DNA of 64,000 nt from Promethearchaeota archaeon (GCA_048941015.1 JBHLNZ010000008.1:16596-80595), one strand, 5' to 3'. Shown: positions 1 through 64,000, counted from the first letter of the stretch. Program-made: numbers and translations. Notes: generated from the sequence alone by a model not told the origin.

Positions 1-238
1 TTGCAATTTTTCCATTTGGTTGTAAAGTGCGAATGCACTCTTTCCAAACTTTATTTAAAGAGGTAATATATTGATTATAGGATTGTCCAAATCCGATTTG
101 ATTGACATCTCCGTAATCTTTTACATTCCAATAAGGCGGTGAGGTCACGATTAATGTAATGGATTCTGAATCGACTTCTTCCATATGTTCAGAAGATTTA
201 AAAAAGACTAACTGGTTGTCGATTCTCATTTCATGCAT
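1..238 (-). CDS. DNA amino-methyltransferase (N4-C/N6-A, beta-class-like); N-terminal part only, runs off the window edge
   Basis: Not in ORF track. Manual translation MHEMRIDNQLVFFKSSEHMEEVDSESITLIVTSPPYWNVKDYG...VWKECIRTLQPNGKIA has the catalytic motif IV TSPPY near the N-terminus. Confidence 0.9.
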   Translation of the reverse strand, partial: MHEMRIDNQLVFFKSSEHMEEVDSESITLIVTSPPYWNVKDYGDVNQIGFGQSYNQYITSLNKVWKECIRTLQPNGKIA

Positions 239-317
239 AAAGAAATGTCACACTTAATCCAAAAAATATTTAATTATCAACTTGATGATAATGTATAAAA
301 AAAGAATGTAAAAAAGC

Positions 318-2624
318 TTAATTCGAGTATTCTTTTTTATCGATTGGTTGGAAAATGCCTTTTTTAATCAATTGGAGAGTAATCTGATAATCTTTTGGAC
401 TACAGGTATTTTCAGGAATAAGATATAGAAAATAGAAGTAAGGAAAGTTATGTTCTTTCATAAAAGTCTGAGCTTTTTTAACCATATCCCTTTCATCTTG
501 ATTTAATTTCATATCTTTTTTAATTGTGACAGTTAAAGGATAAAGTAAGGAAACATTGAGGTCACTCTCAACTAACTTTTTTATACTTCGAAAAGGTATA
601 AGATTACCTTGAAAGTCATCAATTAATTTGCCATAATATTTATAGATGTGATAAGCAAGAGACTCTATAGAATATATAAAATTTTTAGATGGATTGCTCT
701 TCATAATTACAATTAATCTCAAGTTGATGAATTCCGTCATAAAAATAATTGAATCTTTATACTCTACTTTCACTGTTTTTGAGTTTTTTGCTCCTTCAAT
801 AACTTCAACTCCAAAATTATGAATTGCTTGTAGAAAGCCCGAAATTAGAGTAGGATCTAAATCATTTTTTTCAAATGATTGAGAAAACAAATCGATTCCA
901 GTTTTTACATCAAGAACAATTATATTTTTAATATTCATAATATCATTACATTGTTTTAGAATTAGATTTAGCTTTTCTCTACGTTTTGATCCAACTTTTT
1001 TAATAGCAACATAACTAGAAAATCCAAGAGTTATTCCTCCCCCAATAATTAAGCCAATAATGAGAAAAAAGAAGAGATTCTTATCAGAATTAGTTAAAGT
1101 TGCTTTGGTAATAGTAAAAATTTGGAGACTACTTCCAGCGTCAGTTTCGTTATTCCAAAACAAATAAGCAATATAATCTCCTTCAATTGAATTAGCAGGT
1201 ATTTCATAAGAAAAGAGATTACTTTCTGATGGGAGCTGTTTAAGTAGTTGATATTTTTCTAATCCAAATGGATCATTTAATATAAAAGTATAATTTCCTG
1301 CTAAAATTGGAGAGTTAACAGAAAATCTTAGTTCTTGTTCAATTTTAAAATCAGTTTTAGGTGCATTGATAGTAATATCAATATGAGGTGAGTTAGCTGT
1401 AATCTCCCAATTAACTCCATTTTCAATAATATTATTAGGAATTATGATTGAATGGTCTATAGTGTTAATAATTATTTCTGATGTAATTTCTTCTTGGTTT
1501 TTAAAAATCTTTAGATTAAACCAACTTTTAGGGTATTCAAATTGAACGGTGTGGTTATTTGAAACTCTGGTAATTTCTGGATTGATATTCCATTGATTTA
1601 CTCTATTAGTTGTAACATTTAACTCCCCTGGAGCATTAAAAATATTAGAAATGTTAAAATTGTAATTTAAGCTAAATTTTAAAGTTTCAGTTTTATTATT
1701 CTCAATTTGGATTTCTATTTGTTCATTATGTGGCTTATAATTTATATTATTTCTTTTTAAATATCCTTCTCCTTGAGTATAACCATTCAATACCTGATAG
1801 GAATAACTATTAAATTCTGCTGTCATATTAATTTCTTCAGGATAGACGAGAGTTTCATTCATTCGAATTATTTTATATAAATAAGGAGAATTAGATGTTC
1901 CATTGCTCCATGTGTCTGTATCATCATATTCTGAAGTACTTAGATTCGAATTTGTTGGATCGATGTCATTATAATACCAATAATAACTGTCGTCACCAGT
2001 AGCCGATAAGTTAGTACCGTTTAATACTAAGTAAAAATTACCATCTGGTAATGTTAGTGGAGAGGTAAAATTTTGTAAATACCATCCCTCTTGAGTGGAC
2101 ATATTAATATCCATAGTGAGATAGTAACTATTATTAGGGCTATTACTAATTGAATCATAACCTCTTATCTGAACTTGAATTATTTTTGGATAAGTATCAC
2201 TAACTTTTTTCCCATAAATATAGACTCCATAAAGAGTTTCAGTTTTATTTAACTTAATTTGAACTCCTAACCCTTGACGCCTAAAATTTTTATTTTTGTA
2301 ATAAATATCATTATAAATTCCAGTATAATTTTTATCTTCGATATTTACTATTTCCTTGCCTAGTTCTAATATATCTGTAAAATTAAGTTCAATATCATTT
2401 AATTGCCAATTTGAAGTGGGTAATTCGACTTCAATTGAACTTATATTTTCGAAATTTCCTTGTTTAACAGAAGTTTCATTCATTTCAAAAGAAATATTAT
2501 TTAGAATTAATGATATTTCATTATTATCTGATGATTTAGCTCTTTTAATTGGTATAAAAGATAGAAATAAGCTAAATAGGATAATTACCAATAATAATCT
2601 CTTAAAAATTAAAACAGATTTCAT
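318..2624 (-). CDS. Single-pass membrane protein: signal peptide, beta-rich ectodomain, TM, cytoplasmic longin-like domain (paralog 1, tail subtype A)
   Basis: Hydrophobic N-terminus; many NxS/T sequons; TM LFFFLIIGLIIGGGITLGFSSYVAI then KKVGSKRR; LISGFLQAIHNFG motif shared with three paralogs. Confidence 0.8.
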   Translation of the reverse strand: MKSVLIFKRLLLVIILFSLFLSFIPIKRAKSSDNNEISLILNNISFEMNETSVKQGNFENISSIEVELPTSNWQLNDIELNFTDILELGKEIVNIEDKNYTGIYNDIYYKNKNFRRQGLGVQIKLNKTETLYGVYIYGKKVSDTYPKIIQVQIRGYDSISNSPNNSYYLTMDINMSTQEGWYLQNFTSPLTLPDGNFYLVLNGTNLSATGDDSYYWYYNDIDPTNSNLSTSEYDDTDTWSNGTSNSPYLYKIIRMNETLVYPEEINMTAEFNSYSYQVLNGYTQGEGYLKRNNINYKPHNEQIEIQIENNKTETLKFSLNYNFNISNIFNAPGELNVTTNRVNQWNINPEITRVSNNHTVQFEYPKSWFNLKIFKNQEEITSEIIINTIDHSIIIPNNIIENGVNWEITANSPHIDITINAPKTDFKIEQELRFSVNSPILAGNYTFILNDPFGLEKYQLLKQLPSESNLFSYEIPANSIEGDYIAYLFWNNETDAGSSLQIFTITKATLTNSDKNLFFFLIIGLIIGGGITLGFSSYVAIKKVGSKRREKLNLILKQCNDIMNIKNIIVLDVKTGIDLFSQSFEKNDLDPTLISGFLQAIHNFGVEVIEGAKNSKTVKVEYKDSIIFMTEFINLRLIVIMKSNPSKNFIYSIESLAYHIYKYYGKLIDDFQGNLIPFRSIKKLVESDLNVSLLYPLTVTIKKDMKLNQDERDMVKKAQTFMKEHNFPYFYFLYLIPENTCSPKDYQITLQLIKKGIFQPIDKKEYSN

Positions 2625-2703
2625 CTTATTGAAATTTCAATTTCAACTTTCTCTACATTCTAATCATTATTTTCGAAATAAATAATTTTCCCTTTTTTAG
2701 AAT

Positions 2704-3558
2704 CTATTCTGATTTTTGTAAATCTTGAATAATACTTTCCATTCTTTTTTTCACATTACTTCTCAAAAATCTATGGCGATCGGTTGGAATGTAAAATTTA
2801 TCATCATTCAAGATGGTTTGATATAGAATATCAGCCACAAATTTAGGAGTTATTCCATTCTTAATAGATTGACGATAAGCATTAATGAGTGGTTCTAGTT
2901 TAGGATTAGTTTTTATCGAATTATCCAGTTCTTTAGGTCTATTTCTATCACTGGTACAGAGGTTTGTCTGCACAAAACCAGGGCAAAGAGCAAAAACTTT
3001 TATCTTACTGCCTAAAAAAGCTAATTCATGTTTTAAGGACTCACTTATGGCGATTACAGCAAACTTAGTTATACTATATATGCTTGTTCCAATAGCAGGG
3101 GTAATTAAACTTGCCATAGAGGCGGTATTAATAATAATGCATTCCGTTCCTTGTCTAATCATAATAGGAAGAAAAACATGAATCCCATTTATTACGCCCC
3201 ATATATTAACATCAAAAATCCATTTCCAGTCATTTAATGAATTTTCCCAGATAGATGTTGACGAATTTCCAGAAAATCCTACTCCAGCATTATTGCATAA
3301 GATATCTACTTTTCCATAGTTATCGATACACGTTTTAGCTAAAGATCTTACATCATCAATTTTTGCTACATCTGTTAATATTCCTAAAACATTTGGATTA
3401 AATTGTCGAATTCTCTGTTCTGCTTCTAATAAAGCTTTCGATTCTATGTCTGCCAATACTACTTTGATACCCTCTTTTGCGAATTTTTCAGCTATTCCAT
3501 ATCCAATTCCACTAGCAGCACCAGTGATAACAGCTACTTTATCTTTAAATTCCTTCAT
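2704..3558 (-). CDS. Short-chain dehydrogenase/reductase
   Basis: TGAASGIG, NNAG, YSITK (YxxxK). Confidence 0.95.
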   Translation of the reverse strand: MKEFKDKVAVITGAASGIGYGIAEKFAKEGIKVVLADIESKALLEAEQRIRQFNPNVLGILTDVAKIDDVRSLAKTCIDNYGKVDILCNNAGVGFSGNSSTSIWENSLNDWKWIFDVNIWGVINGIHVFLPIMIRQGTECIIINTASMASLITPAIGTSIYSITKFAVIAISESLKHELAFLGSKIKVFALCPGFVQTNLCTSDRNRPKELDNSIKTNPKLEPLINAYRQSIKNGITPKFVADILYQTILNDDKFYIPTDRHRFLRSNVKKRMESIIQDLQKSE

Positions 3559-3721
3559 ATTTTTAATTATGTTATATATATTTATAAAGACTCACACATT
3601 TGTCAATCCTAATAATTTAAAAACTAAACTGATTAATTATTTGAAAAACTAATAATCATCAATAGGATGTTTTAATGTCAATTCTCTTTTAAATCATAAA
3701 TAAGCTTATCACCAACGAAAA

Positions 3722-4234
3722 ATGTATGATGCGATATTTAAGATTGTAATTTTTGGGGATGCTGGTTGTGGTAAAACTGCTTTAACAAAAAGGTTTATTA
3801 CTGATATGTTTATCCCAGATACCCAAATGACAATTGGAGTTGAATTTGAAATTAAAAGTATGGAGATTGGTGATCAAATGGTCAAACTCCAGATTTGGGA
3901 TTTTGGAGGTGAAGAAAGATTCAGGTTTCTCCTTCCTAAATACATTAGAGGCGCCTCTGGGGGTGTGCTGATGTATGATATCACAAACTATAGTTCCCTC
4001 TCTCATGTTGATGACTGGCTTTCTGTAATAAAAGAAAACCAAGAGGTTTTTCCAATAATATTGGTTGGCGGTAAGGCTGATTTAGAAGAGGATCGCGAAG
4101 TTAGTAAAGAAGAAGGTTTAAAGATTGCTTATTCGAGAGGGATCAATAGCTTTCTTGAATGTTCGAGTAAAACTGGAGAAAATGTTGAAGAAATTTTTAT
4201 TCTATTAACTGAAAATATGTTAAAAAAAATATAA
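3722..4234 (+). CDS. Rab-like small GTPase
   Basis: GDAGCGKT, TIGVEF, WDFGGE, GGKAD, CSSK. Confidence 0.95.
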   Translation: MYDAIFKIVIFGDAGCGKTALTKRFITDMFIPDTQMTIGVEFEIKSMEIGDQMVKLQIWDFGGEERFRFLLPKYIRGASGGVLMYDITNYSSLSHVDDWLSVIKENQEVFPIILVGGKADLEEDREVSKEEGLKIAYSRGINSFLECSSKTGENVEEIFILLTENMLKKI

Positions 4235-4281
4235 AATAGGAAAAAAAAAGAATTTTAAAACTTTAAAATGGTAGATATGAC

Positions 4282-5319
4282 CTATATTTGATATCTTTGG
4301 TTAATAACGGTTTGAAATTGAATATTTGGTTTTTCTTGGTGTTGATACCCGCCTCTTTTTGAAACCAAATAAAATTGTACCATTGTTTCATCATGAACTA
4401 GCGAAATTCCTCGCCATTTATTATTATTTGATTTGAATTCTACAACATTTCCGAGACCAATACCTTTTCTTTCTGAGAAATCAAGCTCTAATTTGTTTAA
4501 GACTTTTAGAAATTCATCGTGGTATTCAATATTTTCTCTTTTTACAGATTTCTCCTTGAATCTTAAAGCTTCTATTGAAAATGCTCGAATAATATCTGTA
4601 CTCATAAATTTCCATGCCTCTGAGTTAGCATAGAATTCAATTCCAATGAATTCATTATTAATAAAAACAGCAATTCCACATTGGTTATCAATATTTTTGA
4701 AATGTTTAACTATATCTTCTGTTTGTTTCTCAATATGCTTTGTCATTTCAAGATAACTTTGAGTAGGAGCTATATTTGCAGCATATTTCATTTCAGCTCT
4801 GTGAGATTGGATTTCATTCCAAACTCCAGCTTGACCTACAGCTGAAATTGCCTCAAAGGCAACGTTTGGATGAAGTCTTGTTGTCGAAGATTTAAAGTTT
4901 TTACCTTTTACGTAGCTCCATCTTGATTGCTCAACGCATTTAGCAGGGATAACATATTTCTGTCCCAAATTTTCAGGGTTAGTCCTTAATATGTTTCCTT
5001 TTCCACCTGATGGTAATAGGATAGGCTCCCAGATTGTCCTATCTTGCTTTCCACCATGGACTGTCATTCCGAATGGGATTAACAGTTGTTTATCACTTTT
5101 ATTAATAACTTCTAATTGACTAACTGTGTCTGATTCTATTACTTCTATTAAATTTAGTTCTTCAGCTTCTTTTATACTAATAAAATCAATGAATTTATCA
5201 TCTTGAACAATAATGGGGATAACTGTCATATTTTTATAAACTTGAGGATTACCCAATTTAAGAAAACCAAATGGAGTTTCAAACATTTGTTTTACAAACT
5301 GAATATTTTCCCTTTTCAA
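4282..5319 (-). CDS. ARPP-1 (DUF6569)-like protein
   Basis: V..LEVINKSDKQLLI, GGKQDR, IPAKCVEQSRW, Q.GVW.EI pattern recalled for this family. Confidence 0.75.
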   Translation of the reverse strand: MKRENIQFVKQMFETPFGFLKLGNPQVYKNMTVIPIIVQDDKFIDFISIKEAEELNLIEVIESDTVSQLEVINKSDKQLLIPFGMTVHGGKQDRTIWEPILLPSGGKGNILRTNPENLGQKYVIPAKCVEQSRWSYVKGKNFKSSTTRLHPNVAFEAISAVGQAGVWNEIQSHRAEMKYAANIAPTQSYLEMTKHIEKQTEDIVKHFKNIDNQCGIAVFINNEFIGIEFYANSEAWKFMSTDIIRAFSIEALRFKEKSVKRENIEYHDEFLKVLNKLELDFSERKGIGLGNVVEFKSNNNKWRGISLVHDETMVQFYLVSKRGGYQHQEKPNIQFQTVINQRYQI

Positions 5320-5321
5320 AC

Positions 5322-5732
5322 TTATTCTTCCTCCTTTTTTTTATTTTTACTTTTTTCTTTTTTACTTTCTTCTTCATAAAGTGGATCTATAAATTGATTT
5401 ACTATATTTTTTCCATTTTTAGTAAGCTCTATCCCATAAGATACTCTAAATTTGCCGCTTTCACCCTTACCATTGATTCTAACACCTCTTTCAGAAGGCA
5501 TTTCTTCCCTTTCTTCAGTATGAGTTTTTATTAATCCTCCTTTCTTCAGGGCTTGTATATGATAATTTATATTTTGCTTTGGTATTTCAAACTTATCGGC
5601 AATTTCTTGAGGTTTTTGGACACTTTGAGAAATTTCTCTCATTATATCTGCTCTTATAGGACTTCGAAATACAAGACCCACTTTATCGAAGATTGGCTTT
5701 TTTCTTTCTATTTTTTCTTCTTTTTTTGCCAT
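5322..5732 (-). CDS. ArsR-like winged-helix regulator
   Basis: SPIRADIM...PQEIADKFEIPKQNINYHIQALKKGGLI. Confidence 0.85.
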   Translation of the reverse strand: MAKKEEKIERKKPIFDKVGLVFRSPIRADIMREISQSVQKPQEIADKFEIPKQNINYHIQALKKGGLIKTHTEEREEMPSERGVRINGKGESGKFRVSYGIELTKNGKNIVNQFIDPLYEEESKKEKSKNKKKEEE

Positions 5733-5743
5733 ATTTTTAAAAC

Positions 5744-5971
5744 CTAATTTATATTTAGATTAGAATTTAAATTAAAATCTCCAAATTCCTTAACTTTTTC
5801 AAATTGAGAAATATGATAACCACACATAGGACATTCATTTTTCATTTCTTTAGATTGAATGTCAAACGCTTTAAATGAAAATCCACAAACCGGACAAATT
5901 ATCAAAATTGGAGATTCCATTCCCTTCATCTTTTTTTTCATGTTTTTTATTTTTTCTTTCACAATAATCAT
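5744..5971 (-). CDS. Small Zn-ribbon protein
   Basis: CPVCG...CPMCG; 11 bp upstream of the ArsR gene; true start may be a later Met. Confidence 0.7.
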   Translation of the reverse strand: MIIVKEKIKNMKKKMKGMESPILIICPVCGFSFKAFDIQSKEMKNECPMCGYHISQFEKVKEFGDFNLNSNLNIN

Positions 5972-6002
5972 TATTCATTAAAGATAAATTAGTCCAAACT
6001 TT

Positions 6003-6031
6003 TTTTACCGTAAAAGTTTTTACTGTAAAAA
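6003..6031. promoter_or_regulatory. Tandem palindromic operator TTTTACnGTAAAA x2
   Basis: ttttaccgtaaaa (6003-6015) and tttttactgtaaaaa (6017-6031), between a minus-strand TTTAAATA box (~6050-6057) and the 5971 start. Confidence 0.7.
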
Positions 6032-6288
6032 ATAAATAGTCAATCTCATATTTAAATGTTTGCATCTTTTTAAATTGAATAAAACGAGTTTTATAGCAAG
6101 AGACCTAAATGAATAATACAAAATAATCTCTAATTGATGACATTGATTTGTCAAAAATTTTAAACATTTTTAACAAAAGTTTTTTTCAAAAATTGTTAAA
6201 TTAGAGCGAGATTTCTTGTAATTTAATCAAAAACTAAATTATTTTAATATTTTTAGACAATATGTAAAAAATATAGAGGTGAAAAGTA

Positions 6289-6534
6289 ATGGTATTGTTA
6301 AAGAAATTAGGAAAAGAGAGTGGAGATATTGCTTTAGCATTTTTGCTAACTTGGTTAAGTCTTGATCTAATCGGGATGATTTTTGGTCATTATTTCCCAG
6401 ATACTAGTATTTTTTCTTTCTTTGAAGGTTTGCTATTAGGAGTTACAATGGTATTAGTAATAACAGGTCTATATTATTACGGACGCTCAATAAGAGAATC
6501 TCGAAAATCCTCAAAAGAACAAGATACAAAATAA
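6289..6534 (+). CDS. Small 2-TM membrane protein
   Basis: Two hydrophobic segments, basic tail, GAGGTGA SD-like motif upstream. Confidence 0.75.
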   Translation: MVLLKKLGKESGDIALAFLLTWLSLDLIGMIFGHYFPDTSIFSFFEGLLLGVTMVLVITGLYYYGRSIRESRKSSKEQDTK

Positions 6535-6608
6535 TTTAATTTAGTAAATTATTTTTTTTCCTCATATAAGATATTAAAATTAAAATAAATAGTATAATGG
6601 TGTAGATT

Positions 6609-7172
6609 GTGTCAATTCCCTCTGAAGATGTTATAATAAATGCTCTAAATCATGAGATTCGACGAGAAATTTTGAGATTATTAAAAGAAAAGAAGATGAG
6701 TTATTCTAATTTATTAGATCATTTCGCGATATCTACAGGCAAATTAAATTATCATCTAAAACTCCTTTCTGGGTTTGTTGAAAAGGATTCAGAAGGTCTT
6801 TATAAAACAACTAAACTTGGAATTAGACTTATCTCTCTTTTAAAATATTTAAATGAATCCATTACTGATGAGGACAGACCTCTACTTAAAAAAGCGTATG
6901 TTTCACAAATAGGAACAGATAAATCATTTCTTCGTATTCGATTAGTTGGAGGAATTTATTTTAAAATCACGGCAGTAATTGCTGTTGTTATATTAATTAT
7001 TGTAATGACGATTTATTATGCTATTGAAGGGGTTGATATTTTAAGTTTTTGGCCGTTGTATTTGATGCTTGCCATTTTAGTCCCTGTTGGACTAATATGG
7101 GCTCTTAGACTGTATAAACCTGCTAAACAGTTTGCAGATCGAATTGATAAAATATTAGAAGAATCAGATTAA
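6609..7172 (+). CDS. Membrane-anchored ArsR-type wHTH regulator
   Basis: ALNHEIRREILRLL...STGKLNYHLKLL plus two C-terminal TM helices. Confidence 0.85.
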   Translation: MSIPSEDVIINALNHEIRREILRLLKEKKMSYSNLLDHFAISTGKLNYHLKLLSGFVEKDSEGLYKTTKLGIRLISLLKYLNESITDEDRPLLKKAYVSQIGTDKSFLRIRLVGGIYFKITAVIAVVILIIVMTIYYAIEGVDILSFWPLYLMLAILVPVGLIWALRLYKPAKQFADRIDKILEESD

Positions 7173-7214
7173 TTAGGATTTATTTTATTGTATAGAGAGG
7201 TCTCTTAGATCATC

Positions 7215-8192
7215 TTAAAAATCTCGTCCTCTCCAGGTTTCGACCAAATCAAAGGTCATTAATTCTTCTGGATAGGGATTAAAAAAACGTTGTTCCATCA
7301 GATATTCTTGATTAAATCGTATCACCCATGATTTAATTAATTTATTTATAGAAAATAAAGGGATCCAGCCTGAACGATACTTTTCTAGCTCCTCTAAGAA
7401 AAATGCTTTTTCTTCTGGTTTGAGTTTTTTAGAAAAATAACCTAAAGCGTGCATAAGGACATTAATATTTGCAGTATCTTTTGGAAGTGTACTTAAGATT
7501 TCAAATAATTTAATTTCATATTTATTAATAATCTCTTTAAAACTTGCTTTTTCTAAGTTTGCTACTATTCTACCCATATCCCTCAAACCAATCTGATTAT
7601 AAGCCATGAATATGAATTTATTTTGGGTATGAAAATTTACTAATTCATGCAATGAATTACTTTTTTTTATTGTATTAAACAAAGCTTTTAAAAATATTTT
7701 TGTTAACCAATGTTCTCTTATCCTGAAGTTATTTAGTCTCCCTTCAGTTTCAATAGCTAATTCTGGAAGCTTCTGAAGTACTGATAGGCCAAATAGGCCT
7801 GGACCACGCCCTAGAACAGCTGCTCCTTTTAGCATACTATGATAATATTTGGTTTGGAATAGACCACAGGAAGGTGATTTTGATTTTAAAATAAATCCAT
7901 CAATTTCATTAATAGAAGCAAGAAATTTTAAAGTAAATTCAGTCATTTCCTTAGTCAATACTTTTTCAGTGTTACTTTGTATCAACTTTAAATTATCATT
8001 TTCTTTTACAATTCTAACTGGATCTCGAGGAATACCTAATCCAATTTCGAATTCTGGACATATTGGTATGAATTGAACATAAGATTTTAAAATTTTCACA
8101 AATGAGCTTTGAATAATCGCACCATTCCATCGACAAGGATCAAATTCAATGCACTTGCTTACTATTATTCTTGGTTTATTGAAATTCTTCAT
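7215..8192 (-). CDS. DUF523 (2-thiouracil desulfidase-like) + DUF1722 (YbgA) protein
   Basis: VSKC...CRWNG, CPE..IGLGIPR, KSKSPSCG, HALGYF, YFNPYP-like tail. Confidence 0.9.
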   Translation of the reverse strand: MKNFNKPRIIVSKCIEFDPCRWNGAIIQSSFVKILKSYVQFIPICPEFEIGLGIPRDPVRIVKENDNLKLIQSNTEKVLTKEMTEFTLKFLASINEIDGFILKSKSPSCGLFQTKYYHSMLKGAAVLGRGPGLFGLSVLQKLPELAIETEGRLNNFRIREHWLTKIFLKALFNTIKKSNSLHELVNFHTQNKFIFMAYNQIGLRDMGRIVANLEKASFKEIINKYEIKLFEILSTLPKDTANINVLMHALGYFSKKLKPEEKAFFLEELEKYRSGWIPLFSINKLIKSWVIRFNQEYLMEQRFFNPYPEELMTFDLVETWRGRDF

Positions 8193-8362
8193 CCCTCTAC
8201 AAATTTTTCTATTATTTAATGAAAATGATTATTATCAATTAATAATTTTAATTTATAAATCATTTTCTTTTTTAGCTTTAATATAAGCAGGATTAATTTT
8301 TAAAGTTAAGAATATTATTTCGAATTAACAAAAAATTAGACATTTTTAGGGGATTCTTTTAG

Positions 8363-10516
8363 ATGGTTAATAATAATAAGTTATCTAAGCTAAAACCTCA
8401 TGGTCGGGTAGATGAAACGGTTATTGATAGGCTTGCTGAAATCTGGCCTGAACCAAGAGAACAGCTGCATTTTGGAGGATGGAAGGCTACTTACCAATTA
8501 GTTGAAAAATTAAAACTAGACAAAGCGAATAGGATTTTAGATATATGTTGTGGAGAAGGAGGGACAGCTTGTTGGCTAGCAAAAAAATATGGAAGAAGAG
8601 TCAGTGGTGTAGATATTTTAAATAATGCGATTGAAGTAGCAAGAAGTAAAGCAAAAAATTTAGGCGTTTCAGATTTAGTTGATTTTGTATGTTCTGATAT
8701 TTTCGAATTACCTTATCCAGATTCAACCTTTGATGTAATATATGGTCAAGATCCAGATGGTTTAGCCCATAAGGATAGAAAATTAATATTTAAGGAACTG
8801 GAAAGAGTATTAAAACCTCATGGTAGATTCGCTTTTCAGCTTTGGATACCTTTTCTAAGCGTACCTGATGAAAAAATAAAATACTTTGAGAGTATTACCG
8901 CTAAAGTTGGTTTTCCAGAGATGGGTCGCCTTTCTGTTAATGAATTTGTTGAAGATTTAAAAGAAGCAGGATTTACCAACATAATTATTGAAGATTTAAG
9001 TAACCTATATGAAGAGCATTTGAGAAAAATGGAAGATATATTTAAACAAAAACTTAAATCACCAGACAAATGGCATAATATGCTTTTGAAGTTAATAGAT
9101 GATGGTTATAAAATAGGTGTTAGGATTATTGCTAAAGTAAAAAAAGATCTAAAAGATCAAATATATAGAAAAGAATTACCAAAAGCCGAAGATCTTTACT
9201 TTTATGGAACGGGAATATACAGTCCTGATTATATATTTGATTTCAATACCATTGCTGAAGAAAAAAAATTTAGAAATCTAATTCTTGATTACTTAAATGA
9301 AAATTTTCCAAAATATAATTGGAATATTAAAGGAAAAGGTGTTTTAGCATCTGGAACTGTAGATAATTATTCACCTCCAAAGGTTGGATGTTTTTTAAGT
9401 GTAAATATCAATCAAGCTCTACTCTCAAAAAAATTTAATATTAGAATTAACGATAAAAAATACCTTGATTGCCACATTGATGATGCTTTTATAGATATAT
9501 ACCATTTTAATTGTGCTATTTTGCATTTTATTCTGTATATTCCCAATGAGTCTTGGCAAGATAAAGAAGTTCTCAAAAGAGTGCGTTTTTTTGTCCAAAA
9601 ACATCAACACCCCATAGAGGAATTTGGAATCGATATGGAGTCAATTTTTGCTCCTATAATAACTGAATTGAATTCAATATTTACAAAGGTAGTTAAAGAA
9701 ATAAAACCACCTGTCTTAAAAACACCATTCTTGGATTTTACTCAGTTGAGTGAAGAAGTACCAACTAAGCTATTTTGGACACACAGTACTATAGTAGCTG
9801 CGATGCTTGAGGGATTTGATCCAAATACGAATCATTTTCAAGAAATTCTTCTCAATGTTAATCCAAAAGGGATATATAATTACTCTATTTTACCAAATAT
9901 TTTTGCATATGTTGAGTCCGGGGATTCACTAATTTGTATACCTAATGTTCCAGATATACGGAATAGATCACCTAAAGTAATAATAAAGGAGGATTGGATA
10001 TCTTGGATTGCAATACAGCATTATACATGGAAAACCGTATGGGAGTTAGACAGAGGATTCTATATCCTCTTGAATGTTGTTACTTCTCATTTAAAACATA
10101 AACGGGCCGAACAATATCGTGATGTTTACGCTGTTAATGCATTAATTAATCATATTTATTTAGTTTTAGATACTCATAAACCGAGAAATGTCACTTCTAC
10201 ATATTATAGCATGGATTTTATTGAAAAAATAAGAGATGCTTGGAGAACTGATAATATTTTAGAAGCTGCTATTTCAAAAATGGAAACATTAAGAGATTTA
10301 ATTAGTCAATTAGATGAAATTGAGAACGCAAGGAGGAGTAAACGTTTAGAATTATTTCTTACTTTACTTGGAGTTTTCACATTAGGTAGCTTGGTACTAG
10401 ACTTTCTAGGGGCTATGTCTTTTAGTGATCAAGTACCATATTGGATAAGTTTATTTCTAGGGATATCAATTCCATTTGGATTTTCTTTAATTGCTTACAA
10501 GTTGTTAAAGGATTGA
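8363..10516 (+). CDS. Class I SAM methyltransferase fused to a large domain ending in two TM helices (CorA-like topology)
   Basis: LHFGG, ILDICCGEGG, GVDI, FDVI, LKPHG in first ~260 aa; long helix followed by two TMs at C-terminus. Confidence 0.75.
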   Translation: MVNNNKLSKLKPHGRVDETVIDRLAEIWPEPREQLHFGGWKATYQLVEKLKLDKANRILDICCGEGGTACWLAKKYGRRVSGVDILNNAIEVARSKAKNLGVSDLVDFVCSDIFELPYPDSTFDVIYGQDPDGLAHKDRKLIFKELERVLKPHGRFAFQLWIPFLSVPDEKIKYFESITAKVGFPEMGRLSVNEFVEDLKEAGFTNIIIEDLSNLYEEHLRKMEDIFKQKLKSPDKWHNMLLKLIDDGYKIGVRIIAKVKKDLKDQIYRKELPKAEDLYFYGTGIYSPDYIFDFNTIAEEKKFRNLILDYLNENFPKYNWNIKGKGVLASGTVDNYSPPKVGCFLSVNINQALLSKKFNIRINDKKYLDCHIDDAFIDIYHFNCAILHFILYIPNESWQDKEVLKRVRFFVQKHQHPIEEFGIDMESIFAPIITELNSIFTKVVKEIKPPVLKTPFLDFTQLSEEVPTKLFWTHSTIVAAMLEGFDPNTNHFQEILLNVNPKGIYNYSILPNIFAYVESGDSLICIPNVPDIRNRSPKVIIKEDWISWIAIQHYTWKTVWELDRGFYILLNVVTSHLKHKRAEQYRDVYAVNALINHIYLVLDTHKPRNVTSTYYSMDFIEKIRDAWRTDNILEAAISKMETLRDLISQLDEIENARRSKRLELFLTLLGVFTLGSLVLDFLGAMSFSDQVPYWISLFLGISIPFGFSLIAYKLLKD

Positions 10517-10533
10517 AGATTTTTTAATTCAAG

Positions 10534-11073
10534 TTAAGAATCAAATTTCTTAATCATTTCTTTTGTTAATTCATAGAAAATTTCATCAACTTTTATTGCT
10601 TCTTTTGCACTTGCTTCAAAAAACATGCATGAAGATAAATCTTCTTTAAGTTCAGTAAATTGTTCTTTATTTAGATTATTATCTTTGGGATTTATTAAAT
10701 CAATTTTATTTCCAACCAAAACATTGGGTAAAATCCCAGCTTTTGATTCAACTTCATCTTTCCATTTCCTTATACTTTCAAATGTATTATTCCTAGTTAG
10801 ATCAAAAACATACACTATTCCCTTCGCACCTTTATAGAAAGCATGCCGTACCCATTGAAAATGGTCCTGCCCTGCTAAATCCCATACTTGTAAAGTAATG
10901 ATATTCTTAATTTTAGGAAATTTGAGATATTTAACAAAAAAATTGGATCCAATTGTTCTTTCTGCATCAGAAATAAATCTTCTCAGTAAGTATTGATGAA
11001 GTAAAGTAGTCTTTCCTACTTCAGAATCTCCAACAATACATACTTTATAGAAATATTTTCTTGCAAGAATCAT
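10534..11073 (-). CDS. Rab-like small GTPase
   Basis: GDSEVGKT, TIGSNF, WDLAGQ, GNKID, EASAK. Confidence 0.95.
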   Translation of the reverse strand: MILARKYFYKVCIVGDSEVGKTTLLHQYLLRRFISDAERTIGSNFFVKYLKFPKIKNIITLQVWDLAGQDHFQWVRHAFYKGAKGIVYVFDLTRNNTFESIRKWKDEVESKAGILPNVLVGNKIDLINPKDNNLNKEQFTELKEDLSSCMFFEASAKEAIKVDEIFYELTKEMIKKFDS

Positions 11074-11281
11074 TTGGAACTATATCTAAATTAATTTATT
11101 AAATACATAATAGATAAGAGTAATATAAAATTTCTTTATTGAAATTATAAAAGTTCTTCTCTATAATATTATCTATTTTTTTAGAAAAAATTATAAAGCG
11201 CAGATCCTGGTAGGGGTACTTTCAATTCTTTATTTGATCCATTTTAAATTCATACATTTGATTCTATGAAGAAGAATATTA

Positions 11282-12472
11282 TTATCTCCATTCTGTACCA
11301 CATTGTCCGCATATGTATTTCTTACCATAAATTTTAGGATAAGCTAAGATAATATTATTCTTATCATCCATCTCCCGGATTTGTGATGAATTTTTATTTC
11401 CGCATCTAGGACAAATCTTTTTGCGTTCAGTGGAATCTACATCATACGTTTCTTCTGCACCGCTATATGAACTTACTTGAGTCTTTTCATCAAATTTTAT
11501 ATTTGATTCGATTTGTTCTTCTTTAAGCAAAACAAATTCCTTTGGTTTCGTTCTGGTTTTGGCTTCAAAATTTAATGGAGGAATTGAAGATTTTATTTTC
11601 TCAATAATTTTATTTTGCTCAATAGGAGATTCTATTTCATAGGTAGGTTCAATTTTAGGTTCTATTTCTTCTTCCATTTCTTTCCCTTTTAATCTCAGAT
11701 TTTCATTTTCTAATTCTTTAATTTTGCTTTTTAAATCTGAAACTGTATTTTCTAATTTTATAACTGTGAATTTCTCTCTTTTTAGTCTTTCAATAGTACT
11801 ACTTAATTCTTCAGTTTGTTGTTCTAGTTGTACATTCTTGTTTTTAAGAGTATCTACTATTTGCTCCAATTCAGATTCCTGAAGAATTTTGCTTTTCAAA
11901 TTATTAATATTTTCTAGTAGGTTTGCTCTCTCATTTTCCAAATTTTGAATTTTTAGGTTTAATTTAATGAATTCTGGTTTCGATTGTGAGCTTGAAGCTT
12001 GTTGCGATTTTAATGCATCAATATTATGTGTTAATATTTCTTTCTCAGACTCTAAATTTTTGACCTTATTCTTTAAATCGTCATTAATTTTCTCTAATCT
12101 TGAATAATCTTCCATTAATTTATTAAGAGCATTCTTAGACTTATCTGAATACTCTAATTTTTCTTTCTGATCGACTAACTTAAGATAAGCTTCTTCTAAT
12201 CTTTTTTGTAAATCTTTGATGTCTGATTCTTTATGTTGTAATTCTTGTTTTTGCGAATCAATTAAACTCTTTAAAGTATTGATTTCTTCAGAAAGATTTA
12301 CATTAACTGGAGGAATTTTTAACTCATGTTCAGGTTTCTCTTCTTTTAATTTATTATTCAATCGATTTATTTCAATTTTCAGTTGTTCAATCGTTTTTTC
12401 TAGTTGAGCACGATCTTGATCGTCTTTTTCTGCCTGTTCAATTAGATCTCTTAAATCTGGACTCATTTTCAA
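11282..12472 (-). CDS. Long coiled-coil protein with C-terminal Zn ribbon
   Basis: ~265 aa E/K/L heptads; CPRCG...CGQCG at C-terminus. Confidence 0.85.
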   Translation of the reverse strand: MKMSPDLRDLIEQAEKDDQDRAQLEKTIEQLKIEINRLNNKLKEEKPEHELKIPPVNVNLSEEINTLKSLIDSQKQELQHKESDIKDLQKRLEEAYLKLVDQKEKLEYSDKSKNALNKLMEDYSRLEKINDDLKNKVKNLESEKEILTHNIDALKSQQASSSQSKPEFIKLNLKIQNLENERANLLENINNLKSKILQESELEQIVDTLKNKNVQLEQQTEELSSTIERLKREKFTVIKLENTVSDLKSKIKELENENLRLKGKEMEEEIEPKIEPTYEIESPIEQNKIIEKIKSSIPPLNFEAKTRTKPKEFVLLKEEQIESNIKFDEKTQVSSYSGAEETYDVDSTERKKICPRCGNKNSSQIREMDDKNNIILAYPKIYGKKYICGQCGTEWR

Positions 12473-12692
12473 TTAGATAAAAAATTTAGTTTTTTTCAAA
12501 AATGTTATAAGTTAATAATATAAATCTTAAGATAATTTTAATTAAAAAAACTTACTAATATTATTCTCATTAATTATAAGAGATAGATAAATTAATAACT
12601 TTAAAAGTAAAATAAGACATAATTTAAATTCATTTAAATGAGATTATAAGGTTATCAAACCAAATTGATTATTAGGAATAAAAGGGAGATAA

Positions 12693-13007
12693 ATGGATAA
12701 TTTTTTCTCTAAACGCGTAAAGGATCTCATAAAGGGAATACCATATGGTAAAGTTGCGACTTATGGTCAGATTGCCACTAGTGCAGGAAATCCACGTGCT
12801 GCAAGACAAGTCGCATGGATATTACATTCTTCTTCTAAAAAAGATAATTTACCATGGCATCGAGTTATTAATAGTAGGGGATATATTTCATTACCTCATT
12901 TTGGAGGTTATGAACTTCAAAAAGAACTATTAGTTAGTGAGGGAATTCAATTTAGCAATAATGACTTTATTGATCTTAAAAAATATCGATGGCGAAATTT
13001 GAAGTAG
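12693..13007 (+). CDS. Alkyltransferase-like (ATL/YbaZ-type) DNA damage sensor
   Basis: IPYGKVATYGQIA, ARQV; PWHRV in place of the catalytic PCHRV of MGMT. Confidence 0.9.
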   Translation: MDNFFSKRVKDLIKGIPYGKVATYGQIATSAGNPRAARQVAWILHSSSKKDNLPWHRVINSRGYISLPHFGGYELQKELLVSEGIQFSNNDFIDLKKYRWRNLK

Positions 13008-13045
13008 TATTTTATATCTAGTTTATGGACGAAATTAAGGGTTAA

Positions 13046-13477
13046 GTGAGAATTTTGAAGGAAGAGAAATCGATAGCTGCAGTAATTTTTCACGAAAAGA
13101 AATATTTATTATTAAAATATGGATTAGGACATTGGGGTTTGGTAAAAGGTCATATAGAAGTAGGAGAATCAAATGAAGACACTATTATGAGAGAATTACA
13201 AGAAGAAACTGGGATAACTGATGCGAATATTATAGAAGGCTTCAAAGAAAAATATGATTATTATTTCGAATTTCAAGGTCAAAAAATCCATAAATATGTA
13301 GATTGTTATCTCATAAAGACAAATACAAAAGAAGTTAAATTAAGCTATGAACATGACGATTATATTTGGTTACCTTTAAAGGAAGCTATAATACGGGCTA
13401 CATTTAATAATACTAAAATTTTACTAAAAAAAGCTAATTCATATCAAAGAACTACATTAGACAGATTTATTAAGTAA
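13046..13477 (+). CDS. NUDIX hydrolase, Ap4A hydrolase-like
   Basis: KGHIEVGESNEDTIMRELQEETGI Nudix box; LSYEHDDYIW. Confidence 0.9.
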   Translation: MRILKEEKSIAAVIFHEKKYLLLKYGLGHWGLVKGHIEVGESNEDTIMRELQEETGITDANIIEGFKEKYDYYFEFQGQKIHKYVDCYLIKTNTKEVKLSYEHDDYIWLPLKEAIIRATFNNTKILLKKANSYQRTTLDRFIK

Positions 13478-13537
13478 TTAATATATAATTCATAACGAAG
13501 AATTTAAGTTAAAATAAAAAAAAAGAGAAATTAGAAG

Positions 13538-14428
13538 TTATTCTGGCATTGAGAAATCAGTAATTTCGGGTAAAACCTCGAGTTTAGGATAGATATATCC
13601 AGGTAAAGGAGGTGGGGAATTATAAACTTGCTCGATGCTAATTTCACCTAAATTAATTCCACGACACTTGTTAAACCCATTAAATGTACCCTTAACCACT
13701 TGAGCAATAAAGTCCATTGTCATTCCAAAAACTGCTACCTTTGATCCTTTAGGGATGTATTCTAAATGTTCTTTAAATAAGGCTGGAGAAAAAACCAATT
13801 TTGTTCCATCTGCTGCTAGTGCCTGAAAACAAGGAACAATTATAGGGTAATTATCTGCTGGATCTAAAAATGCAATAAACTTTGGGTTCATAGCTCCAGA
13901 AAAAATTTTTCTTCCGAATTTATCAAGTCGTTCTTCAGCTGATTTGTTTTTTGCTCCTCCCTTAGCAAATAAAGTAAATAGGATCCCTTTCAATAACTTT
14001 CCTAATGAAACTATTTGAATTGGAGAATTTTTATAGATATTACTGTAAAATGCTCTCCACACATTCATAGTTGTTGAATATCTCATATCTCTACGATTCC
14101 AAAAGTCTAAATCCTCTCCGCTCTTGAGAATATGGGAAAAATCAGCCTTAATTTGAACCATTTTAAATGGTCTCTTAATTGTCATGAACAAATATCCATG
14201 TTTTGGTCTTTCTTGAATGAACTGCTTAGATTTACCATGCAAGAATTGGCCCCATACAATTTGATCTTGTGATTTTGCTTTATTCGCAGCTATAAAAGTT
14301 AGATGAGGCCATCCATTATCATCAACGGTGGCTAATAACTTCACCATCATGGGAATTTGAGTTAATTCAAAAGCCTCTTGAGATAATTCATTTTTCCAAT
14401 TAAAAATTTCTTTTGTCAATCTTATCAC
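13538..14428 (-). CDS. Tandem pyridoxamine 5'-phosphate oxidase-like (split-barrel) protein
   Basis: KLLATVDDNGWPH and second copy KFIAFLDPADNYP; 6 bp downstream of the GRE gene. Confidence 0.65.
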   Translation of the reverse strand: MIRLTKEIFNWKNELSQEAFELTQIPMMVKLLATVDDNGWPHLTFIAANKAKSQDQIVWGQFLHGKSKQFIQERPKHGYLFMTIKRPFKMVQIKADFSHILKSGEDLDFWNRRDMRYSTTMNVWRAFYSNIYKNSPIQIVSLGKLLKGILFTLFAKGGAKNKSAEERLDKFGRKIFSGAMNPKFIAFLDPADNYPIIVPCFQALAADGTKLVFSPALFKEHLEYIPKGSKVAVFGMTMDFIAQVVKGTFNGFNKCRGINLGEISIEQVYNSPPPLPGYIYPKLEVLPEITDFSMPE

Positions 14429-14434
14429 CTCTCT

Positions 14435-16945
14435 TTAATTACTGTGCATTTCTCTAGCTATTATTTCATTCTGTAGTTCAGTTCCAATCGTTACAAAATA
14501 TGCGTTATAGCCCGTAACTCTTACAAGCAAATCTTTATAATTCTCGGGATGTTTTTGGGCATCCTTGAGCAATTCCGTGCTAATCATATTAACTTGTAGA
14601 GCAGTTCCTCCATTTTCAATGTATCCCCTCAAATATGCTTTAAATTTTTCCTTATGTTCAGGATCTTTTATGATGCTTGGATTGAATGTAATAGTGTGAC
14701 TAGCTCCGTTAGGCAAGTAATTAATATACTGTCCATCAGCATCTTTTCCCCCTAAGGCATGTCCCACTGAATTGGTGACTGCTGTAGGCCCATTTTTTGT
14801 TGCACCGGTTGTAGGACAAATTGCATTTGATAAATACATACCTTGAGAACGGCCATCTGGGGTAGCAGGAGTTCTAGATGCATCTGGCCCCGCCCAATAA
14901 TTCCAAGAAAGCATTCCTGGACGGAATTGAAATCCATTTGGTGTTTTGTACTTCCATGTTTCATTAGTCCATGTTTTCATAACTTTTCGAGCAATTTCAT
15001 CGAATTCATAATCATTATTACCATATTTTGGAGCTTTACTTTTAAATAAAGCTTGCATTTTAGGATAATCATCATTACCTTCCCAATTATCAACTAAAGC
15101 TTTTTTGATTTGTCCTATTGTATACTGTTTATCATCGTATACGTACTTTTTTATTGCTAATAAAGAATCTACCGTAGTACCGAAACCAACCCCTTCTATA
15201 GTAATAAAACTTAATTCTGGGCCCCCACTTCTAACATCAAGTGCTTTTTCTGCACATCCGTTCACTATTGTAGATACGAAAGGCGTTGGAAGGAATTTGG
15301 ACTTTAAATCTTCTTGTGGGTTATATACTTCAACAATATGTTTTATGAGGAATTTAGTTTGCTGAACCCAAGCATTCCAAAATTCTTCCCAGGTTAAAAA
15401 ATTTTTAGGATCACCTGTTTTAAGTCCTTGCTGTTTCTTTGAACGTCCTAGATCATCAATTGGAATATTTTTTCCATTCCATAACGTAAGTTCTATTGAT
15501 TTTGCAAGATTAGGATTACAATTTACAGTTCCAGAGCGGTCATTACCTTGCATAGTATTTTCAAGACATCCTACACAAGCATAATTCCACACTTTATCTG
15601 CTGGTACACCTTCTAAAACTAAACCCGCCATAGATCTCTCATCAAAATTTAACAAGAAGGGCGCTCCTTGTGAACGAGAAATCATATCTACGATAATATC
15701 AAGCAATTTGTTCGGTGTATTTCGATGAAGTCTTATATTAGGCTTTGGTTCTAAACTCGGAAACCATTCGTCAATGACTTCTAAAATTGTATAAGTTAAT
15801 TCATTTGTAAGATCTTCTCCATTTGGCCCACATCCGGATAAGGTTATGAGTTGACCAAATGAAGAGTTAATGCCATGTCTTCCCCATAAAGCCATCATAG
15901 AATCGTAAGCAGTATGACAATGGAACCAAAAACTTCCTAAAATTTCTTTTGCGAAATCCTTAGTAATATTTTTTTCCTCAATCACATCTTTTTGATACAA
16001 ATGCCATAAATGTTGGTCTATTCTTCCAAATGAAGTTCCTGCTCCAGGATAAGATTCCTCAGCCATTATCATAAGATGAGTTAACCATATTGCTTGAAGT
16101 CCTTGCCAAAATGTTTGAGCTGGTTCCCAAGGAACAATTTCCAGATTTTTAGCCATTTGCTCAAGTTCCTTAACTCTTTCTTCTGTGGAAGCAGTTGCTT
16201 TTAATTTTCTACATTTTTCAGCATACTTTTTTGCTAACTTTTTTGGAATCTGAGCTGACTGCATCATTGCTCTCAATTGATTGCCTTTTGGACCCTTTTT
16301 TTCTTTATCAGTAAGTTTTTCATAATTATTTACAATATTTTCGTAGATATACCTGAACCCTTTTTTAACGACTGTTTCAAAATCGCATATAATATGACCA
16401 GAACAAGCACCAGCGTTTCCATACCCATTGTAATGAAACTCCCTTATAGATTCTCTATTCTTAAGAGCCATTTTCCAATATTGCTTTGCTTCTTTTTCAT
16501 TTAAACACCTACTGAGCATTACACTAAATCTGCCTCCAGCTAAGAGATCATTCTCAGAAATTATTTCTTGTGGAACATAATCAAGCATTATGGTTTCAAA
16601 GAATTTTGTTCTTCTTTCTGGAAGAGATAGTTGCCAAAAATCATCGGGAAGTTTTACAGATGCCGCCATTGACTCTGCTGAATAATATGCACCCTTTCCC
16701 TTTCTTCCAACCATTTCTAACACCTCTGGACCTACATAGAATTCTGCTTCATACAGGATTACATCCCAATCAACTCCAGTTGAAAAAAACATGAACTGAT
16801 TATTCCATTTTCTCTTGAATCCTGAAAAGTAATAATCTCTAAGCCATTTTGATCGTGGTAATAGATCGTGCGCTTTTGCGATTTCAAATTTAGGTTTTCT
16901 TTCTTGAATTTCTGAAGGATTCTTAATATCACTCATATAATTCAC
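14435..16945 (-). CDS. Glycyl-radical enzyme (PFL superfamily), substrate unknown
   Basis: C-terminal LLVRVTGYNAYF glycyl loop; Cys loop YACVGCLE; SFGRIDQ; ATPDGR. Confidence 0.95.
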   Translation of the reverse strand: MNYMSDIKNPSEIQERKPKFEIAKAHDLLPRSKWLRDYYFSGFKRKWNNQFMFFSTGVDWDVILYEAEFYVGPEVLEMVGRKGKGAYYSAESMAASVKLPDDFWQLSLPERRTKFFETIMLDYVPQEIISENDLLAGGRFSVMLSRCLNEKEAKQYWKMALKNRESIREFHYNGYGNAGACSGHIICDFETVVKKGFRYIYENIVNNYEKLTDKEKKGPKGNQLRAMMQSAQIPKKLAKKYAEKCRKLKATASTEERVKELEQMAKNLEIVPWEPAQTFWQGLQAIWLTHLMIMAEESYPGAGTSFGRIDQHLWHLYQKDVIEEKNITKDFAKEILGSFWFHCHTAYDSMMALWGRHGINSSFGQLITLSGCGPNGEDLTNELTYTILEVIDEWFPSLEPKPNIRLHRNTPNKLLDIIVDMISRSQGAPFLLNFDERSMAGLVLEGVPADKVWNYACVGCLENTMQGNDRSGTVNCNPNLAKSIELTLWNGKNIPIDDLGRSKKQQGLKTGDPKNFLTWEEFWNAWVQQTKFLIKHIVEVYNPQEDLKSKFLPTPFVSTIVNGCAEKALDVRSGGPELSFITIEGVGFGTTVDSLLAIKKYVYDDKQYTIGQIKKALVDNWEGNDDYPKMQALFKSKAPKYGNNDYEFDEIARKVMKTWTNETWKYKTPNGFQFRPGMLSWNYWAGPDASRTPATPDGRSQGMYLSNAICPTTGATKNGPTAVTNSVGHALGGKDADGQYINYLPNGASHTITFNPSIIKDPEHKEKFKAYLRGYIENGGTALQVNMISTELLKDAQKHPENYKDLLVRVTGYNAYFVTIGTELQNEIIAREMHSN

Positions 16946-17002
16946 TTTTTTCTATAGTTTTTTATTTTAATTTTTATGTAATTGAATCAAGTATAGTATT
17001 TA

Positions 17003-17112
17003 AATGTTCGATCCCTTTTTAAATGGATTCAATGTTCGATAAAAAAATGTTAATAAACTAAAAATTTATACACACATTAAAATAGAGTACATCATTAAAA
17101 GAAATGAACATT
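17003..17112. promoter_or_regulatory. Repeated AATGTTCGAT boxes in the divergent GRE/ArsR promoter
   Basis: aatgttcgat at 17003-17012 and 17031-17040, aatgttaat at 17046-17054, inverted tgaacatt at 17105-17112. Confidence 0.55.
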
Positions 17113-17173
17113 CGAAAATTATAATTAGAGAATTTATTTATTAACGATTCAAGAAAAATTATAATTCTTTAAG

Positions 17174-17851
17174 ATGTCTGCTGATAAAGAACTTAAAAAA
17201 CGAATAGAAACATTAAAGTTAATGGAAAGCTTAACTCGCTTGAGAATAATATTAGCGCTTTTAATCTTTAGAAAAGTAAGCTTAACAGAATTGAGTACTT
17301 TATTAGGACGAGTTAAATCTACTTTAACACACCATATCAAAAAGTTAGAACACTTAGAAATCATAAAATCAACGAGAAAAGAAGCTAGAGGTTCGATTGA
17401 TGCTAAAGTATATGAATTAATACCAGGTTTTCTTGAAAGATTCCATATTGATCCTGATATGATTGGATTAGATTTATCTAATGAGATAATTCTGAACGAT
17501 TTACAGTTTTTTAAGGTAATTAAAGTCATTTATGAACAAGTAATACTTTATTATGAAGCAGTTTCAAAACGAAAAAAAACTAAATCTTTTAAAGATTTTC
17601 GTCAAGATCATTTCAAATCTCCGATTAGTTATAAATACTGGTTCCTTTCTGATGATGCAAGAGTAAAATATGAAAAATTAATGGAAGAATTTGATAACCG
17701 ATTAAAAAAATTAATAGCTGAAGACAATTTGAAGAATCCTGAGGCAATTAGACCATTTCTTGTGTTACAAACTTTTTTCCCACTAAAGCAAATAATAGAA
17801 TATGATTCTGAATTAAATGAATTCAGAAAGTTTTTTCAAGCACTTGAGTAA
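17174..17851 (+). CDS. ArsR-like wHTH regulator, divergent from the GRE gene
   Basis: TRLRIILALL...LTELSTLLGRVKSTLTHHIKKLE. Confidence 0.85.
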   Translation: MSADKELKKRIETLKLMESLTRLRIILALLIFRKVSLTELSTLLGRVKSTLTHHIKKLEHLEIIKSTRKEARGSIDAKVYELIPGFLERFHIDPDMIGLDLSNEIILNDLQFFKVIKVIYEQVILYYEAVSKRKKTKSFKDFRQDHFKSPISYKYWFLSDDARVKYEKLMEEFDNRLKKLIAEDNLKNPEAIRPFLVLQTFFPLKQIIEYDSELNEFRKFFQALE

Positions 17852-17914
17852 ATATTAAAAAAAAGTATATATAAGATAAGATAGAATTTAATTTCGAGGT
17901 TGTGAAAGAATTTT

Positions 17915-18646
17915 ATGGAAATTAATGCTATATTAATAACAAATGGACTCTCCAGTTTGATTATCTCAATAGTGTCAATTGTTACTGGGCTAAAAATAGC
18001 TTCTAAATATTTGCAACATAAAGAAAGAGTTCTTATTTTCGCAGGGATTACATGGCTATTGATGTATGAAGGATGGTGGGGGCCTTCGATTGCCTTTATT
18101 GTACTTATTTTAACTAACCAAAGTATAGCTATAGAATTGTTTTATATAATTTCAATAAGTTTAACTCCAATAGCTATCACTTTGTGGATGGTTGCGTTTA
18201 CAGAGTTAAAGTATAAAAGATTTCAAAATATAATTGTAGGAATTTTTTTGATTCAAGCTTTGATATTCGAAATTTTTTCATTTTATTATTTGGTTGTAGA
18301 ACCATCGATTATTGTCGAACGAGTTGGAGTAATCGATGCTCAATACAAATCGTTTGTAGTAATATTTTTTATTGAAATCGCTGTAATACTTTCTATAACA
18401 GGAATACTTTTTGCAAGAGAATCTTTAAAGATATATACTCCCGAAATTAGATTAAAAGGAATCTTTCTTCTTTTAGGATTTATTTCTTTCATAATTGGCT
18501 CTATTTTTGATGTTTTTCTTGAATTAAACATTTTTACTCTCTTATTATATCGAGGTGTATTAGTATTTAGCTCCTTTTCTTTTTACTTTGGTTTTTTTCT
18601 TCCTAAACCATTAAAAAAATTCCTACTCAAAAATAATAAAATTTGA
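17915..18646 (+). CDS. Polytopic (~7 TM) membrane protein of unknown function
   Basis: About seven hydrophobic segments with short loops. Confidence 0.75.
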   Translation: MEINAILITNGLSSLIISIVSIVTGLKIASKYLQHKERVLIFAGITWLLMYEGWWGPSIAFIVLILTNQSIAIELFYIISISLTPIAITLWMVAFTELKYKRFQNIIVGIFLIQALIFEIFSFYYLVVEPSIIVERVGVIDAQYKSFVVIFFIEIAVILSITGILFARESLKIYTPEIRLKGIFLLLGFISFIIGSIFDVFLELNIFTLLLYRGVLVFSSFSFYFGFFLPKPLKKFLLKNNKI

Positions 18647-18759
18647 AAATAGGTTTCAAATACAATTCTATAATTATATATAGAAATTGGACTCTATAAA
18701 AATTAAATTAGTTTGGAAAACACCAAAGATATAAAGAAAAATAACATATTTGATTTAAA

Positions 18760-19257
18760 ATGAATGTTAAAAGACATGATGGTCATGAGAGGGAAATTCC
18801 AAATGCACATATATATCATACTATTTTACCCATTATATTTATGATTACGTGGATCTTAGACTCTCTAATTTTTCAAGTCTCGATTATTTTGAACAATTTT
18901 GTACCTTTGATAATTAGATTCTCCCTTTTTATATTAATTTTTATAATTGCTATTATACTTATTATGCTATCTCACCGAGCATTATTTAAGAATCATCAAC
19001 CTCCTGCCAACGTAATTAAAACCGGTATTTTAGGTTATACCCGCAATCCAATGTACTTTGGTATTATGTTAATCTATGTTGCATTTATCTGTTTTTCTAT
19101 CTCACTGATCAGTGTTGGAATATTTGTTCTTGTGTTTCTCGTTTATAATAAGATGGTAAATTTTGAAGAGAAGCTACTTGAAAATATGTTTGGTGATAAA
19201 TATTTGGATTATAAAAGTAGAGTACCAAAATGGTTTCCAAATATATTTAAAAAATAA
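18760..19257 (+). CDS. ICMT/PEMT-family membrane methyltransferase
   Basis: TG...YTRNPMYFG, EEKLL..MFG..YLDYKSRVPKW. Confidence 0.9.
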   Translation: MNVKRHDGHEREIPNAHIYHTILPIIFMITWILDSLIFQVSIILNNFVPLIIRFSLFILIFIIAIILIMLSHRALFKNHQPPANVIKTGILGYTRNPMYFGIMLIYVAFICFSISLISVGIFVLVFLVYNKMVNFEEKLLENMFGDKYLDYKSRVPKWFPNIFKK

Positions 19258-19314
19258 ATAAATTTAAAAGAAGAGAACTACGGTTCTCAATTATACTCTT
19301 ATTATTATCAGTAG

Positions 19315-19869
19315 TTGATAAAAATCGCCCAAGAAAATAGTAATTCTCGACGTAAAAAACTTGTAGCTGTTCTAATAGTAAGTGGAATCTTTCTTGTAAT
19401 TATTTTACCTTTCCTTGCCGTAATTTTTTCAATTAATATTGAAAGTTTGTTTAATATTCCTAAATTGATACCTATACCATATAATATTATTGTTGGAATA
19501 ATTATTTTCCCTATTGGGTTTTATTGGTCAATATGGGCAAATACTGCTTTATATAAAATAGGTAATGGAACTCCAGTCCCATTAAAAGATACACAAACAA
19601 CTAAACTTGTTATCATTGGCCCCTATAAATACTCCAGAAATCCTATGGTCTTTGGGTATCTTTTATTATGGTTTGGGTTAGGATTTATATTTAATTCTAT
19701 TATTTTGTTATTTGGATTCACAATTTTAATAACTTTAGCGTTAATTCTATTTGTGAAAATTTGGGAGGAAAAAAATCTAGAAAAACGTTTTGGAAAATCA
19801 TATCTAGATTATAAGGAGTCAGTCTCCTTTATAATTCCTTTACCAAGGGCTAAAAATAAAACTGAATAG
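19315..19869 (+). CDS. ICMT/PEMT-family membrane methyltransferase
   Basis: GNGTPVP, LVIIGPYKYSRNPM, EEKNLEKRFGKSYLDYK. Confidence 0.9.
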   Translation: MIKIAQENSNSRRKKLVAVLIVSGIFLVIILPFLAVIFSINIESLFNIPKLIPIPYNIIVGIIIFPIGFYWSIWANTALYKIGNGTPVPLKDTQTTKLVIIGPYKYSRNPMVFGYLLLWFGLGFIFNSIILLFGFTILITLALILFVKIWEEKNLEKRFGKSYLDYKESVSFIIPLPRAKNKTE

Positions 19870-20016
19870 AGTGTTTATTTTAAAAAATTAAATGATTTTC
19901 GACTTATTTTTTAAATTTATTATATAAATTGCCTTTCTATTTTAAAATAATTAATAATAAGAATTTGGGAACTCTATTTAAAAATATATTATCAAGTTGG
20001 ATTTTGTGAAAATTTT

Positions 20017-20682
20017 ATGAAAGAGTCACATCATAACCATGAATGGAGCGGGGAAAGAGCAGAAAGATTTATTAAAACAATGGAAACAATGATAGATTCT
20101 CGATATAAACCTTTTGCTAAGCAAATTATCCACATATTGAATATTTACAATATGAAAAACAAAGAGATAATCTTGGATATTGGATGTGGTCCCGGTTTAC
20201 TCTTGTTTGAGATTAAGAAACTAAACCCAGACCTACAATTAATTGGTATTGATCCTTCCGAAGCAATGTTAAATGCAGCAAGAAAAAAAGCAAAAGAATA
20301 TAATTTTGGGGATTCAGAATTCAGAGTTGGATATGCTGAACAAATTCCTGTATCAAATAACGAGATAGAAATTGTTACTTGCTTCAATAGCCTACATGAT
20401 TTTAGAAATCCAGAAAAAACAATAGAAGAAGTTTCTCGTATTTTAAAAAATCAAGGCATATTCATTTTAAAGGATAAGAATGGTTCTTATCCCAGATGGA
20501 AAATGCGTTTACATTTTCTATCATTAGCATTAAAATTTGGAAGAAAACAAGCTAAAAGATATTATAAAAGCAGAACATATTGGCTTAAGGTTAATCAAGT
20601 GATTGATTTGATGTCTAAAAATGGTTTTGAAACTAAAATCTTTGAAAAGGAAGCAGATTTTTTGATATTGGGTAAAAAGTAA
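20017..20682 (+). CDS. Class I SAM methyltransferase (UbiE-like)
   Basis: ILDIGCGPG, GIDPSEAML, SLHDF, RILKNQG. Confidence 0.9.
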   Translation: MKESHHNHEWSGERAERFIKTMETMIDSRYKPFAKQIIHILNIYNMKNKEIILDIGCGPGLLLFEIKKLNPDLQLIGIDPSEAMLNAARKKAKEYNFGDSEFRVGYAEQIPVSNNEIEIVTCFNSLHDFRNPEKTIEEVSRILKNQGIFILKDKNGSYPRWKMRLHFLSLALKFGRKQAKRYYKSRTYWLKVNQVIDLMSKNGFETKIFEKEADFLILGKK

Positions 20683-20873
20683 GATAATTTATCTGGCTTT
20701 AGAGTTATATTTTAATTTCTATCAGTAGCACCAATTTTAGTAATTTTCCCACTGAAGGATATTTATGATGAAAGATTAGAAATTAAATTAACTAGGTTGA
20801 AAGTAAAAAAAATTTTTAAACTTTAATTGAATTAATTCTTATATTAGCATATGTTAATAACAGGCAGAATACA

Positions 20874-21635
20874 ATGAAATTGTATAACATCAGTGATAAT
20901 GGAGATTTAACTGAATTAAATCAACTAGATTTTAAGGAAAACGATGTTTATCTTGTTGATGATATTGAAAAAAATACAGTTTATATGTGGGTTGGATTAA
21001 ATGTTCCTCAATATAAAAAGGATATTACTGCAGCATGGGCTCGAAGATTAGATAAAGAGAGAGGAAGTTCCTCGAAAATATTGATTATGAAACAGAAAAG
21101 AGAATATGGTTCATTTTTAGCCATGATGGAAGATTTGAGAAAAGGTTTAATTCCAGGACATACAGCGGAAAGAAGACCAGAGTTAATATTAGAAAAACCT
21201 AAAAAAGAGATTGAACTTGTCAGTAACCAAGAGAAAAAAGTAGATCAAGTGATTATTTCTGAAAAATCAGAGTTAGAAACACGGATTCTTGCATGGTTGA
21301 ATCAAACTAAAACATACAGAAGATTAGAAACCGAAAAAGCACCTTTAGAAACAGAAGATAGAGAGGAAATTGATTTTGAAACTCAGATTAGAGATGCTGC
21401 TTATTTTCTATCTTTGGATCGCTATACATATGATGAATTATGTTGGATGTTAGCTGAAAAAATTCAAAAAATAAATATGAGAATGCCTTCTATTGAAGAT
21501 ATTAAAAAGAAAGCCGAGGAAGTATTTAATTCTTCAAGTAGCTATGATGAGTTATGTTGGTTAAATGCGGAAATGGATATATTAATCTTAAAAAAGTATA
21601 TTGAAAAGGATAAAAAGCCTTTTGATTTTCTTTAA
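20874..21635 (+). CDS. Single gelsolin-domain protein with duplicated helical C-terminal domain (1DGelX-like)
   Basis: FKENDVYLVD...VYMWVG...Q.RE..SFL gelsolin pattern; C-terminal YDELCW.(L/N)AE twice. Confidence 0.75.
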   Translation: MKLYNISDNGDLTELNQLDFKENDVYLVDDIEKNTVYMWVGLNVPQYKKDITAAWARRLDKERGSSSKILIMKQKREYGSFLAMMEDLRKGLIPGHTAERRPELILEKPKKEIELVSNQEKKVDQVIISEKSELETRILAWLNQTKTYRRLETEKAPLETEDREEIDFETQIRDAAYFLSLDRYTYDELCWMLAEKIQKINMRMPSIEDIKKKAEEVFNSSSSYDELCWLNAEMDILILKKYIEKDKKPFDFL

Positions 21636-21639
21636 AATT

Positions 21640-21975
21640 TTACGATTTTATCATTATTAACATCATTTTAAATCTTTCTAGTGCTTTTAGAGCATGGGGT
21701 TCATTCGCGGGCATAATGATCATCTGCCCTTTTATTAAAATATAACTTTTTTTTGAAATGATAATATCTGCTTTGCCATCAAAAATGTAAACGAGAGCGT
21801 CAAAGGGAGCAGTATGTTCACTTAAACCTTGGTTTTCATCAAAAGAAAATAGTGTAACTGTCCCTACATTTTTATCAATTAAAGTTCTACTTACAATAGA
21901 CCCTTCTTGATAATCTAAAAGACTATCTAAATTTAAAATTTGACTTAATTTAGTATTAGGATTAATTTCATCCAT
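21640..21975 (-). CDS. Cupin-domain protein
   Basis: TLFSFDENQGLSEHTAPFDA...MPANEPHAL. Confidence 0.9.
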   Translation of the reverse strand: MDEINPNTKLSQILNLDSLLDYQEGSIVSRTLIDKNVGTVTLFSFDENQGLSEHTAPFDALVYIFDGKADIIISKKSYILIKGQMIIMPANEPHALKALERFKMMLIMIKS

Positions 21976-22145
21976 ATTAAAATCACCTTCTTGAAAAAAA
22001 ATTTATTAATAAATTAATGATTAATTTCCATTTAAAATTAGATTTGAACATGTTCTTTTCTATATATTAATTTAATTTATAAAAGTTATTCGGAATGGAT
22101 AATTAGTCTCCTTCTTAAAAGGGATTCATTTCCCAACAAATCACT

Positions 22146-22901
22146 TCATGTTTGCTTAATAACCTCAAAAAGCATCTTGAGTGCACTTAAACCTTTAATA
22201 GTAATAGAATATGATTTATCAAGCTCACTACTTTCTACAAATTTAGCATCTTTTAATTCCTTAAGATGAAAATTAAATTGACCTCCTTTTAATCCTACTA
22301 TTCTTTCTAATTGTGTATAGTAATTCCTTCCTTTACTTAATTCTTTTAAGATTTTGATACGATTTTCATTGCCTAATACAGACATAAGCTTACTTTCTTC
22401 TTTTTCATTTCCTTCAAATAATTCAAATTCGTTTTCTCGTTTCAATAATTCCTTGAAATCTGAAATTGAGTTTTGCTTTGTGGTATTTAAGAAATCACTA
22501 ATATTAATTAAAATTAATTTAAAATTATCCAAACAAACACTATCTTGGCAAATTCCATTTTCTAGGTAAGAATCAATTGAGTTAATATATCGATTTATTA
22601 ATATACTCGCCTCATAATGACCCTGTTCTGAAAAAACTCTTAATATCTTCATTACTCGTTTTTGGATAATGGTAGAACACTGATTAATTACTTGACAATT
22701 TTTTGGTCTATTATCCAAAAATTGATTTATCATTTCTTCAGTAGATTTTATTAATTTTGTATGAGAATTAGAACTTATTTGATTCCTTGTTATGAGGGAA
22801 AAATCAAGTTTCATCTTCAGAATTAAATCTTGTAAAAAAGCGAGTTTATTATTTAGTTCTTCAAATTTGCTATCCATGGTCTTTGGTTCTATTGAGTTCA
22901 T
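22146..22901 (-). CDS. Regulator with Cys-containing N-terminal region and C-terminal ArsR wHTH
   Basis: LGNENRIKILKEL...GLKGGQFNFHLKEL...YSITIKG. Confidence 0.85.
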   Translation of the reverse strand: MNSIEPKTMDSKFEELNNKLAFLQDLILKMKLDFSLITRNQISSNSHTKLIKSTEEMINQFLDNRPKNCQVINQCSTIIQKRVMKILRVFSEQGHYEASILINRYINSIDSYLENGICQDSVCLDNFKLILINISDFLNTTKQNSISDFKELLKRENEFELFEGNEKEESKLMSVLGNENRIKILKELSKGRNYYTQLERIVGLKGGQFNFHLKELKDAKFVESSELDKSYSITIKGLSALKMLFEVIKQT

Positions 22902-22911
22902 AATGAGAAGA

Positions 22912-22954
22912 TACTACAAAATAGTGTAGTAAATACTACTACATTTATATAGTA
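22912..22954. promoter_or_regulatory. Inverted-repeat operator TACTACA-N6-TGTAGTA plus a degenerate second copy
   Basis: tactaca 22912-22918 / tgtagta 22925-22931; tactaca 22937-22943 / tatagta 22948-22954; between divergent genes. Confidence 0.65.
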
Positions 22955-22961
22955 TGAATAA

Positions 22962-24134
22962 TTGGCATTATATATAAAATTAACCATTGGTTTACGAAAA
23001 ATGGCAGAAAAATATGAATTAATGAAGGAAGATAATTTAGAAGTATATAAGAAATTGCGTCAGCATCTTGATAAATTACCTATTGGATACCCTGAAACAA
23101 AATCCGGAGTTGAAATGCGGATTTTAAAGCATTTATTTACTCTAGATCAAGCTGAAATTGCATTAAGTCTTGGATTTTATCCAGATAACATAAAAAAATT
23201 GCAGAGAAAATTAAAGAAATATAGTAGCGAAGAATTAGAGCATCGCTTAGATGAAATGTATTTTAAGGGTCTAATAAATCGAGGTATTAGAAATGAAAGC
23301 GGAACAGAAGAAAAGTATTACGCTTTAGCACCCTTAGCAATAGGTATGTATGAATATCAATTAAATCAATTAACTCCAGAATTTTTTAGGGATGTGGAAG
23401 AGTATTTCGATGAGGCATTCTTAGATGAGTTTAATAAAACTCATATCCCCCAGTTACGTACTATCCCTATAGAGCAGACTTTTGATTATGAACAAACTAT
23501 TGCTTCATATGATGATTTAAGAAATGTGATTGAAAATATAGGAGGGCCAATTGCAGTGTTTGATTGTATCTGTAGAAAAGGTACTGATCTGATTGGTGAA
23601 CCATGCAAAAAAACAGATCTCCGTGAATCGTGCTTTTCCTTCAGGACTGCTGCTAAAGTATACATTGAGAAAGGCCTTGGAAGAGAGATCAGCAAGGAAG
23701 AAGCTCTTAAAATATTAGAAAAGGCACAAGAAGATGGTTTAGTTCTTCAACCAGGAAATTCTCAACGACCAATGAATATATGTACATGCTGTGGTTGTTG
23801 CTGTGGGGTATTGTCGCATCAAAAGAAACTTGATGAACCAGCTCAATTTTTTGCAACAAATTTCTATGCTAAAGTTGATCCTGATGAATGTATCGGGTGT
23901 GGAACTTGTGAAGAAAGATGTAATATGAACGCTGTTCACGTGGAAGATGCCATCGCAGTTGTGGATTTAGCTCGTTGTATTGGATGTGGTGCGTGCGTTC
24001 CAACTTGTACTTCCGAAGCAATAAAATTATATAAAAAAGAAGAAGAAATCATACCACCCAAGAGTACTGTAGAAACTTATTTAGCTATAATGGATAAAAA
24101 GGCGGAATTAGCTAGAGCAGAAAAAAGTAATTAA
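22962..24134 (+). CDS. Multi-cluster Fe-S protein with C-terminal 2x[4Fe-4S] ferredoxin domain
   Basis: CICR, CTCCGCCCG, CIGCGTCEERC, CIGCGACVPTC; likely start at ATG 23001. Confidence 0.9.
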   Translation: MALYIKLTIGLRKMAEKYELMKEDNLEVYKKLRQHLDKLPIGYPETKSGVEMRILKHLFTLDQAEIALSLGFYPDNIKKLQRKLKKYSSEELEHRLDEMYFKGLINRGIRNESGTEEKYYALAPLAIGMYEYQLNQLTPEFFRDVEEYFDEAFLDEFNKTHIPQLRTIPIEQTFDYEQTIASYDDLRNVIENIGGPIAVFDCICRKGTDLIGEPCKKTDLRESCFSFRTAAKVYIEKGLGREISKEEALKILEKAQEDGLVLQPGNSQRPMNICTCCGCCCGVLSHQKKLDEPAQFFATNFYAKVDPDECIGCGTCEERCNMNAVHVEDAIAVVDLARCIGCGACVPTCTSEAIKLYKKEEEIIPPKSTVETYLAIMDKKAELARAEKSN

Positions 24135-24157
24135 ATTTTATCTATTTATAAATAAAC

Positions 24158-25183
24158 TTATTCTTTTTTTGAGTCGACTAAACTATAGTAGGAGGCAGGG
24201 CGCCCAATACCTTCATTATCAACTATTTCTTTTATTTTTCCATCTTTAATTAAATATGTTAAAATTTCTTTTAGTTTTCCGCCTCCTATTCTTGACTTAG
24301 TACTTAGATCTCTGGTTTTAATTGATTTATGCTTCTCAATTATATCTAAAACGTTTTGAATAGGCTCTGGATACTCAATTGCTACTTTTTTAATAATCGT
24401 TAAAACGTCTAAATAATTTTTTGCCTGTTTTGCAAAATTTCCTCGAAATCCATCACAATGAAAAACCTCATTCTCTCTAAATATTATTGCGTTTAAATAA
24501 TTCTCATCCAATAAAATGTGCCCAATATTTACAATATCATCGTTATATCTTACTACTTGGCATGTACGCTCTTCAGTCTGAATTATTTCCATTCTAATTC
24601 TCTTTAAAGTATCGGTTAATTCTTCAAAATAATTAGGATAATATTCAAAATCTGAAAGAGAAAAATAGATCCTAATGTCTAAGCCTCTTATAAAAGCATC
24701 ATAGAGGACTGGTTCTAGCTTTCTAAGTACAAAAGGCGGTAATGAGGTCATTACAATTTCTTCCTTTGTATCATAAATAAGATCAAATAAATTTTCTATT
24801 GCAAGGTTAATATTGGAGTAATGGTAAAATGAAACATCTTTCAAGCATCGACCGAATTTACTCTGTTGAATCTGGAGTTCTTCGTCTAAAGTTCTTATAT
24901 TTTGTTTAAATTTATCGAATTTATTATTTAGTAATTCTGTTAAAGCGATTTTTGGATTTGTTCTGTAATAAATCTTGGGTTTTGAATCAGTAGAAGACTC
25001 AACTAGGTTTTTCTCTTCTAAAAAGAGTAGATTGTGATATACTTGGGTATAAGAGTAATTTAATTCATTTTTGATATCTATTATAGTTCCAAATTTATTT
25101 TTCAATAAATATTGATAGATATTCAATTGAATATCAGAAAAACCAAAATCATTAAGGAAGGAGATTAGACTGGAATTTATCAT
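24158..25183 (-). CDS. TrmB-family transcriptional regulator with extra C-terminal HTH
   Basis: LNDFGFSDIQLNIYQYLL...YTQVYHNLLFLEEKNLV...PKIY; start trimmed from 25279 to ATG 25183. Confidence 0.8.
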   Translation of the reverse strand: MINSSLISFLNDFGFSDIQLNIYQYLLKNKFGTIIDIKNELNYSYTQVYHNLLFLEEKNLVESSTDSKPKIYYRTNPKIALTELLNNKFDKFKQNIRTLDEELQIQQSKFGRCLKDVSFYHYSNINLAIENLFDLIYDTKEEIVMTSLPPFVLRKLEPVLYDAFIRGLDIRIYFSLSDFEYYPNYFEELTDTLKRIRMEIIQTEERTCQVVRYNDDIVNIGHILLDENYLNAIIFRENEVFHCDGFRGNFAKQAKNYLDVLTIIKKVAIEYPEPIQNVLDIIEKHKSIKTRDLSTKSRIGGGKLKEILTYLIKDGKIKEIVDNEGIGRPASYYSLVDSKKE

Positions 25184-25225
25184 TATAAATAAAAAACGGA
25201 TTGTAGTTATGTACTTATTAAAATA

Positions 25226-25283
25226 ATTTGTGACATGATTTAAAAATATTTTGTATGGCAAATAATTTTTTATTGTCACAAAT
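25226..25283. promoter_or_regulatory. Perfect 10-bp inverted repeat ATTTGTGACA-N38-TGTCACAAAT
   Basis: Arms at 25226-25235 and 25274-25283 in the divergent promoter next to the TrmB-like gene. Confidence 0.55.
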
Positions 25284-25338
25284 AATATATTACCTTAATA
25301 TCCATTAAAAATAAATTAAGAAAATTAATGTGAAAAAA

Positions 25339-25470
25339 ATGGCAGTATGTAAAGATTGTAAATTTTACAAACCAATTGATGATACTAAGGGAGATTGTTT
25401 TGGTCATGAAGTACCAGCAAATTTAGATGCTGACAAATGCCCAACAAACAGTTTTCAACCAAGAAATTAA
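25339..25470 (+). CDS. 43-aa four-Cys microprotein, HpdC/BssC-like putative Fe-S module
   Basis: Not in ORF track. MAVCKDCKFYKPIDDTKGDCFGHEVPANLDADKCPTNSFQPRN; more GC-rich than flanks; stop 3 bp before next ORF. Confidence 0.8.
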   Translation: MAVCKDCKFYKPIDDTKGDCFGHEVPANLDADKCPTNSFQPRN

Positions 25471-25473
25471 AAG

Positions 25474-26106
25474 GTGATTAATTTGCCCTCAAAAATCGAT
25501 TTCAAAAAGACCATGAAAGAATTATATCAACCAAGCTCGAAAGAAGTTGTTAATGTTAAAGTTCCTAGTATGCAATTTTTAATGATTGATGGCATAGGTT
25601 CTCCAGGAGATGCTCAGGAATACTTAGATGCTCTTGCTACTCTTTATCCCGTAGCTTTTAAAATCAAGTTCTTAAGCAAGGCAAATGGTAAAGATTATGT
25701 AGTTGCTCCTTTAGAGGGGTTATGGTGGGCAGATAATATGAGTGATTTTACAGAAGGAAAACGCGATAAATGGAAATGGACAATGATGATAATGCAACCT
25801 AATTGGATAACGAAAGAAATGGTTGATGAAACAATAAAAGTAACGAAAAAAAATAAACCTGAACTCCTTGGAGGAATCAAAAAACTTAGATTTGAAAAAT
25901 ATAATGAAGGAAAATGTGCTCAGATAATGCACATCGGCCCATATTCAGAAGAGGGCCCTACAGTCAAAAAGGTTCACGATTTTATAGAAAAGCAAAATGG
26001 GAAATTCGACGGGCACGTTCAGAAGCACCACGAGATCTATCTAAGCGATCCAAGAAGAGCAAAACCCGAAAATATGAAGACTATAATAAGACAACCTTAT
26101 TTATAA
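25474..26106 (+). CDS. GyrI-like small-molecule-binding protein
   Basis: FLMIDGIGSP, PLEGLWW, WKWTMMIMQP, HIGPYSEE, HHEIYLSDPRR. Confidence 0.9.
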   Translation: MINLPSKIDFKKTMKELYQPSSKEVVNVKVPSMQFLMIDGIGSPGDAQEYLDALATLYPVAFKIKFLSKANGKDYVVAPLEGLWWADNMSDFTEGKRDKWKWTMMIMQPNWITKEMVDETIKVTKKNKPELLGGIKKLRFEKYNEGKCAQIMHIGPYSEEGPTVKKVHDFIEKQNGKFDGHVQKHHEIYLSDPRRAKPENMKTIIRQPYL

Positions 26107-26211
26107 AAAAAATTAATCTTTTATTTCTTTTTTAACGTAAAGAGCAAATATTTTTAATATCTTCAACTAATTCTTTATTAATCAAAAAATATACTTAGGG
26201 GATTATGATTT

Positions 26212-26595
26212 ATGCCTGAGAATTTTGGAGATTCAATAAAGAGGATTTATGAACCTTTAAACCAGTCGGAAAAATTTAAAGAAAAATATAAAGAAGAGCA
26301 ATTTAAAGTGCTTTTAAATCCTAAAGATGGCGATTATGCTGCCTTATTATCAATTGATAAAGGAAAAATTTCTGTTGAAAGCATTAGAAATAAACCTAAA
26401 CTGAATTTAGATAAAGAAACTTTAGGGTGGGATGGCTTCCTACAAACTAAAATAGAAATATTCAAAGATATTGGCGATGGAAAGCTTAAGGGCGGAGATA
26501 TAGTAAAGAAAGTAGTTACAGGTAAGATTAAAGTAAGGGGGCCAAAATTTTTAACCCAATTTGCTGAATTAGGCTCTATATTAAAAGAAGACTAA
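26212..26595 (+). CDS. SCP2-like lipid-binding domain protein
   Basis: C-terminal G.L.G...VVTGKIKVRG typical of the SCP2 fold. Confidence 0.65.
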   Translation: MPENFGDSIKRIYEPLNQSEKFKEKYKEEQFKVLLNPKDGDYAALLSIDKGKISVESIRNKPKLNLDKETLGWDGFLQTKIEIFKDIGDGKLKGGDIVKKVVTGKIKVRGPKFLTQFAELGSILKED

Positions 26596-26726
26596 TCATT
26601 TTCTTTTTTATTTTATTAAGTTTGAATAAACATTCATTATATACCACTATATACCATAGATTTATATAACTTGATCTTTTATCTTGACTAAAATTGTTTT
26701 AATAATAAATTGGTGAAGTCAAAAAA

Positions 26727-27305
26727 ATGAGTAGTGAAGAGATTAGTAGCGAAGCCTTTTGGAAAAAAAAGATCAAAGATCATAAGATTGCATTTATAAT
26801 TATGATTATTGCAGGTGCTTGTGCAATTCTTGGATTACTACTAGTATTATTCTGGTTTATAGGTGCATCTCCTCTCGGGGGTAATGGAACTTGGACTTTC
26901 AATCAATGGTCAGTAGGCACATTATTATTATTTTTTGTGTTTTTGGTTTTATTTGAGCTTTTGTTTGTTGGCGTTCCAGCAGCTCTATTTTTTGGAATTG
27001 GAGGATATTTATGGTGGCGAAGATTACCAACTGAAGAAAAACAAGAATTTAAAGACAGAGAGAAGAAAGAGACTCATAAAAAGAGAAACTGGGGTGGTGG
27101 GGGTGGATTTAGTTTCTTTATATTCCTTGCTTATTGTATTTATTTAGCAGTTGATGGTAACTTCAATACAGCATTTGGTACTTATCCCTATACTTATTGG
27201 CTCTATACATGGTTCCTAACAATAATGTGGATTGTGATTGTGCTTGGTGTTCCAGCTGGTATAATTTTACTTATTGTCTACTTTAAAGTATGGCGAAAAA
27301 AATAA
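26727..27305 (+). CDS. 4-TM membrane protein of unknown function
   Basis: Four hydrophobic segments; charged loop ending WGGGGG. Confidence 0.75.
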   Translation: MSSEEISSEAFWKKKIKDHKIAFIIMIIAGACAILGLLLVLFWFIGASPLGGNGTWTFNQWSVGTLLLFFVFLVLFELLFVGVPAALFFGIGGYLWWRRLPTEEKQEFKDREKKETHKKRNWGGGGGFSFFIFLAYCIYLAVDGNFNTAFGTYPYTYWLYTWFLTIMWIVIVLGVPAGIILLIVYFKVWRKK

Positions 27306-27320
27306 TTGTAAAATAAGCTA

Positions 27321-27333
27321 TTTTTTTTTTTTT
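27321..27333 (+). terminator. Oligo-T tract, probable archaeal terminator
   Basis: 13 consecutive T shortly after the 27305 stop, between convergent genes. Confidence 0.5.
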
Positions 27334-27352
27334 ATTTAAAAAGTAAATGAAT

Positions 27353-29617
27353 TTAATTATCTAAAGTTTGAAAGATAGCTTTATTTATCAATTCTAAGAT
27401 AATATTTGCGTCCTTTACTTGAAATCCCTCTTTAAGTGAAAATAATTTCGAAACATAGAAGTGATTTGTATTACTTATTTTCATAATTTCTTTTGCTTTA
27501 CTTATCATTGATTTTTCGGTCTTATTCATCTTAATCTTCACGGATTCATCAATTTTTAATGGATAAATCAGCTTTATAGGTAATCTATTTTCAATTAAAT
27601 CTTTAATACCTTCGAATTTGGAGATTTCTCCATCGAAATTTTGAAATAGATTTCCATATTTCTCATCAATGTCGTATGATAAGGTTTTAATTGAATCCAA
27701 AAAATCTTCAGAAGGATTTTCCTTCATAATTAAGGTCATTCTGAAATTTTTAAACTCAGCCATTAAAATCTTTGATTCTTGGTATTCAAGCCGAATAGTT
27801 TGGGATTGCTTATTAGAGCCAGTAAGGTCAATTCCAAATGACCGAATTGCTTGTAAAAATCCCGAAATAAGAGTAGGGTTGAGTTTCTTACTGGCGAGAA
27901 TTTGATCATAAACATTAATACCTCCTTCTTTTTCAAGAACCATAATGTAATCCAAGTTTAAAATATCCATGTATTTATTGTATATCGCTTTTCTGTATTC
28001 TTCTCTTTGTTTTTTAATTCTTTTAATCAATTTAAATGAGGTAAAACCACCAGCAGCACTTACGGCACCTATTATCGAAATTGATGCGATTAAAATTGGA
28101 ATAATATCGATATTTACGGAAAAAGTTTGAATCTTTAATCCCGCAGCAGAATTATTATTCCAAAAAACAGCTGCAGTATACGCTCCTTCATTCGGATTTG
28201 AAGAAAGCGTATAAGATAAAACAATCTCTTCTGAAGTAATTTCAATAATTTCAATAGATTCATTATATTCTGGATAATCGAACGGATCATATAAAATATA
28301 AGTAAGATTTCCTGGTATAATTGGGGGTAAAACAGAAAATTTTAAATCTTGATCTGGTTCATATGCTACTTTTGGAACCTCTAAAGTGAGTTCCATATTA
28401 TTTGATTGCGCAGAAATGACCCAATCAGAATCAAGAGTAATAGTTTCATTTGGGATAATTATATAATCAGAAGTAAGATTGATTTGAGATGTAATATCTT
28501 GCCCATTTCTGAGTACCAAAAGGTTGAACCAATTTTTAGGATATTCAAATTTGAAGGTGTAATTATTTGAAATTCTTGATATGTCTGGAATTAGTGTCCA
28601 ATTATTATATGAATTTTGTTTAATTAAGAGGTTGCCTGCTGAAATGATTGCATTCTTCAATCCAATTTTATATGAGAGATTAAAGTACAATTCAATAGAA
28701 TTATTATTACTAATAAAAACGTCTAAATAATTCTTATTGGGAGAAAAATCTATTCCAGTCACTGTTAAATTTCCTGTGCCAATTTCAAATCCATCTATGA
28801 TATTGTAAATTTCATTATTTATTTCAGCAGTCATATTGATACTTTCAGGATAATAAGTTCTATTTACCCTTTGAATTAGTTTATGTAGAAAAGGTGAACC
28901 TTCTTTACCTTGTCCCCATATCCAATTCATAAGAACTCTGCTAAATTGAGAAATATGTAGGGTTGGATAGATTGGGCTTAAATTATTATAAAACCAATAA
29001 ATAAGAGTATCATCAGATGCAACAAGACTTGAACCATTCAACACAAAATAGTAATTTCCTGGTTGCAGTAAGACAGGGCTTCCAAAAACCTGATTATACC
29101 ACCCTAAATTTTGAGACATATTTAATTCTATACTAGCGTAAATAGAATCATTTGGTCTGTCAATAAGATCACTATAACCACGTATTTGAACAAGTATCTT
29201 TTCTAAACCCTTTTCTATAGGTGCTGCTCCATATATTTGAACTCCAAAAATTGTTGTTTCTTCAGTCAATTTTATTTGTACTCCAAGACCTCTAATTTCA
29301 CTATTTAACACTCCAAAACCGACAGTTGTATTATCCTCAATCGTCTTAACTTCACGATCTAGTTTAATGTTAGTAAAATTCAGTTCCAAATTTGTCACAT
29401 TCCAAGTATCTAAAGTTAAAGGAATTTCTATAGAGCTATTACTTTCCATAGAATCCATAATGTCCGCATACTCCATCATACTAGCATTAATTGGTTGATT
29501 TAGATAAATATAAGGAGCTTGAGCTTTAGAAATTTGGAATGAATCTACCATATTAAGAGAAAAAATTAAAATAAGTAAGAAGTATAAGAAACACTTTAAA
29601 ACTTTAGATTTTTTCAT
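27353..29617 (-). CDS. Single-pass ectodomain-TM-longin-like protein (paralog 2, tail subtype B)
   Basis: GLGVQIKL, F.YPKNWFNL, TM, LISGFLQAIRSFG. Confidence 0.8.
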   Translation of the reverse strand: MKKSKVLKCFLYFLLILIFSLNMVDSFQISKAQAPYIYLNQPINASMMEYADIMDSMESNSSIEIPLTLDTWNVTNLELNFTNIKLDREVKTIEDNTTVGFGVLNSEIRGLGVQIKLTEETTIFGVQIYGAAPIEKGLEKILVQIRGYSDLIDRPNDSIYASIELNMSQNLGWYNQVFGSPVLLQPGNYYFVLNGSSLVASDDTLIYWFYNNLSPIYPTLHISQFSRVLMNWIWGQGKEGSPFLHKLIQRVNRTYYPESINMTAEINNEIYNIIDGFEIGTGNLTVTGIDFSPNKNYLDVFISNNNSIELYFNLSYKIGLKNAIISAGNLLIKQNSYNNWTLIPDISRISNNYTFKFEYPKNWFNLLVLRNGQDITSQINLTSDYIIIPNETITLDSDWVISAQSNNMELTLEVPKVAYEPDQDLKFSVLPPIIPGNLTYILYDPFDYPEYNESIEIIEITSEEIVLSYTLSSNPNEGAYTAAVFWNNNSAAGLKIQTFSVNIDIIPILIASISIIGAVSAAGGFTSFKLIKRIKKQREEYRKAIYNKYMDILNLDYIMVLEKEGGINVYDQILASKKLNPTLISGFLQAIRSFGIDLTGSNKQSQTIRLEYQESKILMAEFKNFRMTLIMKENPSEDFLDSIKTLSYDIDEKYGNLFQNFDGEISKFEGIKDLIENRLPIKLIYPLKIDESVKIKMNKTEKSMISKAKEIMKISNTNHFYVSKLFSLKEGFQVKDANIILELINKAIFQTLDN

Positions 29618-29827
29618 TAAATCCCCCTTTTATTAAATACATTTTTGTCTATTAGATTAGCTTTTAAAAATCATATCTTAATTTTCTTATTTAAATTTTC
29701 ATTCTAAAATTTCTAAAAATTATAAAATTAAAACATAATGTAATGAATTAATTATGTTCTTGAATTGGATCGAAAATCTTTCTTAAAAAGAATTAGGTAT
29801 AATGATTTCCAATTTAAAGAAATAAGT

Positions 29828-32095
29828 CTAAGCTTTTGTTGTTGGGGTAAAGACTCCTTTATGTAATAAATCCAATATTGTTTTGTAATCTTTTGGAGTA
29901 CACACATTCTCAGGGAGCAAATAAACTGAATAAAAGTAATTAAAATTATTTTCTCTCATAAATTTCATTGCTTGATCAACCATTTCTTTCTCTGCTTGGC
30001 TCAATTTGATATGTTTCGATAAATCAATTTTTAGAGGGGATAAGAATGAGGTTGTAAGGTGCTTTTCAATAAGATCATCAATACCTCTAAATTGCTTTAT
30101 ATTTCCTGAAAAAGTATCAATTAAATTACCATATGTTTTAAAGATATCATAGGCTAAATCTTCTATCAAATATAAGAAATTACGAGAAGGTTGTTCTTTT
30201 AATATAGTAATAAGCCTTAGATTTACGAACTCAGTCATTAGCATTAATGAATCTTTATATTCTAATTTCACAGTACGTGAATCTTTCGCTGCTTCTGAAA
30301 CCTCTGTTCCAAAAGATCTAATAGCTTGAAGAAATCCTGAAATTAAGGAGGTATCTAATTTTTTTGCCGCAAAAGTTCTGGAAAATATGTCAATACCCGA
30401 TTTATTTTCAATAACAATAATATATTGTAAATTAAGGATATCATTACATTTGTTTAAGATGCTTTCTAGCTTTCCTCTTCTTACTGTGCTTAATTTCTTT
30501 ACAGCAATATAAGTAGACCCACCTATTGCTGCACCAATTATAGAAATTAACAAAATAATCAACCCCAATGGATTATTATTATTGGGTATAGAAATTGTAA
30601 TATTAAACTGTTGATATTGAACTCCTGCATCTGTTCCATTAAAGAAGAACAAATAAGCAAAATAAGTACCTTCAACTGCATTGGAAGGGATTTCATAAGA
30701 GAAAATGAAATCACTTGTGGGATTCAATATTGAAAATCTATGTTCTTCAAATCCCGAGGGATCACTTAAGAGAAATGTATAATTTCCCGCTATAGGATTT
30801 AAAATGGAAAATCTCAATTCCTGTCCAAGGTTATATTCTGTTTTAGGAGCATTTATTTCTAAAGGAATATAAGGAGAATAGGCTTGAATCTCCCATTCTG
30901 CACCATTTGATATCATGTCATCTGGTATAAAAATATAGTTTTCAATGTTGTTAATTTCTACTCCTGAAGAAATATTTACTTGATCTTTATAAACAGTTAA
31001 ATTCTCCCAGCTGCTTGGATAATCAAATCTAACTGAGTAATTATTTGAAGCCCTAGTAATACTAGGGGTTATGCTCCATTTATTTGATGAACTCAAATTT
31101 ATTGTGAGAAGAGATTGGCTAAAAAATTGATGATCAATATAAATTTTGCTACTTACATCAAACTTTAGATAACTAGAACGATTATTATAGACAGAAATAG
31201 TATAAGGTGTGATTGAAGGAAAAAAAGTCAAACCAGATTGTTTAATAGTACCTTCTCCAGCGGAAGATCCATTAGAAACCGTGTGAAAAACATTATTTAT
31301 CTTAATAGTCATATTATTATTTTCCGGATAAAAAGATACATTTAATTTGCGATAAAGCTTGTATAAAAAGGGAGCTCCATAATCTCCAGCGTTCCATTGA
31401 TTAGTGTAATTTAAGGTATACAAACTATTATCCAAAGGATCAATTGCGTTATATGCCCAGTAGAATCCAACATCATATCCCGGATTATATATAGGAAGAG
31501 AAGATCCGTTTAATACAAGAAAATAATTACCAACATTTAATGGTTGGGTAGTGAAATTCTGAAAGTACCATCCAGGAGTAGTAGAAATATTTAAATTAGT
31601 TGAACCATAAACCGTATTATTTGGAATGTTATTAAAACTGTCATATCCTCTTAATTGTATCTGCGGAGTGCCTATATGAGAGCCATTATATCCATAGATA
31701 TAGATACCATGGATAATTGAAGGTTCTGTTAAGTTTATTTGCACTGCTAAACCTAAAACCTTTTGAGGTCCATTTTTATAAAATACTCGTTTATAGGTAC
31801 CATGAAAGGTATCTTCCATAGTAACATTATCAATACCAAATTCGATATTAGTAAAGTTTAAATCAATAGCATTAAGCTGCCAAGAGCTAGAAGGTAAATT
31901 TATATTAACCTCGGTGGTATTTTGTAGTTCATTATCTATTGTTGCGTTTTCATTGAGTTCAAAATAAGTATTAATGTTTAATGAACCTTCAACTCCATTA
32001 GCTTCGACTATTTGCGAATTGGACAAAATTCCAAATAGAATAAATCCAATGATTGAAATTATTAAAATAAACCTTAAGAAATCAGCCTTCCTCAT
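29828..32095 (-). CDS. Single-pass ectodomain-TM-longin-like protein (paralog 3, tail subtype A)
   Basis: GLAVQINL, FDYPSSW, TM, LISGFLQAIRSFG. Confidence 0.8.
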   Translation of the reverse strand: MRKADFLRFILIISIIGFILFGILSNSQIVEANGVEGSLNINTYFELNENATIDNELQNTTEVNINLPSSSWQLNAIDLNFTNIEFGIDNVTMEDTFHGTYKRVFYKNGPQKVLGLAVQINLTEPSIIHGIYIYGYNGSHIGTPQIQLRGYDSFNNIPNNTVYGSTNLNISTTPGWYFQNFTTQPLNVGNYFLVLNGSSLPIYNPGYDVGFYWAYNAIDPLDNSLYTLNYTNQWNAGDYGAPFLYKLYRKLNVSFYPENNNMTIKINNVFHTVSNGSSAGEGTIKQSGLTFFPSITPYTISVYNNRSSYLKFDVSSKIYIDHQFFSQSLLTINLSSSNKWSITPSITRASNNYSVRFDYPSSWENLTVYKDQVNISSGVEINNIENYIFIPDDMISNGAEWEIQAYSPYIPLEINAPKTEYNLGQELRFSILNPIAGNYTFLLSDPSGFEEHRFSILNPTSDFIFSYEIPSNAVEGTYFAYLFFFNGTDAGVQYQQFNITISIPNNNNPLGLIILLISIIGAAIGGSTYIAVKKLSTVRRGKLESILNKCNDILNLQYIIVIENKSGIDIFSRTFAAKKLDTSLISGFLQAIRSFGTEVSEAAKDSRTVKLEYKDSLMLMTEFVNLRLITILKEQPSRNFLYLIEDLAYDIFKTYGNLIDTFSGNIKQFRGIDDLIEKHLTTSFLSPLKIDLSKHIKLSQAEKEMVDQAMKFMRENNFNYFYSVYLLPENVCTPKDYKTILDLLHKGVFTPTTKA

Positions 32096-32274
32096 ATCAT
32101 TCTGTAAATTATATATTCTTGAAGTTTAAAAAGATTTTGATTATTAGCTATTAATGTCAAAAATATTCAAAATTGTATATAGATATTAAATAAAAATTTT
32201 ATCTTTTAGTTATTAGTTCTAATATTTTTACTTTATTTATAACTTTTTAAAACCAAAATTATTATAAGAAAGGA

Positions 32275-33198
32275 TTAAGTTAGAAGATAAAATATGAAAG
32301 AGATTAGTCCTAAAGTTAACATTACTAAACCCATTGATCGTCCCATGATTTTAGCAGATAATTTCTGAATAAATATTGAGGATGTTATTCCGGTGATTAT
32401 AGACCCTATTGCTAAATAGAAAGTTAATTCCAAATCATAATAAAACTGACCTTTAATAATAATTCCCAGAACTTGATAGATGATAAAAGTACTAGCACTA
32501 ACTAATATACTCAATAATAAGGCAGTCCCAACTCCTTTCTTTAGTGGGTATCCATAAAGGATTATTAATGCTAAAACAATAACTAAACCAGAATTAGCAC
32601 CAAACATACCTGAATTTATACCCATAAATATACCGAAACCAAGTGCTAAGATATAAAAAATTCTAGAATTTGTTGGGATTATTCCTTCAATTTCGTCAGA
32701 TTCAACATCAAGTTGCTCGGCTATCTTTTTTTCCAATTCTGTTAATTTTATTTCATCTCCTTTCTTTTTTAATGCTCGATAAGCTATGTTCTGAACAGTC
32801 TTTTTAACAGATTCTTTAGTTGGAAATCCTATTTTTACAAATAAAGCACCTAAACATGTAATAAATAAGGGAAGAAACCAGCCAAAAATCGATCCTAAAG
32901 GTGTAGTCATTAATACTAAGACTCCGAAAAATGCAACTGTTATTGCTATAACTACTAATAGTAAAATATCCTTTCTAACCTTAAATTGCTTATTTTTAAT
33001 AAACATGATGCTTGTTGTAGAAGCGGTAATTAAATCATTTAATACATTTATTGCTATTGATAAAAAAACATCTCCAGTTATTAAAAAAATAAGTGGAAAA
33101 ACTACTCCTTGTCCTGTTTGACCTATAAAACTTACACTAATGCCAACGAGAGCTCCTATTACGAGTAGAAGGATAATCTGATAAAGTTCTAGACTCAT
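32275..33198 (-). CDS. TauE/SafE (sulfite exporter-like) membrane protein
   Basis: Two repeats: G..VSFIGQTGQGVVFP and G..SGMFGANSG...GYPLKKGVGT. Confidence 0.75.
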   Translation of the reverse strand: MSLELYQIILLLVIGALVGISVSFIGQTGQGVVFPLIFLITGDVFLSIAINVLNDLITASTTSIMFIKNKQFKVRKDILLLVVIAITVAFFGVLVLMTTPLGSIFGWFLPLFITCLGALFVKIGFPTKESVKKTVQNIAYRALKKKGDEIKLTELEKKIAEQLDVESDEIEGIIPTNSRIFYILALGFGIFMGINSGMFGANSGLVIVLALIILYGYPLKKGVGTALLLSILVSASTFIIYQVLGIIIKGQFYYDLELTFYLAIGSIITGITSSIFIQKLSAKIMGRSMGLVMLTLGLISFIFYLLT

Positions 33199-33388
33199 AA
33201 TTTTGATATCCTATATTTGATTTAGATAAAAATTTAATGAAATAATAAATTTCTAATTTTTTAAAAAGGATTTGGAATTATAAATTCAATATTTTTTTTC
33301 TAAAAACTTCTGATATGAAGTTATCTTTATATTTTTTTGGAACAAATTACATCTTAAATTAAAATAATATGAAATAAAAGATTTTTTT

Positions 33389-34678
33389 ATGGAAATTGAA
33401 GTTCCTAAAGATGATGCTGAGTATATGTATAATTTAGTACATAGAATTATTAATGAGATTGGCCCTCGCATGTCATGCAGTCCACAAGAAACTGAAGGAG
33501 CGAACATGATAAAATCTGAATTAGAGAAAGTCTGTGATGAGGTTACTATAGAACCATTTACATGTCATCCAAAAGCTTTCCTTGGGTGGATTAGAATTTT
33601 ATGTGTACTTAGCTATTTATCAATGGTGATCTATCTAATAATTCAGTTTATAAAGAGTTATGCTTGGTTATTATCATTAATTATGTTATCTTTTACATTG
33701 ATATTTTTCTCTTTTATAATAATGTGGGAGGAATTTTTCAATTATAGAGAGTTTATCGATTTCCTATTTCGCAAAAAACCATCTCAAAATGTTATAGGAA
33801 AATTTAAACCAAAGGGAGATTTAAAGAAGATTGTTATTTTTTCAAGCCATATTGACTCTGCTTTACAATTTAACTTATTAAAATTATTAGGTTGGGGAGC
33901 CATTCCATTATTATTAGCTGCTATCTTTATAATTATTGTTTGGCTTGTTATTACATTTATTAATTTATTACTTATTGCTATTGGATTAGTTGTATTTAAA
34001 AATTTCTTCTTTGTTTTAAGTATCGTTTTCTTAATCATCAGCTTACCATGCTTTTTTATAGTCTTCTTTTTTGTACCTTTAGGAGATAAAGGAAACGTGG
34101 TTCCAGGAGCAGTAGATAATCTAAGCAGTTGTTCTGTAATAGTAGGTCTCGGTAGATATTTAAAAAATCACTCAGAAATTATTCCAAATAATATGGAAAT
34201 TAGATTAATTAGTTTTGGTTGCGAAGAATGTGGATTACGAGGGGCATATAGATATGCTGCAGCTCATTTAGACGAATTAAAAAATTATGATGCAAATGTG
34301 GTTAATATGGATGGATTAGAAACTCCAGATAAATTCATGGTAATTGAACATGAACCAACTACTCGAACTAGTCATTCTGAGGAAGTTATTCAAAAATTAT
34401 TAAAAGCAATTAAAAGTGTAGGAATTGATGCTAAACGTTTTGGGAGAGGAAAATTAGAAAAGACAGTGGGAAGATTGAGTGGCGGCTCTGACGCTGCAGC
34501 TTTTTCAAAAGCAGAGATTAAAGCAGGTTTCTTAAATTCTGCAGATTGGAAGAATAGAACAAGTTATTACCACCAAGCAGAAGATACTCCTGATAAAATA
34601 AAAAGAGGAACATTAGAAAATGCACTTCGAATCTGTGTTGCCTACATATTAAATGAAAAGAAAAATAGTGATTTTTAG
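33389..34678 (+). CDS. M28 metallopeptidase with inserted TM helices
   Basis: SHIDS, GAVDNLS, GCEECGLRG, NMD, SDA, YHQAEDT. Confidence 0.9.
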   Translation: MEIEVPKDDAEYMYNLVHRIINEIGPRMSCSPQETEGANMIKSELEKVCDEVTIEPFTCHPKAFLGWIRILCVLSYLSMVIYLIIQFIKSYAWLLSLIMLSFTLIFFSFIIMWEEFFNYREFIDFLFRKKPSQNVIGKFKPKGDLKKIVIFSSHIDSALQFNLLKLLGWGAIPLLLAAIFIIIVWLVITFINLLLIAIGLVVFKNFFFVLSIVFLIISLPCFFIVFFFVPLGDKGNVVPGAVDNLSSCSVIVGLGRYLKNHSEIIPNNMEIRLISFGCEECGLRGAYRYAAAHLDELKNYDANVVNMDGLETPDKFMVIEHEPTTRTSHSEEVIQKLLKAIKSVGIDAKRFGRGKLEKTVGRLSGGSDAAAFSKAEIKAGFLNSADWKNRTSYYHQAEDTPDKIKRGTLENALRICVAYILNEKKNSDF

Positions 34679-34687
34679 GGTATTTGT

Positions 34688-35596
34688 ATGTTGAATAATG
34701 AACTAAAATCCTTTATTAAAGATATTTTCGATAATAGTGAACTTAATAAGCTTCCCGAGAAGTTTGGAGGAGAGAGATTTTTTGCTGATCCTATAATTGG
34801 GGTTGCAAGAGGCGATGATCCAATCTTTCAAAAATTTAAAGAAGTAGTTGGTCCTGAACATCTTACTCCATTAGAGATGTGGATTGAAAATGGATTAGAA
34901 AAGACTCCCGTATCAAATCTCTTTACAATATCAATAGTTTTTCCATTTGTTGAGAGAATTCGTAAAGAAGGAAGTGAGAATCAAGTGATAAAAACTCGTA
35001 TTACGTTGCCAGCTGAAATATATTCTATTGCTCGAAACTATGCTAATGATTTTAAAATTTTTGTAATGGAAGAGATAATTAAGTTTTTCAAGGAAAAGGA
35101 TTATCATGCCACAGCTGGTATGCTTAGTAATGCATTTACTATTATTGCTAAAGGTAGATTCTATTCTACTTGGTCAGAAAGGCATGTTGCATTTGCAGCG
35201 GGTTTAGGAACTTTTAGCTTACATGAAGCTCTAATTACTGAAGTTGGATGTAATGTACGTTTGGCATCAGTAATAACCAATGCTCCTCTCGAAATTACAG
35301 TAAGAAAAAGTGATGAACCTTATGCAAATTGCTTATTTTATACCAAAGGAACTTGTAAAGAATGTATAAATAAATGCCCTGCAAATGCAATTACAGAAAA
35401 AGGGCATGATAAAATACAATGTAATAATTATCGTTTAAAAGTCGCAAGAAGAATGATACCCCGCCTTACTCCATTACTCAAACCATATTTAAGAAGAATA
35501 AATTGGGAAGATAAAGATGATACCTTTCCTGTAGGCTGTGGTTTCTGTCAATTTGGGGTTCCATGTATGGATAAAAATCCAATGAAAGACCCTTAA
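34688..35596 (+). CDS. QueG/reductive dehalogenase-like Fe-S protein
   Basis: WSERHVAFAAGLGTF, GCNVRLASVIT, CKECINKCP, GCGFCQFGVPC. Confidence 0.85.
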   Translation: MLNNELKSFIKDIFDNSELNKLPEKFGGERFFADPIIGVARGDDPIFQKFKEVVGPEHLTPLEMWIENGLEKTPVSNLFTISIVFPFVERIRKEGSENQVIKTRITLPAEIYSIARNYANDFKIFVMEEIIKFFKEKDYHATAGMLSNAFTIIAKGRFYSTWSERHVAFAAGLGTFSLHEALITEVGCNVRLASVITNAPLEITVRKSDEPYANCLFYTKGTCKECINKCPANAITEKGHDKIQCNNYRLKVARRMIPRLTPLLKPYLRRINWEDKDDTFPVGCGFCQFGVPCMDKNPMKDP

Positions 35597-35696
35597 GCTA
35601 CTTAATAATAGGATTTTTAGTAATTTTTATATAAAATTACAAACTACAATTGCTATTCAAAAAATTTAAAATAATTAAATGTGAAGTGTTTATTAA

Positions 35697-36074
35697 TTGG
35701 CGAATATAATCTTGATAATTATTGGGGCTCTTCTTACTATGGGATGGGGAGTTAGTCATCTTATCCCAACAAAGAACGTTGTAAAAGATTTTGGTGATAT
35801 AACAGAAGATAATAAAAATATTATTACAATGGAATGGATTATCGAAGGATTCACATTAATATTTATTGGATTACTTGTGATACTTATTACATTCTTAGGA
35901 GGAGTAGAAAATAATGTTTCACAATATGTATTTTTGATCTCTTCAATCATGCTCTTCGCTTTAGCAGTCCTATCTTTATTTACAGGATTCAAGGTGAATT
36001 TTATTCCATTTAAACTATGTCCTGTTATTTTTACCCTTTCTGGTATTTTAATTATACTTGGCACATATCTCTGA
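35697..36074 (+). CDS. Small 4-TM membrane protein
   Basis: WGVSHLIPT, MEWIIEG, FKLCP; four hydrophobic segments. Confidence 0.75.
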   Translation: MANIILIIIGALLTMGWGVSHLIPTKNVVKDFGDITEDNKNIITMEWIIEGFTLIFIGLLVILITFLGGVENNVSQYVFLISSIMLFALAVLSLFTGFKVNFIPFKLCPVIFTLSGILIILGTYL

Positions 36075-36098
36075 ATAAATAATCAATCTTTTTCTTTT

Positions 36099-37610
36099 TT
36101 AAGTTCCAGCTATTCTTTTTGGCCATCTTGTTTGTGCTTTAAGATTCTCGTGCAATAACTTATTTACTAGTTTAAACCGCATTTCTTTAAAACCCTCATC
36201 AAACCATAAATTATTTAGCTCGTGTGGATCGTTTTGTCTATCATAAATATCTCCAAAACCGGGTTTACTTTCATACACAGTTAATTTATATTGTTCAGTT
36301 ATTAAATGTCTCAAACGAGATTTAAGAGTGCCAACCTCTTCATCATTTTCAATTAGGATACAATCTCGTACTTGTATTTGAGGATCCTCTAAAATTGGTG
36401 TTATATCATAACCTTGCATATCTGGAGGATGATAACGTTCTTTAATATTTAATAGATTCAAAATTGTTTTTGGATAATCGATTGAACTAATTAAACTCTC
36501 CGATATTGCAGGTTTGGTTAAGCCAGGTACTTTCCAGATTAGTGGAAGTTGCAAAACTCCGTTAAAAGGGCAAGGTCCTTTAAATAGTAATCCGTGGTCC
36601 CCCATCAAATCACCATGATCACTAGAATAAACAATAATAGTATTATCAGAATATCCTAATTTATCCAGAGTCGCTAAAATTTGACCGATGCTATAATCTA
36701 CATATGCTATTGCAGCATAAGTTAACGCTGTGATTTTTTTTACCTCTTCTTCGGTCGATTCTCGTATAAATGCCTTTTTAAACGGTGGGCTTTTCAAATG
36801 GTACCCTATAAATTCATGATTATATAAATTCTTAATATCATTGAAACTTGGTGGCAATTCTATATCTTCCGGTTTGTATTGATTTTGGTATTGCATAGGT
36901 GGAAATAATGGATAATGGGGATCAGGGAATGAACAATGAAGATAAAAAGGTTTACCTCCATAATTTCCTTTAGCATTCCTCTCCAGAAAAGAAATTGTTC
37001 GTTCTCGGACAAAAGTAGTATTATAAAGATCTTCAGGGATCTCATCACAGAAAAGACTGAAGAGATTATCATAATTTTTCACCCTTTTTCTCATCTTTTC
37101 TGCTATTTCTGGGGATCTCTCTTCTAACCATTCTAAATAATGACCAGAGCAAACAGTACCGTTACCCGATATTAATTCAACTTCATCATACCCATAATAG
37201 GGCATAGGAAAGTTTTTAGAAGAAACTTTTCTATCTGCCCATTCATCAAGACTTTCTACAGATCTATATTTATGTTTGAAAGCACCTAACCAAAATTGAT
37301 GGTGAATTTTTCCTATCGCTGCTGTGTGCCAGCCTCTGCTTTGTAAAGTTTGCGTAATAGTCGGAATATTCTTATTTAAATTTATACCGTTACTTCTTAC
37401 ACCATGTACATTTGGATAAAGTCCTGTAATTAAAGTTGCTCTATTTGGCATACAAATTGGGTTGTTACAGAAATAATTTGTAAACCTAACACTTTCTTGT
37501 GCTAGTCTATCAATATTAGGTGTCTTCAAATTAGGATTACCAGCACATCCCAAATGATCTGCTCGTTGAGCGTCAGTTATTATAAATAAAACGTTTTTAT
37601 TTTCATTCAT
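36099..37610 (-). CDS. Cys-type sulfatase
   Basis: NVLFIITD, CMPNRATLITG (CxPxR), GKIH, DPH, SDHGD. Confidence 0.95.
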   Translation of the reverse strand: MNENKNVLFIITDAQRADHLGCAGNPNLKTPNIDRLAQESVRFTNYFCNNPICMPNRATLITGLYPNVHGVRSNGINLNKNIPTITQTLQSRGWHTAAIGKIHHQFWLGAFKHKYRSVESLDEWADRKVSSKNFPMPYYGYDEVELISGNGTVCSGHYLEWLEERSPEIAEKMRKRVKNYDNLFSLFCDEIPEDLYNTTFVRERTISFLERNAKGNYGGKPFYLHCSFPDPHYPLFPPMQYQNQYKPEDIELPPSFNDIKNLYNHEFIGYHLKSPPFKKAFIRESTEEEVKKITALTYAAIAYVDYSIGQILATLDKLGYSDNTIIVYSSDHGDLMGDHGLLFKGPCPFNGVLQLPLIWKVPGLTKPAISESLISSIDYPKTILNLLNIKERYHPPDMQGYDITPILEDPQIQVRDCILIENDEEVGTLKSRLRHLITEQYKLTVYESKPGFGDIYDRQNDPHELNNLWFDEGFKEMRFKLVNKLLHENLKAQTRWPKRIAGT

Positions 37611-37684
37611 ATTTTTCTGTTTTATACCTGACCTTGTTTAGATGATTATGAAAAAAAGAAAAGCGCAAAATAAAAAATTTTTTT

Positions 37685-39925
37685 TTAAAATGCAGGTTCA
37701 AATATATTTTTATCAATTAAGCTGAATATGGTCTCAATTTCTTTAGAATCAAATTTATTCTGTTTAAATAATTTTGAAACGTAAAAATATTTTGAACCAT
37801 CACTTTTTATGAGTTGTTCAGCCTTTTGAATAATTTCTTTTTCTATTGGATTAATTTTTGTTGCTCCAGTCTTTATTATCTTTAAAGGATATAAGAAAGA
37901 AGTTTTTAAGTTCTTTTTAATTAGAAGTTCCATATCATTAAAGGGTCTAACGTCACCTTTAAAATTTGCGAGGTATTTGTCATACTTTTCACCAATATCA
38001 ATAGCAAGTGCCCTTATGGAATCTAAGAACATATGAGAAGGAGTATCATTCATTATAAGGATAATTCGAAAGTGTTTAAATTCAGCCATTAATATCTTTG
38101 ATTTCTTATATTCGAGTTTTATTGTTTGGGTTTGATCGTCTGAGTCTGTTAGCTCTATTCCAAACGTCCTAATAGCTTCGAGAAAACCTGAAATAAGGGT
38201 AGTATCTAAAACTTTTCCAATAAAAGATTGTTCATATATATTTAAAGCAGATTTTTTATCGGAAACTATTATGTATTGGATATTCAGAAGATCATTACAC
38301 TGATCATATATTGCTTTTCTATATAGTTCCCGTTTCTTTTTGGCTTTTTTAATTAAAGTATAAGATGTGCTGGTGACTGCTAAAGTTGAACTAATAGCAA
38401 CAAATATAAGAATTAAAGTTAAAGGATTTATCGTAAACGGTACAATGATTTTAAATACCTGTGTCTCAACTCCTGCGTGAGTTCCATTGAAAAAATAGAT
38501 ATACACAATATAATCTCCTTCTATGGCATTATTAGGTATAGTATAAGAAAAGGTGTTATCAATTGAAGGGAGAGTCTTTGAAATATTATATTTCTCAAAA
38601 CCGTAAGGATTAATTAATTGAAAAGTGTATGTTCCTGGTAATGGTGAGTCTGAAAGAGAAAATTGTAATTCTTGACCAACTCTATATTGTGTCGAGGGTA
38701 TATTTAAGATGATTTCAGTATTTAATGAATTTGCGGTTATTTCCCAATCAGCTCCATTATCAATCGAATCATTTAAAATTATTATATACTTATCAATAAG
38801 ATTCTCTTGTATTTCTGACGTTATATCAATTTCATCCTTTAATACCTTTAAATCAAACCAATTTTGTGGATAATAAAATTGAACAGAATAGTTACATTCG
38901 CATCGCGAAATGGTTGGCTTAATACTCCAAATAGGATTTTGATTTGCTTTAATAAAAACTGATCCCTCAGAGTTTAAGATATTTTTCATATTAATTAAAT
39001 ATGAAACATTAAATGCTACTTGTACTGATTGGTTATGTAAAACAGGTACATATAAATTAGTACTATTCGGAAAAAGATTAAGATCTTCTATGGTTAAATT
39101 TCCTGTCCCAGGATTGATGCCATTTGAAACATTATAAACTTGGTTATTGATTGATAATGTCATATTAATATCTTCTGGTTTATAAGTAAGATCAGTCCTT
39201 TGAATTAGTTTATGTCTAAACGGTATTCCTGGCCCGTCTTCAATCCAATTTGGAGTATCATATTTTGCAATATACAAGCTTGTATGGGGTGAATCATCTT
39301 CATTCAAATACCAGGAAAGATCGGAATTATCATTTGTTTTATACTCAGAACCATTTATTAACAGATAATATTGTCCTGTAGTTAGGGATATAGGTGTTGG
39401 AAAATTTTGTATATACCATCCAAGATCATCAACAGTAACATTTAGTAAAACAGGTTCTCCATATATTGTATTATTTGGAGCATGAGTTATTTGATTATAG
39501 CCATTAATTTGCACATAAACATCACTAGAAAGTGGTATATTCAGATAGAGATATATATAAACTCCAAAAAGAAGGATATCATCAGTTATATTTAATTGGA
39601 CTCCATATCCTTTCGATCCTTTATTTATTACCTTGAAACTTGTTCCTCCTTCTTCTATTGACTTGATTTCTTGTCCTAATTTGATATCAGTAAAATTTAG
39701 ATCCATCCCTGTAATATTCCAATCCGAGGAGGGTAATGTAATATTAAGGGCATTTATATCAGAGTCTTCATGACTTTGATTTGCATATTCGATTAATTGA
39801 TAAACTGAGGTCTCAGTTAGTGAATCTTCATTTAACTGAGAAAAAGAAAAAGGAGTTTGAGAAATAATTCCAATCGTAGTAAAGATTAAGAGTAAAGAAA
39901 TAACTAAAATTTTTCGCTTAATCAT
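37685..39925 (-). CDS. Single-pass ectodomain-TM-longin-like protein (paralog 4, tail subtype B)
   Basis: GYGVQLNI, FYYPQNWFDL, TM, LISGFLEAIRTFG. Confidence 0.8.
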   Translation of the reverse strand: MIKRKILVISLLLIFTTIGIISQTPFSFSQLNEDSLTETSVYQLIEYANQSHEDSDINALNITLPSSDWNITGMDLNFTDIKLGQEIKSIEEGGTSFKVINKGSKGYGVQLNITDDILLFGVYIYLYLNIPLSSDVYVQINGYNQITHAPNNTIYGEPVLLNVTVDDLGWYIQNFPTPISLTTGQYYLLINGSEYKTNDNSDLSWYLNEDDSPHTSLYIAKYDTPNWIEDGPGIPFRHKLIQRTDLTYKPEDINMTLSINNQVYNVSNGINPGTGNLTIEDLNLFPNSTNLYVPVLHNQSVQVAFNVSYLINMKNILNSEGSVFIKANQNPIWSIKPTISRCECNYSVQFYYPQNWFDLKVLKDEIDITSEIQENLIDKYIIILNDSIDNGADWEITANSLNTEIILNIPSTQYRVGQELQFSLSDSPLPGTYTFQLINPYGFEKYNISKTLPSIDNTFSYTIPNNAIEGDYIVYIYFFNGTHAGVETQVFKIIVPFTINPLTLILIFVAISSTLAVTSTSYTLIKKAKKKRELYRKAIYDQCNDLLNIQYIIVSDKKSALNIYEQSFIGKVLDTTLISGFLEAIRTFGIELTDSDDQTQTIKLEYKKSKILMAEFKHFRIILIMNDTPSHMFLDSIRALAIDIGEKYDKYLANFKGDVRPFNDMELLIKKNLKTSFLYPLKIIKTGATKINPIEKEIIQKAEQLIKSDGSKYFYVSKLFKQNKFDSKEIETIFSLIDKNIFEPAF

Positions 39926-40191
39926 TATTTTTTTAATCTAAATCCCCTATTATTAATTTAAATTTAGTATTTTATAAAATAGATTAACTATACATTTAAC
40001 GTCTCTACTATTAATCTAACAAAAAATTAATGAAAATAATAATTTTTATAATTATCCATTTAGGAGATTATTAAATTGATGATACTGAATAAATATTAAT
40101 TTATTGAAATCGATTTTTTTTCGTTCTATTTAATAGCACTAAAAAAGAAAATAATAGATTTTCAACATTAATAGAAAAATGAATAAAAAAA

Positions 40192-40755
40192 TTATTTTAA
40201 TTTTTTAAGTACAAAAGCCATATTTTTTGCTAAGTTTTTAAAAGTTTTTATTCCTTCTTCATCTTTTAAAACTTCTCCTGGTTCTTTTCCTACACCTAAA
40301 TTCCAGTAACTAGAGCCTACAACAATCATTTGCTTTATTAAAAAGAAATAGTTTATACTTGAAAATACATGGACCCCTCCTGCTCGCCTAACAGCTACTA
40401 CAGCAGCTCCAACTTTATGTTTCAAATGTCCACCAGTAGCATATCCAGCTCGTTCAATTAATGCTTTTACACTTGAACTTACATTTGAGAAATATGTCGG
40501 TGATCCAATAATAATACCATCTGCCTGTAACATTTTTTCAATATATTCATTCATTTTATCGCCAGGGAGAACACATTTTTGATCATCATTATCTATGCAT
40601 TTTAGACAAGCAGTACATCCCTGTAACTTATTCATTCCAATCCACACATAATCACATTCAATACCTTCAGCTTCTAGTTCGTCCATTACTACTTTTAAAG
40701 AATGATATGTATTTCCTTCTTTTCTTGGACTCCCATTGAAAAGTACAACTTTCAA
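40192..40755 (-). CDS. Iron-sulfur flavoprotein (Isf / flavodoxin-like)
   Basis: GSPRKEGNT, CTACLKC-x7-C, GSPTYF, RRAGG. Confidence 0.9.
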   Translation of the reverse strand: MKVVLFNGSPRKEGNTYHSLKVVMDELEAEGIECDYVWIGMNKLQGCTACLKCIDNDDQKCVLPGDKMNEYIEKMLQADGIIIGSPTYFSNVSSSVKALIERAGYATGGHLKHKVGAAVVAVRRAGGVHVFSSINYFFLIKQMIVVGSSYWNLGVGKEPGEVLKDEEGIKTFKNLAKNMAFVLKKLK

Positions 40756-40887
40756 TTTAATTCAACCTCTACTTTTTATTAATACCTATTAAAATTCATT
40801 TAACATTAAAAATTTAGAGGAATTATTCTATATTTATTTATAGAAAAGTAATAGATTATTAGCATTTTATTTATAAATTTCAAATAA

Positions 40888-42138
40888 GTGTTTTTTCTGT
40901 TGGTAAAACCTGAATTACTTGCACCGGTTCAAGATTGGAACTCTTTAAAAGTGGTTTGTGGTCTAGCAGATTCTATATATTTTGGAGTAAAGCAATATAA
41001 CATGAGAATGGAAGCAGTAAATTTTGAATTGAATGACCTCAAAACTATTGTAGAATTTTGTCATTCTCAAAAATATCCTATTAAAGCATATTTAGCGACT
41101 AATATCTTAATATATGATAATGAATTAAGAGATCTTGAAAATCTAATTTTGCAGGCTAAAAAGGTGGGAATTGATGCTATAATTGCTCATGATTTAGCAG
41201 CTATTGCTATTGCAAAACGAAATAGTATGAAATTTCATATTTCAACTCAAGCGAATATTTCTAATATTGAATCTGCGAAGTTTTATGAACAATTGGGAGC
41301 AGAAAGGATAATTTTAGCGAGAGAATTATCTTTAAATCAAATTAAATTAATAAAGCATCATCTAAATAACACTAAAATTGAATGCTTTATTCATGGATCA
41401 ATGTGTACTTCCATTTCAGGAAGATGTTATTTATCTGCTTCGATTTGCGATTCTGAAGAGGCGTCAGCCAATAGAGGGTTATGTACTCAACCTTGCAGAA
41501 GAGAATGGAGAGTAATCGACGATGAAAATAATGAATTTATTTATGATGGTCGGATGTTTTTAAATGCTAAGGATCTATGCATGATTGAATACATTCCCGA
41601 GCTTATTGAAGCTAGAATCGATGCCTTTAAAATAGAAGGAAGGATGAAAGACCCATTTTACATTAAAACTGTAACAGAATGTTATCGAGAAGCAATTGAT
41701 AGTTACTTTAATAATACCTATACCAATGAAAAAGTTCAATATTGGTTAAATGAGTTATCTAAAGTATATAATAGAGGATTTCATACAGGATTTTATTTTC
41801 ATAGACCTACTATTGAAGATATAGAATTGGATAAAAGAGGGAATATTTCACCTTATAAGAAAATCTATATTGGCAAAGTTTTGTCCTTCGATGAAAAGAG
41901 TAAAACTGCAAATATTTTACTGGAAAGTTTAGAAGTTCCAATAAATATCGGTGATGAGATTATACTTATTGGTGAAAATTCTTATCAGATCGAGAAGATA
42001 AAGAAAATGGTTTATAAGGGAGAGAAGATAAAAAGTATTTTCAGAAAAAGATATACAGACCCTGTGAAAATAAATTTGCGTATCGAACAATGTGAAGTCA
42101 ATGATAAAATTTATATCCTTTATAAAACAAATAAGTAA
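40888..42138 (+). CDS. U32-family protein (TrhP-like Fe-S hydroxylase)
   Basis: PELLAP, HISTQAN, LARELS, HGSMCTSISGRC, CTQPCR, KIEGRMK. Confidence 0.9.
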   Translation: MFFLLVKPELLAPVQDWNSLKVVCGLADSIYFGVKQYNMRMEAVNFELNDLKTIVEFCHSQKYPIKAYLATNILIYDNELRDLENLILQAKKVGIDAIIAHDLAAIAIAKRNSMKFHISTQANISNIESAKFYEQLGAERIILARELSLNQIKLIKHHLNNTKIECFIHGSMCTSISGRCYLSASICDSEEASANRGLCTQPCRREWRVIDDENNEFIYDGRMFLNAKDLCMIEYIPELIEARIDAFKIEGRMKDPFYIKTVTECYREAIDSYFNNTYTNEKVQYWLNELSKVYNRGFHTGFYFHRPTIEDIELDKRGNISPYKKIYIGKVLSFDEKSKTANILLESLEVPINIGDEIILIGENSYQIEKIKKMVYKGEKIKSIFRKRYTDPVKINLRIEQCEVNDKIYILYKTNK

Positions 42139-42191
42139 TGATTGAAATCACGAACCTAAAATATAAGGTATAAGAATAGAGAGAACCCTAT

Positions 42192-42863
42192 ATGAGCTTT
42201 GAAGAAAAAAGAAGAAATTTAGTTGAAAGTTTAAAACAAAGAGATATATTAACTCAAAAAGACGTTATAAATGCAATGCTCTCGGTACCAAGACATAAAT
42301 TTGTTCCTAAAGAAGCAAGTTCCTCGGCTTATATTGACTCTCCATTATCCATCGGTTTAGGTCAAACCATCAGTGCGCCACACATGAATGCTATGATGTG
42401 TGAATATCTAGAATTAAAAGAGGGTGATATCGTATTAGAAATTGGAACTGGATCAGGATATCATGCAGCTTTATGTGCCGAAATTGTTGCTCCAAAAGGT
42501 TCCATTAATTCCGGTCACGTTTATACTATTGAGAGGCATAAGGAACTCGTAGAAAAAGCTAGAATCGCTTTGAAAGAATGTGGCTATAAAGACTCAGTGA
42601 CAGTTATTCATGGCGATGGAACTCTTGGTTATGAAAAGGCAGCGCCTTATGATAAAATACTAGTAACAGCATCTTCTCCTAATAAAATTCCACCACCTTT
42701 AAAAAATCAACTAAAAGATGGGGGGATTTTATGCATTCCCGCAGGTTCTAAAGAATGGGGTCAAAACTTATATATTTTGTATAAATCAGGAAATGAATTC
42801 GAAACTAAAAAAATAACTGGAGTTAGGTTTGTTCCACTTATTGGAAAATTCGGATTTGATTAA
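42192..42863 (+). CDS. pcm: Protein-L-isoaspartate O-methyltransferase
   Basis: VPRHKFVP, GQTISAPHM, VLEIGTGSGY, APYDKI, VRFVPL. Confidence 0.95.
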   Translation: MSFEEKRRNLVESLKQRDILTQKDVINAMLSVPRHKFVPKEASSSAYIDSPLSIGLGQTISAPHMNAMMCEYLELKEGDIVLEIGTGSGYHAALCAEIVAPKGSINSGHVYTIERHKELVEKARIALKECGYKDSVTVIHGDGTLGYEKAAPYDKILVTASSPNKIPPPLKNQLKDGGILCIPAGSKEWGQNLYILYKSGNEFETKKITGVRFVPLIGKFGFD

Positions 42864-42872
42864 TTAGAAGAT

Positions 42873-43016
42873 TTAGTCTAAATTATTCTTTTTAAGTTTT
42901 TCCTGCATCAATTTTTTTCTAATAGCTTTAATAAATTCATTGTTTTCAATATTATTTTTTAAGGATTTACTCGAATAAGAATAGCCATTTTGTTTTCCGT
43001 TTCTATGATAAACCAT
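42873..43016 (-). CDS. Possible 47-aa basic microprotein
   Basis: Not in ORF track. MVYHRNGKQNGYSYSSKSLKNNIENNEFIKAIRKKLMQEKLKKNNLD fills the pcm-GH57 gap. Confidence 0.35.
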   Translation of the reverse strand: MVYHRNGKQNGYSYSSKSLKNNIENNEFIKAIRKKLMQEKLKKNNLD

Positions 43017-43146
43017 TAGTCAAAAACCTATGATAAAAAGTAAAACTATAGGTGATATTGTGTAGTTAATATATTTAAATCTAATCAAAATCGACAATTT
43101 TAGGGCATATCGTACAAAATTGTAATTTTTTTTTTTAATAGAAGTA

Positions 43147-45348
43147 TTAATAAATGGTCAATTTTAGATGATATTCTTGTTTTCTCTTTAACTTGAATTT
43201 CGGGATTAAATTAATACCTTGGTAAATCTTTTTGTACCCTTCATCTGTATAAGCATAAGCGATAATTGGAAATTTGATAATTTTTATAGTATCTAAATCT
43301 GATTTTAAATCACTTAAAATTTCAAATTCAAAATTTAAATCGTAAGTATCATCATAAGCCTTAAAGTGAAAACCATCATATTCAAATGGCTTTAATAAAT
43401 CATTTTCTTCTTTTTTTAAAAAAATAACTTGATTGCTTTCCCATTTGAATCTATTCGGGTCCCCATTAAAGAAAAAGGGAATATCTATTCCCATATAAAG
43501 TTTATCTAAAATATTACTTAAAATAGATTCTTTTCCTGGCTCTCTTTTGAAATTGATTCTTATAAAAAGATCTAAAGTATTTTTTTCAACTTTTATTTTC
43601 TTAAAAACAGAACATGGATATTTTTCATTAGAATTAGTGTCTTTTACTTCGCCCAGAAGTTCTAAATCTATAATAGCAGATTTTCGATCTTTTATATTCT
43701 TGGTTATTACAAATTTTCCATCACAGAAAGTTCCGAATTCAAAGTAAGTATCTGATTGAAGTTCTTTCAATGAATTATTTTCATGGAAAAAACGCAGTCT
43801 TAAAATGCTCTTTCTATATCTATCAACCATGACTTCTTCTTGATTAATTTTTTCGCTATCATGATAAGCTTCTGGCCATCTTGTTAAGGTATTTAATAAA
43901 TTGTATGACTTTGGTTTGTAGTCTAATTCGAAAATAGTTCCCCCATCATCTGGATTTATATATAGATTTAAGAGATTAGATTCAATAATAATATCCATCT
44001 TACTATCTTTATTGAAATCAATTGGAATAATGGACATATACTCATTTGGTATTTTATTTATTTTTGAAAGGAGATCATCAATGATTTTTTCAGCATTTAA
44101 TAGATGGGTATAAACTGAAAATCTTAAGAATTGTAAATAAACTCCACCAAATAACCCATGCCAATAACAATCATTACATTGAGCTTTATAAATCTCATTC
44201 CAAGCATTTTCAATTTTAGTGTTATAGTATCCTATTTTTTCTTCACTCTTCAGATTTTTAATTCGGTTTTCAACTTGAATAAGCTTTTCTCTGACATGCA
44301 GCATTTTCTTATGCATATTATTTGATTCTGGATACTTTACCAAAAAATAACGCCAAAATCCACCTTTAAGAAATAAATATTCATCTTGTTTTTCTGGATC
44401 ATCTTTTAGAGTTTTTCTAATTTTTTTAAATCTTTTTCTAATTGGTGTAAGAAGCACCCATTCTTCCATTTTATCATAACTTGCAGTAGGAAGATAAACT
44501 AAGCCTTTTGCAGGAAATTTTTCCATATATTCTGATAAAGTAATAGATTTAACCCAATCATTATTAGTAATTTGTTCAAAAAAAGCTGGAATAAAAGGTT
44601 TACCTTTATCACCCTCTTGATGACCTTTTCCTTCAATGTAGCAGAATTCATGAGTTGAGCCCCAAACGCCCATTTTTTCGGCATCTGAAATCAATAATGC
44701 CACACGATCACCTTTTTCATCAGCACTTTTCTCTAAATAGTCAAGTGAGTAATAAGTTGGCTTCCAAGGTGTTAAATATCTTAATTGTTCGTTTATAGGG
44801 AATACTCTTAGGGTTTTTCCTTCGTCTTCTGTGACATATGAATAAAAAGTGTCTTCTTCAGTGATCCCTGTCCCCCTAAAATGATTATCATCAACTATAA
44901 CGTATTTTAAACCAGCATCATTCAAAAAAGAAGGATAATTCGGCTCCCAAACTCTTTCTGATAACCAAGCACCCTTAACATCTAATCCAAATTCACTCTT
45001 AATTAGAGCAGATAATTTTTTCAGCTGAACAATCTTATCTCTATAAGGAATAATAGCAAATATCGGTTCATAATACCCCCCTCCAATGATTTCTATTTGT
45101 CCACGTTTGGCCATTTCTTTTAGTTTTTTTATTACATCTGGTTTGTGATTTATAAACCATTCTAATAGATTTCCAGAAAAATGAAAAGTAACTTTTACAT
45201 CTGGATAATTAAAAATATTTTCTATTAAAGGACCATAGGATTTCCTAAAAGCATCTTCAATAACCCATTGAAAATTATCGACAGGTTGATGAAAATGAAA
45301 AACTATAGGAAGGTGGATTGTTTTATCCGTCATAAGATAAATCATCAT
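43147..45348 (-). CDS. GH57 alpha-amylase / 4-alpha-glucanotransferase
   Basis: HFHQP, WLSERVWEP (nucleophile E), SDAEKMG (acid/base D), AQCNDCYWHG. Confidence 0.95.
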   Translation of the reverse strand: MMIYLMTDKTIHLPIVFHFHQPVDNFQWVIEDAFRKSYGPLIENIFNYPDVKVTFHFSGNLLEWFINHKPDVIKKLKEMAKRGQIEIIGGGYYEPIFAIIPYRDKIVQLKKLSALIKSEFGLDVKGAWLSERVWEPNYPSFLNDAGLKYVIVDDNHFRGTGITEEDTFYSYVTEDEGKTLRVFPINEQLRYLTPWKPTYYSLDYLEKSADEKGDRVALLISDAEKMGVWGSTHEFCYIEGKGHQEGDKGKPFIPAFFEQITNNDWVKSITLSEYMEKFPAKGLVYLPTASYDKMEEWVLLTPIRKRFKKIRKTLKDDPEKQDEYLFLKGGFWRYFLVKYPESNNMHKKMLHVREKLIQVENRIKNLKSEEKIGYYNTKIENAWNEIYKAQCNDCYWHGLFGGVYLQFLRFSVYTHLLNAEKIIDDLLSKINKIPNEYMSIIPIDFNKDSKMDIIIESNLLNLYINPDDGGTIFELDYKPKSYNLLNTLTRWPEAYHDSEKINQEEVMVDRYRKSILRLRFFHENNSLKELQSDTYFEFGTFCDGKFVITKNIKDRKSAIIDLELLGEVKDTNSNEKYPCSVFKKIKVEKNTLDLFIRINFKREPGKESILSNILDKLYMGIDIPFFFNGDPNRFKWESNQVIFLKKEENDLLKPFEYDGFHFKAYDDTYDLNFEFEILSDLKSDLDTIKIIKFPIIAYAYTDEGYKKIYQGINLIPKFKLKRKQEYHLKLTIY

Positions 45349-45454
45349 TTTATAGTTTTAAATTTATCCAGAAGCTAATTTATTCATATAAAAAGATATA
45401 AATTTGAAAAGCCCCGCAAATTATATTAATTATTAATTTAATAATTGGTTAAAT

Positions 45455-47191
45455 ATGTCAGAAAAGTTTGATAAAAATTTAATACAGCAGATAATTGATT
45501 CTAACGAATTTAAAGGATGGCTTTTATCTAGGAGATGGTTTGGAGATAAATCTGCACTTTCAAATTTAGATTTTAAGATTGAAATACAATATTTTGAAAT
45601 TATCGAAGAACGTTTATTTATAACTGTTATTAAGATTGAATCTGGGGATTACTCTAAATCATATTTTCTTCCATTAATTTATTATCATAAAATTGAAGAA
45701 ATTCTTGAGCCAGATGAAAAAACTCAAGAAAATATTGTTAAATTAATTGGAAATACTTTTAGTAAAATGTTAATAAGAACTCTAAGCACTGAAGAACAAG
45801 GAAAAGTTTTTCCCGTTAATCTGATAGAGGCAGAATATTGTTTATTCTTTTGGAGAAAAATATTATTTGATACGATAATCTCAGAATCTTTCCCTTCTAT
45901 GTCTTTAGAATTGACTCTATATACAGAACAATTCCAAGATGAAATAAATATGACAAAAGTCCAGACTCTGATAGAAGCAAGTTTATATCCAGAGAGATAT
46001 AATCTCTCCCTTAAACAATTGGGTGGTGGAAATACGACAAATTTATTGTTTTTATTATACGTTCAAAATGTTAATAAGCCCCATCAGGATCCATTATCAT
46101 ATGTTATTAAATCTTATAAAGAATATTCTGAAAGCTTAGAGCCTAAAACATTATTCGTTCTTGTCAAAAATAAATATCCTAATGCTCCAAAAATTTATGG
46201 AACTGTGAGGTTTCATAATAAAGAAACAATTGGAATATTAGAAGATGTTCCTAACATGGGTAATTTAGGAGATATATATTGGAAGGAGTTAAACAATATG
46301 GTTAATTCAGTTTTTAAGAGTATTGATGATGATTATTCTCATCTTGCAGACAAAGAAAAGGTGTCTGAGATTATTAAAAACTTTTCTGTTGAGAGTTTAA
46401 GAGTGTCTGAACTAATTGGAGTTCATATTAAAGAACTTCATAAGGCATTGATTATAGTTGATGATAACCAATATAGTCAAGAAATCGTAGATAGTACAGA
46501 ATATCTAAGATTATACACTGAAAAACTTAACTTTATGCTTTCAACAATTCAGACAAACATGAATAAGAAATCTGAAGGTGCATTTTATAATTCTCCGAAA
46601 ATTGCTGCGATCCTTATAGATATTAATGATATCATTGAAAAGTTTCGAACGGAATTTGATGTTAAAAATATAAAAATTCAACCAGTTCACCAAGATTTGC
46701 ATATGCAACAAATCCTTTACAACAAAATAAATGATCACTATCACTTTTACTTTATTGATTTTGAAGGAGATCCTCAATTAGAGATCACAGAGAAAAAAGC
46801 TAAGTTTCCAATAGAAAAAGATCTAGGGAGTTTTTTGCGATCATTGAGTTATATTAAATTTAATACCCTTCTTAACTTCATTGAAAAAATGATAGTGGAT
46901 AAAAAGAAGTTTGAAGTACCAGAAGAATTTCTCTTTAGCATTTACTTTCGGAAATCAGCAAAAATTACTAGAAAACATAAAATGCTTGAATATCTATTAA
47001 AGCTACTAAATGCTTGGGAGAATAGAATGATGGGAAAAATTTTTGATAAAAGCCTAAATCTTCATTTCACTTTGATTAATTACTTCACGATTGAAAGAGC
47101 CTTACATGAATTAGATTATGAATTATTATATAGACCACGCAATATAATTATTCCCATTCTTGGTTTGAAAGAGCTAATTGACAAGTATTAA
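45455..47191 (+). CDS. Maltokinase (Mak/Pep2)-like kinase
   Basis: WLLSRRWFGDK, VHQDLHMQQIL, IDFEGDP, KDLGSFLRSLSY, ELDYELLYRP. Confidence 0.85.
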   Translation: MSEKFDKNLIQQIIDSNEFKGWLLSRRWFGDKSALSNLDFKIEIQYFEIIEERLFITVIKIESGDYSKSYFLPLIYYHKIEEILEPDEKTQENIVKLIGNTFSKMLIRTLSTEEQGKVFPVNLIEAEYCLFFWRKILFDTIISESFPSMSLELTLYTEQFQDEINMTKVQTLIEASLYPERYNLSLKQLGGGNTTNLLFLLYVQNVNKPHQDPLSYVIKSYKEYSESLEPKTLFVLVKNKYPNAPKIYGTVRFHNKETIGILEDVPNMGNLGDIYWKELNNMVNSVFKSIDDDYSHLADKEKVSEIIKNFSVESLRVSELIGVHIKELHKALIIVDDNQYSQEIVDSTEYLRLYTEKLNFMLSTIQTNMNKKSEGAFYNSPKIAAILIDINDIIEKFRTEFDVKNIKIQPVHQDLHMQQILYNKINDHYHFYFIDFEGDPQLEITEKKAKFPIEKDLGSFLRSLSYIKFNTLLNFIEKMIVDKKKFEVPEEFLFSIYFRKSAKITRKHKMLEYLLKLLNAWENRMMGKIFDKSLNLHFTLINYFTIERALHELDYELLYRPRNIIIPILGLKELIDKY

Positions 47192-47847
47192 CTTTCTTCT
47201 TCAGGAATTTTAGCGAATTCGAAAGAATAATGAGAAGAAGACCTAATAATTGGATTAATTTCTTTTTGATATTGAGTTCTAATTTTACTTGTGCTCTCGA
47301 TTTTTCCAGTTGTATAATCCTTATTGTACTCTTCTTGTCTGTAGAGCTGCCAAATAAAAGCTTCGACGAACTTTTGAGGGCCAAATTTATTCGTTATTAA
47401 TAGATAATTATCTTCATCAACGAATTTATTAAAATATCCTAAATTTTCACAAATGTCTAATTTATACTCTAAGTCATCCAATCGACCATTAATTCTTGCG
47501 ATATCATTAATAAATCGTCCTAATTTATTACCCCAATCTATTTGGTCTTCTTCCTCTACTCTTTCAATCAACTTTCGTAAATAACTTTTTTTTATTATTA
47601 TAAAGTCTCTGTTATCAGGTGATTTTAAAAACCCTTTTTGTTTTATTAAATATTGAGATAATTCTAGGTAATTTCTAATAATATCAGCTTTTGAGAGCCC
47701 TAATTTACTCATTAAAATATCAAGATTCAGGTTCAGTTCATTATCGATCCTTACAGTTATCACTTTGGTTAATTCCTTTGATTCTATATCTTCTTTGTCT
47801 TTATCAATTCTGTCTTTTCTTATTCTTGATCTGGGACTTGGACTCAT
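47188..47847 (-). CDS. Ribbon-helix-helix protein with C-terminal domain
   Basis: KVITVRID...LGLSKADIIRNYL. Confidence 0.75.
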   Translation of the reverse strand: MSPSPRSRIRKDRIDKDKEDIESKELTKVITVRIDNELNLNLDILMSKLGLSKADIIRNYLELSQYLIKQKGFLKSPDNRDFIIIKKSYLRKLIERVEEEDQIDWGNKLGRFINDIARINGRLDDLEYKLDICENLGYFNKFVDEDNYLLITNKFGPQKFVEAFIWQLYRQEEYNKDYTTGKIESTSKIRTQYQKEINPIIRSSSHYSFEFAKIPEEES

Positions 47848-48608
47848 TTTTATTGAAATTTTAAAATATTATTAGTAAATATTGTATACAGATGATGAAT
47901 AAATAATCAGATGAATATTTATACATTATTACTTTTTTTATACAGGAAAAAAATACTAATTGTTTGTTCTGTATATATTAAATAGTTTACCATATATTAA
48001 TATTTAATTATAAGTCTTAAAATCTGAAATTAAAAGTGAATGAGAGGTTAAATATAATAAATATTCTAATATTATATTTATTAAAAATTAATGTAATAAT
48101 TTTCTGTATATTTTAAGATATTATTATTAAAAAATAGTTTATTTATTTATTAAATTCATGATTTTTGTATTGCTTATTTATAAATCCCTAAATAATACTA
48201 ATTTTATGCAGATTACATTTATCAATTCAATTTTTGGTTGAATAATGTAATGTAAAAAAGAAAATAATATAAGCTAAAATTATCTGCTTCTGATCGTTAA
48301 TGTCAATCCAAAAAGATAAATAATTATTCTCTAATACTAAATACTTCTAATATTTTCTTACAGAGTTAATATTAAAAGTTCTTATTTAGTTAAACAATTT
48401 TCTATATAATAAATGACTTTTTAAAACGAAAATAATTTTCTAAAGAGATTCACATATTTTCAAAAAAATCGTGTATTATTATGTAGTTATAGTAATGATT
48501 TGAATACTAAGATTACAGATGAATATTAGATTAGACTTAAAAGCATTATTTTACTTATTTCTTTCGTATCCCTAGAATAATCATTCTATTAAGGGTTGAA
48601 AATTTATA

Positions 48609-48959
48609 ATGGAATTGAGCGAAACAAATTTACCAACGGAAGTCCAGGCTTTAAAATTAGAACTAATTGATAGTAAGAATGATTCAATAATTATAAATGA
48701 AGATAATCAAATTGAGTTGATTGTTAAAGCACTTTCATCTCAAACAAGACGTCAAATTCTTCATCAAATCCAAGATGATGAAAAAGGGATGGACGTTTCT
48801 AAAATTGCTTCAAATTTAAACATGACTGAGGCAAATATATCCGCTCAAGTAAAAAAGCTTGAAGAAGCAGGTTTAATTTATTGCGATTATTGTTCAGGTC
48901 AACATGGTGTACGAAAAATTAGTAAATTAAAATATAATCAATTATTTATTAAATTCTAA
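48609..48959 (+). CDS. ArsR-type wHTH regulator
   Basis: KALSSQTRRQIL...VSKIASNLNMTEANISAQVKKLEEAGLI...GQHGVRK. Confidence 0.9.
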   Translation: MELSETNLPTEVQALKLELIDSKNDSIIINEDNQIELIVKALSSQTRRQILHQIQDDEKGMDVSKIASNLNMTEANISAQVKKLEEAGLIYCDYCSGQHGVRKISKLKYNQLFIKF

Positions 48960-49033
48960 GTTCACTTCTTCTAATTTCTTAATTTCAGTCCTTAATTTAA
49001 ACTTTCATAAGAAGATTTTATTAAAACAATAGT

Positions 49034-50185
49034 TTAGGATAATGAACTTAAAAAATGAGATACTAGATCATTCTTGATTTTTTCAAAATGACCTAAGTTC
49101 ACTTTTAGAAGATCAGCTAATGTATCGGTTAAGCCTACTTTTTCAATTTTTTTCACAATTTTAAAGTATGGACTTTTTTCCATTTCTTTAATAAGAGCCT
49201 TATTTTCTTCAATATTACTAAATAGAAATTCAGAGCATATCAAATCTTCAACTTCAAGCACTCTTTGAGTAATAGCTAATAACATTGTATCGAATGTGAC
49301 TCTTAGTACGATTTCCTTATCAAAATCTTTCTTTATTTGAAATAAGTAATTTTTAAGCATTGAAATCGAATTTTTAAATAATTCAATAGAATCATACCCT
49401 AAATCTTTAATTCTTTTATTAAAATTAGGATTATTAGTTGCTGTTAAGCAAATAGCTGACAATGTTTGATACTCTGCAACAAAATGGATAATTCTTGCTT
49501 TTGCATTAATTTTTATATCTTCAGATTCTATCCCTTTTAGTAGTTCTTCTAAATTATTAAGTGCTTTTCTAAAATGATTAGCTATATCGTTAAATTTATC
49601 TGCAGCAGCTTCAAATTCTTTATTACTCAAGAAAGATTGAGCTTGTTTCTCAATTTCCCGGTAAAGTTCATCAAATTTATTAAGTTTCATTACAGCTTTT
49701 AAAATTAATTGTTTACCTAAATCTTTTGTTAAGTTTGACCGTTCATAGGCTTGACCTGCTTGAAGATAAAACTCTGAAGCAGGAATGAGATAATGATCCG
49801 GATCAGATTTAATTAAGTAATCAGCAGCTTTTGTCCAGCTTTCTCCTGCGGTTTCCCAATCTTGCATTCTAAATGATACATTTCCTAATTGATTTAATAA
49901 GTTTGCACTAATCTCGTATAGCTTCAATTCTTCTGTCTTACGAATTATCGATTTGAGTCTATAAGTTGCTTGAATATGATTTTTAAATTGCGAGATAATA
50001 TAAATAATCCTTATATAAAGCTCATCCAATTTGAGATAACTTCCCATATCAAGGTAAATTTGAGCGGCTTTTTCATATAGTTTAATCGCCTCATCACCTT
50101 TTCCCCTATCAGCGAAGTTTTCCGCTTGATCTATTAATTTAATAGCTTCAATTTCTTGAAATTCCTTGTCTTCATTTTGATACAT
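49034..50185 (-). CDS. TPR / alpha-SNAP-like alpha-solenoid protein
   Basis: Repeats AIKLYEKAAQIY, AGESWTKAADY, ASEFYLQAGQAY, AADKFNDIANHF. Confidence 0.65.
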   Translation of the reverse strand: MYQNEDKEFQEIEAIKLIDQAENFADRGKGDEAIKLYEKAAQIYLDMGSYLKLDELYIRIIYIISQFKNHIQATYRLKSIIRKTEELKLYEISANLLNQLGNVSFRMQDWETAGESWTKAADYLIKSDPDHYLIPASEFYLQAGQAYERSNLTKDLGKQLILKAVMKLNKFDELYREIEKQAQSFLSNKEFEAAADKFNDIANHFRKALNNLEELLKGIESEDIKINAKARIIHFVAEYQTLSAICLTATNNPNFNKRIKDLGYDSIELFKNSISMLKNYLFQIKKDFDKEIVLRVTFDTMLLAITQRVLEVEDLICSEFLFSNIEENKALIKEMEKSPYFKIVKKIEKVGLTDTLADLLKVNLGHFEKIKNDLVSHFLSSLS

Positions 50186-50285
50186 GATTAAACTTCTCCT
50201 TATTTACATGAATAATATTTTTATAAAAAAAGTAAGTATATTTATATTTTGATAATGAAAAAAGATACAATAAAGTAACAATATT

Positions 50286-51164
50286 TTACCTTAATAGTTT
50301 AATATTATGGGCTTGTAAAATATTTTTAAATTCTAGTGCCTGATAAATCGAGGAAAATGTCTCTTTTGCATCTTCAATAGCGCCATAAAAAATAAAGTTT
50401 GAAAACCATGATGCGAAAGACATTATACTAGCTCTCCTAAAGCGAGTATGAAATTTAGTATTTAATTTAGGAGATGAGAATTTAAAAAGGAATAAACTAG
50501 GTGCTGTTCCCACTGGAAGTTTAAGAGAAGTACTTATTAATTGCTGAGTTTCAAGGATATGTGCGACACTTTCTAAATCAATAACCCCTCCATCTACCCA
50601 AATTCTTTCAATTCCAATTTTCTTTAGGCCTTCAAGGATACTAACATTTTTTAATTGGTTTTTTTCAGTTAAATAAGCATATCTTTGAGTAGAAGTCATA
50701 TTACTTGATCCTATTATTAATATAACAACAGATTGGAGTTTAAATTTTTTTAGAATGTCCATCTCTTTTTGATTTTTTAAATTTGAAATTGTATTATAAA
50801 TATATTCAGATGTTTTAATTCCTCTTTCATTTAAATGTTCAACCCCTGCAATTCGAGCATCAAAATTACCACCCAGTACAAAAGGAGGGGTATAATTATC
50901 TAAATAAAAATCAAGATATTTTACCATTGCCTTAGGAGTACTTGCAGAAATTTCAACCAAATCTGGCAGATTATATTGTTTTGCTAAAGATTTTTGGTTA
51001 TCTATTCTTTTCTTTGCCTTAATTTCGTTGAAAATTTCGGGATTACTTCTATCTACTAAAGTTTGACCCATATAAAATAGTGTTCCTATTAATACGGGGG
51101 GTAGTTTAAAACCACCATATTCTAATTTTACATTATTATACTGATAATATGATGAATCCGTCAT
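50286..51164 (-). CDS. Divergent MtrH-like pterin-dependent methyltransferase
   Basis: PPVLIGTLFY.G...FN..KA...I..Q..L...AMVKYLDF; LKLPVG; YGAIE. Confidence 0.7.
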   Translation of the reverse strand: MTDSSYYQYNNVKLEYGGFKLPPVLIGTLFYMGQTLVDRSNPEIFNEIKAKKRIDNQKSLAKQYNLPDLVEISASTPKAMVKYLDFYLDNYTPPFVLGGNFDARIAGVEHLNERGIKTSEYIYNTISNLKNQKEMDILKKFKLQSVVILIIGSSNMTSTQRYAYLTEKNQLKNVSILEGLKKIGIERIWVDGGVIDLESVAHILETQQLISTSLKLPVGTAPSLFLFKFSSPKLNTKFHTRFRRASIMSFASWFSNFIFYGAIEDAKETFSSIYQALEFKNILQAHNIKLLR

Positions 51165-51239
51165 TTTAGATTTTGAAGTTTAATTAACCTTTTATTATAA
51201 ATTTTTTAAGTTAGAATTAAGCCACAATAACATATAAAT

Positions 51240-52433
51240 TTAATAAAGGTGCAATTTTACTCCACAATTCTTACAAAGACTCATTGAAAGATTTTCAAAA
51301 CAATGCTTATGATATAGGGTTTTGCAATTAGTACACCTAATAATATCTTGTCCTGGTTCGAATATAAAATTACATACCGGACAAGAATTAAATAGAGCTT
51401 CTCCTTCTAAATCTTGAAATTTGGCTAATTTTGCTTCAGCAATCTCAGGTTCTTTTTGAGAAACTCTATCATGAATATGAGGTTTCATTAAGGTTGTTAA
51501 CTTTCGCGCCTGAGAGACTTCTGTTGGAATTTTTAGGAGATAAAAACAATGTGGACAACGCACTGTTCCAGCTCGTCTCATTTTCGTATCTTTCTGAGAA
51601 TCTGCCCACGATGCTAAACAATGAATATGAAAGGGAGTTTGACAATTAGGACAATATCTACCACTTATAAAAAATGTACTTGCAGTATAAGGATTTTTAT
51701 CTGAGAAACATATAGAACATTTTTTATAATCTGCCAAACCTCTTATCTGAAGTAATCTTTGTTCTTGATCTTTAGTTAGATCTTGCACCCTTAATAAATC
51801 TGCTGCAATTTTTCTGAGGAATGATGGATTATCAATAGGAGAGACGCTACCATCACCATAGGTTTTAATATTAGAGATTGCAAAATCATGAGCTGCCTTA
51901 AGTAATGAATCAGAGTCGTTATTGTAGAAATATTTTCCTCCTGTTAGATCACTCATTCTTTTTAATATATTTAAAGTAGAAAGTTCTCCTAACCGGAAGG
52001 CATCAATTTTAATATTTAATCCTTGAGCAAGACGAGCCATTTTCAGAGGATCTACAGATGTTATAGTATAATTTCCATCAGAAACAATTAATATTCTTGG
52101 AATCTTAGCAGCAAGTTTTCTTAACTCTGAAATGATCATTTTTATCGATAGACCTATCGCTTCTCCCATTGCAGATTTTCCTGAAACTCTGAGGGAATTC
52201 AATGCTTGATATAATTGATCTTTAATATTAGTAAATTCTATGGCGGCTTTAGGCTTATCTGAAAAACTAACTATTGCAAAAGAAGTGTTAATATCATCAG
52301 AAAATCTCTCACTAATTAATTTTTTTAAGGCATCTTTACTGATTTCGAAACGATTAGGCCGATAATCAGTACGAAACATTGATCGTGAAGAATCAATACA
52401 AATAACTATGTTTTCAGGTTGCCTCTCAACCAA
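51240..52433 (-). CDS. vWA domain plus two C4HC3 RING/PHD-like zinc fingers
   Basis: VICIDSSRSM..TDYRPNR, SDG, TGGKY; CSIC..CPNC..HIHC..CPHC and CPVC..CTNC..HKHC..CKNC. Confidence 0.85.
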   Translation of the reverse strand: MVERQPENIVICIDSSRSMFRTDYRPNRFEISKDALKKLISERFSDDINTSFAIVSFSDKPKAAIEFTNIKDQLYQALNSLRVSGKSAMGEAIGLSIKMIISELRKLAAKIPRILIVSDGNYTITSVDPLKMARLAQGLNIKIDAFRLGELSTLNILKRMSDLTGGKYFYNNDSDSLLKAAHDFAISNIKTYGDGSVSPIDNPSFLRKIAADLLRVQDLTKDQEQRLLQIRGLADYKKCSICFSDKNPYTASTFFISGRYCPNCQTPFHIHCLASWADSQKDTKMRRAGTVRCPHCFYLLKIPTEVSQARKLTTLMKPHIHDRVSQKEPEIAEAKLAKFQDLEGEALFNSCPVCNFIFEPGQDIIRCTNCKTLYHKHCFENLSMSLCKNCGVKLHLY

Positions 52434-52641
52434 GATCCTAATACCTTGTACTACTAATTTTAAAGTCCGTATTAAATGCTTTTAATTTTTATATGTAACA
52501 TAAAGAATAAATAATTATGTTTTTTTTACAAAAATAAAGTTTTATAAGTTTGAGATTTCATAATTTATAAAAGCTTTTTTAATTAAGAAAATTAACTTAA
52601 AGTATTAATAAAACTTAATTTGGTATTTTATCCGATGCATC

Positions 52642-53850
52642 ATGTCTGAAAATGAAATTAAAAATGTTAAAGTAAAAGATTTCTTCAAAAGCTCTGTTAT
52701 TATTAACGAACTTGATGAAGCCTTAAAGTTCAAACCAGATTCTCTTATAGGTATTGATCAAGTTTCATCTGACACCTTAGTTGAATATAATATTAAAACA
52801 ATCGAAGATCTAGCAAAAATTGATTTAGAGAATCTTCCAGATATAAAAGAAATACCTAGTTCAATCCTAATTAAATGGGTCAAAATTGCGAAAGTACTAG
52901 AGAAAGCTATTAAAGAGCAACTTAAAACTCATAAAAAATTACTCATGATTGGTCTTGACAATGGCGGAAAAACATCTATTTTAGCAGTACTACAGGAAAA
53001 GTTTTCCATTATCAAAGCTTTACTTCCTACAAGGGGAGTTAAGAGAGAAAAGTTAGATTTTTTTGGTTATCCTATTATAAGTTGGGATTTAGGAGGACAA
53101 GTTCAATATAGGGAAAAACTATATTTTAATAGACCAGAATTATTTTTTACAGAAGTTGATTTAGTTTTATATGTAGTAGATACGCAGGATACTGAAAGAT
53201 TTTCAGAAGCTGCTAATTATTTCAGACAGGTATTAAAATCTTTAGAAGATTTAAATGAACACCCTCCAATTTTAGTAGTATTGAGTAAAAGTGATGTAGA
53301 TTATCGAAAAACCCTTGAATGGCAAAATAATGTAACTGCAATTAAAAACAAGTTCAATCAAATTATTTCTGAATATAGTAATTTTGCAGTAGATTATGCA
53401 GATACCACAATATATCAAAGAGAAACAATTTTGCATATGTTCAGCGAAGCATTAAAAAAGGTTTCTGAGACTTCAGAAATTGTAGAAAATATTCTTGAAG
53501 ATTTTACACATTCAATTGAAGCAAAAGCCGCAAGTTTAATTTCTATGGATGGATTAATTTTTGGTAGTTTTACTATTTCAGACGTAGATGAAGCATTAAT
53601 TAATAATACTGCTTTAATAATGCAAACTTTATCAAATTTTCATAATTCAATTGGCTTATTAAGAGAAACAACTATGAGTCTTAATTTTCCATTGAATGGG
53701 TTCACAATCGTAGGAGAAAAGTTATTTGAATACTCAGAATTGGAAATTCCCGTATATTTATGGTTATTATCTGAAAACCCAGATATGCTTTATGAGAAAA
53801 TTGATTATTTCAGAGAACAATTGTTACCTTTAATCAATATGTTTATTTAA
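52642..53850 (+). CDS. Arf/Rag-like GTPase with N-terminal HhH-like and C-terminal roadblock-like domains
   Basis: GLDNGGKT, PTRG, WDLGGQ, SKSD; C-terminal AASLISMDGLIFGS; N-terminal LIGIDQ...IKTIEDLA. Confidence 0.85.
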   Translation: MSENEIKNVKVKDFFKSSVIINELDEALKFKPDSLIGIDQVSSDTLVEYNIKTIEDLAKIDLENLPDIKEIPSSILIKWVKIAKVLEKAIKEQLKTHKKLLMIGLDNGGKTSILAVLQEKFSIIKALLPTRGVKREKLDFFGYPIISWDLGGQVQYREKLYFNRPELFFTEVDLVLYVVDTQDTERFSEAANYFRQVLKSLEDLNEHPPILVVLSKSDVDYRKTLEWQNNVTAIKNKFNQIISEYSNFAVDYADTTIYQRETILHMFSEALKKVSETSEIVENILEDFTHSIEAKAASLISMDGLIFGSFTISDVDEALINNTALIMQTLSNFHNSIGLLRETTMSLNFPLNGFTIVGEKLFEYSELEIPVYLWLLSENPDMLYEKIDYFREQLLPLINMFI

Positions 53851-54059
53851 AGGGAAGATAATTGTTTTTTTGCTTCTAATAAATAAATATTACAATTATC
53901 CATCATTTCTATTGCCTTATTTAGATTTTCTGCTACAGAATTTAATCCCATCTCTTTAGCTATATCAAACCATTTTTGAAAGCTTTCTTTATGAGAGTCA
54001 TTATGGTTTGCCCAATGTTCACATAATTTTGTTAATTTTTGTATTTGTTTTTCAACCAT
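53847..54059 (-). CDS. Small His-motif helical protein, putative metal-binding
   Basis: HWANHNDSH motif; directly downstream of cdhA. Confidence 0.7.
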   Translation of the reverse strand: MVEKQIQKLTKLCEHWANHNDSHKESFQKWFDIAKEMGLNSVAENLNKAIEMMDNCNIYLLEAKKQLSSL

Positions 54060-54137
54060 TTTAATATCCTCTATTAAGATATTATAATTTTAAATAATAT
54101 AAGAAAATAGAAAAAAGAAAAAGAAAGTTATTATAAT

Positions 54138-56495
54138 TTAAGCATGACAAAGCCTTTCAAGTAAGGTAGGATCAACAATTTCTTTTGATTCCCAGCCTTT
54201 CTCCTTTAGATATTCCATTATTTCATCTTTCATGTTAATAGGTATGTCCGCTTCTACTCGAATGAATCTTTCTAAATCATTTGGAAATTTAACTCCCTTA
54301 TATTTTCTTTCTAAGTCAATCCAATGAGATAGTTTGATCATTCTTCCTTTGGAGTTATCAGCTGGTCTTAAAGCTAATTTTGCTACTAGGCAAATTGCTT
54401 GTTCAATAGTTTCCGCAGTAGTCAATAAATGTTCTGGAGCTGGTCCTATAAGATGATCGGGAGTTCCATCTCGAGCATTGAATACTTTCCAAGTACTTTC
54501 ATCATCAGAACGCCCAATATACATTCTTCTATATTCTGCTGAATGAGGACCAACAACAGCTGGAACACCTAAACCATTTGCTCCAGATGCGATACTAGCT
54601 GCCTTTTGACTCATAGCACCCCAAGCAACACCTACAGCGCCTACTCTATTAAGGATATAATCGGCTATTTCTTCAAAATTGCCTCGTAAAGGCCTTCTTG
54701 CAAAAATGTTAGCAACTTTACATGCTGCTCCAGTAATATGAGGATTTGAAACACACGATCCAACATTAACTAAACCACCACGATCAAAATCTCCAGGGAA
54801 ACGGTCATATAATGTTTTACCCTCTTCATCCTTAACAAGACCAATATCCATCGCTCCACACCCAGAAACAACAACAATATAGTTACGCGTTAGGAATTCT
54901 TCGGCCATTTTATATAATTCATGAATATCCTTATCATAATTGGCACATCCAATTATCGCAACTATTCCTGGGATCTCACCTAGTACTATTGGAGCGCCTA
55001 CATTTCGAATTTCAGTATCTTGAATAGGACCCCTTCCGACTCTGACATTAAAAGTTTCATTTCTTATTTTGTTACGTCCGGCATACATCAATAATGTTAG
55101 AGGAGAAACATTTTTCATACAATCTGCTTCACATCGTCCACAGCCTAAGCACTCATCAAATACTTTTGCTAATACTGAAAAGTCACCCTCTTTTGCAAGA
55201 TTTACTCCCTCTACAAGAGGTAAATCGTTTGGACAATTTCTCTGGCAATTTCCGCATCCATTGCATCTATAAGCCATATCAATACAACCTTGTTCATCAG
55301 GAACTCCACTTTTTGCTTTTCTTATTGGATGTATCCTTACTGCTGTTTCTGCTGCTACTTCTCCTGCTTTCACGGGATCCAGAATTAAAACTCCTGGCAT
55401 TTTACCACTAACAAGATCTTCTATAATTTTTTCTGGGGGATCGTCAGTTCTATCAGGTAAACCGCCCATATTTTTCTCATTAGTAGCAATAAATGGAGCA
55501 CCTACCAATTGAGCTTGTTCGAAACTTCTCAAATTCACACATTGTTCATCAACCATTACTACATCTGCTAATCCTGAACGAATGAAATGTAATTGCCTTG
55601 ACATTGAACCAATAATTTTTGCTCCATCATAATATCTTGTTAAATCATGAGCTGTGCAACAAATTGCTCCTACATCTACTTTATTTTCAAGACCCGAAGC
55701 TCTTATATGATCAACTAATTCTATACCAGGTGCAACATTATGTCCTATCATTAAAATTGTTGCTTTATTTTCCACATCCATAGTACCCATTCCTAATTCT
55801 ACAATCGGAACATTAGGCTCCCCCATTGGAAAACCATATGCAGCAATTTGAACAGCATCAGAGATTTCCATTCCTACTGCATCAGCTAATCCAGCTACAA
55901 AGCTTTTTGATTCGTAATCTAAATAATTGGATTCTTGTCCAGTATGTCCTGCAGCCAGTACATGAGTAATAGTGTAATGTACCCATTCCATAGCAGTCTC
56001 TAAATCTTCTAATGTCTCAGGTTTCATCCCAACAATTAAACGAGTTAATGGCATTTCTACTGCAATGTTATTACCATAATTGATAGGAATATTCCCATAT
56101 TTTTCTTTTAACCAATGAAGGAGATGATCACCGTGAGCAGAGTGACATGAAGCTCCTATAGCACAAGCAATCTCTACAATTCTTGCTTGTTGTGTTTCCA
56201 TATTAATACCACAAGCACCAGTCCTTCCCTTCGAAAGATTGCATTTTCCATATGTACATAAACAACACATGTCGCATATTGGCATATAGAAGGGTTTATA
56301 TCGTTCCATTAAAGTAAAAAACCAATTCCGTAAAGTAGGAATATGGGGTTTTGGGTGAGGGCCCATTGGCTCCCATTCTGTTTCGTCACCATAACTAATT
56401 TTCCCAGTTGTTAATTCGAAGCCTTTAATTGTACCAAATGGTCCCTTATATTCATCAATTTTTAGTTTTGCGCCTTTCTTACTCATATTTTTCAC
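54138..56495 (-). CDS. cdhA: CO dehydrogenase, ACDS complex alpha subunit
   Basis: CDMCCLCTYGKC, GHN, ICCTAHD, DEQC, two ferredoxin motifs, GSCVSN, SQKA. Confidence 0.97.
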   Translation of the reverse strand: MKNMSKKGAKLKIDEYKGPFGTIKGFELTTGKISYGDETEWEPMGPHPKPHIPTLRNWFFTLMERYKPFYMPICDMCCLCTYGKCNLSKGRTGACGINMETQQARIVEIACAIGASCHSAHGDHLLHWLKEKYGNIPINYGNNIAVEMPLTRLIVGMKPETLEDLETAMEWVHYTITHVLAAGHTGQESNYLDYESKSFVAGLADAVGMEISDAVQIAAYGFPMGEPNVPIVELGMGTMDVENKATILMIGHNVAPGIELVDHIRASGLENKVDVGAICCTAHDLTRYYDGAKIIGSMSRQLHFIRSGLADVVMVDEQCVNLRSFEQAQLVGAPFIATNEKNMGGLPDRTDDPPEKIIEDLVSGKMPGVLILDPVKAGEVAAETAVRIHPIRKAKSGVPDEQGCIDMAYRCNGCGNCQRNCPNDLPLVEGVNLAKEGDFSVLAKVFDECLGCGRCEADCMKNVSPLTLLMYAGRNKIRNETFNVRVGRGPIQDTEIRNVGAPIVLGEIPGIVAIIGCANYDKDIHELYKMAEEFLTRNYIVVVSGCGAMDIGLVKDEEGKTLYDRFPGDFDRGGLVNVGSCVSNPHITGAACKVANIFARRPLRGNFEEIADYILNRVGAVGVAWGAMSQKAASIASGANGLGVPAVVGPHSAEYRRMYIGRSDDESTWKVFNARDGTPDHLIGPAPEHLLTTAETIEQAICLVAKLALRPADNSKGRMIKLSHWIDLERKYKGVKFPNDLERFIRVEADIPINMKDEIMEYLKEKGWESKEIVDPTLLERLCHA

Positions 56496-56739
56496 AATAA
56501 GTATGTCGTTATATTATTGAATAATAATTACAAATTCTATTAATAATTAAAATTATATTAGATGGTATTTTAAAATTTATATTTTCTGAGTAGAGTATAT
56601 ATTTGTGGATTTAAAGGTTAATTATTATATTCTAAAATACAATAAGATTTATTATTTTCAAAAAATTAGTGTGAAATTTCATTTAGTATAAAATTTTGTC
56701 AGAAAGTAAGAATTAAATTTGAAAAATAAGATTCGCTAA

Positions 56740-57336
56740 TTAAAGAGAAGCTAAAAATTCAGAAACAGCTTCATCGGACATCTCCTCATCAACTAAACTA
56801 TCATCAATTTCTTCTCCTATAAAATCAAATTTGAAAGAACATTTATCTCCACCAGTTAATATACATTCAACTTCACTTCCATCAACATCAATACCTAGTG
56901 CCTCAATAACTCCATTAAAAATTCCTAAATAAACAAAACATAAGTTTTTAGCCATAATATTTTCTTTCTCTTCGGTTGCTAATGATTCATAAACATTAAT
57001 TAATATATGGTCTTTTTTAAACAAACCTGTTATAGCACCATAACCCATAAGCATCAATGCTTCAAGAATACCAAAAATTACTTCTTTTTTAGTTGAAAGT
57101 GTCTCAGAACTCCAATCTTTTTTAGAAAAATATTTCTCCATGAAAGATTTTCCAAGTGTTTTACCAACCCAAATTAATATATCATCTGCATTAGTTCCAG
57201 CAAACTCACAGAATTCCATGATTTCATTCGGGCGTAGCATTACCAAACGCATTTCTTTTCCTTTATCACCAAAAAATAATTGCCCATCTTTTTCCTCAAT
57301 ATTAATTCCGAGATCCTTTTTTAAACGTTTATACAT
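56740..57336 (-). CDS. V4R-domain protein (Bet3/TRAPP-related fold)
   Basis: GKTLGKSF, MGYG, C..YLGIFNG, EVECILTGGDKCSFKF. Confidence 0.8.
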   Translation of the reverse strand: MYKRLKKDLGINIEEKDGQLFFGDKGKEMRLVMLRPNEIMEFCEFAGTNADDILIWVGKTLGKSFMEKYFSKKDWSSETLSTKKEVIFGILEALMLMGYGAITGLFKKDHILINVYESLATEEKENIMAKNLCFVYLGIFNGVIEALGIDVDGSEVECILTGGDKCSFKFDFIGEEIDDSLVDEEMSDEAVSEFLASL

Positions 57337-57482
57337 ACTATTGACACTTATTATTAATTTATGATAATTAATTAAGATATTATTTAATATAATAGAAATT
57401 TAACTGTCCAGAAATATAAATTTAATGTTTAAGTTAGAATTTTTCAAACTAAATATAAAAGGTATGGATATATTTATAGGAT

Positions 57483-58517
57483 CTAAGAAACAGTTAATTT
57501 AACAATAGTTTCTACTAATTTATCAATATTATAATTGGTTTTTACGGATGTGAAGATAAATTTCCAGCACCTCCCACCTAACTTATCAAATTCGAAAAAA
57601 TCTAAGATTTCTTCTTTTGTTCTTTCAATTTGTTCATGAGAATTTTTTTTTGAAGGAATAAGTAAATCAAGTTTATTCCCTAAAATTACTAATGGGATAT
57701 TAGATAATGTATAATTGTTTAAAATTTTCCAGAATTCTCGTTTAGATTCATCAAATCTTAATTGATTTGCTGCATCAATCATATAGATTAAAATATTAGA
57801 ATCTTGAATTCCTTTCAACCATTTTTCTCTAAATCTAACTTGACCTGGGAGATCCCAAAGGGAGTATTGATTTTCTTCTATTTGGAGGTATTCTATATTG
57901 AATTTCTTTGAAGGTGTAAAAAAATTATCATTAAATTTCCCAGTTTTTATTCTTCTAATTAATGACGTTTTACCGACGTCATCTAATCCAAATAGAAAAA
58001 CTTTAGTATATAATCCAACGAGTTGTAATGAGATTTCCCTTTGTACCAATATCTCATCTCCAAATCTACGGATGTCAATAAATAAAGTTATTAATAAATT
58101 TTCGATTTCAAAGTCATTATTAAAGGAACAACATTTCTCATTATTTAATAATTCATGGGATAGATCTTCAAATATCTCTCTGTAATCAAAAGTATTATCG
58201 CCTTCTTCAAATATCAAGCCAATTATCATTTTTGAATTAATCCCTATAGTATAAATGTTTTGATTATTAACCTTTTGTGGGATTGGGCAATCAAAAATAA
58301 ATTGATTTTTTTGATTATTCTTAGAATTAGATTTTTTTGACTTCTGATTTATCTTGCGTGATTTTTCTAATATAAAGCCTTGATCATGTCCTTGTATAAC
58401 TTTTTGGATAAAATTTTCGTCACTTTTTTTAGATAAATCTTCAGGGTAACTGTAAATATCAAATTGTGTTAAATCATGAAAATTTTTACCCTTTATTAAG
58501 AAGATATTGGATAACAA
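57483..58517 (-). CDS. Arf-like GTPase with N-terminal longin/uDENN-like domain
   Basis: GLDDVGKT, WDLPGQ, GNKLD, TSVK; N-terminal IYSYPE...IIGLIFEEGDN alpha/beta domain (longin call is tentative). Confidence 0.85.
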   Translation of the reverse strand: MLSNIFLIKGKNFHDLTQFDIYSYPEDLSKKSDENFIQKVIQGHDQGFILEKSRKINQKSKKSNSKNNQKNQFIFDCPIPQKVNNQNIYTIGINSKMIIGLIFEEGDNTFDYREIFEDLSHELLNNEKCCSFNNDFEIENLLITLFIDIRRFGDEILVQREISLQLVGLYTKVFLFGLDDVGKTSLIRRIKTGKFNDNFFTPSKKFNIEYLQIEENQYSLWDLPGQVRFREKWLKGIQDSNILIYMIDAANQLRFDESKREFWKILNNYTLSNIPLVILGNKLDLLIPSKKNSHEQIERTKEEILDFFEFDKLGGRCWKFIFTSVKTNYNIDKLVETIVKLTVS

Positions 58518-58698
58518 TTTTAAATTCCTTTTATAATACTTATACTATAAGGTACTTAAGCTTGAAAATAATAACAACTTAAAAAAAGTTTTGAATATTA
58601 GGAGCTTAACCGGTTTTTAAAGTTTTCGCTTTATTATGATGGAACAAAATTAATATTTCTTTAAATAAAATGTTTATCAGAACTAAAAAGAATTAGGG

Positions 58699-60093
58699 TT
58701 ATTCTATGTTTTCAGAATCTTCTGATTCTTGATTTGAATCCGATTCCATGGATTCTAACTCATCTTCTTCATCATCTTCAGTTATTTCTTTACTTTTATT
58801 TGTATCTACGGGTGTATCACAAACTGGGCATTTTGACCATCCTTTTCTTAAACTATATCCACAATTTGAGCATTCCAGCATATCCTGATCTGGTTCCCAT
58901 TCTGGAATATTTAATCCCCCTCCTCTCCTTTCTTCTGATAATTTTTGAAGCTCTTCCTCAGTCCAGACTTCCATACCTTCTGGGATACCACTCCCTCTTT
59001 CTTCTGCTAATTTCATTAGTTCTTCTTCACTCCAAACAGGCATATCAGGCTGAGCGTTCATTCTTTTTTGAGCTTCTACTGCGAGTTCTTCAGCGGTCCA
59101 ACTTTTAAGTTCTTGACCTCCTGGGGTCCTTACAATACCCGTTTGCTGTCCTATAGGAGCACTGATAGCTGGTTGGGTCGAAGTAGATGGTATCTCAAAT
59201 AATGCTGCAGAGAATTTTAATAAAGCTTCAAAACAAGCAGAATATTTATTTTGATTTTTACTTTCTTGGGAGACAATTATTAATGTGGTTTTCTCTGAAT
59301 CAATGGGGATTGCCATACAGTTAACCGCAATATCGGATTTAATCCCACCTGAATCGATTCCAGTTTCCACTTTGTTCAAAGATTCTAGTAAATCATCATC
59401 TTTCATCAAAAAGTCACAGATGGGATCTCCGTGTCTTTGAAAACCCTCGTGGTATTTCGCTAGTTGATTTTTAGTAATAGCAGAATCAAAAGATTTGATA
59501 ACAGCGTAAATATACTGATGATTTAATGATTTAGGTCCTTTTTGAGAATCATCTAACTTAAAATTGCTTAAATCTAGATTTCCCGTAAAGGGTGCAAATA
59601 AAGGATCAGCACCTTTCATTTCTCCATATATAGTAATTCTTCCAATTATTCTTTTAATTTCGCCATAATAAGCAATTGTGTTGTCTAAAAATTCAATTTT
59701 ATTATTTTCATAAATAATTCTGGGAATTGTTCTAAAAACCACATCCACCCAAGGTAACTCTTTAACTGGAATTATGGCAATACAAGTTTTCAAGATTAAT
59801 TCTTTCAAATTTTTCAGGTAATCTTTTAGTTCCTTCTTAATTTCTTTATATTTTTCATTTTCAAGTTCTTCTTCTGCCTTTTTCATTAATTCCTTAAACT
59901 TCTCTTCATTCTTCTTAATAGAACCCCCTAATGTTTTTACTTTCTCTTCCTCAACAATGTTTTCTTTCATGATAAACGTAGCATCATCAATTATTTCCTT
60001 TTGAAGTTCAGTGAGTTCCCCTTCTACTAGATAATCATTTACATCAAATTCAAGACTGTTTATGAAAATATTAAATAATTTCTCTTGTGACAT
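58699..60093 (-). CDS. Unknown protein with three W[TS]xEEL repeats, Zn ribbon and acidic tail
   Basis: WTAEEL, WSEEEL, WTEEEL; CSNCG...CPVCD; D/E/S-rich C-terminus. Confidence 0.8.
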   Translation of the reverse strand: MSQEKLFNIFINSLEFDVNDYLVEGELTELQKEIIDDATFIMKENIVEEEKVKTLGGSIKKNEEKFKELMKKAEEELENEKYKEIKKELKDYLKNLKELILKTCIAIIPVKELPWVDVVFRTIPRIIYENNKIEFLDNTIAYYGEIKRIIGRITIYGEMKGADPLFAPFTGNLDLSNFKLDDSQKGPKSLNHQYIYAVIKSFDSAITKNQLAKYHEGFQRHGDPICDFLMKDDDLLESLNKVETGIDSGGIKSDIAVNCMAIPIDSEKTTLIIVSQESKNQNKYSACFEALLKFSAALFEIPSTSTQPAISAPIGQQTGIVRTPGGQELKSWTAEELAVEAQKRMNAQPDMPVWSEEELMKLAEERGSGIPEGMEVWTEEELQKLSEERRGGGLNIPEWEPDQDMLECSNCGYSLRKGWSKCPVCDTPVDTNKSKEITEDDEEDELESMESDSNQESEDSENIE

Positions 60094-60185
60094 TTTAGCT
60101 CCTTTTTTTAATTTTTAAATACTTATAAATATATCAACGAATTGAATATAAAAATTTATTTGAAACAGAATAGATAAAGTCTGAA

Positions 60186-60211
60186 TTAGATAATATTATT
60201 AGATAATATTA
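60186..60211. repeat. Perfect 13-bp tandem duplication TTAGATAATATTA x2
   Basis: 60186-60198 and 60199-60211. Confidence 0.7.
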
Positions 60212-60805
60212 TACTTTCTCCACATCGGGGTTAATCTCCATTTAATGATTTAAAGCACTGGGATGAAGTGATAGAAAAGATATCAAGAATATCCCATGGA
60301 AATGATAATTTATTTAATATTCTAAGTTTAGAAGATGAATATTAAGAGTTTTATTATGCTAGTTTTAGAACTTAATTTATAAAACTGATTACTAAATTCA
60401 TGTTTTTGAAGATTAAGTACAAGCAAATCGCGGATTGCTAATTTCGAAAAATTCCTTAGAAAAAAATGCAATTCAATTTTTTTTTCTATGTTTAAAAACT
60501 AACTCACTTTTTTTTGAATTAATTTTTAAAAAATTTTAAAAAATTTTAATGACTTTAAAGAATTTTCAAAAATATTTTCAATAAAAAATAAATATTCTAT
60601 TAAATGACTACAAATCTTAATAACTCTTACATTTGACCCTCTAATGATAAAAATAGATTATTAAAATGATGGAATTACTTAAAAAAAAAATCTTTAATTT
60701 ATTAAAAATATTAACCCGATAAAAAAAAAGGTTTATATATCATTTAGTAATAGAATATTATATAAAAAAAATCTAAATAAAAAATAAGGGTAAGGCGAAC
60801 TTTTA

Positions 60806-61096
60806 GTGAAGATTGTCACAGTTAATGTCCCGGAAAGTTATATTGATGCAATAAACAAATTGATTGGAGAAAATGGATTGTACCCATCAAGATCAGAATT
60901 GATAAGGTGTGCAGTCAGAGAATTCCTTTTAAAAGAGCTTAAAGCTGCCAACCAAATGAATAAATATAATTCTACTGATATTGATGATTTTGATGATGAA
61001 AATTTTGTTCGTGTGCCATTTGAAAAACTTAATGATAAATCAGAACCGGTACGTGAATTTAAAACCTATAAGATTGTTAAAAGATTAGAATATTAA
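60806..61096 (+). CDS. CopG/RHH-family DNA-binding protein
   Basis: KIVTVNVPESY...GLYPSRSELIRCAVREFL. Confidence 0.9.
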   Translation: MKIVTVNVPESYIDAINKLIGENGLYPSRSELIRCAVREFLLKELKAANQMNKYNSTDIDDFDDENFVRVPFEKLNDKSEPVREFKTYKIVKRLEY

Positions 61097-61614
61097 AAAA
61101 GTATTTAATAACTATTACAATTTTTAAAATTTCTCTCATAAGTTGGCGTTTATAAGTTCTTTTTCTTTTTTTTTATTATTTTTGATAAAAATTAAGGCTT
61201 TTTCTACAAAAAAATAAATAAAATTGACAAAATATCTTAATTACAAATTTTTCAAAAAATTAAGCATTTGGCTAAACATTTTTGTAATTTAATTAAAAGA
61301 ATATTTAAACAAAAAGGAATAATATTCAACAATAAAATCCCTACCCTTTTCTATTCCTTACTCATGATAAATTTAAATTCTATATCCACAAAAATTAATA
61401 TTATTTTTGAAAAACCAAAAAATTTTTTGTTAATCATTAGAATTTTTAATTCTAAAACCCACGATTAATAACATTAATATGAATAATATTTAAATAATGT
61501 AGAGAGAAAACTAGTTATTGTGATTAAGAGGTCATAATTTTAATTTTACATTTTAATCAGTAATTTAATAATTTAGGGTGTTATGAGATTTCTGGTCTTT
61601 ATAATGCGAAATTT

Positions 61615-62841
61615 ATGGAATGGGGAATAATAAATAAGGAGAATTTTAAAGAAAAAACAACATATGATGTACCAATAAAGAGATGGGATCCTCTTTCTAC
61701 AGTTACATTAGCTCCGGATGAATTCGGATTACATAGATCACAGAAGAGATTCTCAGGACATTATAGCTATATCTCACCGATAAGAGGTGTTCGACCTAAA
61801 GGTTATAAGACAAAAGAAAAGAAAAGTAATGCAAAAGATTATAGTTTAGAAAATTTAGAAGAAGTTCAAGATGTATTTATGGCTATTATTGAAGGAAAAC
61901 CATTATATCGAAGCGATGAGAAGCTATTAGGAGATGGATTTACAATAATTTTAATGGAAGATGAAAAAAAAAGAGATAAACCCTTTAGTGATATTCCTCA
62001 TAGAGTTAAAATCTTAAATTCAACTAAAGCCATGACTCTGATTAATCGTTATCCCTCAATGGCAAGAGTGATTGATCCAGATATTAAATTTTCTATTCAG
62101 CAAAAATTGCCAAAACATTTGAAATTAGCCGAAGGGATCAATTTAGTAACAATTTCTAAGGACTTTTATCCTTCATTGGACTTTAGTTTAATTCCTTCTG
62201 AAGTATTAGAAGCAATATTTATATCAATGAAAGAAGCAATTGTTTATTGTATATTAGAATCTATAGAAAAAGATTATTATGATATTCCTGTAAATCCCTT
62301 TTTTAATATTGGAACTAAAGTTGGTGGGTCGCAACCTCGGATACATAGTCAAGTTTATATTGATCTAAACGGTGATGGACATGGCTCAAGATTAGAAGGA
62401 TATCTGAAAGCTTTCAAAGAGATGGGAGAAAGTTGCCATTTATGCGAAACTACTCATGGAAATACAGACAGAATTATATTATCAACAAAATTCTGGACAT
62501 TTTATACTACAGGGAGCCCGATAAGAAATTATCACATTCGATTCCATCCAAATGAACACTTACGGCGCTTTTCACAGTTAAAAGTTAACCAAATGTCAGA
62601 TTTAGCGAATTCTATTAAAATGATCTTTCAAGCTATGGACGATATGAATTTAGATCGAAATCGTAATATTTTGTTTAATTGTTGTCCTTATGGATATGAT
62701 GCCGATTTTCATATGTTCGGTGATATTATACCTCATGAAATTATAGGAGGGGTAGAAATGGCTGATGATATGAGAGTCGCTAGAAAACTCCCTAATATTG
62801 CAGCTAAAGAAATCAGAAATTCCTTAGAAAAATATATATAA
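61615..62841 (+). CDS. GalT-like (HIT superfamily) nucleotidyltransferase/phosphorylase
   Basis: RWDPL, INRYPS, FFNIG..VGGSQPRIHSQ, CHLC, FHMFGDIIP, GGVE. Confidence 0.8.
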   Translation: MEWGIINKENFKEKTTYDVPIKRWDPLSTVTLAPDEFGLHRSQKRFSGHYSYISPIRGVRPKGYKTKEKKSNAKDYSLENLEEVQDVFMAIIEGKPLYRSDEKLLGDGFTIILMEDEKKRDKPFSDIPHRVKILNSTKAMTLINRYPSMARVIDPDIKFSIQQKLPKHLKLAEGINLVTISKDFYPSLDFSLIPSEVLEAIFISMKEAIVYCILESIEKDYYDIPVNPFFNIGTKVGGSQPRIHSQVYIDLNGDGHGSRLEGYLKAFKEMGESCHLCETTHGNTDRIILSTKFWTFYTTGSPIRNYHIRFHPNEHLRRFSQLKVNQMSDLANSIKMIFQAMDDMNLDRNRNILFNCCPYGYDADFHMFGDIIPHEIIGGVEMADDMRVARKLPNIAAKEIRNSLEKYI

Positions 62842-62906
62842 GTAATAGGAGAGAAATTAGTATTATTAAATTTAAGAAATAATGTAAAAAATTTTAGGTA
62901 ATAGAA

Positions 62907-63791
62907 ATGCCAAAAGCAAAAGTTAATAGTATTGAACTTTTCTACGATACCTTTGGTGATCCATCCTCTCAGCCGTTATTACTTATTATGGGCTTGGGAT
63001 CACAAATGATTAGGTGGGTCCCTGAATTATGTGAAGAGTTTGTAAAAAAAGGTTTTTTTCTAATAAGATTTGATAATAGAGATGTCGGATTATCAACGAA
63101 AATCGAAGAAGCTGGAGTCCCCGATATAATGAAAGTATATCAAAAAGTTTTACGGGGAGAGACAATTGATGCATCATACACATTAAATGATATGGCTGAT
63201 GATGCTATTGGTTTATTAGATTTTCTAAAAATAGATAAGGCACATATTTGTGGTGCTTCTATGGGAGGAATGATCGCTCAAACTATAGCAATTAGACATC
63301 CATCACGAGTCTTAAGTCTTACGTCTATAATGAGTAGTACTGGAAATGCTGATCTTCCTCAACCAAAACCAGAAGCTTTAAAGGTTTTATTAACACCGGC
63401 ACCGTCAGAACGAGAAGCAAATATAAATATTTCTGTAAAGGCATGGCGGATTCTTTGGGGCTCAGGTTATCCATTTGATGAAGAATTACAACGAAAAATG
63501 GCAGCAGAAAGTTATGATAGGAGTTATTATCCTGATGGCTTTAAGCGCCAGCTCTTAGGTATTCTTGCAAGTGGAGATCGCACTTCCGCTCTAGCTTCCG
63601 TAAATGTTCCTACGCTTGTAATCCACGGAGCTGATGATCCACTTGTTCCAATTGAAGGTGGAAAAGCAACAGCAAAAGCAATCCCTGGTGCAAAATTACT
63701 AATTATTGAAGGAATGGGTCATTCTTTGCCTCCGGGAACTTGGCCTCGAGTTGTAGATGCTATTACAGAAAACGCGTCATTAAAATCTTAA
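62907..63791 (+). CDS. Alpha/beta hydrolase
   Basis: FDNRDVGLS, GASMGG, HGADDPLVP, GMGH. Confidence 0.95.
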   Translation: MPKAKVNSIELFYDTFGDPSSQPLLLIMGLGSQMIRWVPELCEEFVKKGFFLIRFDNRDVGLSTKIEEAGVPDIMKVYQKVLRGETIDASYTLNDMADDAIGLLDFLKIDKAHICGASMGGMIAQTIAIRHPSRVLSLTSIMSSTGNADLPQPKPEALKVLLTPAPSEREANINISVKAWRILWGSGYPFDEELQRKMAAESYDRSYYPDGFKRQLLGILASGDRTSALASVNVPTLVIHGADDPLVPIEGGKATAKAIPGAKLLIIEGMGHSLPPGTWPRVVDAITENASLKS

Positions 63792-63940
63792 TAAATATTT
63801 TTTTTTAATTAAATTTGATTTCATTCAATTTTATGGATGGTTTTTATATTCTAATTTAATAACGTTTAAATTCCAATTAAAATTAGATTTATATCTACTA
63901 ATTACCATTTATTTAATGATTAAATTTTGAGGAATTCAAT

Positions 63941-64000
63941 TTGAGAGAATGGTCTGCTATTATCTTAGCTGGTGGATTAGGAAAGCGACTTATGCCTCTA
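63941..64000 (+). CDS. NDP-sugar pyrophosphorylase-family nucleotidyltransferase, N-terminal fragment at window edge
   Basis: TTG start; REWSAIILAGGLGKRLMPL matches the LAGGxGxRLxP signature. Confidence 0.85.
   Translation, partial: MREWSAIILAGGLGKRLMPL

Follow-up and report, generated by a model that had tools for sequence, protein, structure and literature searches.

The window analysed here is a 64,000-nucleotide stretch of the genome of a Promethearchaeota archaeon (GCA_048941015.1, JBHLNZ010000008.1:16596-80595), in which, as the original prediction held, four paralogous open reading frames lie on the minus strand (Table 1). The four proteins align end to end at 37-46% pairwise identity, and a fifth paralog is found on another contig of the same genome. 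All four have the same layout, with a signal peptide, a sequon-rich all-beta ectodomain, one transmembrane (TM) segment, a basic juxtamembrane helix and a cytoplasmic tail of ~225 aa; hydropathy shows in each a hydrophobic N-terminal signal and a single other TM segment with a KK/KR-rich stretch after it. The motif quoted for them earlier (LISGFL[QE]AI..FG ... EY ... M.EF..R ... PS) is invariant in the alignment of the four. Pfam searches with the full proteins and with the isolated tail returned nothing above threshold, and the earlier remark that no kinase or cyclase is present is thereby borne out for the four proteins.

Table 1. Positions, within the window, of the receptor-like genes, the parts of paralog 1 and the small GTPase genes
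Feature	Position	Strand	Basis and remarks
Paralog 1, 768 aa	318..2624	-	ORF and translation; tail clade A (tail tree); dispersed copy
Paralog 1 C-terminal winged-helix-like unit, tail residues 154-227	321..542	-	Strand-three helices-strand in model
Paralog 1 longin domain, tail residues 23-153	543..935	-	AF2 topology; longin matches Z 9.0-11.6; Foldseek E 2.5e-5
Paralog 1 basic juxtamembrane helix, net charge +5	936..1001	-	Model helix 2-22; charge
Paralog 1 TM helix, small-residue face	1002..1076	-	Hydropathy; family consensus IIG....Gs...G..SY...KK
Paralog 1 ectodomain, residues 31-516, 21 N-x-S/T sequons	1077..2534	-	AF2 model, structural matches, sequon excess
Paralog 1 signal peptide, ~residues 1-30	2535..2624	-	Hydrophobic N-terminus after basic residues
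Atypical Rab-like GTPase (WDFGGE, GKAD), candidate partner	3722..4234	+	Pfam Ras E 1.8e-47; 1.1 kb from paralog 1
Small GTPase gene	10534-11073		
Paralog 2, 754 aa	27353..29617	-	Clade B; downstream gene of tandem pair, 210-bp gap; tail 27356-28024
Paralog 3, 755 aa	29828..32095	-	Clade A; upstream gene of tandem pair; tail 29831-30499
Paralog 4, 746 aa	37685..39925	-	Clade B; dispersed copy; tail 37688-38350
Small GTPase gene	52642-53850		
Small GTPase gene	57483-58517		

In the AF2 model of the paralog 1 ectodomain (pLDDT 92), a lectin-like jelly roll is followed by a middle beta-sandwich and a membrane-proximal MG/FN3/Ig-like sandwich. Structural matches include the lectin-like domain of Cwp84 (Z 12.6) and the MG domain of alpha-2-macroglobulin (Z 11.8), and a Foldseek search retrieved Eph-type and galactose-oxidase-type arrays. 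The ectodomains carry 18-22 sequons per paralog vs 7-11 after shuffling that preserves composition (P <= 0.0005), and the tail has only one; because the excess is confined to the ectodomain, an orientation with the N-terminus outside and the C-terminus inside is supported. Together with the signal peptide, the single TM segment and the positively charged inner flank, this is the pattern of type-I N-glycosylated membrane proteins and upholds the receptor-like topology proposed earlier. The TM helix of the family is of the glycine-zipper type, and that of one homolog (P0092) matches the Pfam family PF18422 (p75NTR-TM).

Fold of the cytoplasmic tail

The AF2 model of the tail (pLDDT 90, pTM 0.84) contains, by DSSP, strands at residues 24-31 and 37-42, a helix at 50-67, strands at 76-81, 84-91 and 94-100, and helices at 106-128 and 135-148, that is, strand-strand-helix-three strands-two helices, which is the longin order. 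The best 50 re-aligned PDB matches are all longin domains, with 113-133 residues aligned over ~20-153, and they include Sec22b (Z 11.6), VAMP7, SRX, AP sigma/mu, TRAPP, CPLANE and a Lokiarchaeal longin. In an independent wide structure search, longins scored Z 8.3-10.7 and roadblocks Z 7-8.3. In the Roadblock/LC7 fold (MglB, LAMTOR), an N-terminal helix precedes two strands, a helix and three strands, and the C-terminal helix pair is missing. The roadblock matches to the tail (Z 7.0-8.3) cover ~100 residues, ~18-128; the sheet has the juxtamembrane helix before it, and the pair of C-terminal helices in the modelled domain is of longin type. The longin assignment, first made by eye, was thus correct, and in the model tail residues ~23-153 form a canonical longin domain. 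Neither the four proteins nor the isolated tail match the Pfam longin families PF13774 (Longin) and PF19031 (Intu_longin_1); sub-threshold matches appear only in distant soluble relatives (Longin in L012, E 0.028; Intu_longin_1 in L013, E 0.026), and when PDB sequences were searched with a profile built from the tail alignment, nothing beyond a chance match came up (E 0.89).

The segment beyond the longin domain, described at first as a short helical tail, is present, but it is probably better read as a small winged-helix (WH)-like unit, judging by the order of its modelled elements (strand 156-158, helices 168-183, 191-194 and 202-213, strand 217-219) and by its single structural match, to the insert of MetAP (2dfi; Z 7.2, residues 154-222, 63 aligned). 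A winged helix consists of a bundle of three helices and a beta wing. Pfam WH matches of the relatives stay below threshold, and the atlas clusters neighbouring the tail carry TrmB in 52% of their members or HTH_47 in 11%. PDB searches with the tail gave no match covering the longin domain and the WH-like unit together.

The described Asgard longins are soluble proteins, either standing alone or fused to a GTPase, TRAPPC3, Vps28-C or an adaptin-ear (PMC4917890 citing Klinger et al. 2016; Liu et al. 2020, 10.1101/2020.10.19.343400; PMC10933270, Tran et al. 2024). The present longin shares their fold and lineage, and the Lokiarchaeal longin structure (PDB 8yqg) matches the tail at Z 9.7-9.9, but here a glycosylated type-I surface protein carries the domain as its cytoplasmic tail, with the WH-like unit after it. 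The full-text papers that could be searched describe no longin receptor that spans the membrane.

Spread of the tail, A/B gene pairs and GTPase neighbours

A census across the phylum found the TM-longin-WH tail in 175 of 301 genomes, and within the present genome it stands at the C-terminal end of at least nine surface proteins with different ectodomains; we propose that it is a shared output module of these proteins. The tail tree divides into two ancient subtypes, clades A and B (support 0.94-0.96). In 14 of the 16 co-oriented tandem pairs an A gene lies upstream of a B gene, and the reverse order occurs in none (0/16); the A-then-B pairs span three co-diverging sub-lineages, and the tandem pair in the window, paralog 3 followed by paralog 2, has this order as well. 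Since the two subtypes are usually encoded together in this fashion, gene order points to A/B hetero-oligomers. The sequencing runs listed are DNA runs from sediment and mangrove metagenomes, with no RNA run among them. The A/B pairing had escaped the original prediction, and it tells most about the possible mode of action.

Similar arrangements are known from the longin heterodimers of eukaryotes (Mon1-Ccz1, TRAPPC1/C4, Fuzzy-Inturned, NPRL2-NPRL3 and FLCN-FNIP), in which two diverged paralogs are kept together, as the A/B gene pairs are here. Exchange-factor platforms such as Mon1-Ccz1 and the TRAPP core are built from two different longin subunits that pair, and they catalyse exchange on a small GTPase that they bind in its nucleotide-free state; the two clades and their conserved gene order may correspond to the two subunits. 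The structural matches extend to synbindin (Z 10.5-10.7), Fuzzy/CPLANE (Z 10.2-10.7) and Mon1-Ccz1 (Z 7.8-8.5), and in NPRL2/3 the longin is followed, as in the tail, by a small C-terminal unit. In contrast to the eukaryotic proteins, the present ones span the membrane and bear an ectodomain; sequence similarity between the two groups is not detectable, and the GP motif of the GAP type is absent.

Four small GTPase genes do lie in the window, as the original prediction had pointed out. Their number is only weakly raised and close to the background density: with 83 GTPase ORFs over the 3.59 Mb of the genome, a stretch of 64 kb should contain 1.5 (Poisson P about 0.06), and of the four only one has a receptor gene as close as 1.1 kb. 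Nor are GTPase genes enriched in the flanks of 80 related loci, where 13 in 793 kb amount to background; one lies no more than 500 bp away at 5 of the 80 loci vs 4.7% for any gene, and no GTPase neighbour is conserved for the family as a whole. The atypical Rab-like neighbour is kept only in the paralog-1 lineage (4 of 9 loci): its orthologs, 71-86% identical, adjoin the paralog-1 orthologs in L019, L020 and L023, and the two genes neighbour each other in two different arrangements. Paralog 5 also has an adjoining GTPase, which is lacking at its nearest ortholog, L072. A fusion of the TM-longin tail to a GTPase occurs in none of the 271 retrieved relatives. An HMM of the tail longin matches two longin-GTPase fusions that had no part in the model (E 5e-15 and 7e-9), longin-GTPase fusions of this genome lie on contigs C50 and C136, and the helix-1 signature [DE]..L[IV]SGF[LI].A...F is common to the tail longins and the GTPase-fused longins of this genome; by these matches the two groups are related in sequence. 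Complex prediction for the paralog-1 tail with the DFGGE Rab-like GTPase (score 0.19, mark 0.32) is uninformative either way. That the tails may recruit or regulate small GTPases directly, as originally proposed, is favoured indirectly by the sequence kinship, by the lineage-specific Rab-like neighbour and by the general habit of longins.

Candidate modes of action

Pairs of longins serve as GTPase-binding platforms in Mon1-Ccz1, TRAPP, GATOR1, FLCN-FNIP and SRX-SRbeta, and in SNAREs and AP sigma/mu longins work with no GTPase; the shared fold alone shows no function. The SRX longin of SRP receptor alpha, which matches the tail at Z 9.6-10.7 in complex with SR-beta (PDB 5ck3, 1nrj), docks an Arf-like GTPase at the membrane, and the tail longin is likewise held at the membrane; in SR, however, it is SR-beta, the GTPase, that provides the membrane anchor for a soluble longin protein, whereas the present longin protein is itself membrane-spanning and carries a large ectodomain. 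Ragulator-Rag and MglB-MglA, with the related roadblock fold, recruit GTPases to membranes, and their stacked like domains offer a model for the docking of a longin-GTPase fusion on the tail, although the tail resembles roadblocks less closely than longins.

Our best explanation, to which we lean tentatively and with slightly less than even confidence, is that these proteins of a Lokiarchaeia-type Asgard archaeon would act as type-I N-glycosylated cell-surface receptors or adhesins, with the lectin-like jelly roll facing outward on a stalk of beta-sandwich domains and a single glycine-zipper-faced helix spanning the membrane. The working unit would be an A/B hetero-oligomer whose two longin domains pair as in the eukaryotic longin heterodimers, and the paired tail would present a membrane-fixed docking platform to a cytoplasmic partner. 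The likeliest partner would be a small GTPase, or a longin-GTPase fusion that joins through longin-longin pairing. The analysis shows the architecture, the topology, the folds, the spread and modularity of the family and the pairing of A and B genes; the oligomer, the ligand, the docking of a partner and the flow of a signal are proposals. A bolder version, which is rather improbable, holds that A and B form a heterodimeric transmembrane receptor in which binding by the lectin-like ectodomain switches a Ras-superfamily GTPase inside the cell, the paired longins acting as membrane-fixed exchange factor or docking site for a small GTPase or a longin-GTPase fusion.

The same proteins might instead be surface adhesins or coat glycoproteins whose longin-WH tail merely anchors, sorts or clusters them with no GTPase involved, possibly through ties to the actin cytoskeleton, ESCRT parts or protrusions, in the way that the longins of SNAREs and AP sigma/mu bind peptides or adaptors. 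This is unlikely in our estimate. In its favour, the closest structural matches include the non-GTPase longins Sec22b, VAMP7 and AP sigma/mu, the ectodomain is lectin- or adhesin-like, and GTPase genes are not enriched near the family loci. Lokiarchaeal cells bear numerous surface proteins and no S-layer (PMC9834061), a picture that the many paralogs per genome and their heavy glycosylation match. What speaks against it is a tail conserved beyond the needs of a passive anchor and akin to GTPase-fused longins, as well as an A/B pairing that suggests a specific two-part cytoplasmic assembly. The WH-like unit raises another alternative, a membrane-tethered one-component regulator that binds DNA at the membrane, as ToxR and CadC do, or after proteolytic release, with the longin dimerising or sensing. 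Soluble relatives of the tail that join a longin to wHTH-type units (HTH_47 in L012, E 7e-4, besides TrmB and MarR), the TrmB and HTH_47 content of the atlas clusters and the mildly basic character of the unit (mean net charge +3.6) are in its favour, but the sub-threshold Pfam matches, the single structural match and the absence of any visible cleavage site or protease partner, together with the fact that WH units beside longins in eukaryotic complexes bind proteins, make it improbable. Membership of the ToxR/CadC type was rejected on domain order, which is reversed: in those proteins a cytoplasmic N-terminal wHTH precedes the TM segment and the outside sensor, whereas here the outside domain comes first and the WH-like unit last. 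A catalytic, GAP-type longin, which like FLCN, SMCR8 or NPRL2 would turn a Rag- or Arf-like GTPase off at the membrane, seems very improbable. The arginine fingers of such longins, FLCN R164 and NPRL2 R78, sit at the nucleotide pocket of the GTPase, and one arginine (R95 of the tail) is invariant in the four tails; the GATOR1 and SEA longins are also among the structural matches (Z 7.4-7.8), though they rank under the SNARE, AP, SRX and TRAPP longins. Asgard longins with a GAP signature exist, and GAP longins are marked by a GP motif in the loop that joins the first two strands (PMC12290439); in the four paralogs this loop (VKTGI, KEGGI, NKSGI and KKSAL; summarized as K-[ST]-G-[IL], or S-A in paralog 4) has no proline, so the motif is absent.

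Asgard genomes encode dozens of small GTPases and of longin or roadblock proteins, and we know of no upstream input to the Asgard small GTPase switches. Widespread surface glycoproteins with an inner longin domain, paired as A and B, are a concrete candidate for such an input. If the bolder version is true, the archaea most closely related to eukaryotes would have a kinase-free pathway from receptor to GTPase; even without a GTPase, the family would name a major class of unexplained Lokiarchaeal surface proteins.

Architecture and topology of the paralogs

The four genes on which the original prediction rested were recovered, with their strand and shared motif (table below): in a window of 28-32% G+C, they encode proteins that align end to end at 37-46% identity, and the motif runs through the alignment without variation. 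No Pfam family was found above threshold in any of the four. Each protein has a hydrophobic signal at its N-terminus and a single further transmembrane (TM) segment, with a KK/KR-rich flank immediately C-terminal to it. The ectodomains carry 18-22 N-x-S/T sequons each, versus 7-11 in composition-preserving shuffles (P <= 0.0005), and each tail carries one, a distribution which supports the predicted topology, N-out and C-in. The hydropathy pattern and the sequon excess thus bear out the signal peptide, sequon-rich ectodomain and one TM proposed earlier. The family TM consensus, IIG....Gs...G..SY...KK, presents one face of small residues and some homologs match the p75NTR TM family, both of which fit helix-helix packing of the segment. 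The juxtamembrane helix has a Cys in the tails of paralogs 1, 3 and 4 (QCNDI/KCNDI/QCNDL) and a Tyr in paralog 2; this Cys is nearly invariant in the 58-row alignment behind the ectodomain model, whose rows were chosen from the best matches to paralog 1.

The model built from that alignment is all-beta (pLDDT 92). Residues ~56-228 form a jelly roll, best matched by the Cwp84 lectin-like domain (Z 12.6, 149 residues aligned, rmsd 3.1) and likewise by phage tail and capsid decoration domains, and residues 384-481 form an MG/FN3/Ig-like sandwich resembling the MG domains of alpha-2-macroglobulin and complement (Z 11-12). Foldseek returned arrays of the Eph-receptor and galactose-oxidase type, and no enzyme was apparent. 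As modelled, the ectodomain is a binding domain on a stalk.

Coordinates of the genes discussed (window positions unless a contig or locus is named)
Feature	Position	Strand	Length	Remarks
Paralog 1	318-2624	minus	768 aa	
Paralog 2	27353-29617	minus	754 aa	
Paralog 3	29828-32095	minus	755 aa	
Paralog 4	37685-39925	minus	746 aa	
Rab-like GTPase	3722-4234	plus		WDFGGE instead of DTAGQ, GKAD instead of NKxD; without C-terminal Cys
Ras/Rab-like GTPase	10534-11073	minus		GDSEVGKT, WDLAGQ, NKID
Gtr1/RagA-like GTPase	52642-53850	plus	402 aa	extended at N- and C-terminus
Arf-like GTPase	57483-58517	minus	344 aa	GTPase follows ~170-aa N-terminal domain
ARPP-1 domain protein	4282-5319	minus		Pfam E 6e-50
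SAM methyltransferase domain protein	8363-10516	plus	717 aa	Pfam match N-terminal only, none over other ~450 aa
ORF	26727-27305	plus	192 aa	no Pfam match; convergent with paralog 2, 48 bp from its stop
GTPase beside paralog 5	C48:2929-3453			internal run of N (reads X), middle part illegible
GTPase at related locus	L027:3689-4234			GDSEVGKT, WDLAGQ, NKLD; 171 bp upstream of clade-A receptor gene; motifs as at 10534-11073
Soluble protein, own genome	L006:991-2361 (contig C58)	minus	~460 aa	
Soluble protein, own genome	L010:1318-2733 (contig C50)	plus	~460 aa	

The cytoplasmic tail as a longin module

An AlphaFold2 model of the tail (pLDDT 90, pTM 0.84) was obtained from 40 aligned tails, which came from the window, from elsewhere in its genome and from short database matches. 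A helix running on from the membrane (residues 2-22) is followed by two strands, a helix, three strands and two helices (24-148) and by a small unit of a strand, three helices and a strand (154-222). In a non-Foldseek structure search of 48,161 PDB representatives, longin domains filled the top 29 rows (Z 8.3-10.7), among them synbindin, Sec22, VAMP7, SRX, AP mu/sigma, CPLANE, sedlin, Mon1-Ccz1, Lst4 and the Lokiarchaeal longin 8yqg, and roadblock proteins came next (Z 7.0-8.3). When the best 1000 Foldseek chains were re-aligned, 50 of 50 were longins (Z 9.0-11.6), all over residues ~20-153. Foldseek itself, proposed earlier as a check on the C-terminal ~210 aa, gave matches with E from 2.5e-5 (AP sigma, zeta-COP, Rag C-terminal domains, LAMTORs, MglB). 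Because the structural searches place longins on top, the call once made by eye is sound at the level of the predicted fold. Neither Pfam nor a profile search of PDB sequences detected it, and the GP motif, a feature of GAP-type longins (PMC12290439), is absent from the strand 1-strand 2 loop. The ending described earlier as a short helical tail does contain helices in the model but has strands too; this C-terminal stretch of ~70 residues resembles a winged helix (WH) and is termed WH-like here. The resemblance is indicated by a single structural match (Z 7.2 over 63 aligned residues), by sub-threshold Pfam WH matches for paralog 2 and relatives, and by TrmB or HTH_47 in protein-atlas neighbours.

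A search at E <= 0.001 yielded 182 full-length relatives, every one named 'hypothetical', from MAGs labelled Promethearchaeota, Loki-, Thor-, Hod-, Hermod-, Odin- and Heimdall-. The tail alone retrieved 496 cluster representatives, usually as the C-terminal part of a 700-1470-aa protein, and the census envisaged earlier found it in 175/301 genomes of the phylum at E <= 1e-10, including all 68 of the window's own family, with several copies per genome. Within its own genome, the tail profile identified a fifth close paralog (paralog 5, contig C48), soluble longin(+WH) proteins, and four more type-I proteins (713, 810, 1453 and 1703 aa) in which different sequon-rich ectodomains precede the same TM-longin-~70-aa ending. 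Given its presence on differing ectodomains and its spread, the tail is a common output module of surface proteins. In the soluble L006 and L010 proteins the longin-WH module (E 1e-31 to 1e-32) stands between a Cys-rich N-terminus and a helical C-terminus that matches TPR/MIT weakly; they look like free-standing versions of the tail. A 5.3-kb contig assigned to a Phycisphaerae bacterium MAG (JAUVYZ010000166.1) carries at its end a receptor fragment with 57% identity to the tail, and is probably a mis-binned Asgard contig.

Possible links to small GTPases

The original prediction had the receptors recruiting or regulating small GTPases, four of which it counted in the window. All four are present, though near background density: a Ras HMM matches 63 times in the genome and a custom profile finds 83 GTPase ORFs, one per 43 kb, giving 1.5 expected (Poisson P ~0.06). 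The nearest GTPase gene lies 1.1 kb from paralog 1, 12-19 kb from paralogs 2, 3 and 4, and 198 bp from paralog 5, just downstream and co-oriented; the last has no counterpart beside the nearest ortholog of paralog 5 (L072). Across 80 related loci, with 13 GTPases in 793 kb, a GTPase lies within 500 bp at 5/80, versus 4.7% for any gene of the window's own genome. As these counts equal background, there is no general neighbourhood signal across the loci, which agrees with the report that, in MK-D1, genes for GTPases and for longins do not generally share an operon (Tran et al. 2024, PMC10933270). The paralog-1 lineage is an exception: orthologs of the GTPase at 3722-4234 (86, 71 and 71% identical) directly adjoin paralog-1 orthologs in L019 (divergent), L020 and L023 (both tail to tail), so that this WDFGGE GTPase stands beside a receptor at 4/9 loci of the clade in two arrangements; it also has close paralogs in its own genome, on C16 and at C122:3349-3867 (68-69% identical). 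Since inherited synteny may account for it, this adjacency is a weak link.

The strongest indirect link is sequence kinship. A longin-only profile built from tails, with two longin-GTPase fusions of the same genome left out, matches both fusions (E 5e-15 and 7e-9), and a helix-1 signature is common to them and the receptor tails; tail and GTPase-fused longins therefore belong to one sequence family, which also suggests that the fusions could dock on the tail via longin-longin pairing. The tail profile did not match the multidomain GTPases at 57483-58517 and 52642-53850. Earlier work describes longins in Asgard archaea, 41 of them in the first Loki genome, as well as longin-GTPase fusions and 'NPRL2-like' longins (PMC4917890; 10.1101/2020.10.19.343400; PMC10933270; PMC11188069), and a membrane-spanning, glycosylated receptor form was not found in the searchable literature on Asgard longins; in architecture the present family differs from those known. 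A reading of these proteins as receptors is plausible; their coupling to GTPases is unproven.

Paired A and B genes

A tree of 106 tails has two clades with support of 0.94-0.96 each, A including paralogs 1 and 3 and B including paralogs 2, 4 and 5. Two or three family genes occur at 23/80 related loci. Co-oriented pairs run from upstream A to downstream B at 14/16 loci, B then B at two and B then A at none; triplets (A, A, B) occur at two loci and convergent A with B pairs at three. The window follows the same order: a gap of 210 bp separates paralog 3 (A) from paralog 2 (B), which is the downstream gene. The A and B partners divide into three matching sub-lineages, which points to a pair that is old and co-diverged; because kin are non-independent, the 14 A-then-B pairs weigh as about three observations. 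Longin domains commonly function as heterodimers of paralogs, and by this analogy the A/B pairing is the best clue to mechanism, the conserved gene pair making the idea of a hetero-oligomer testable.
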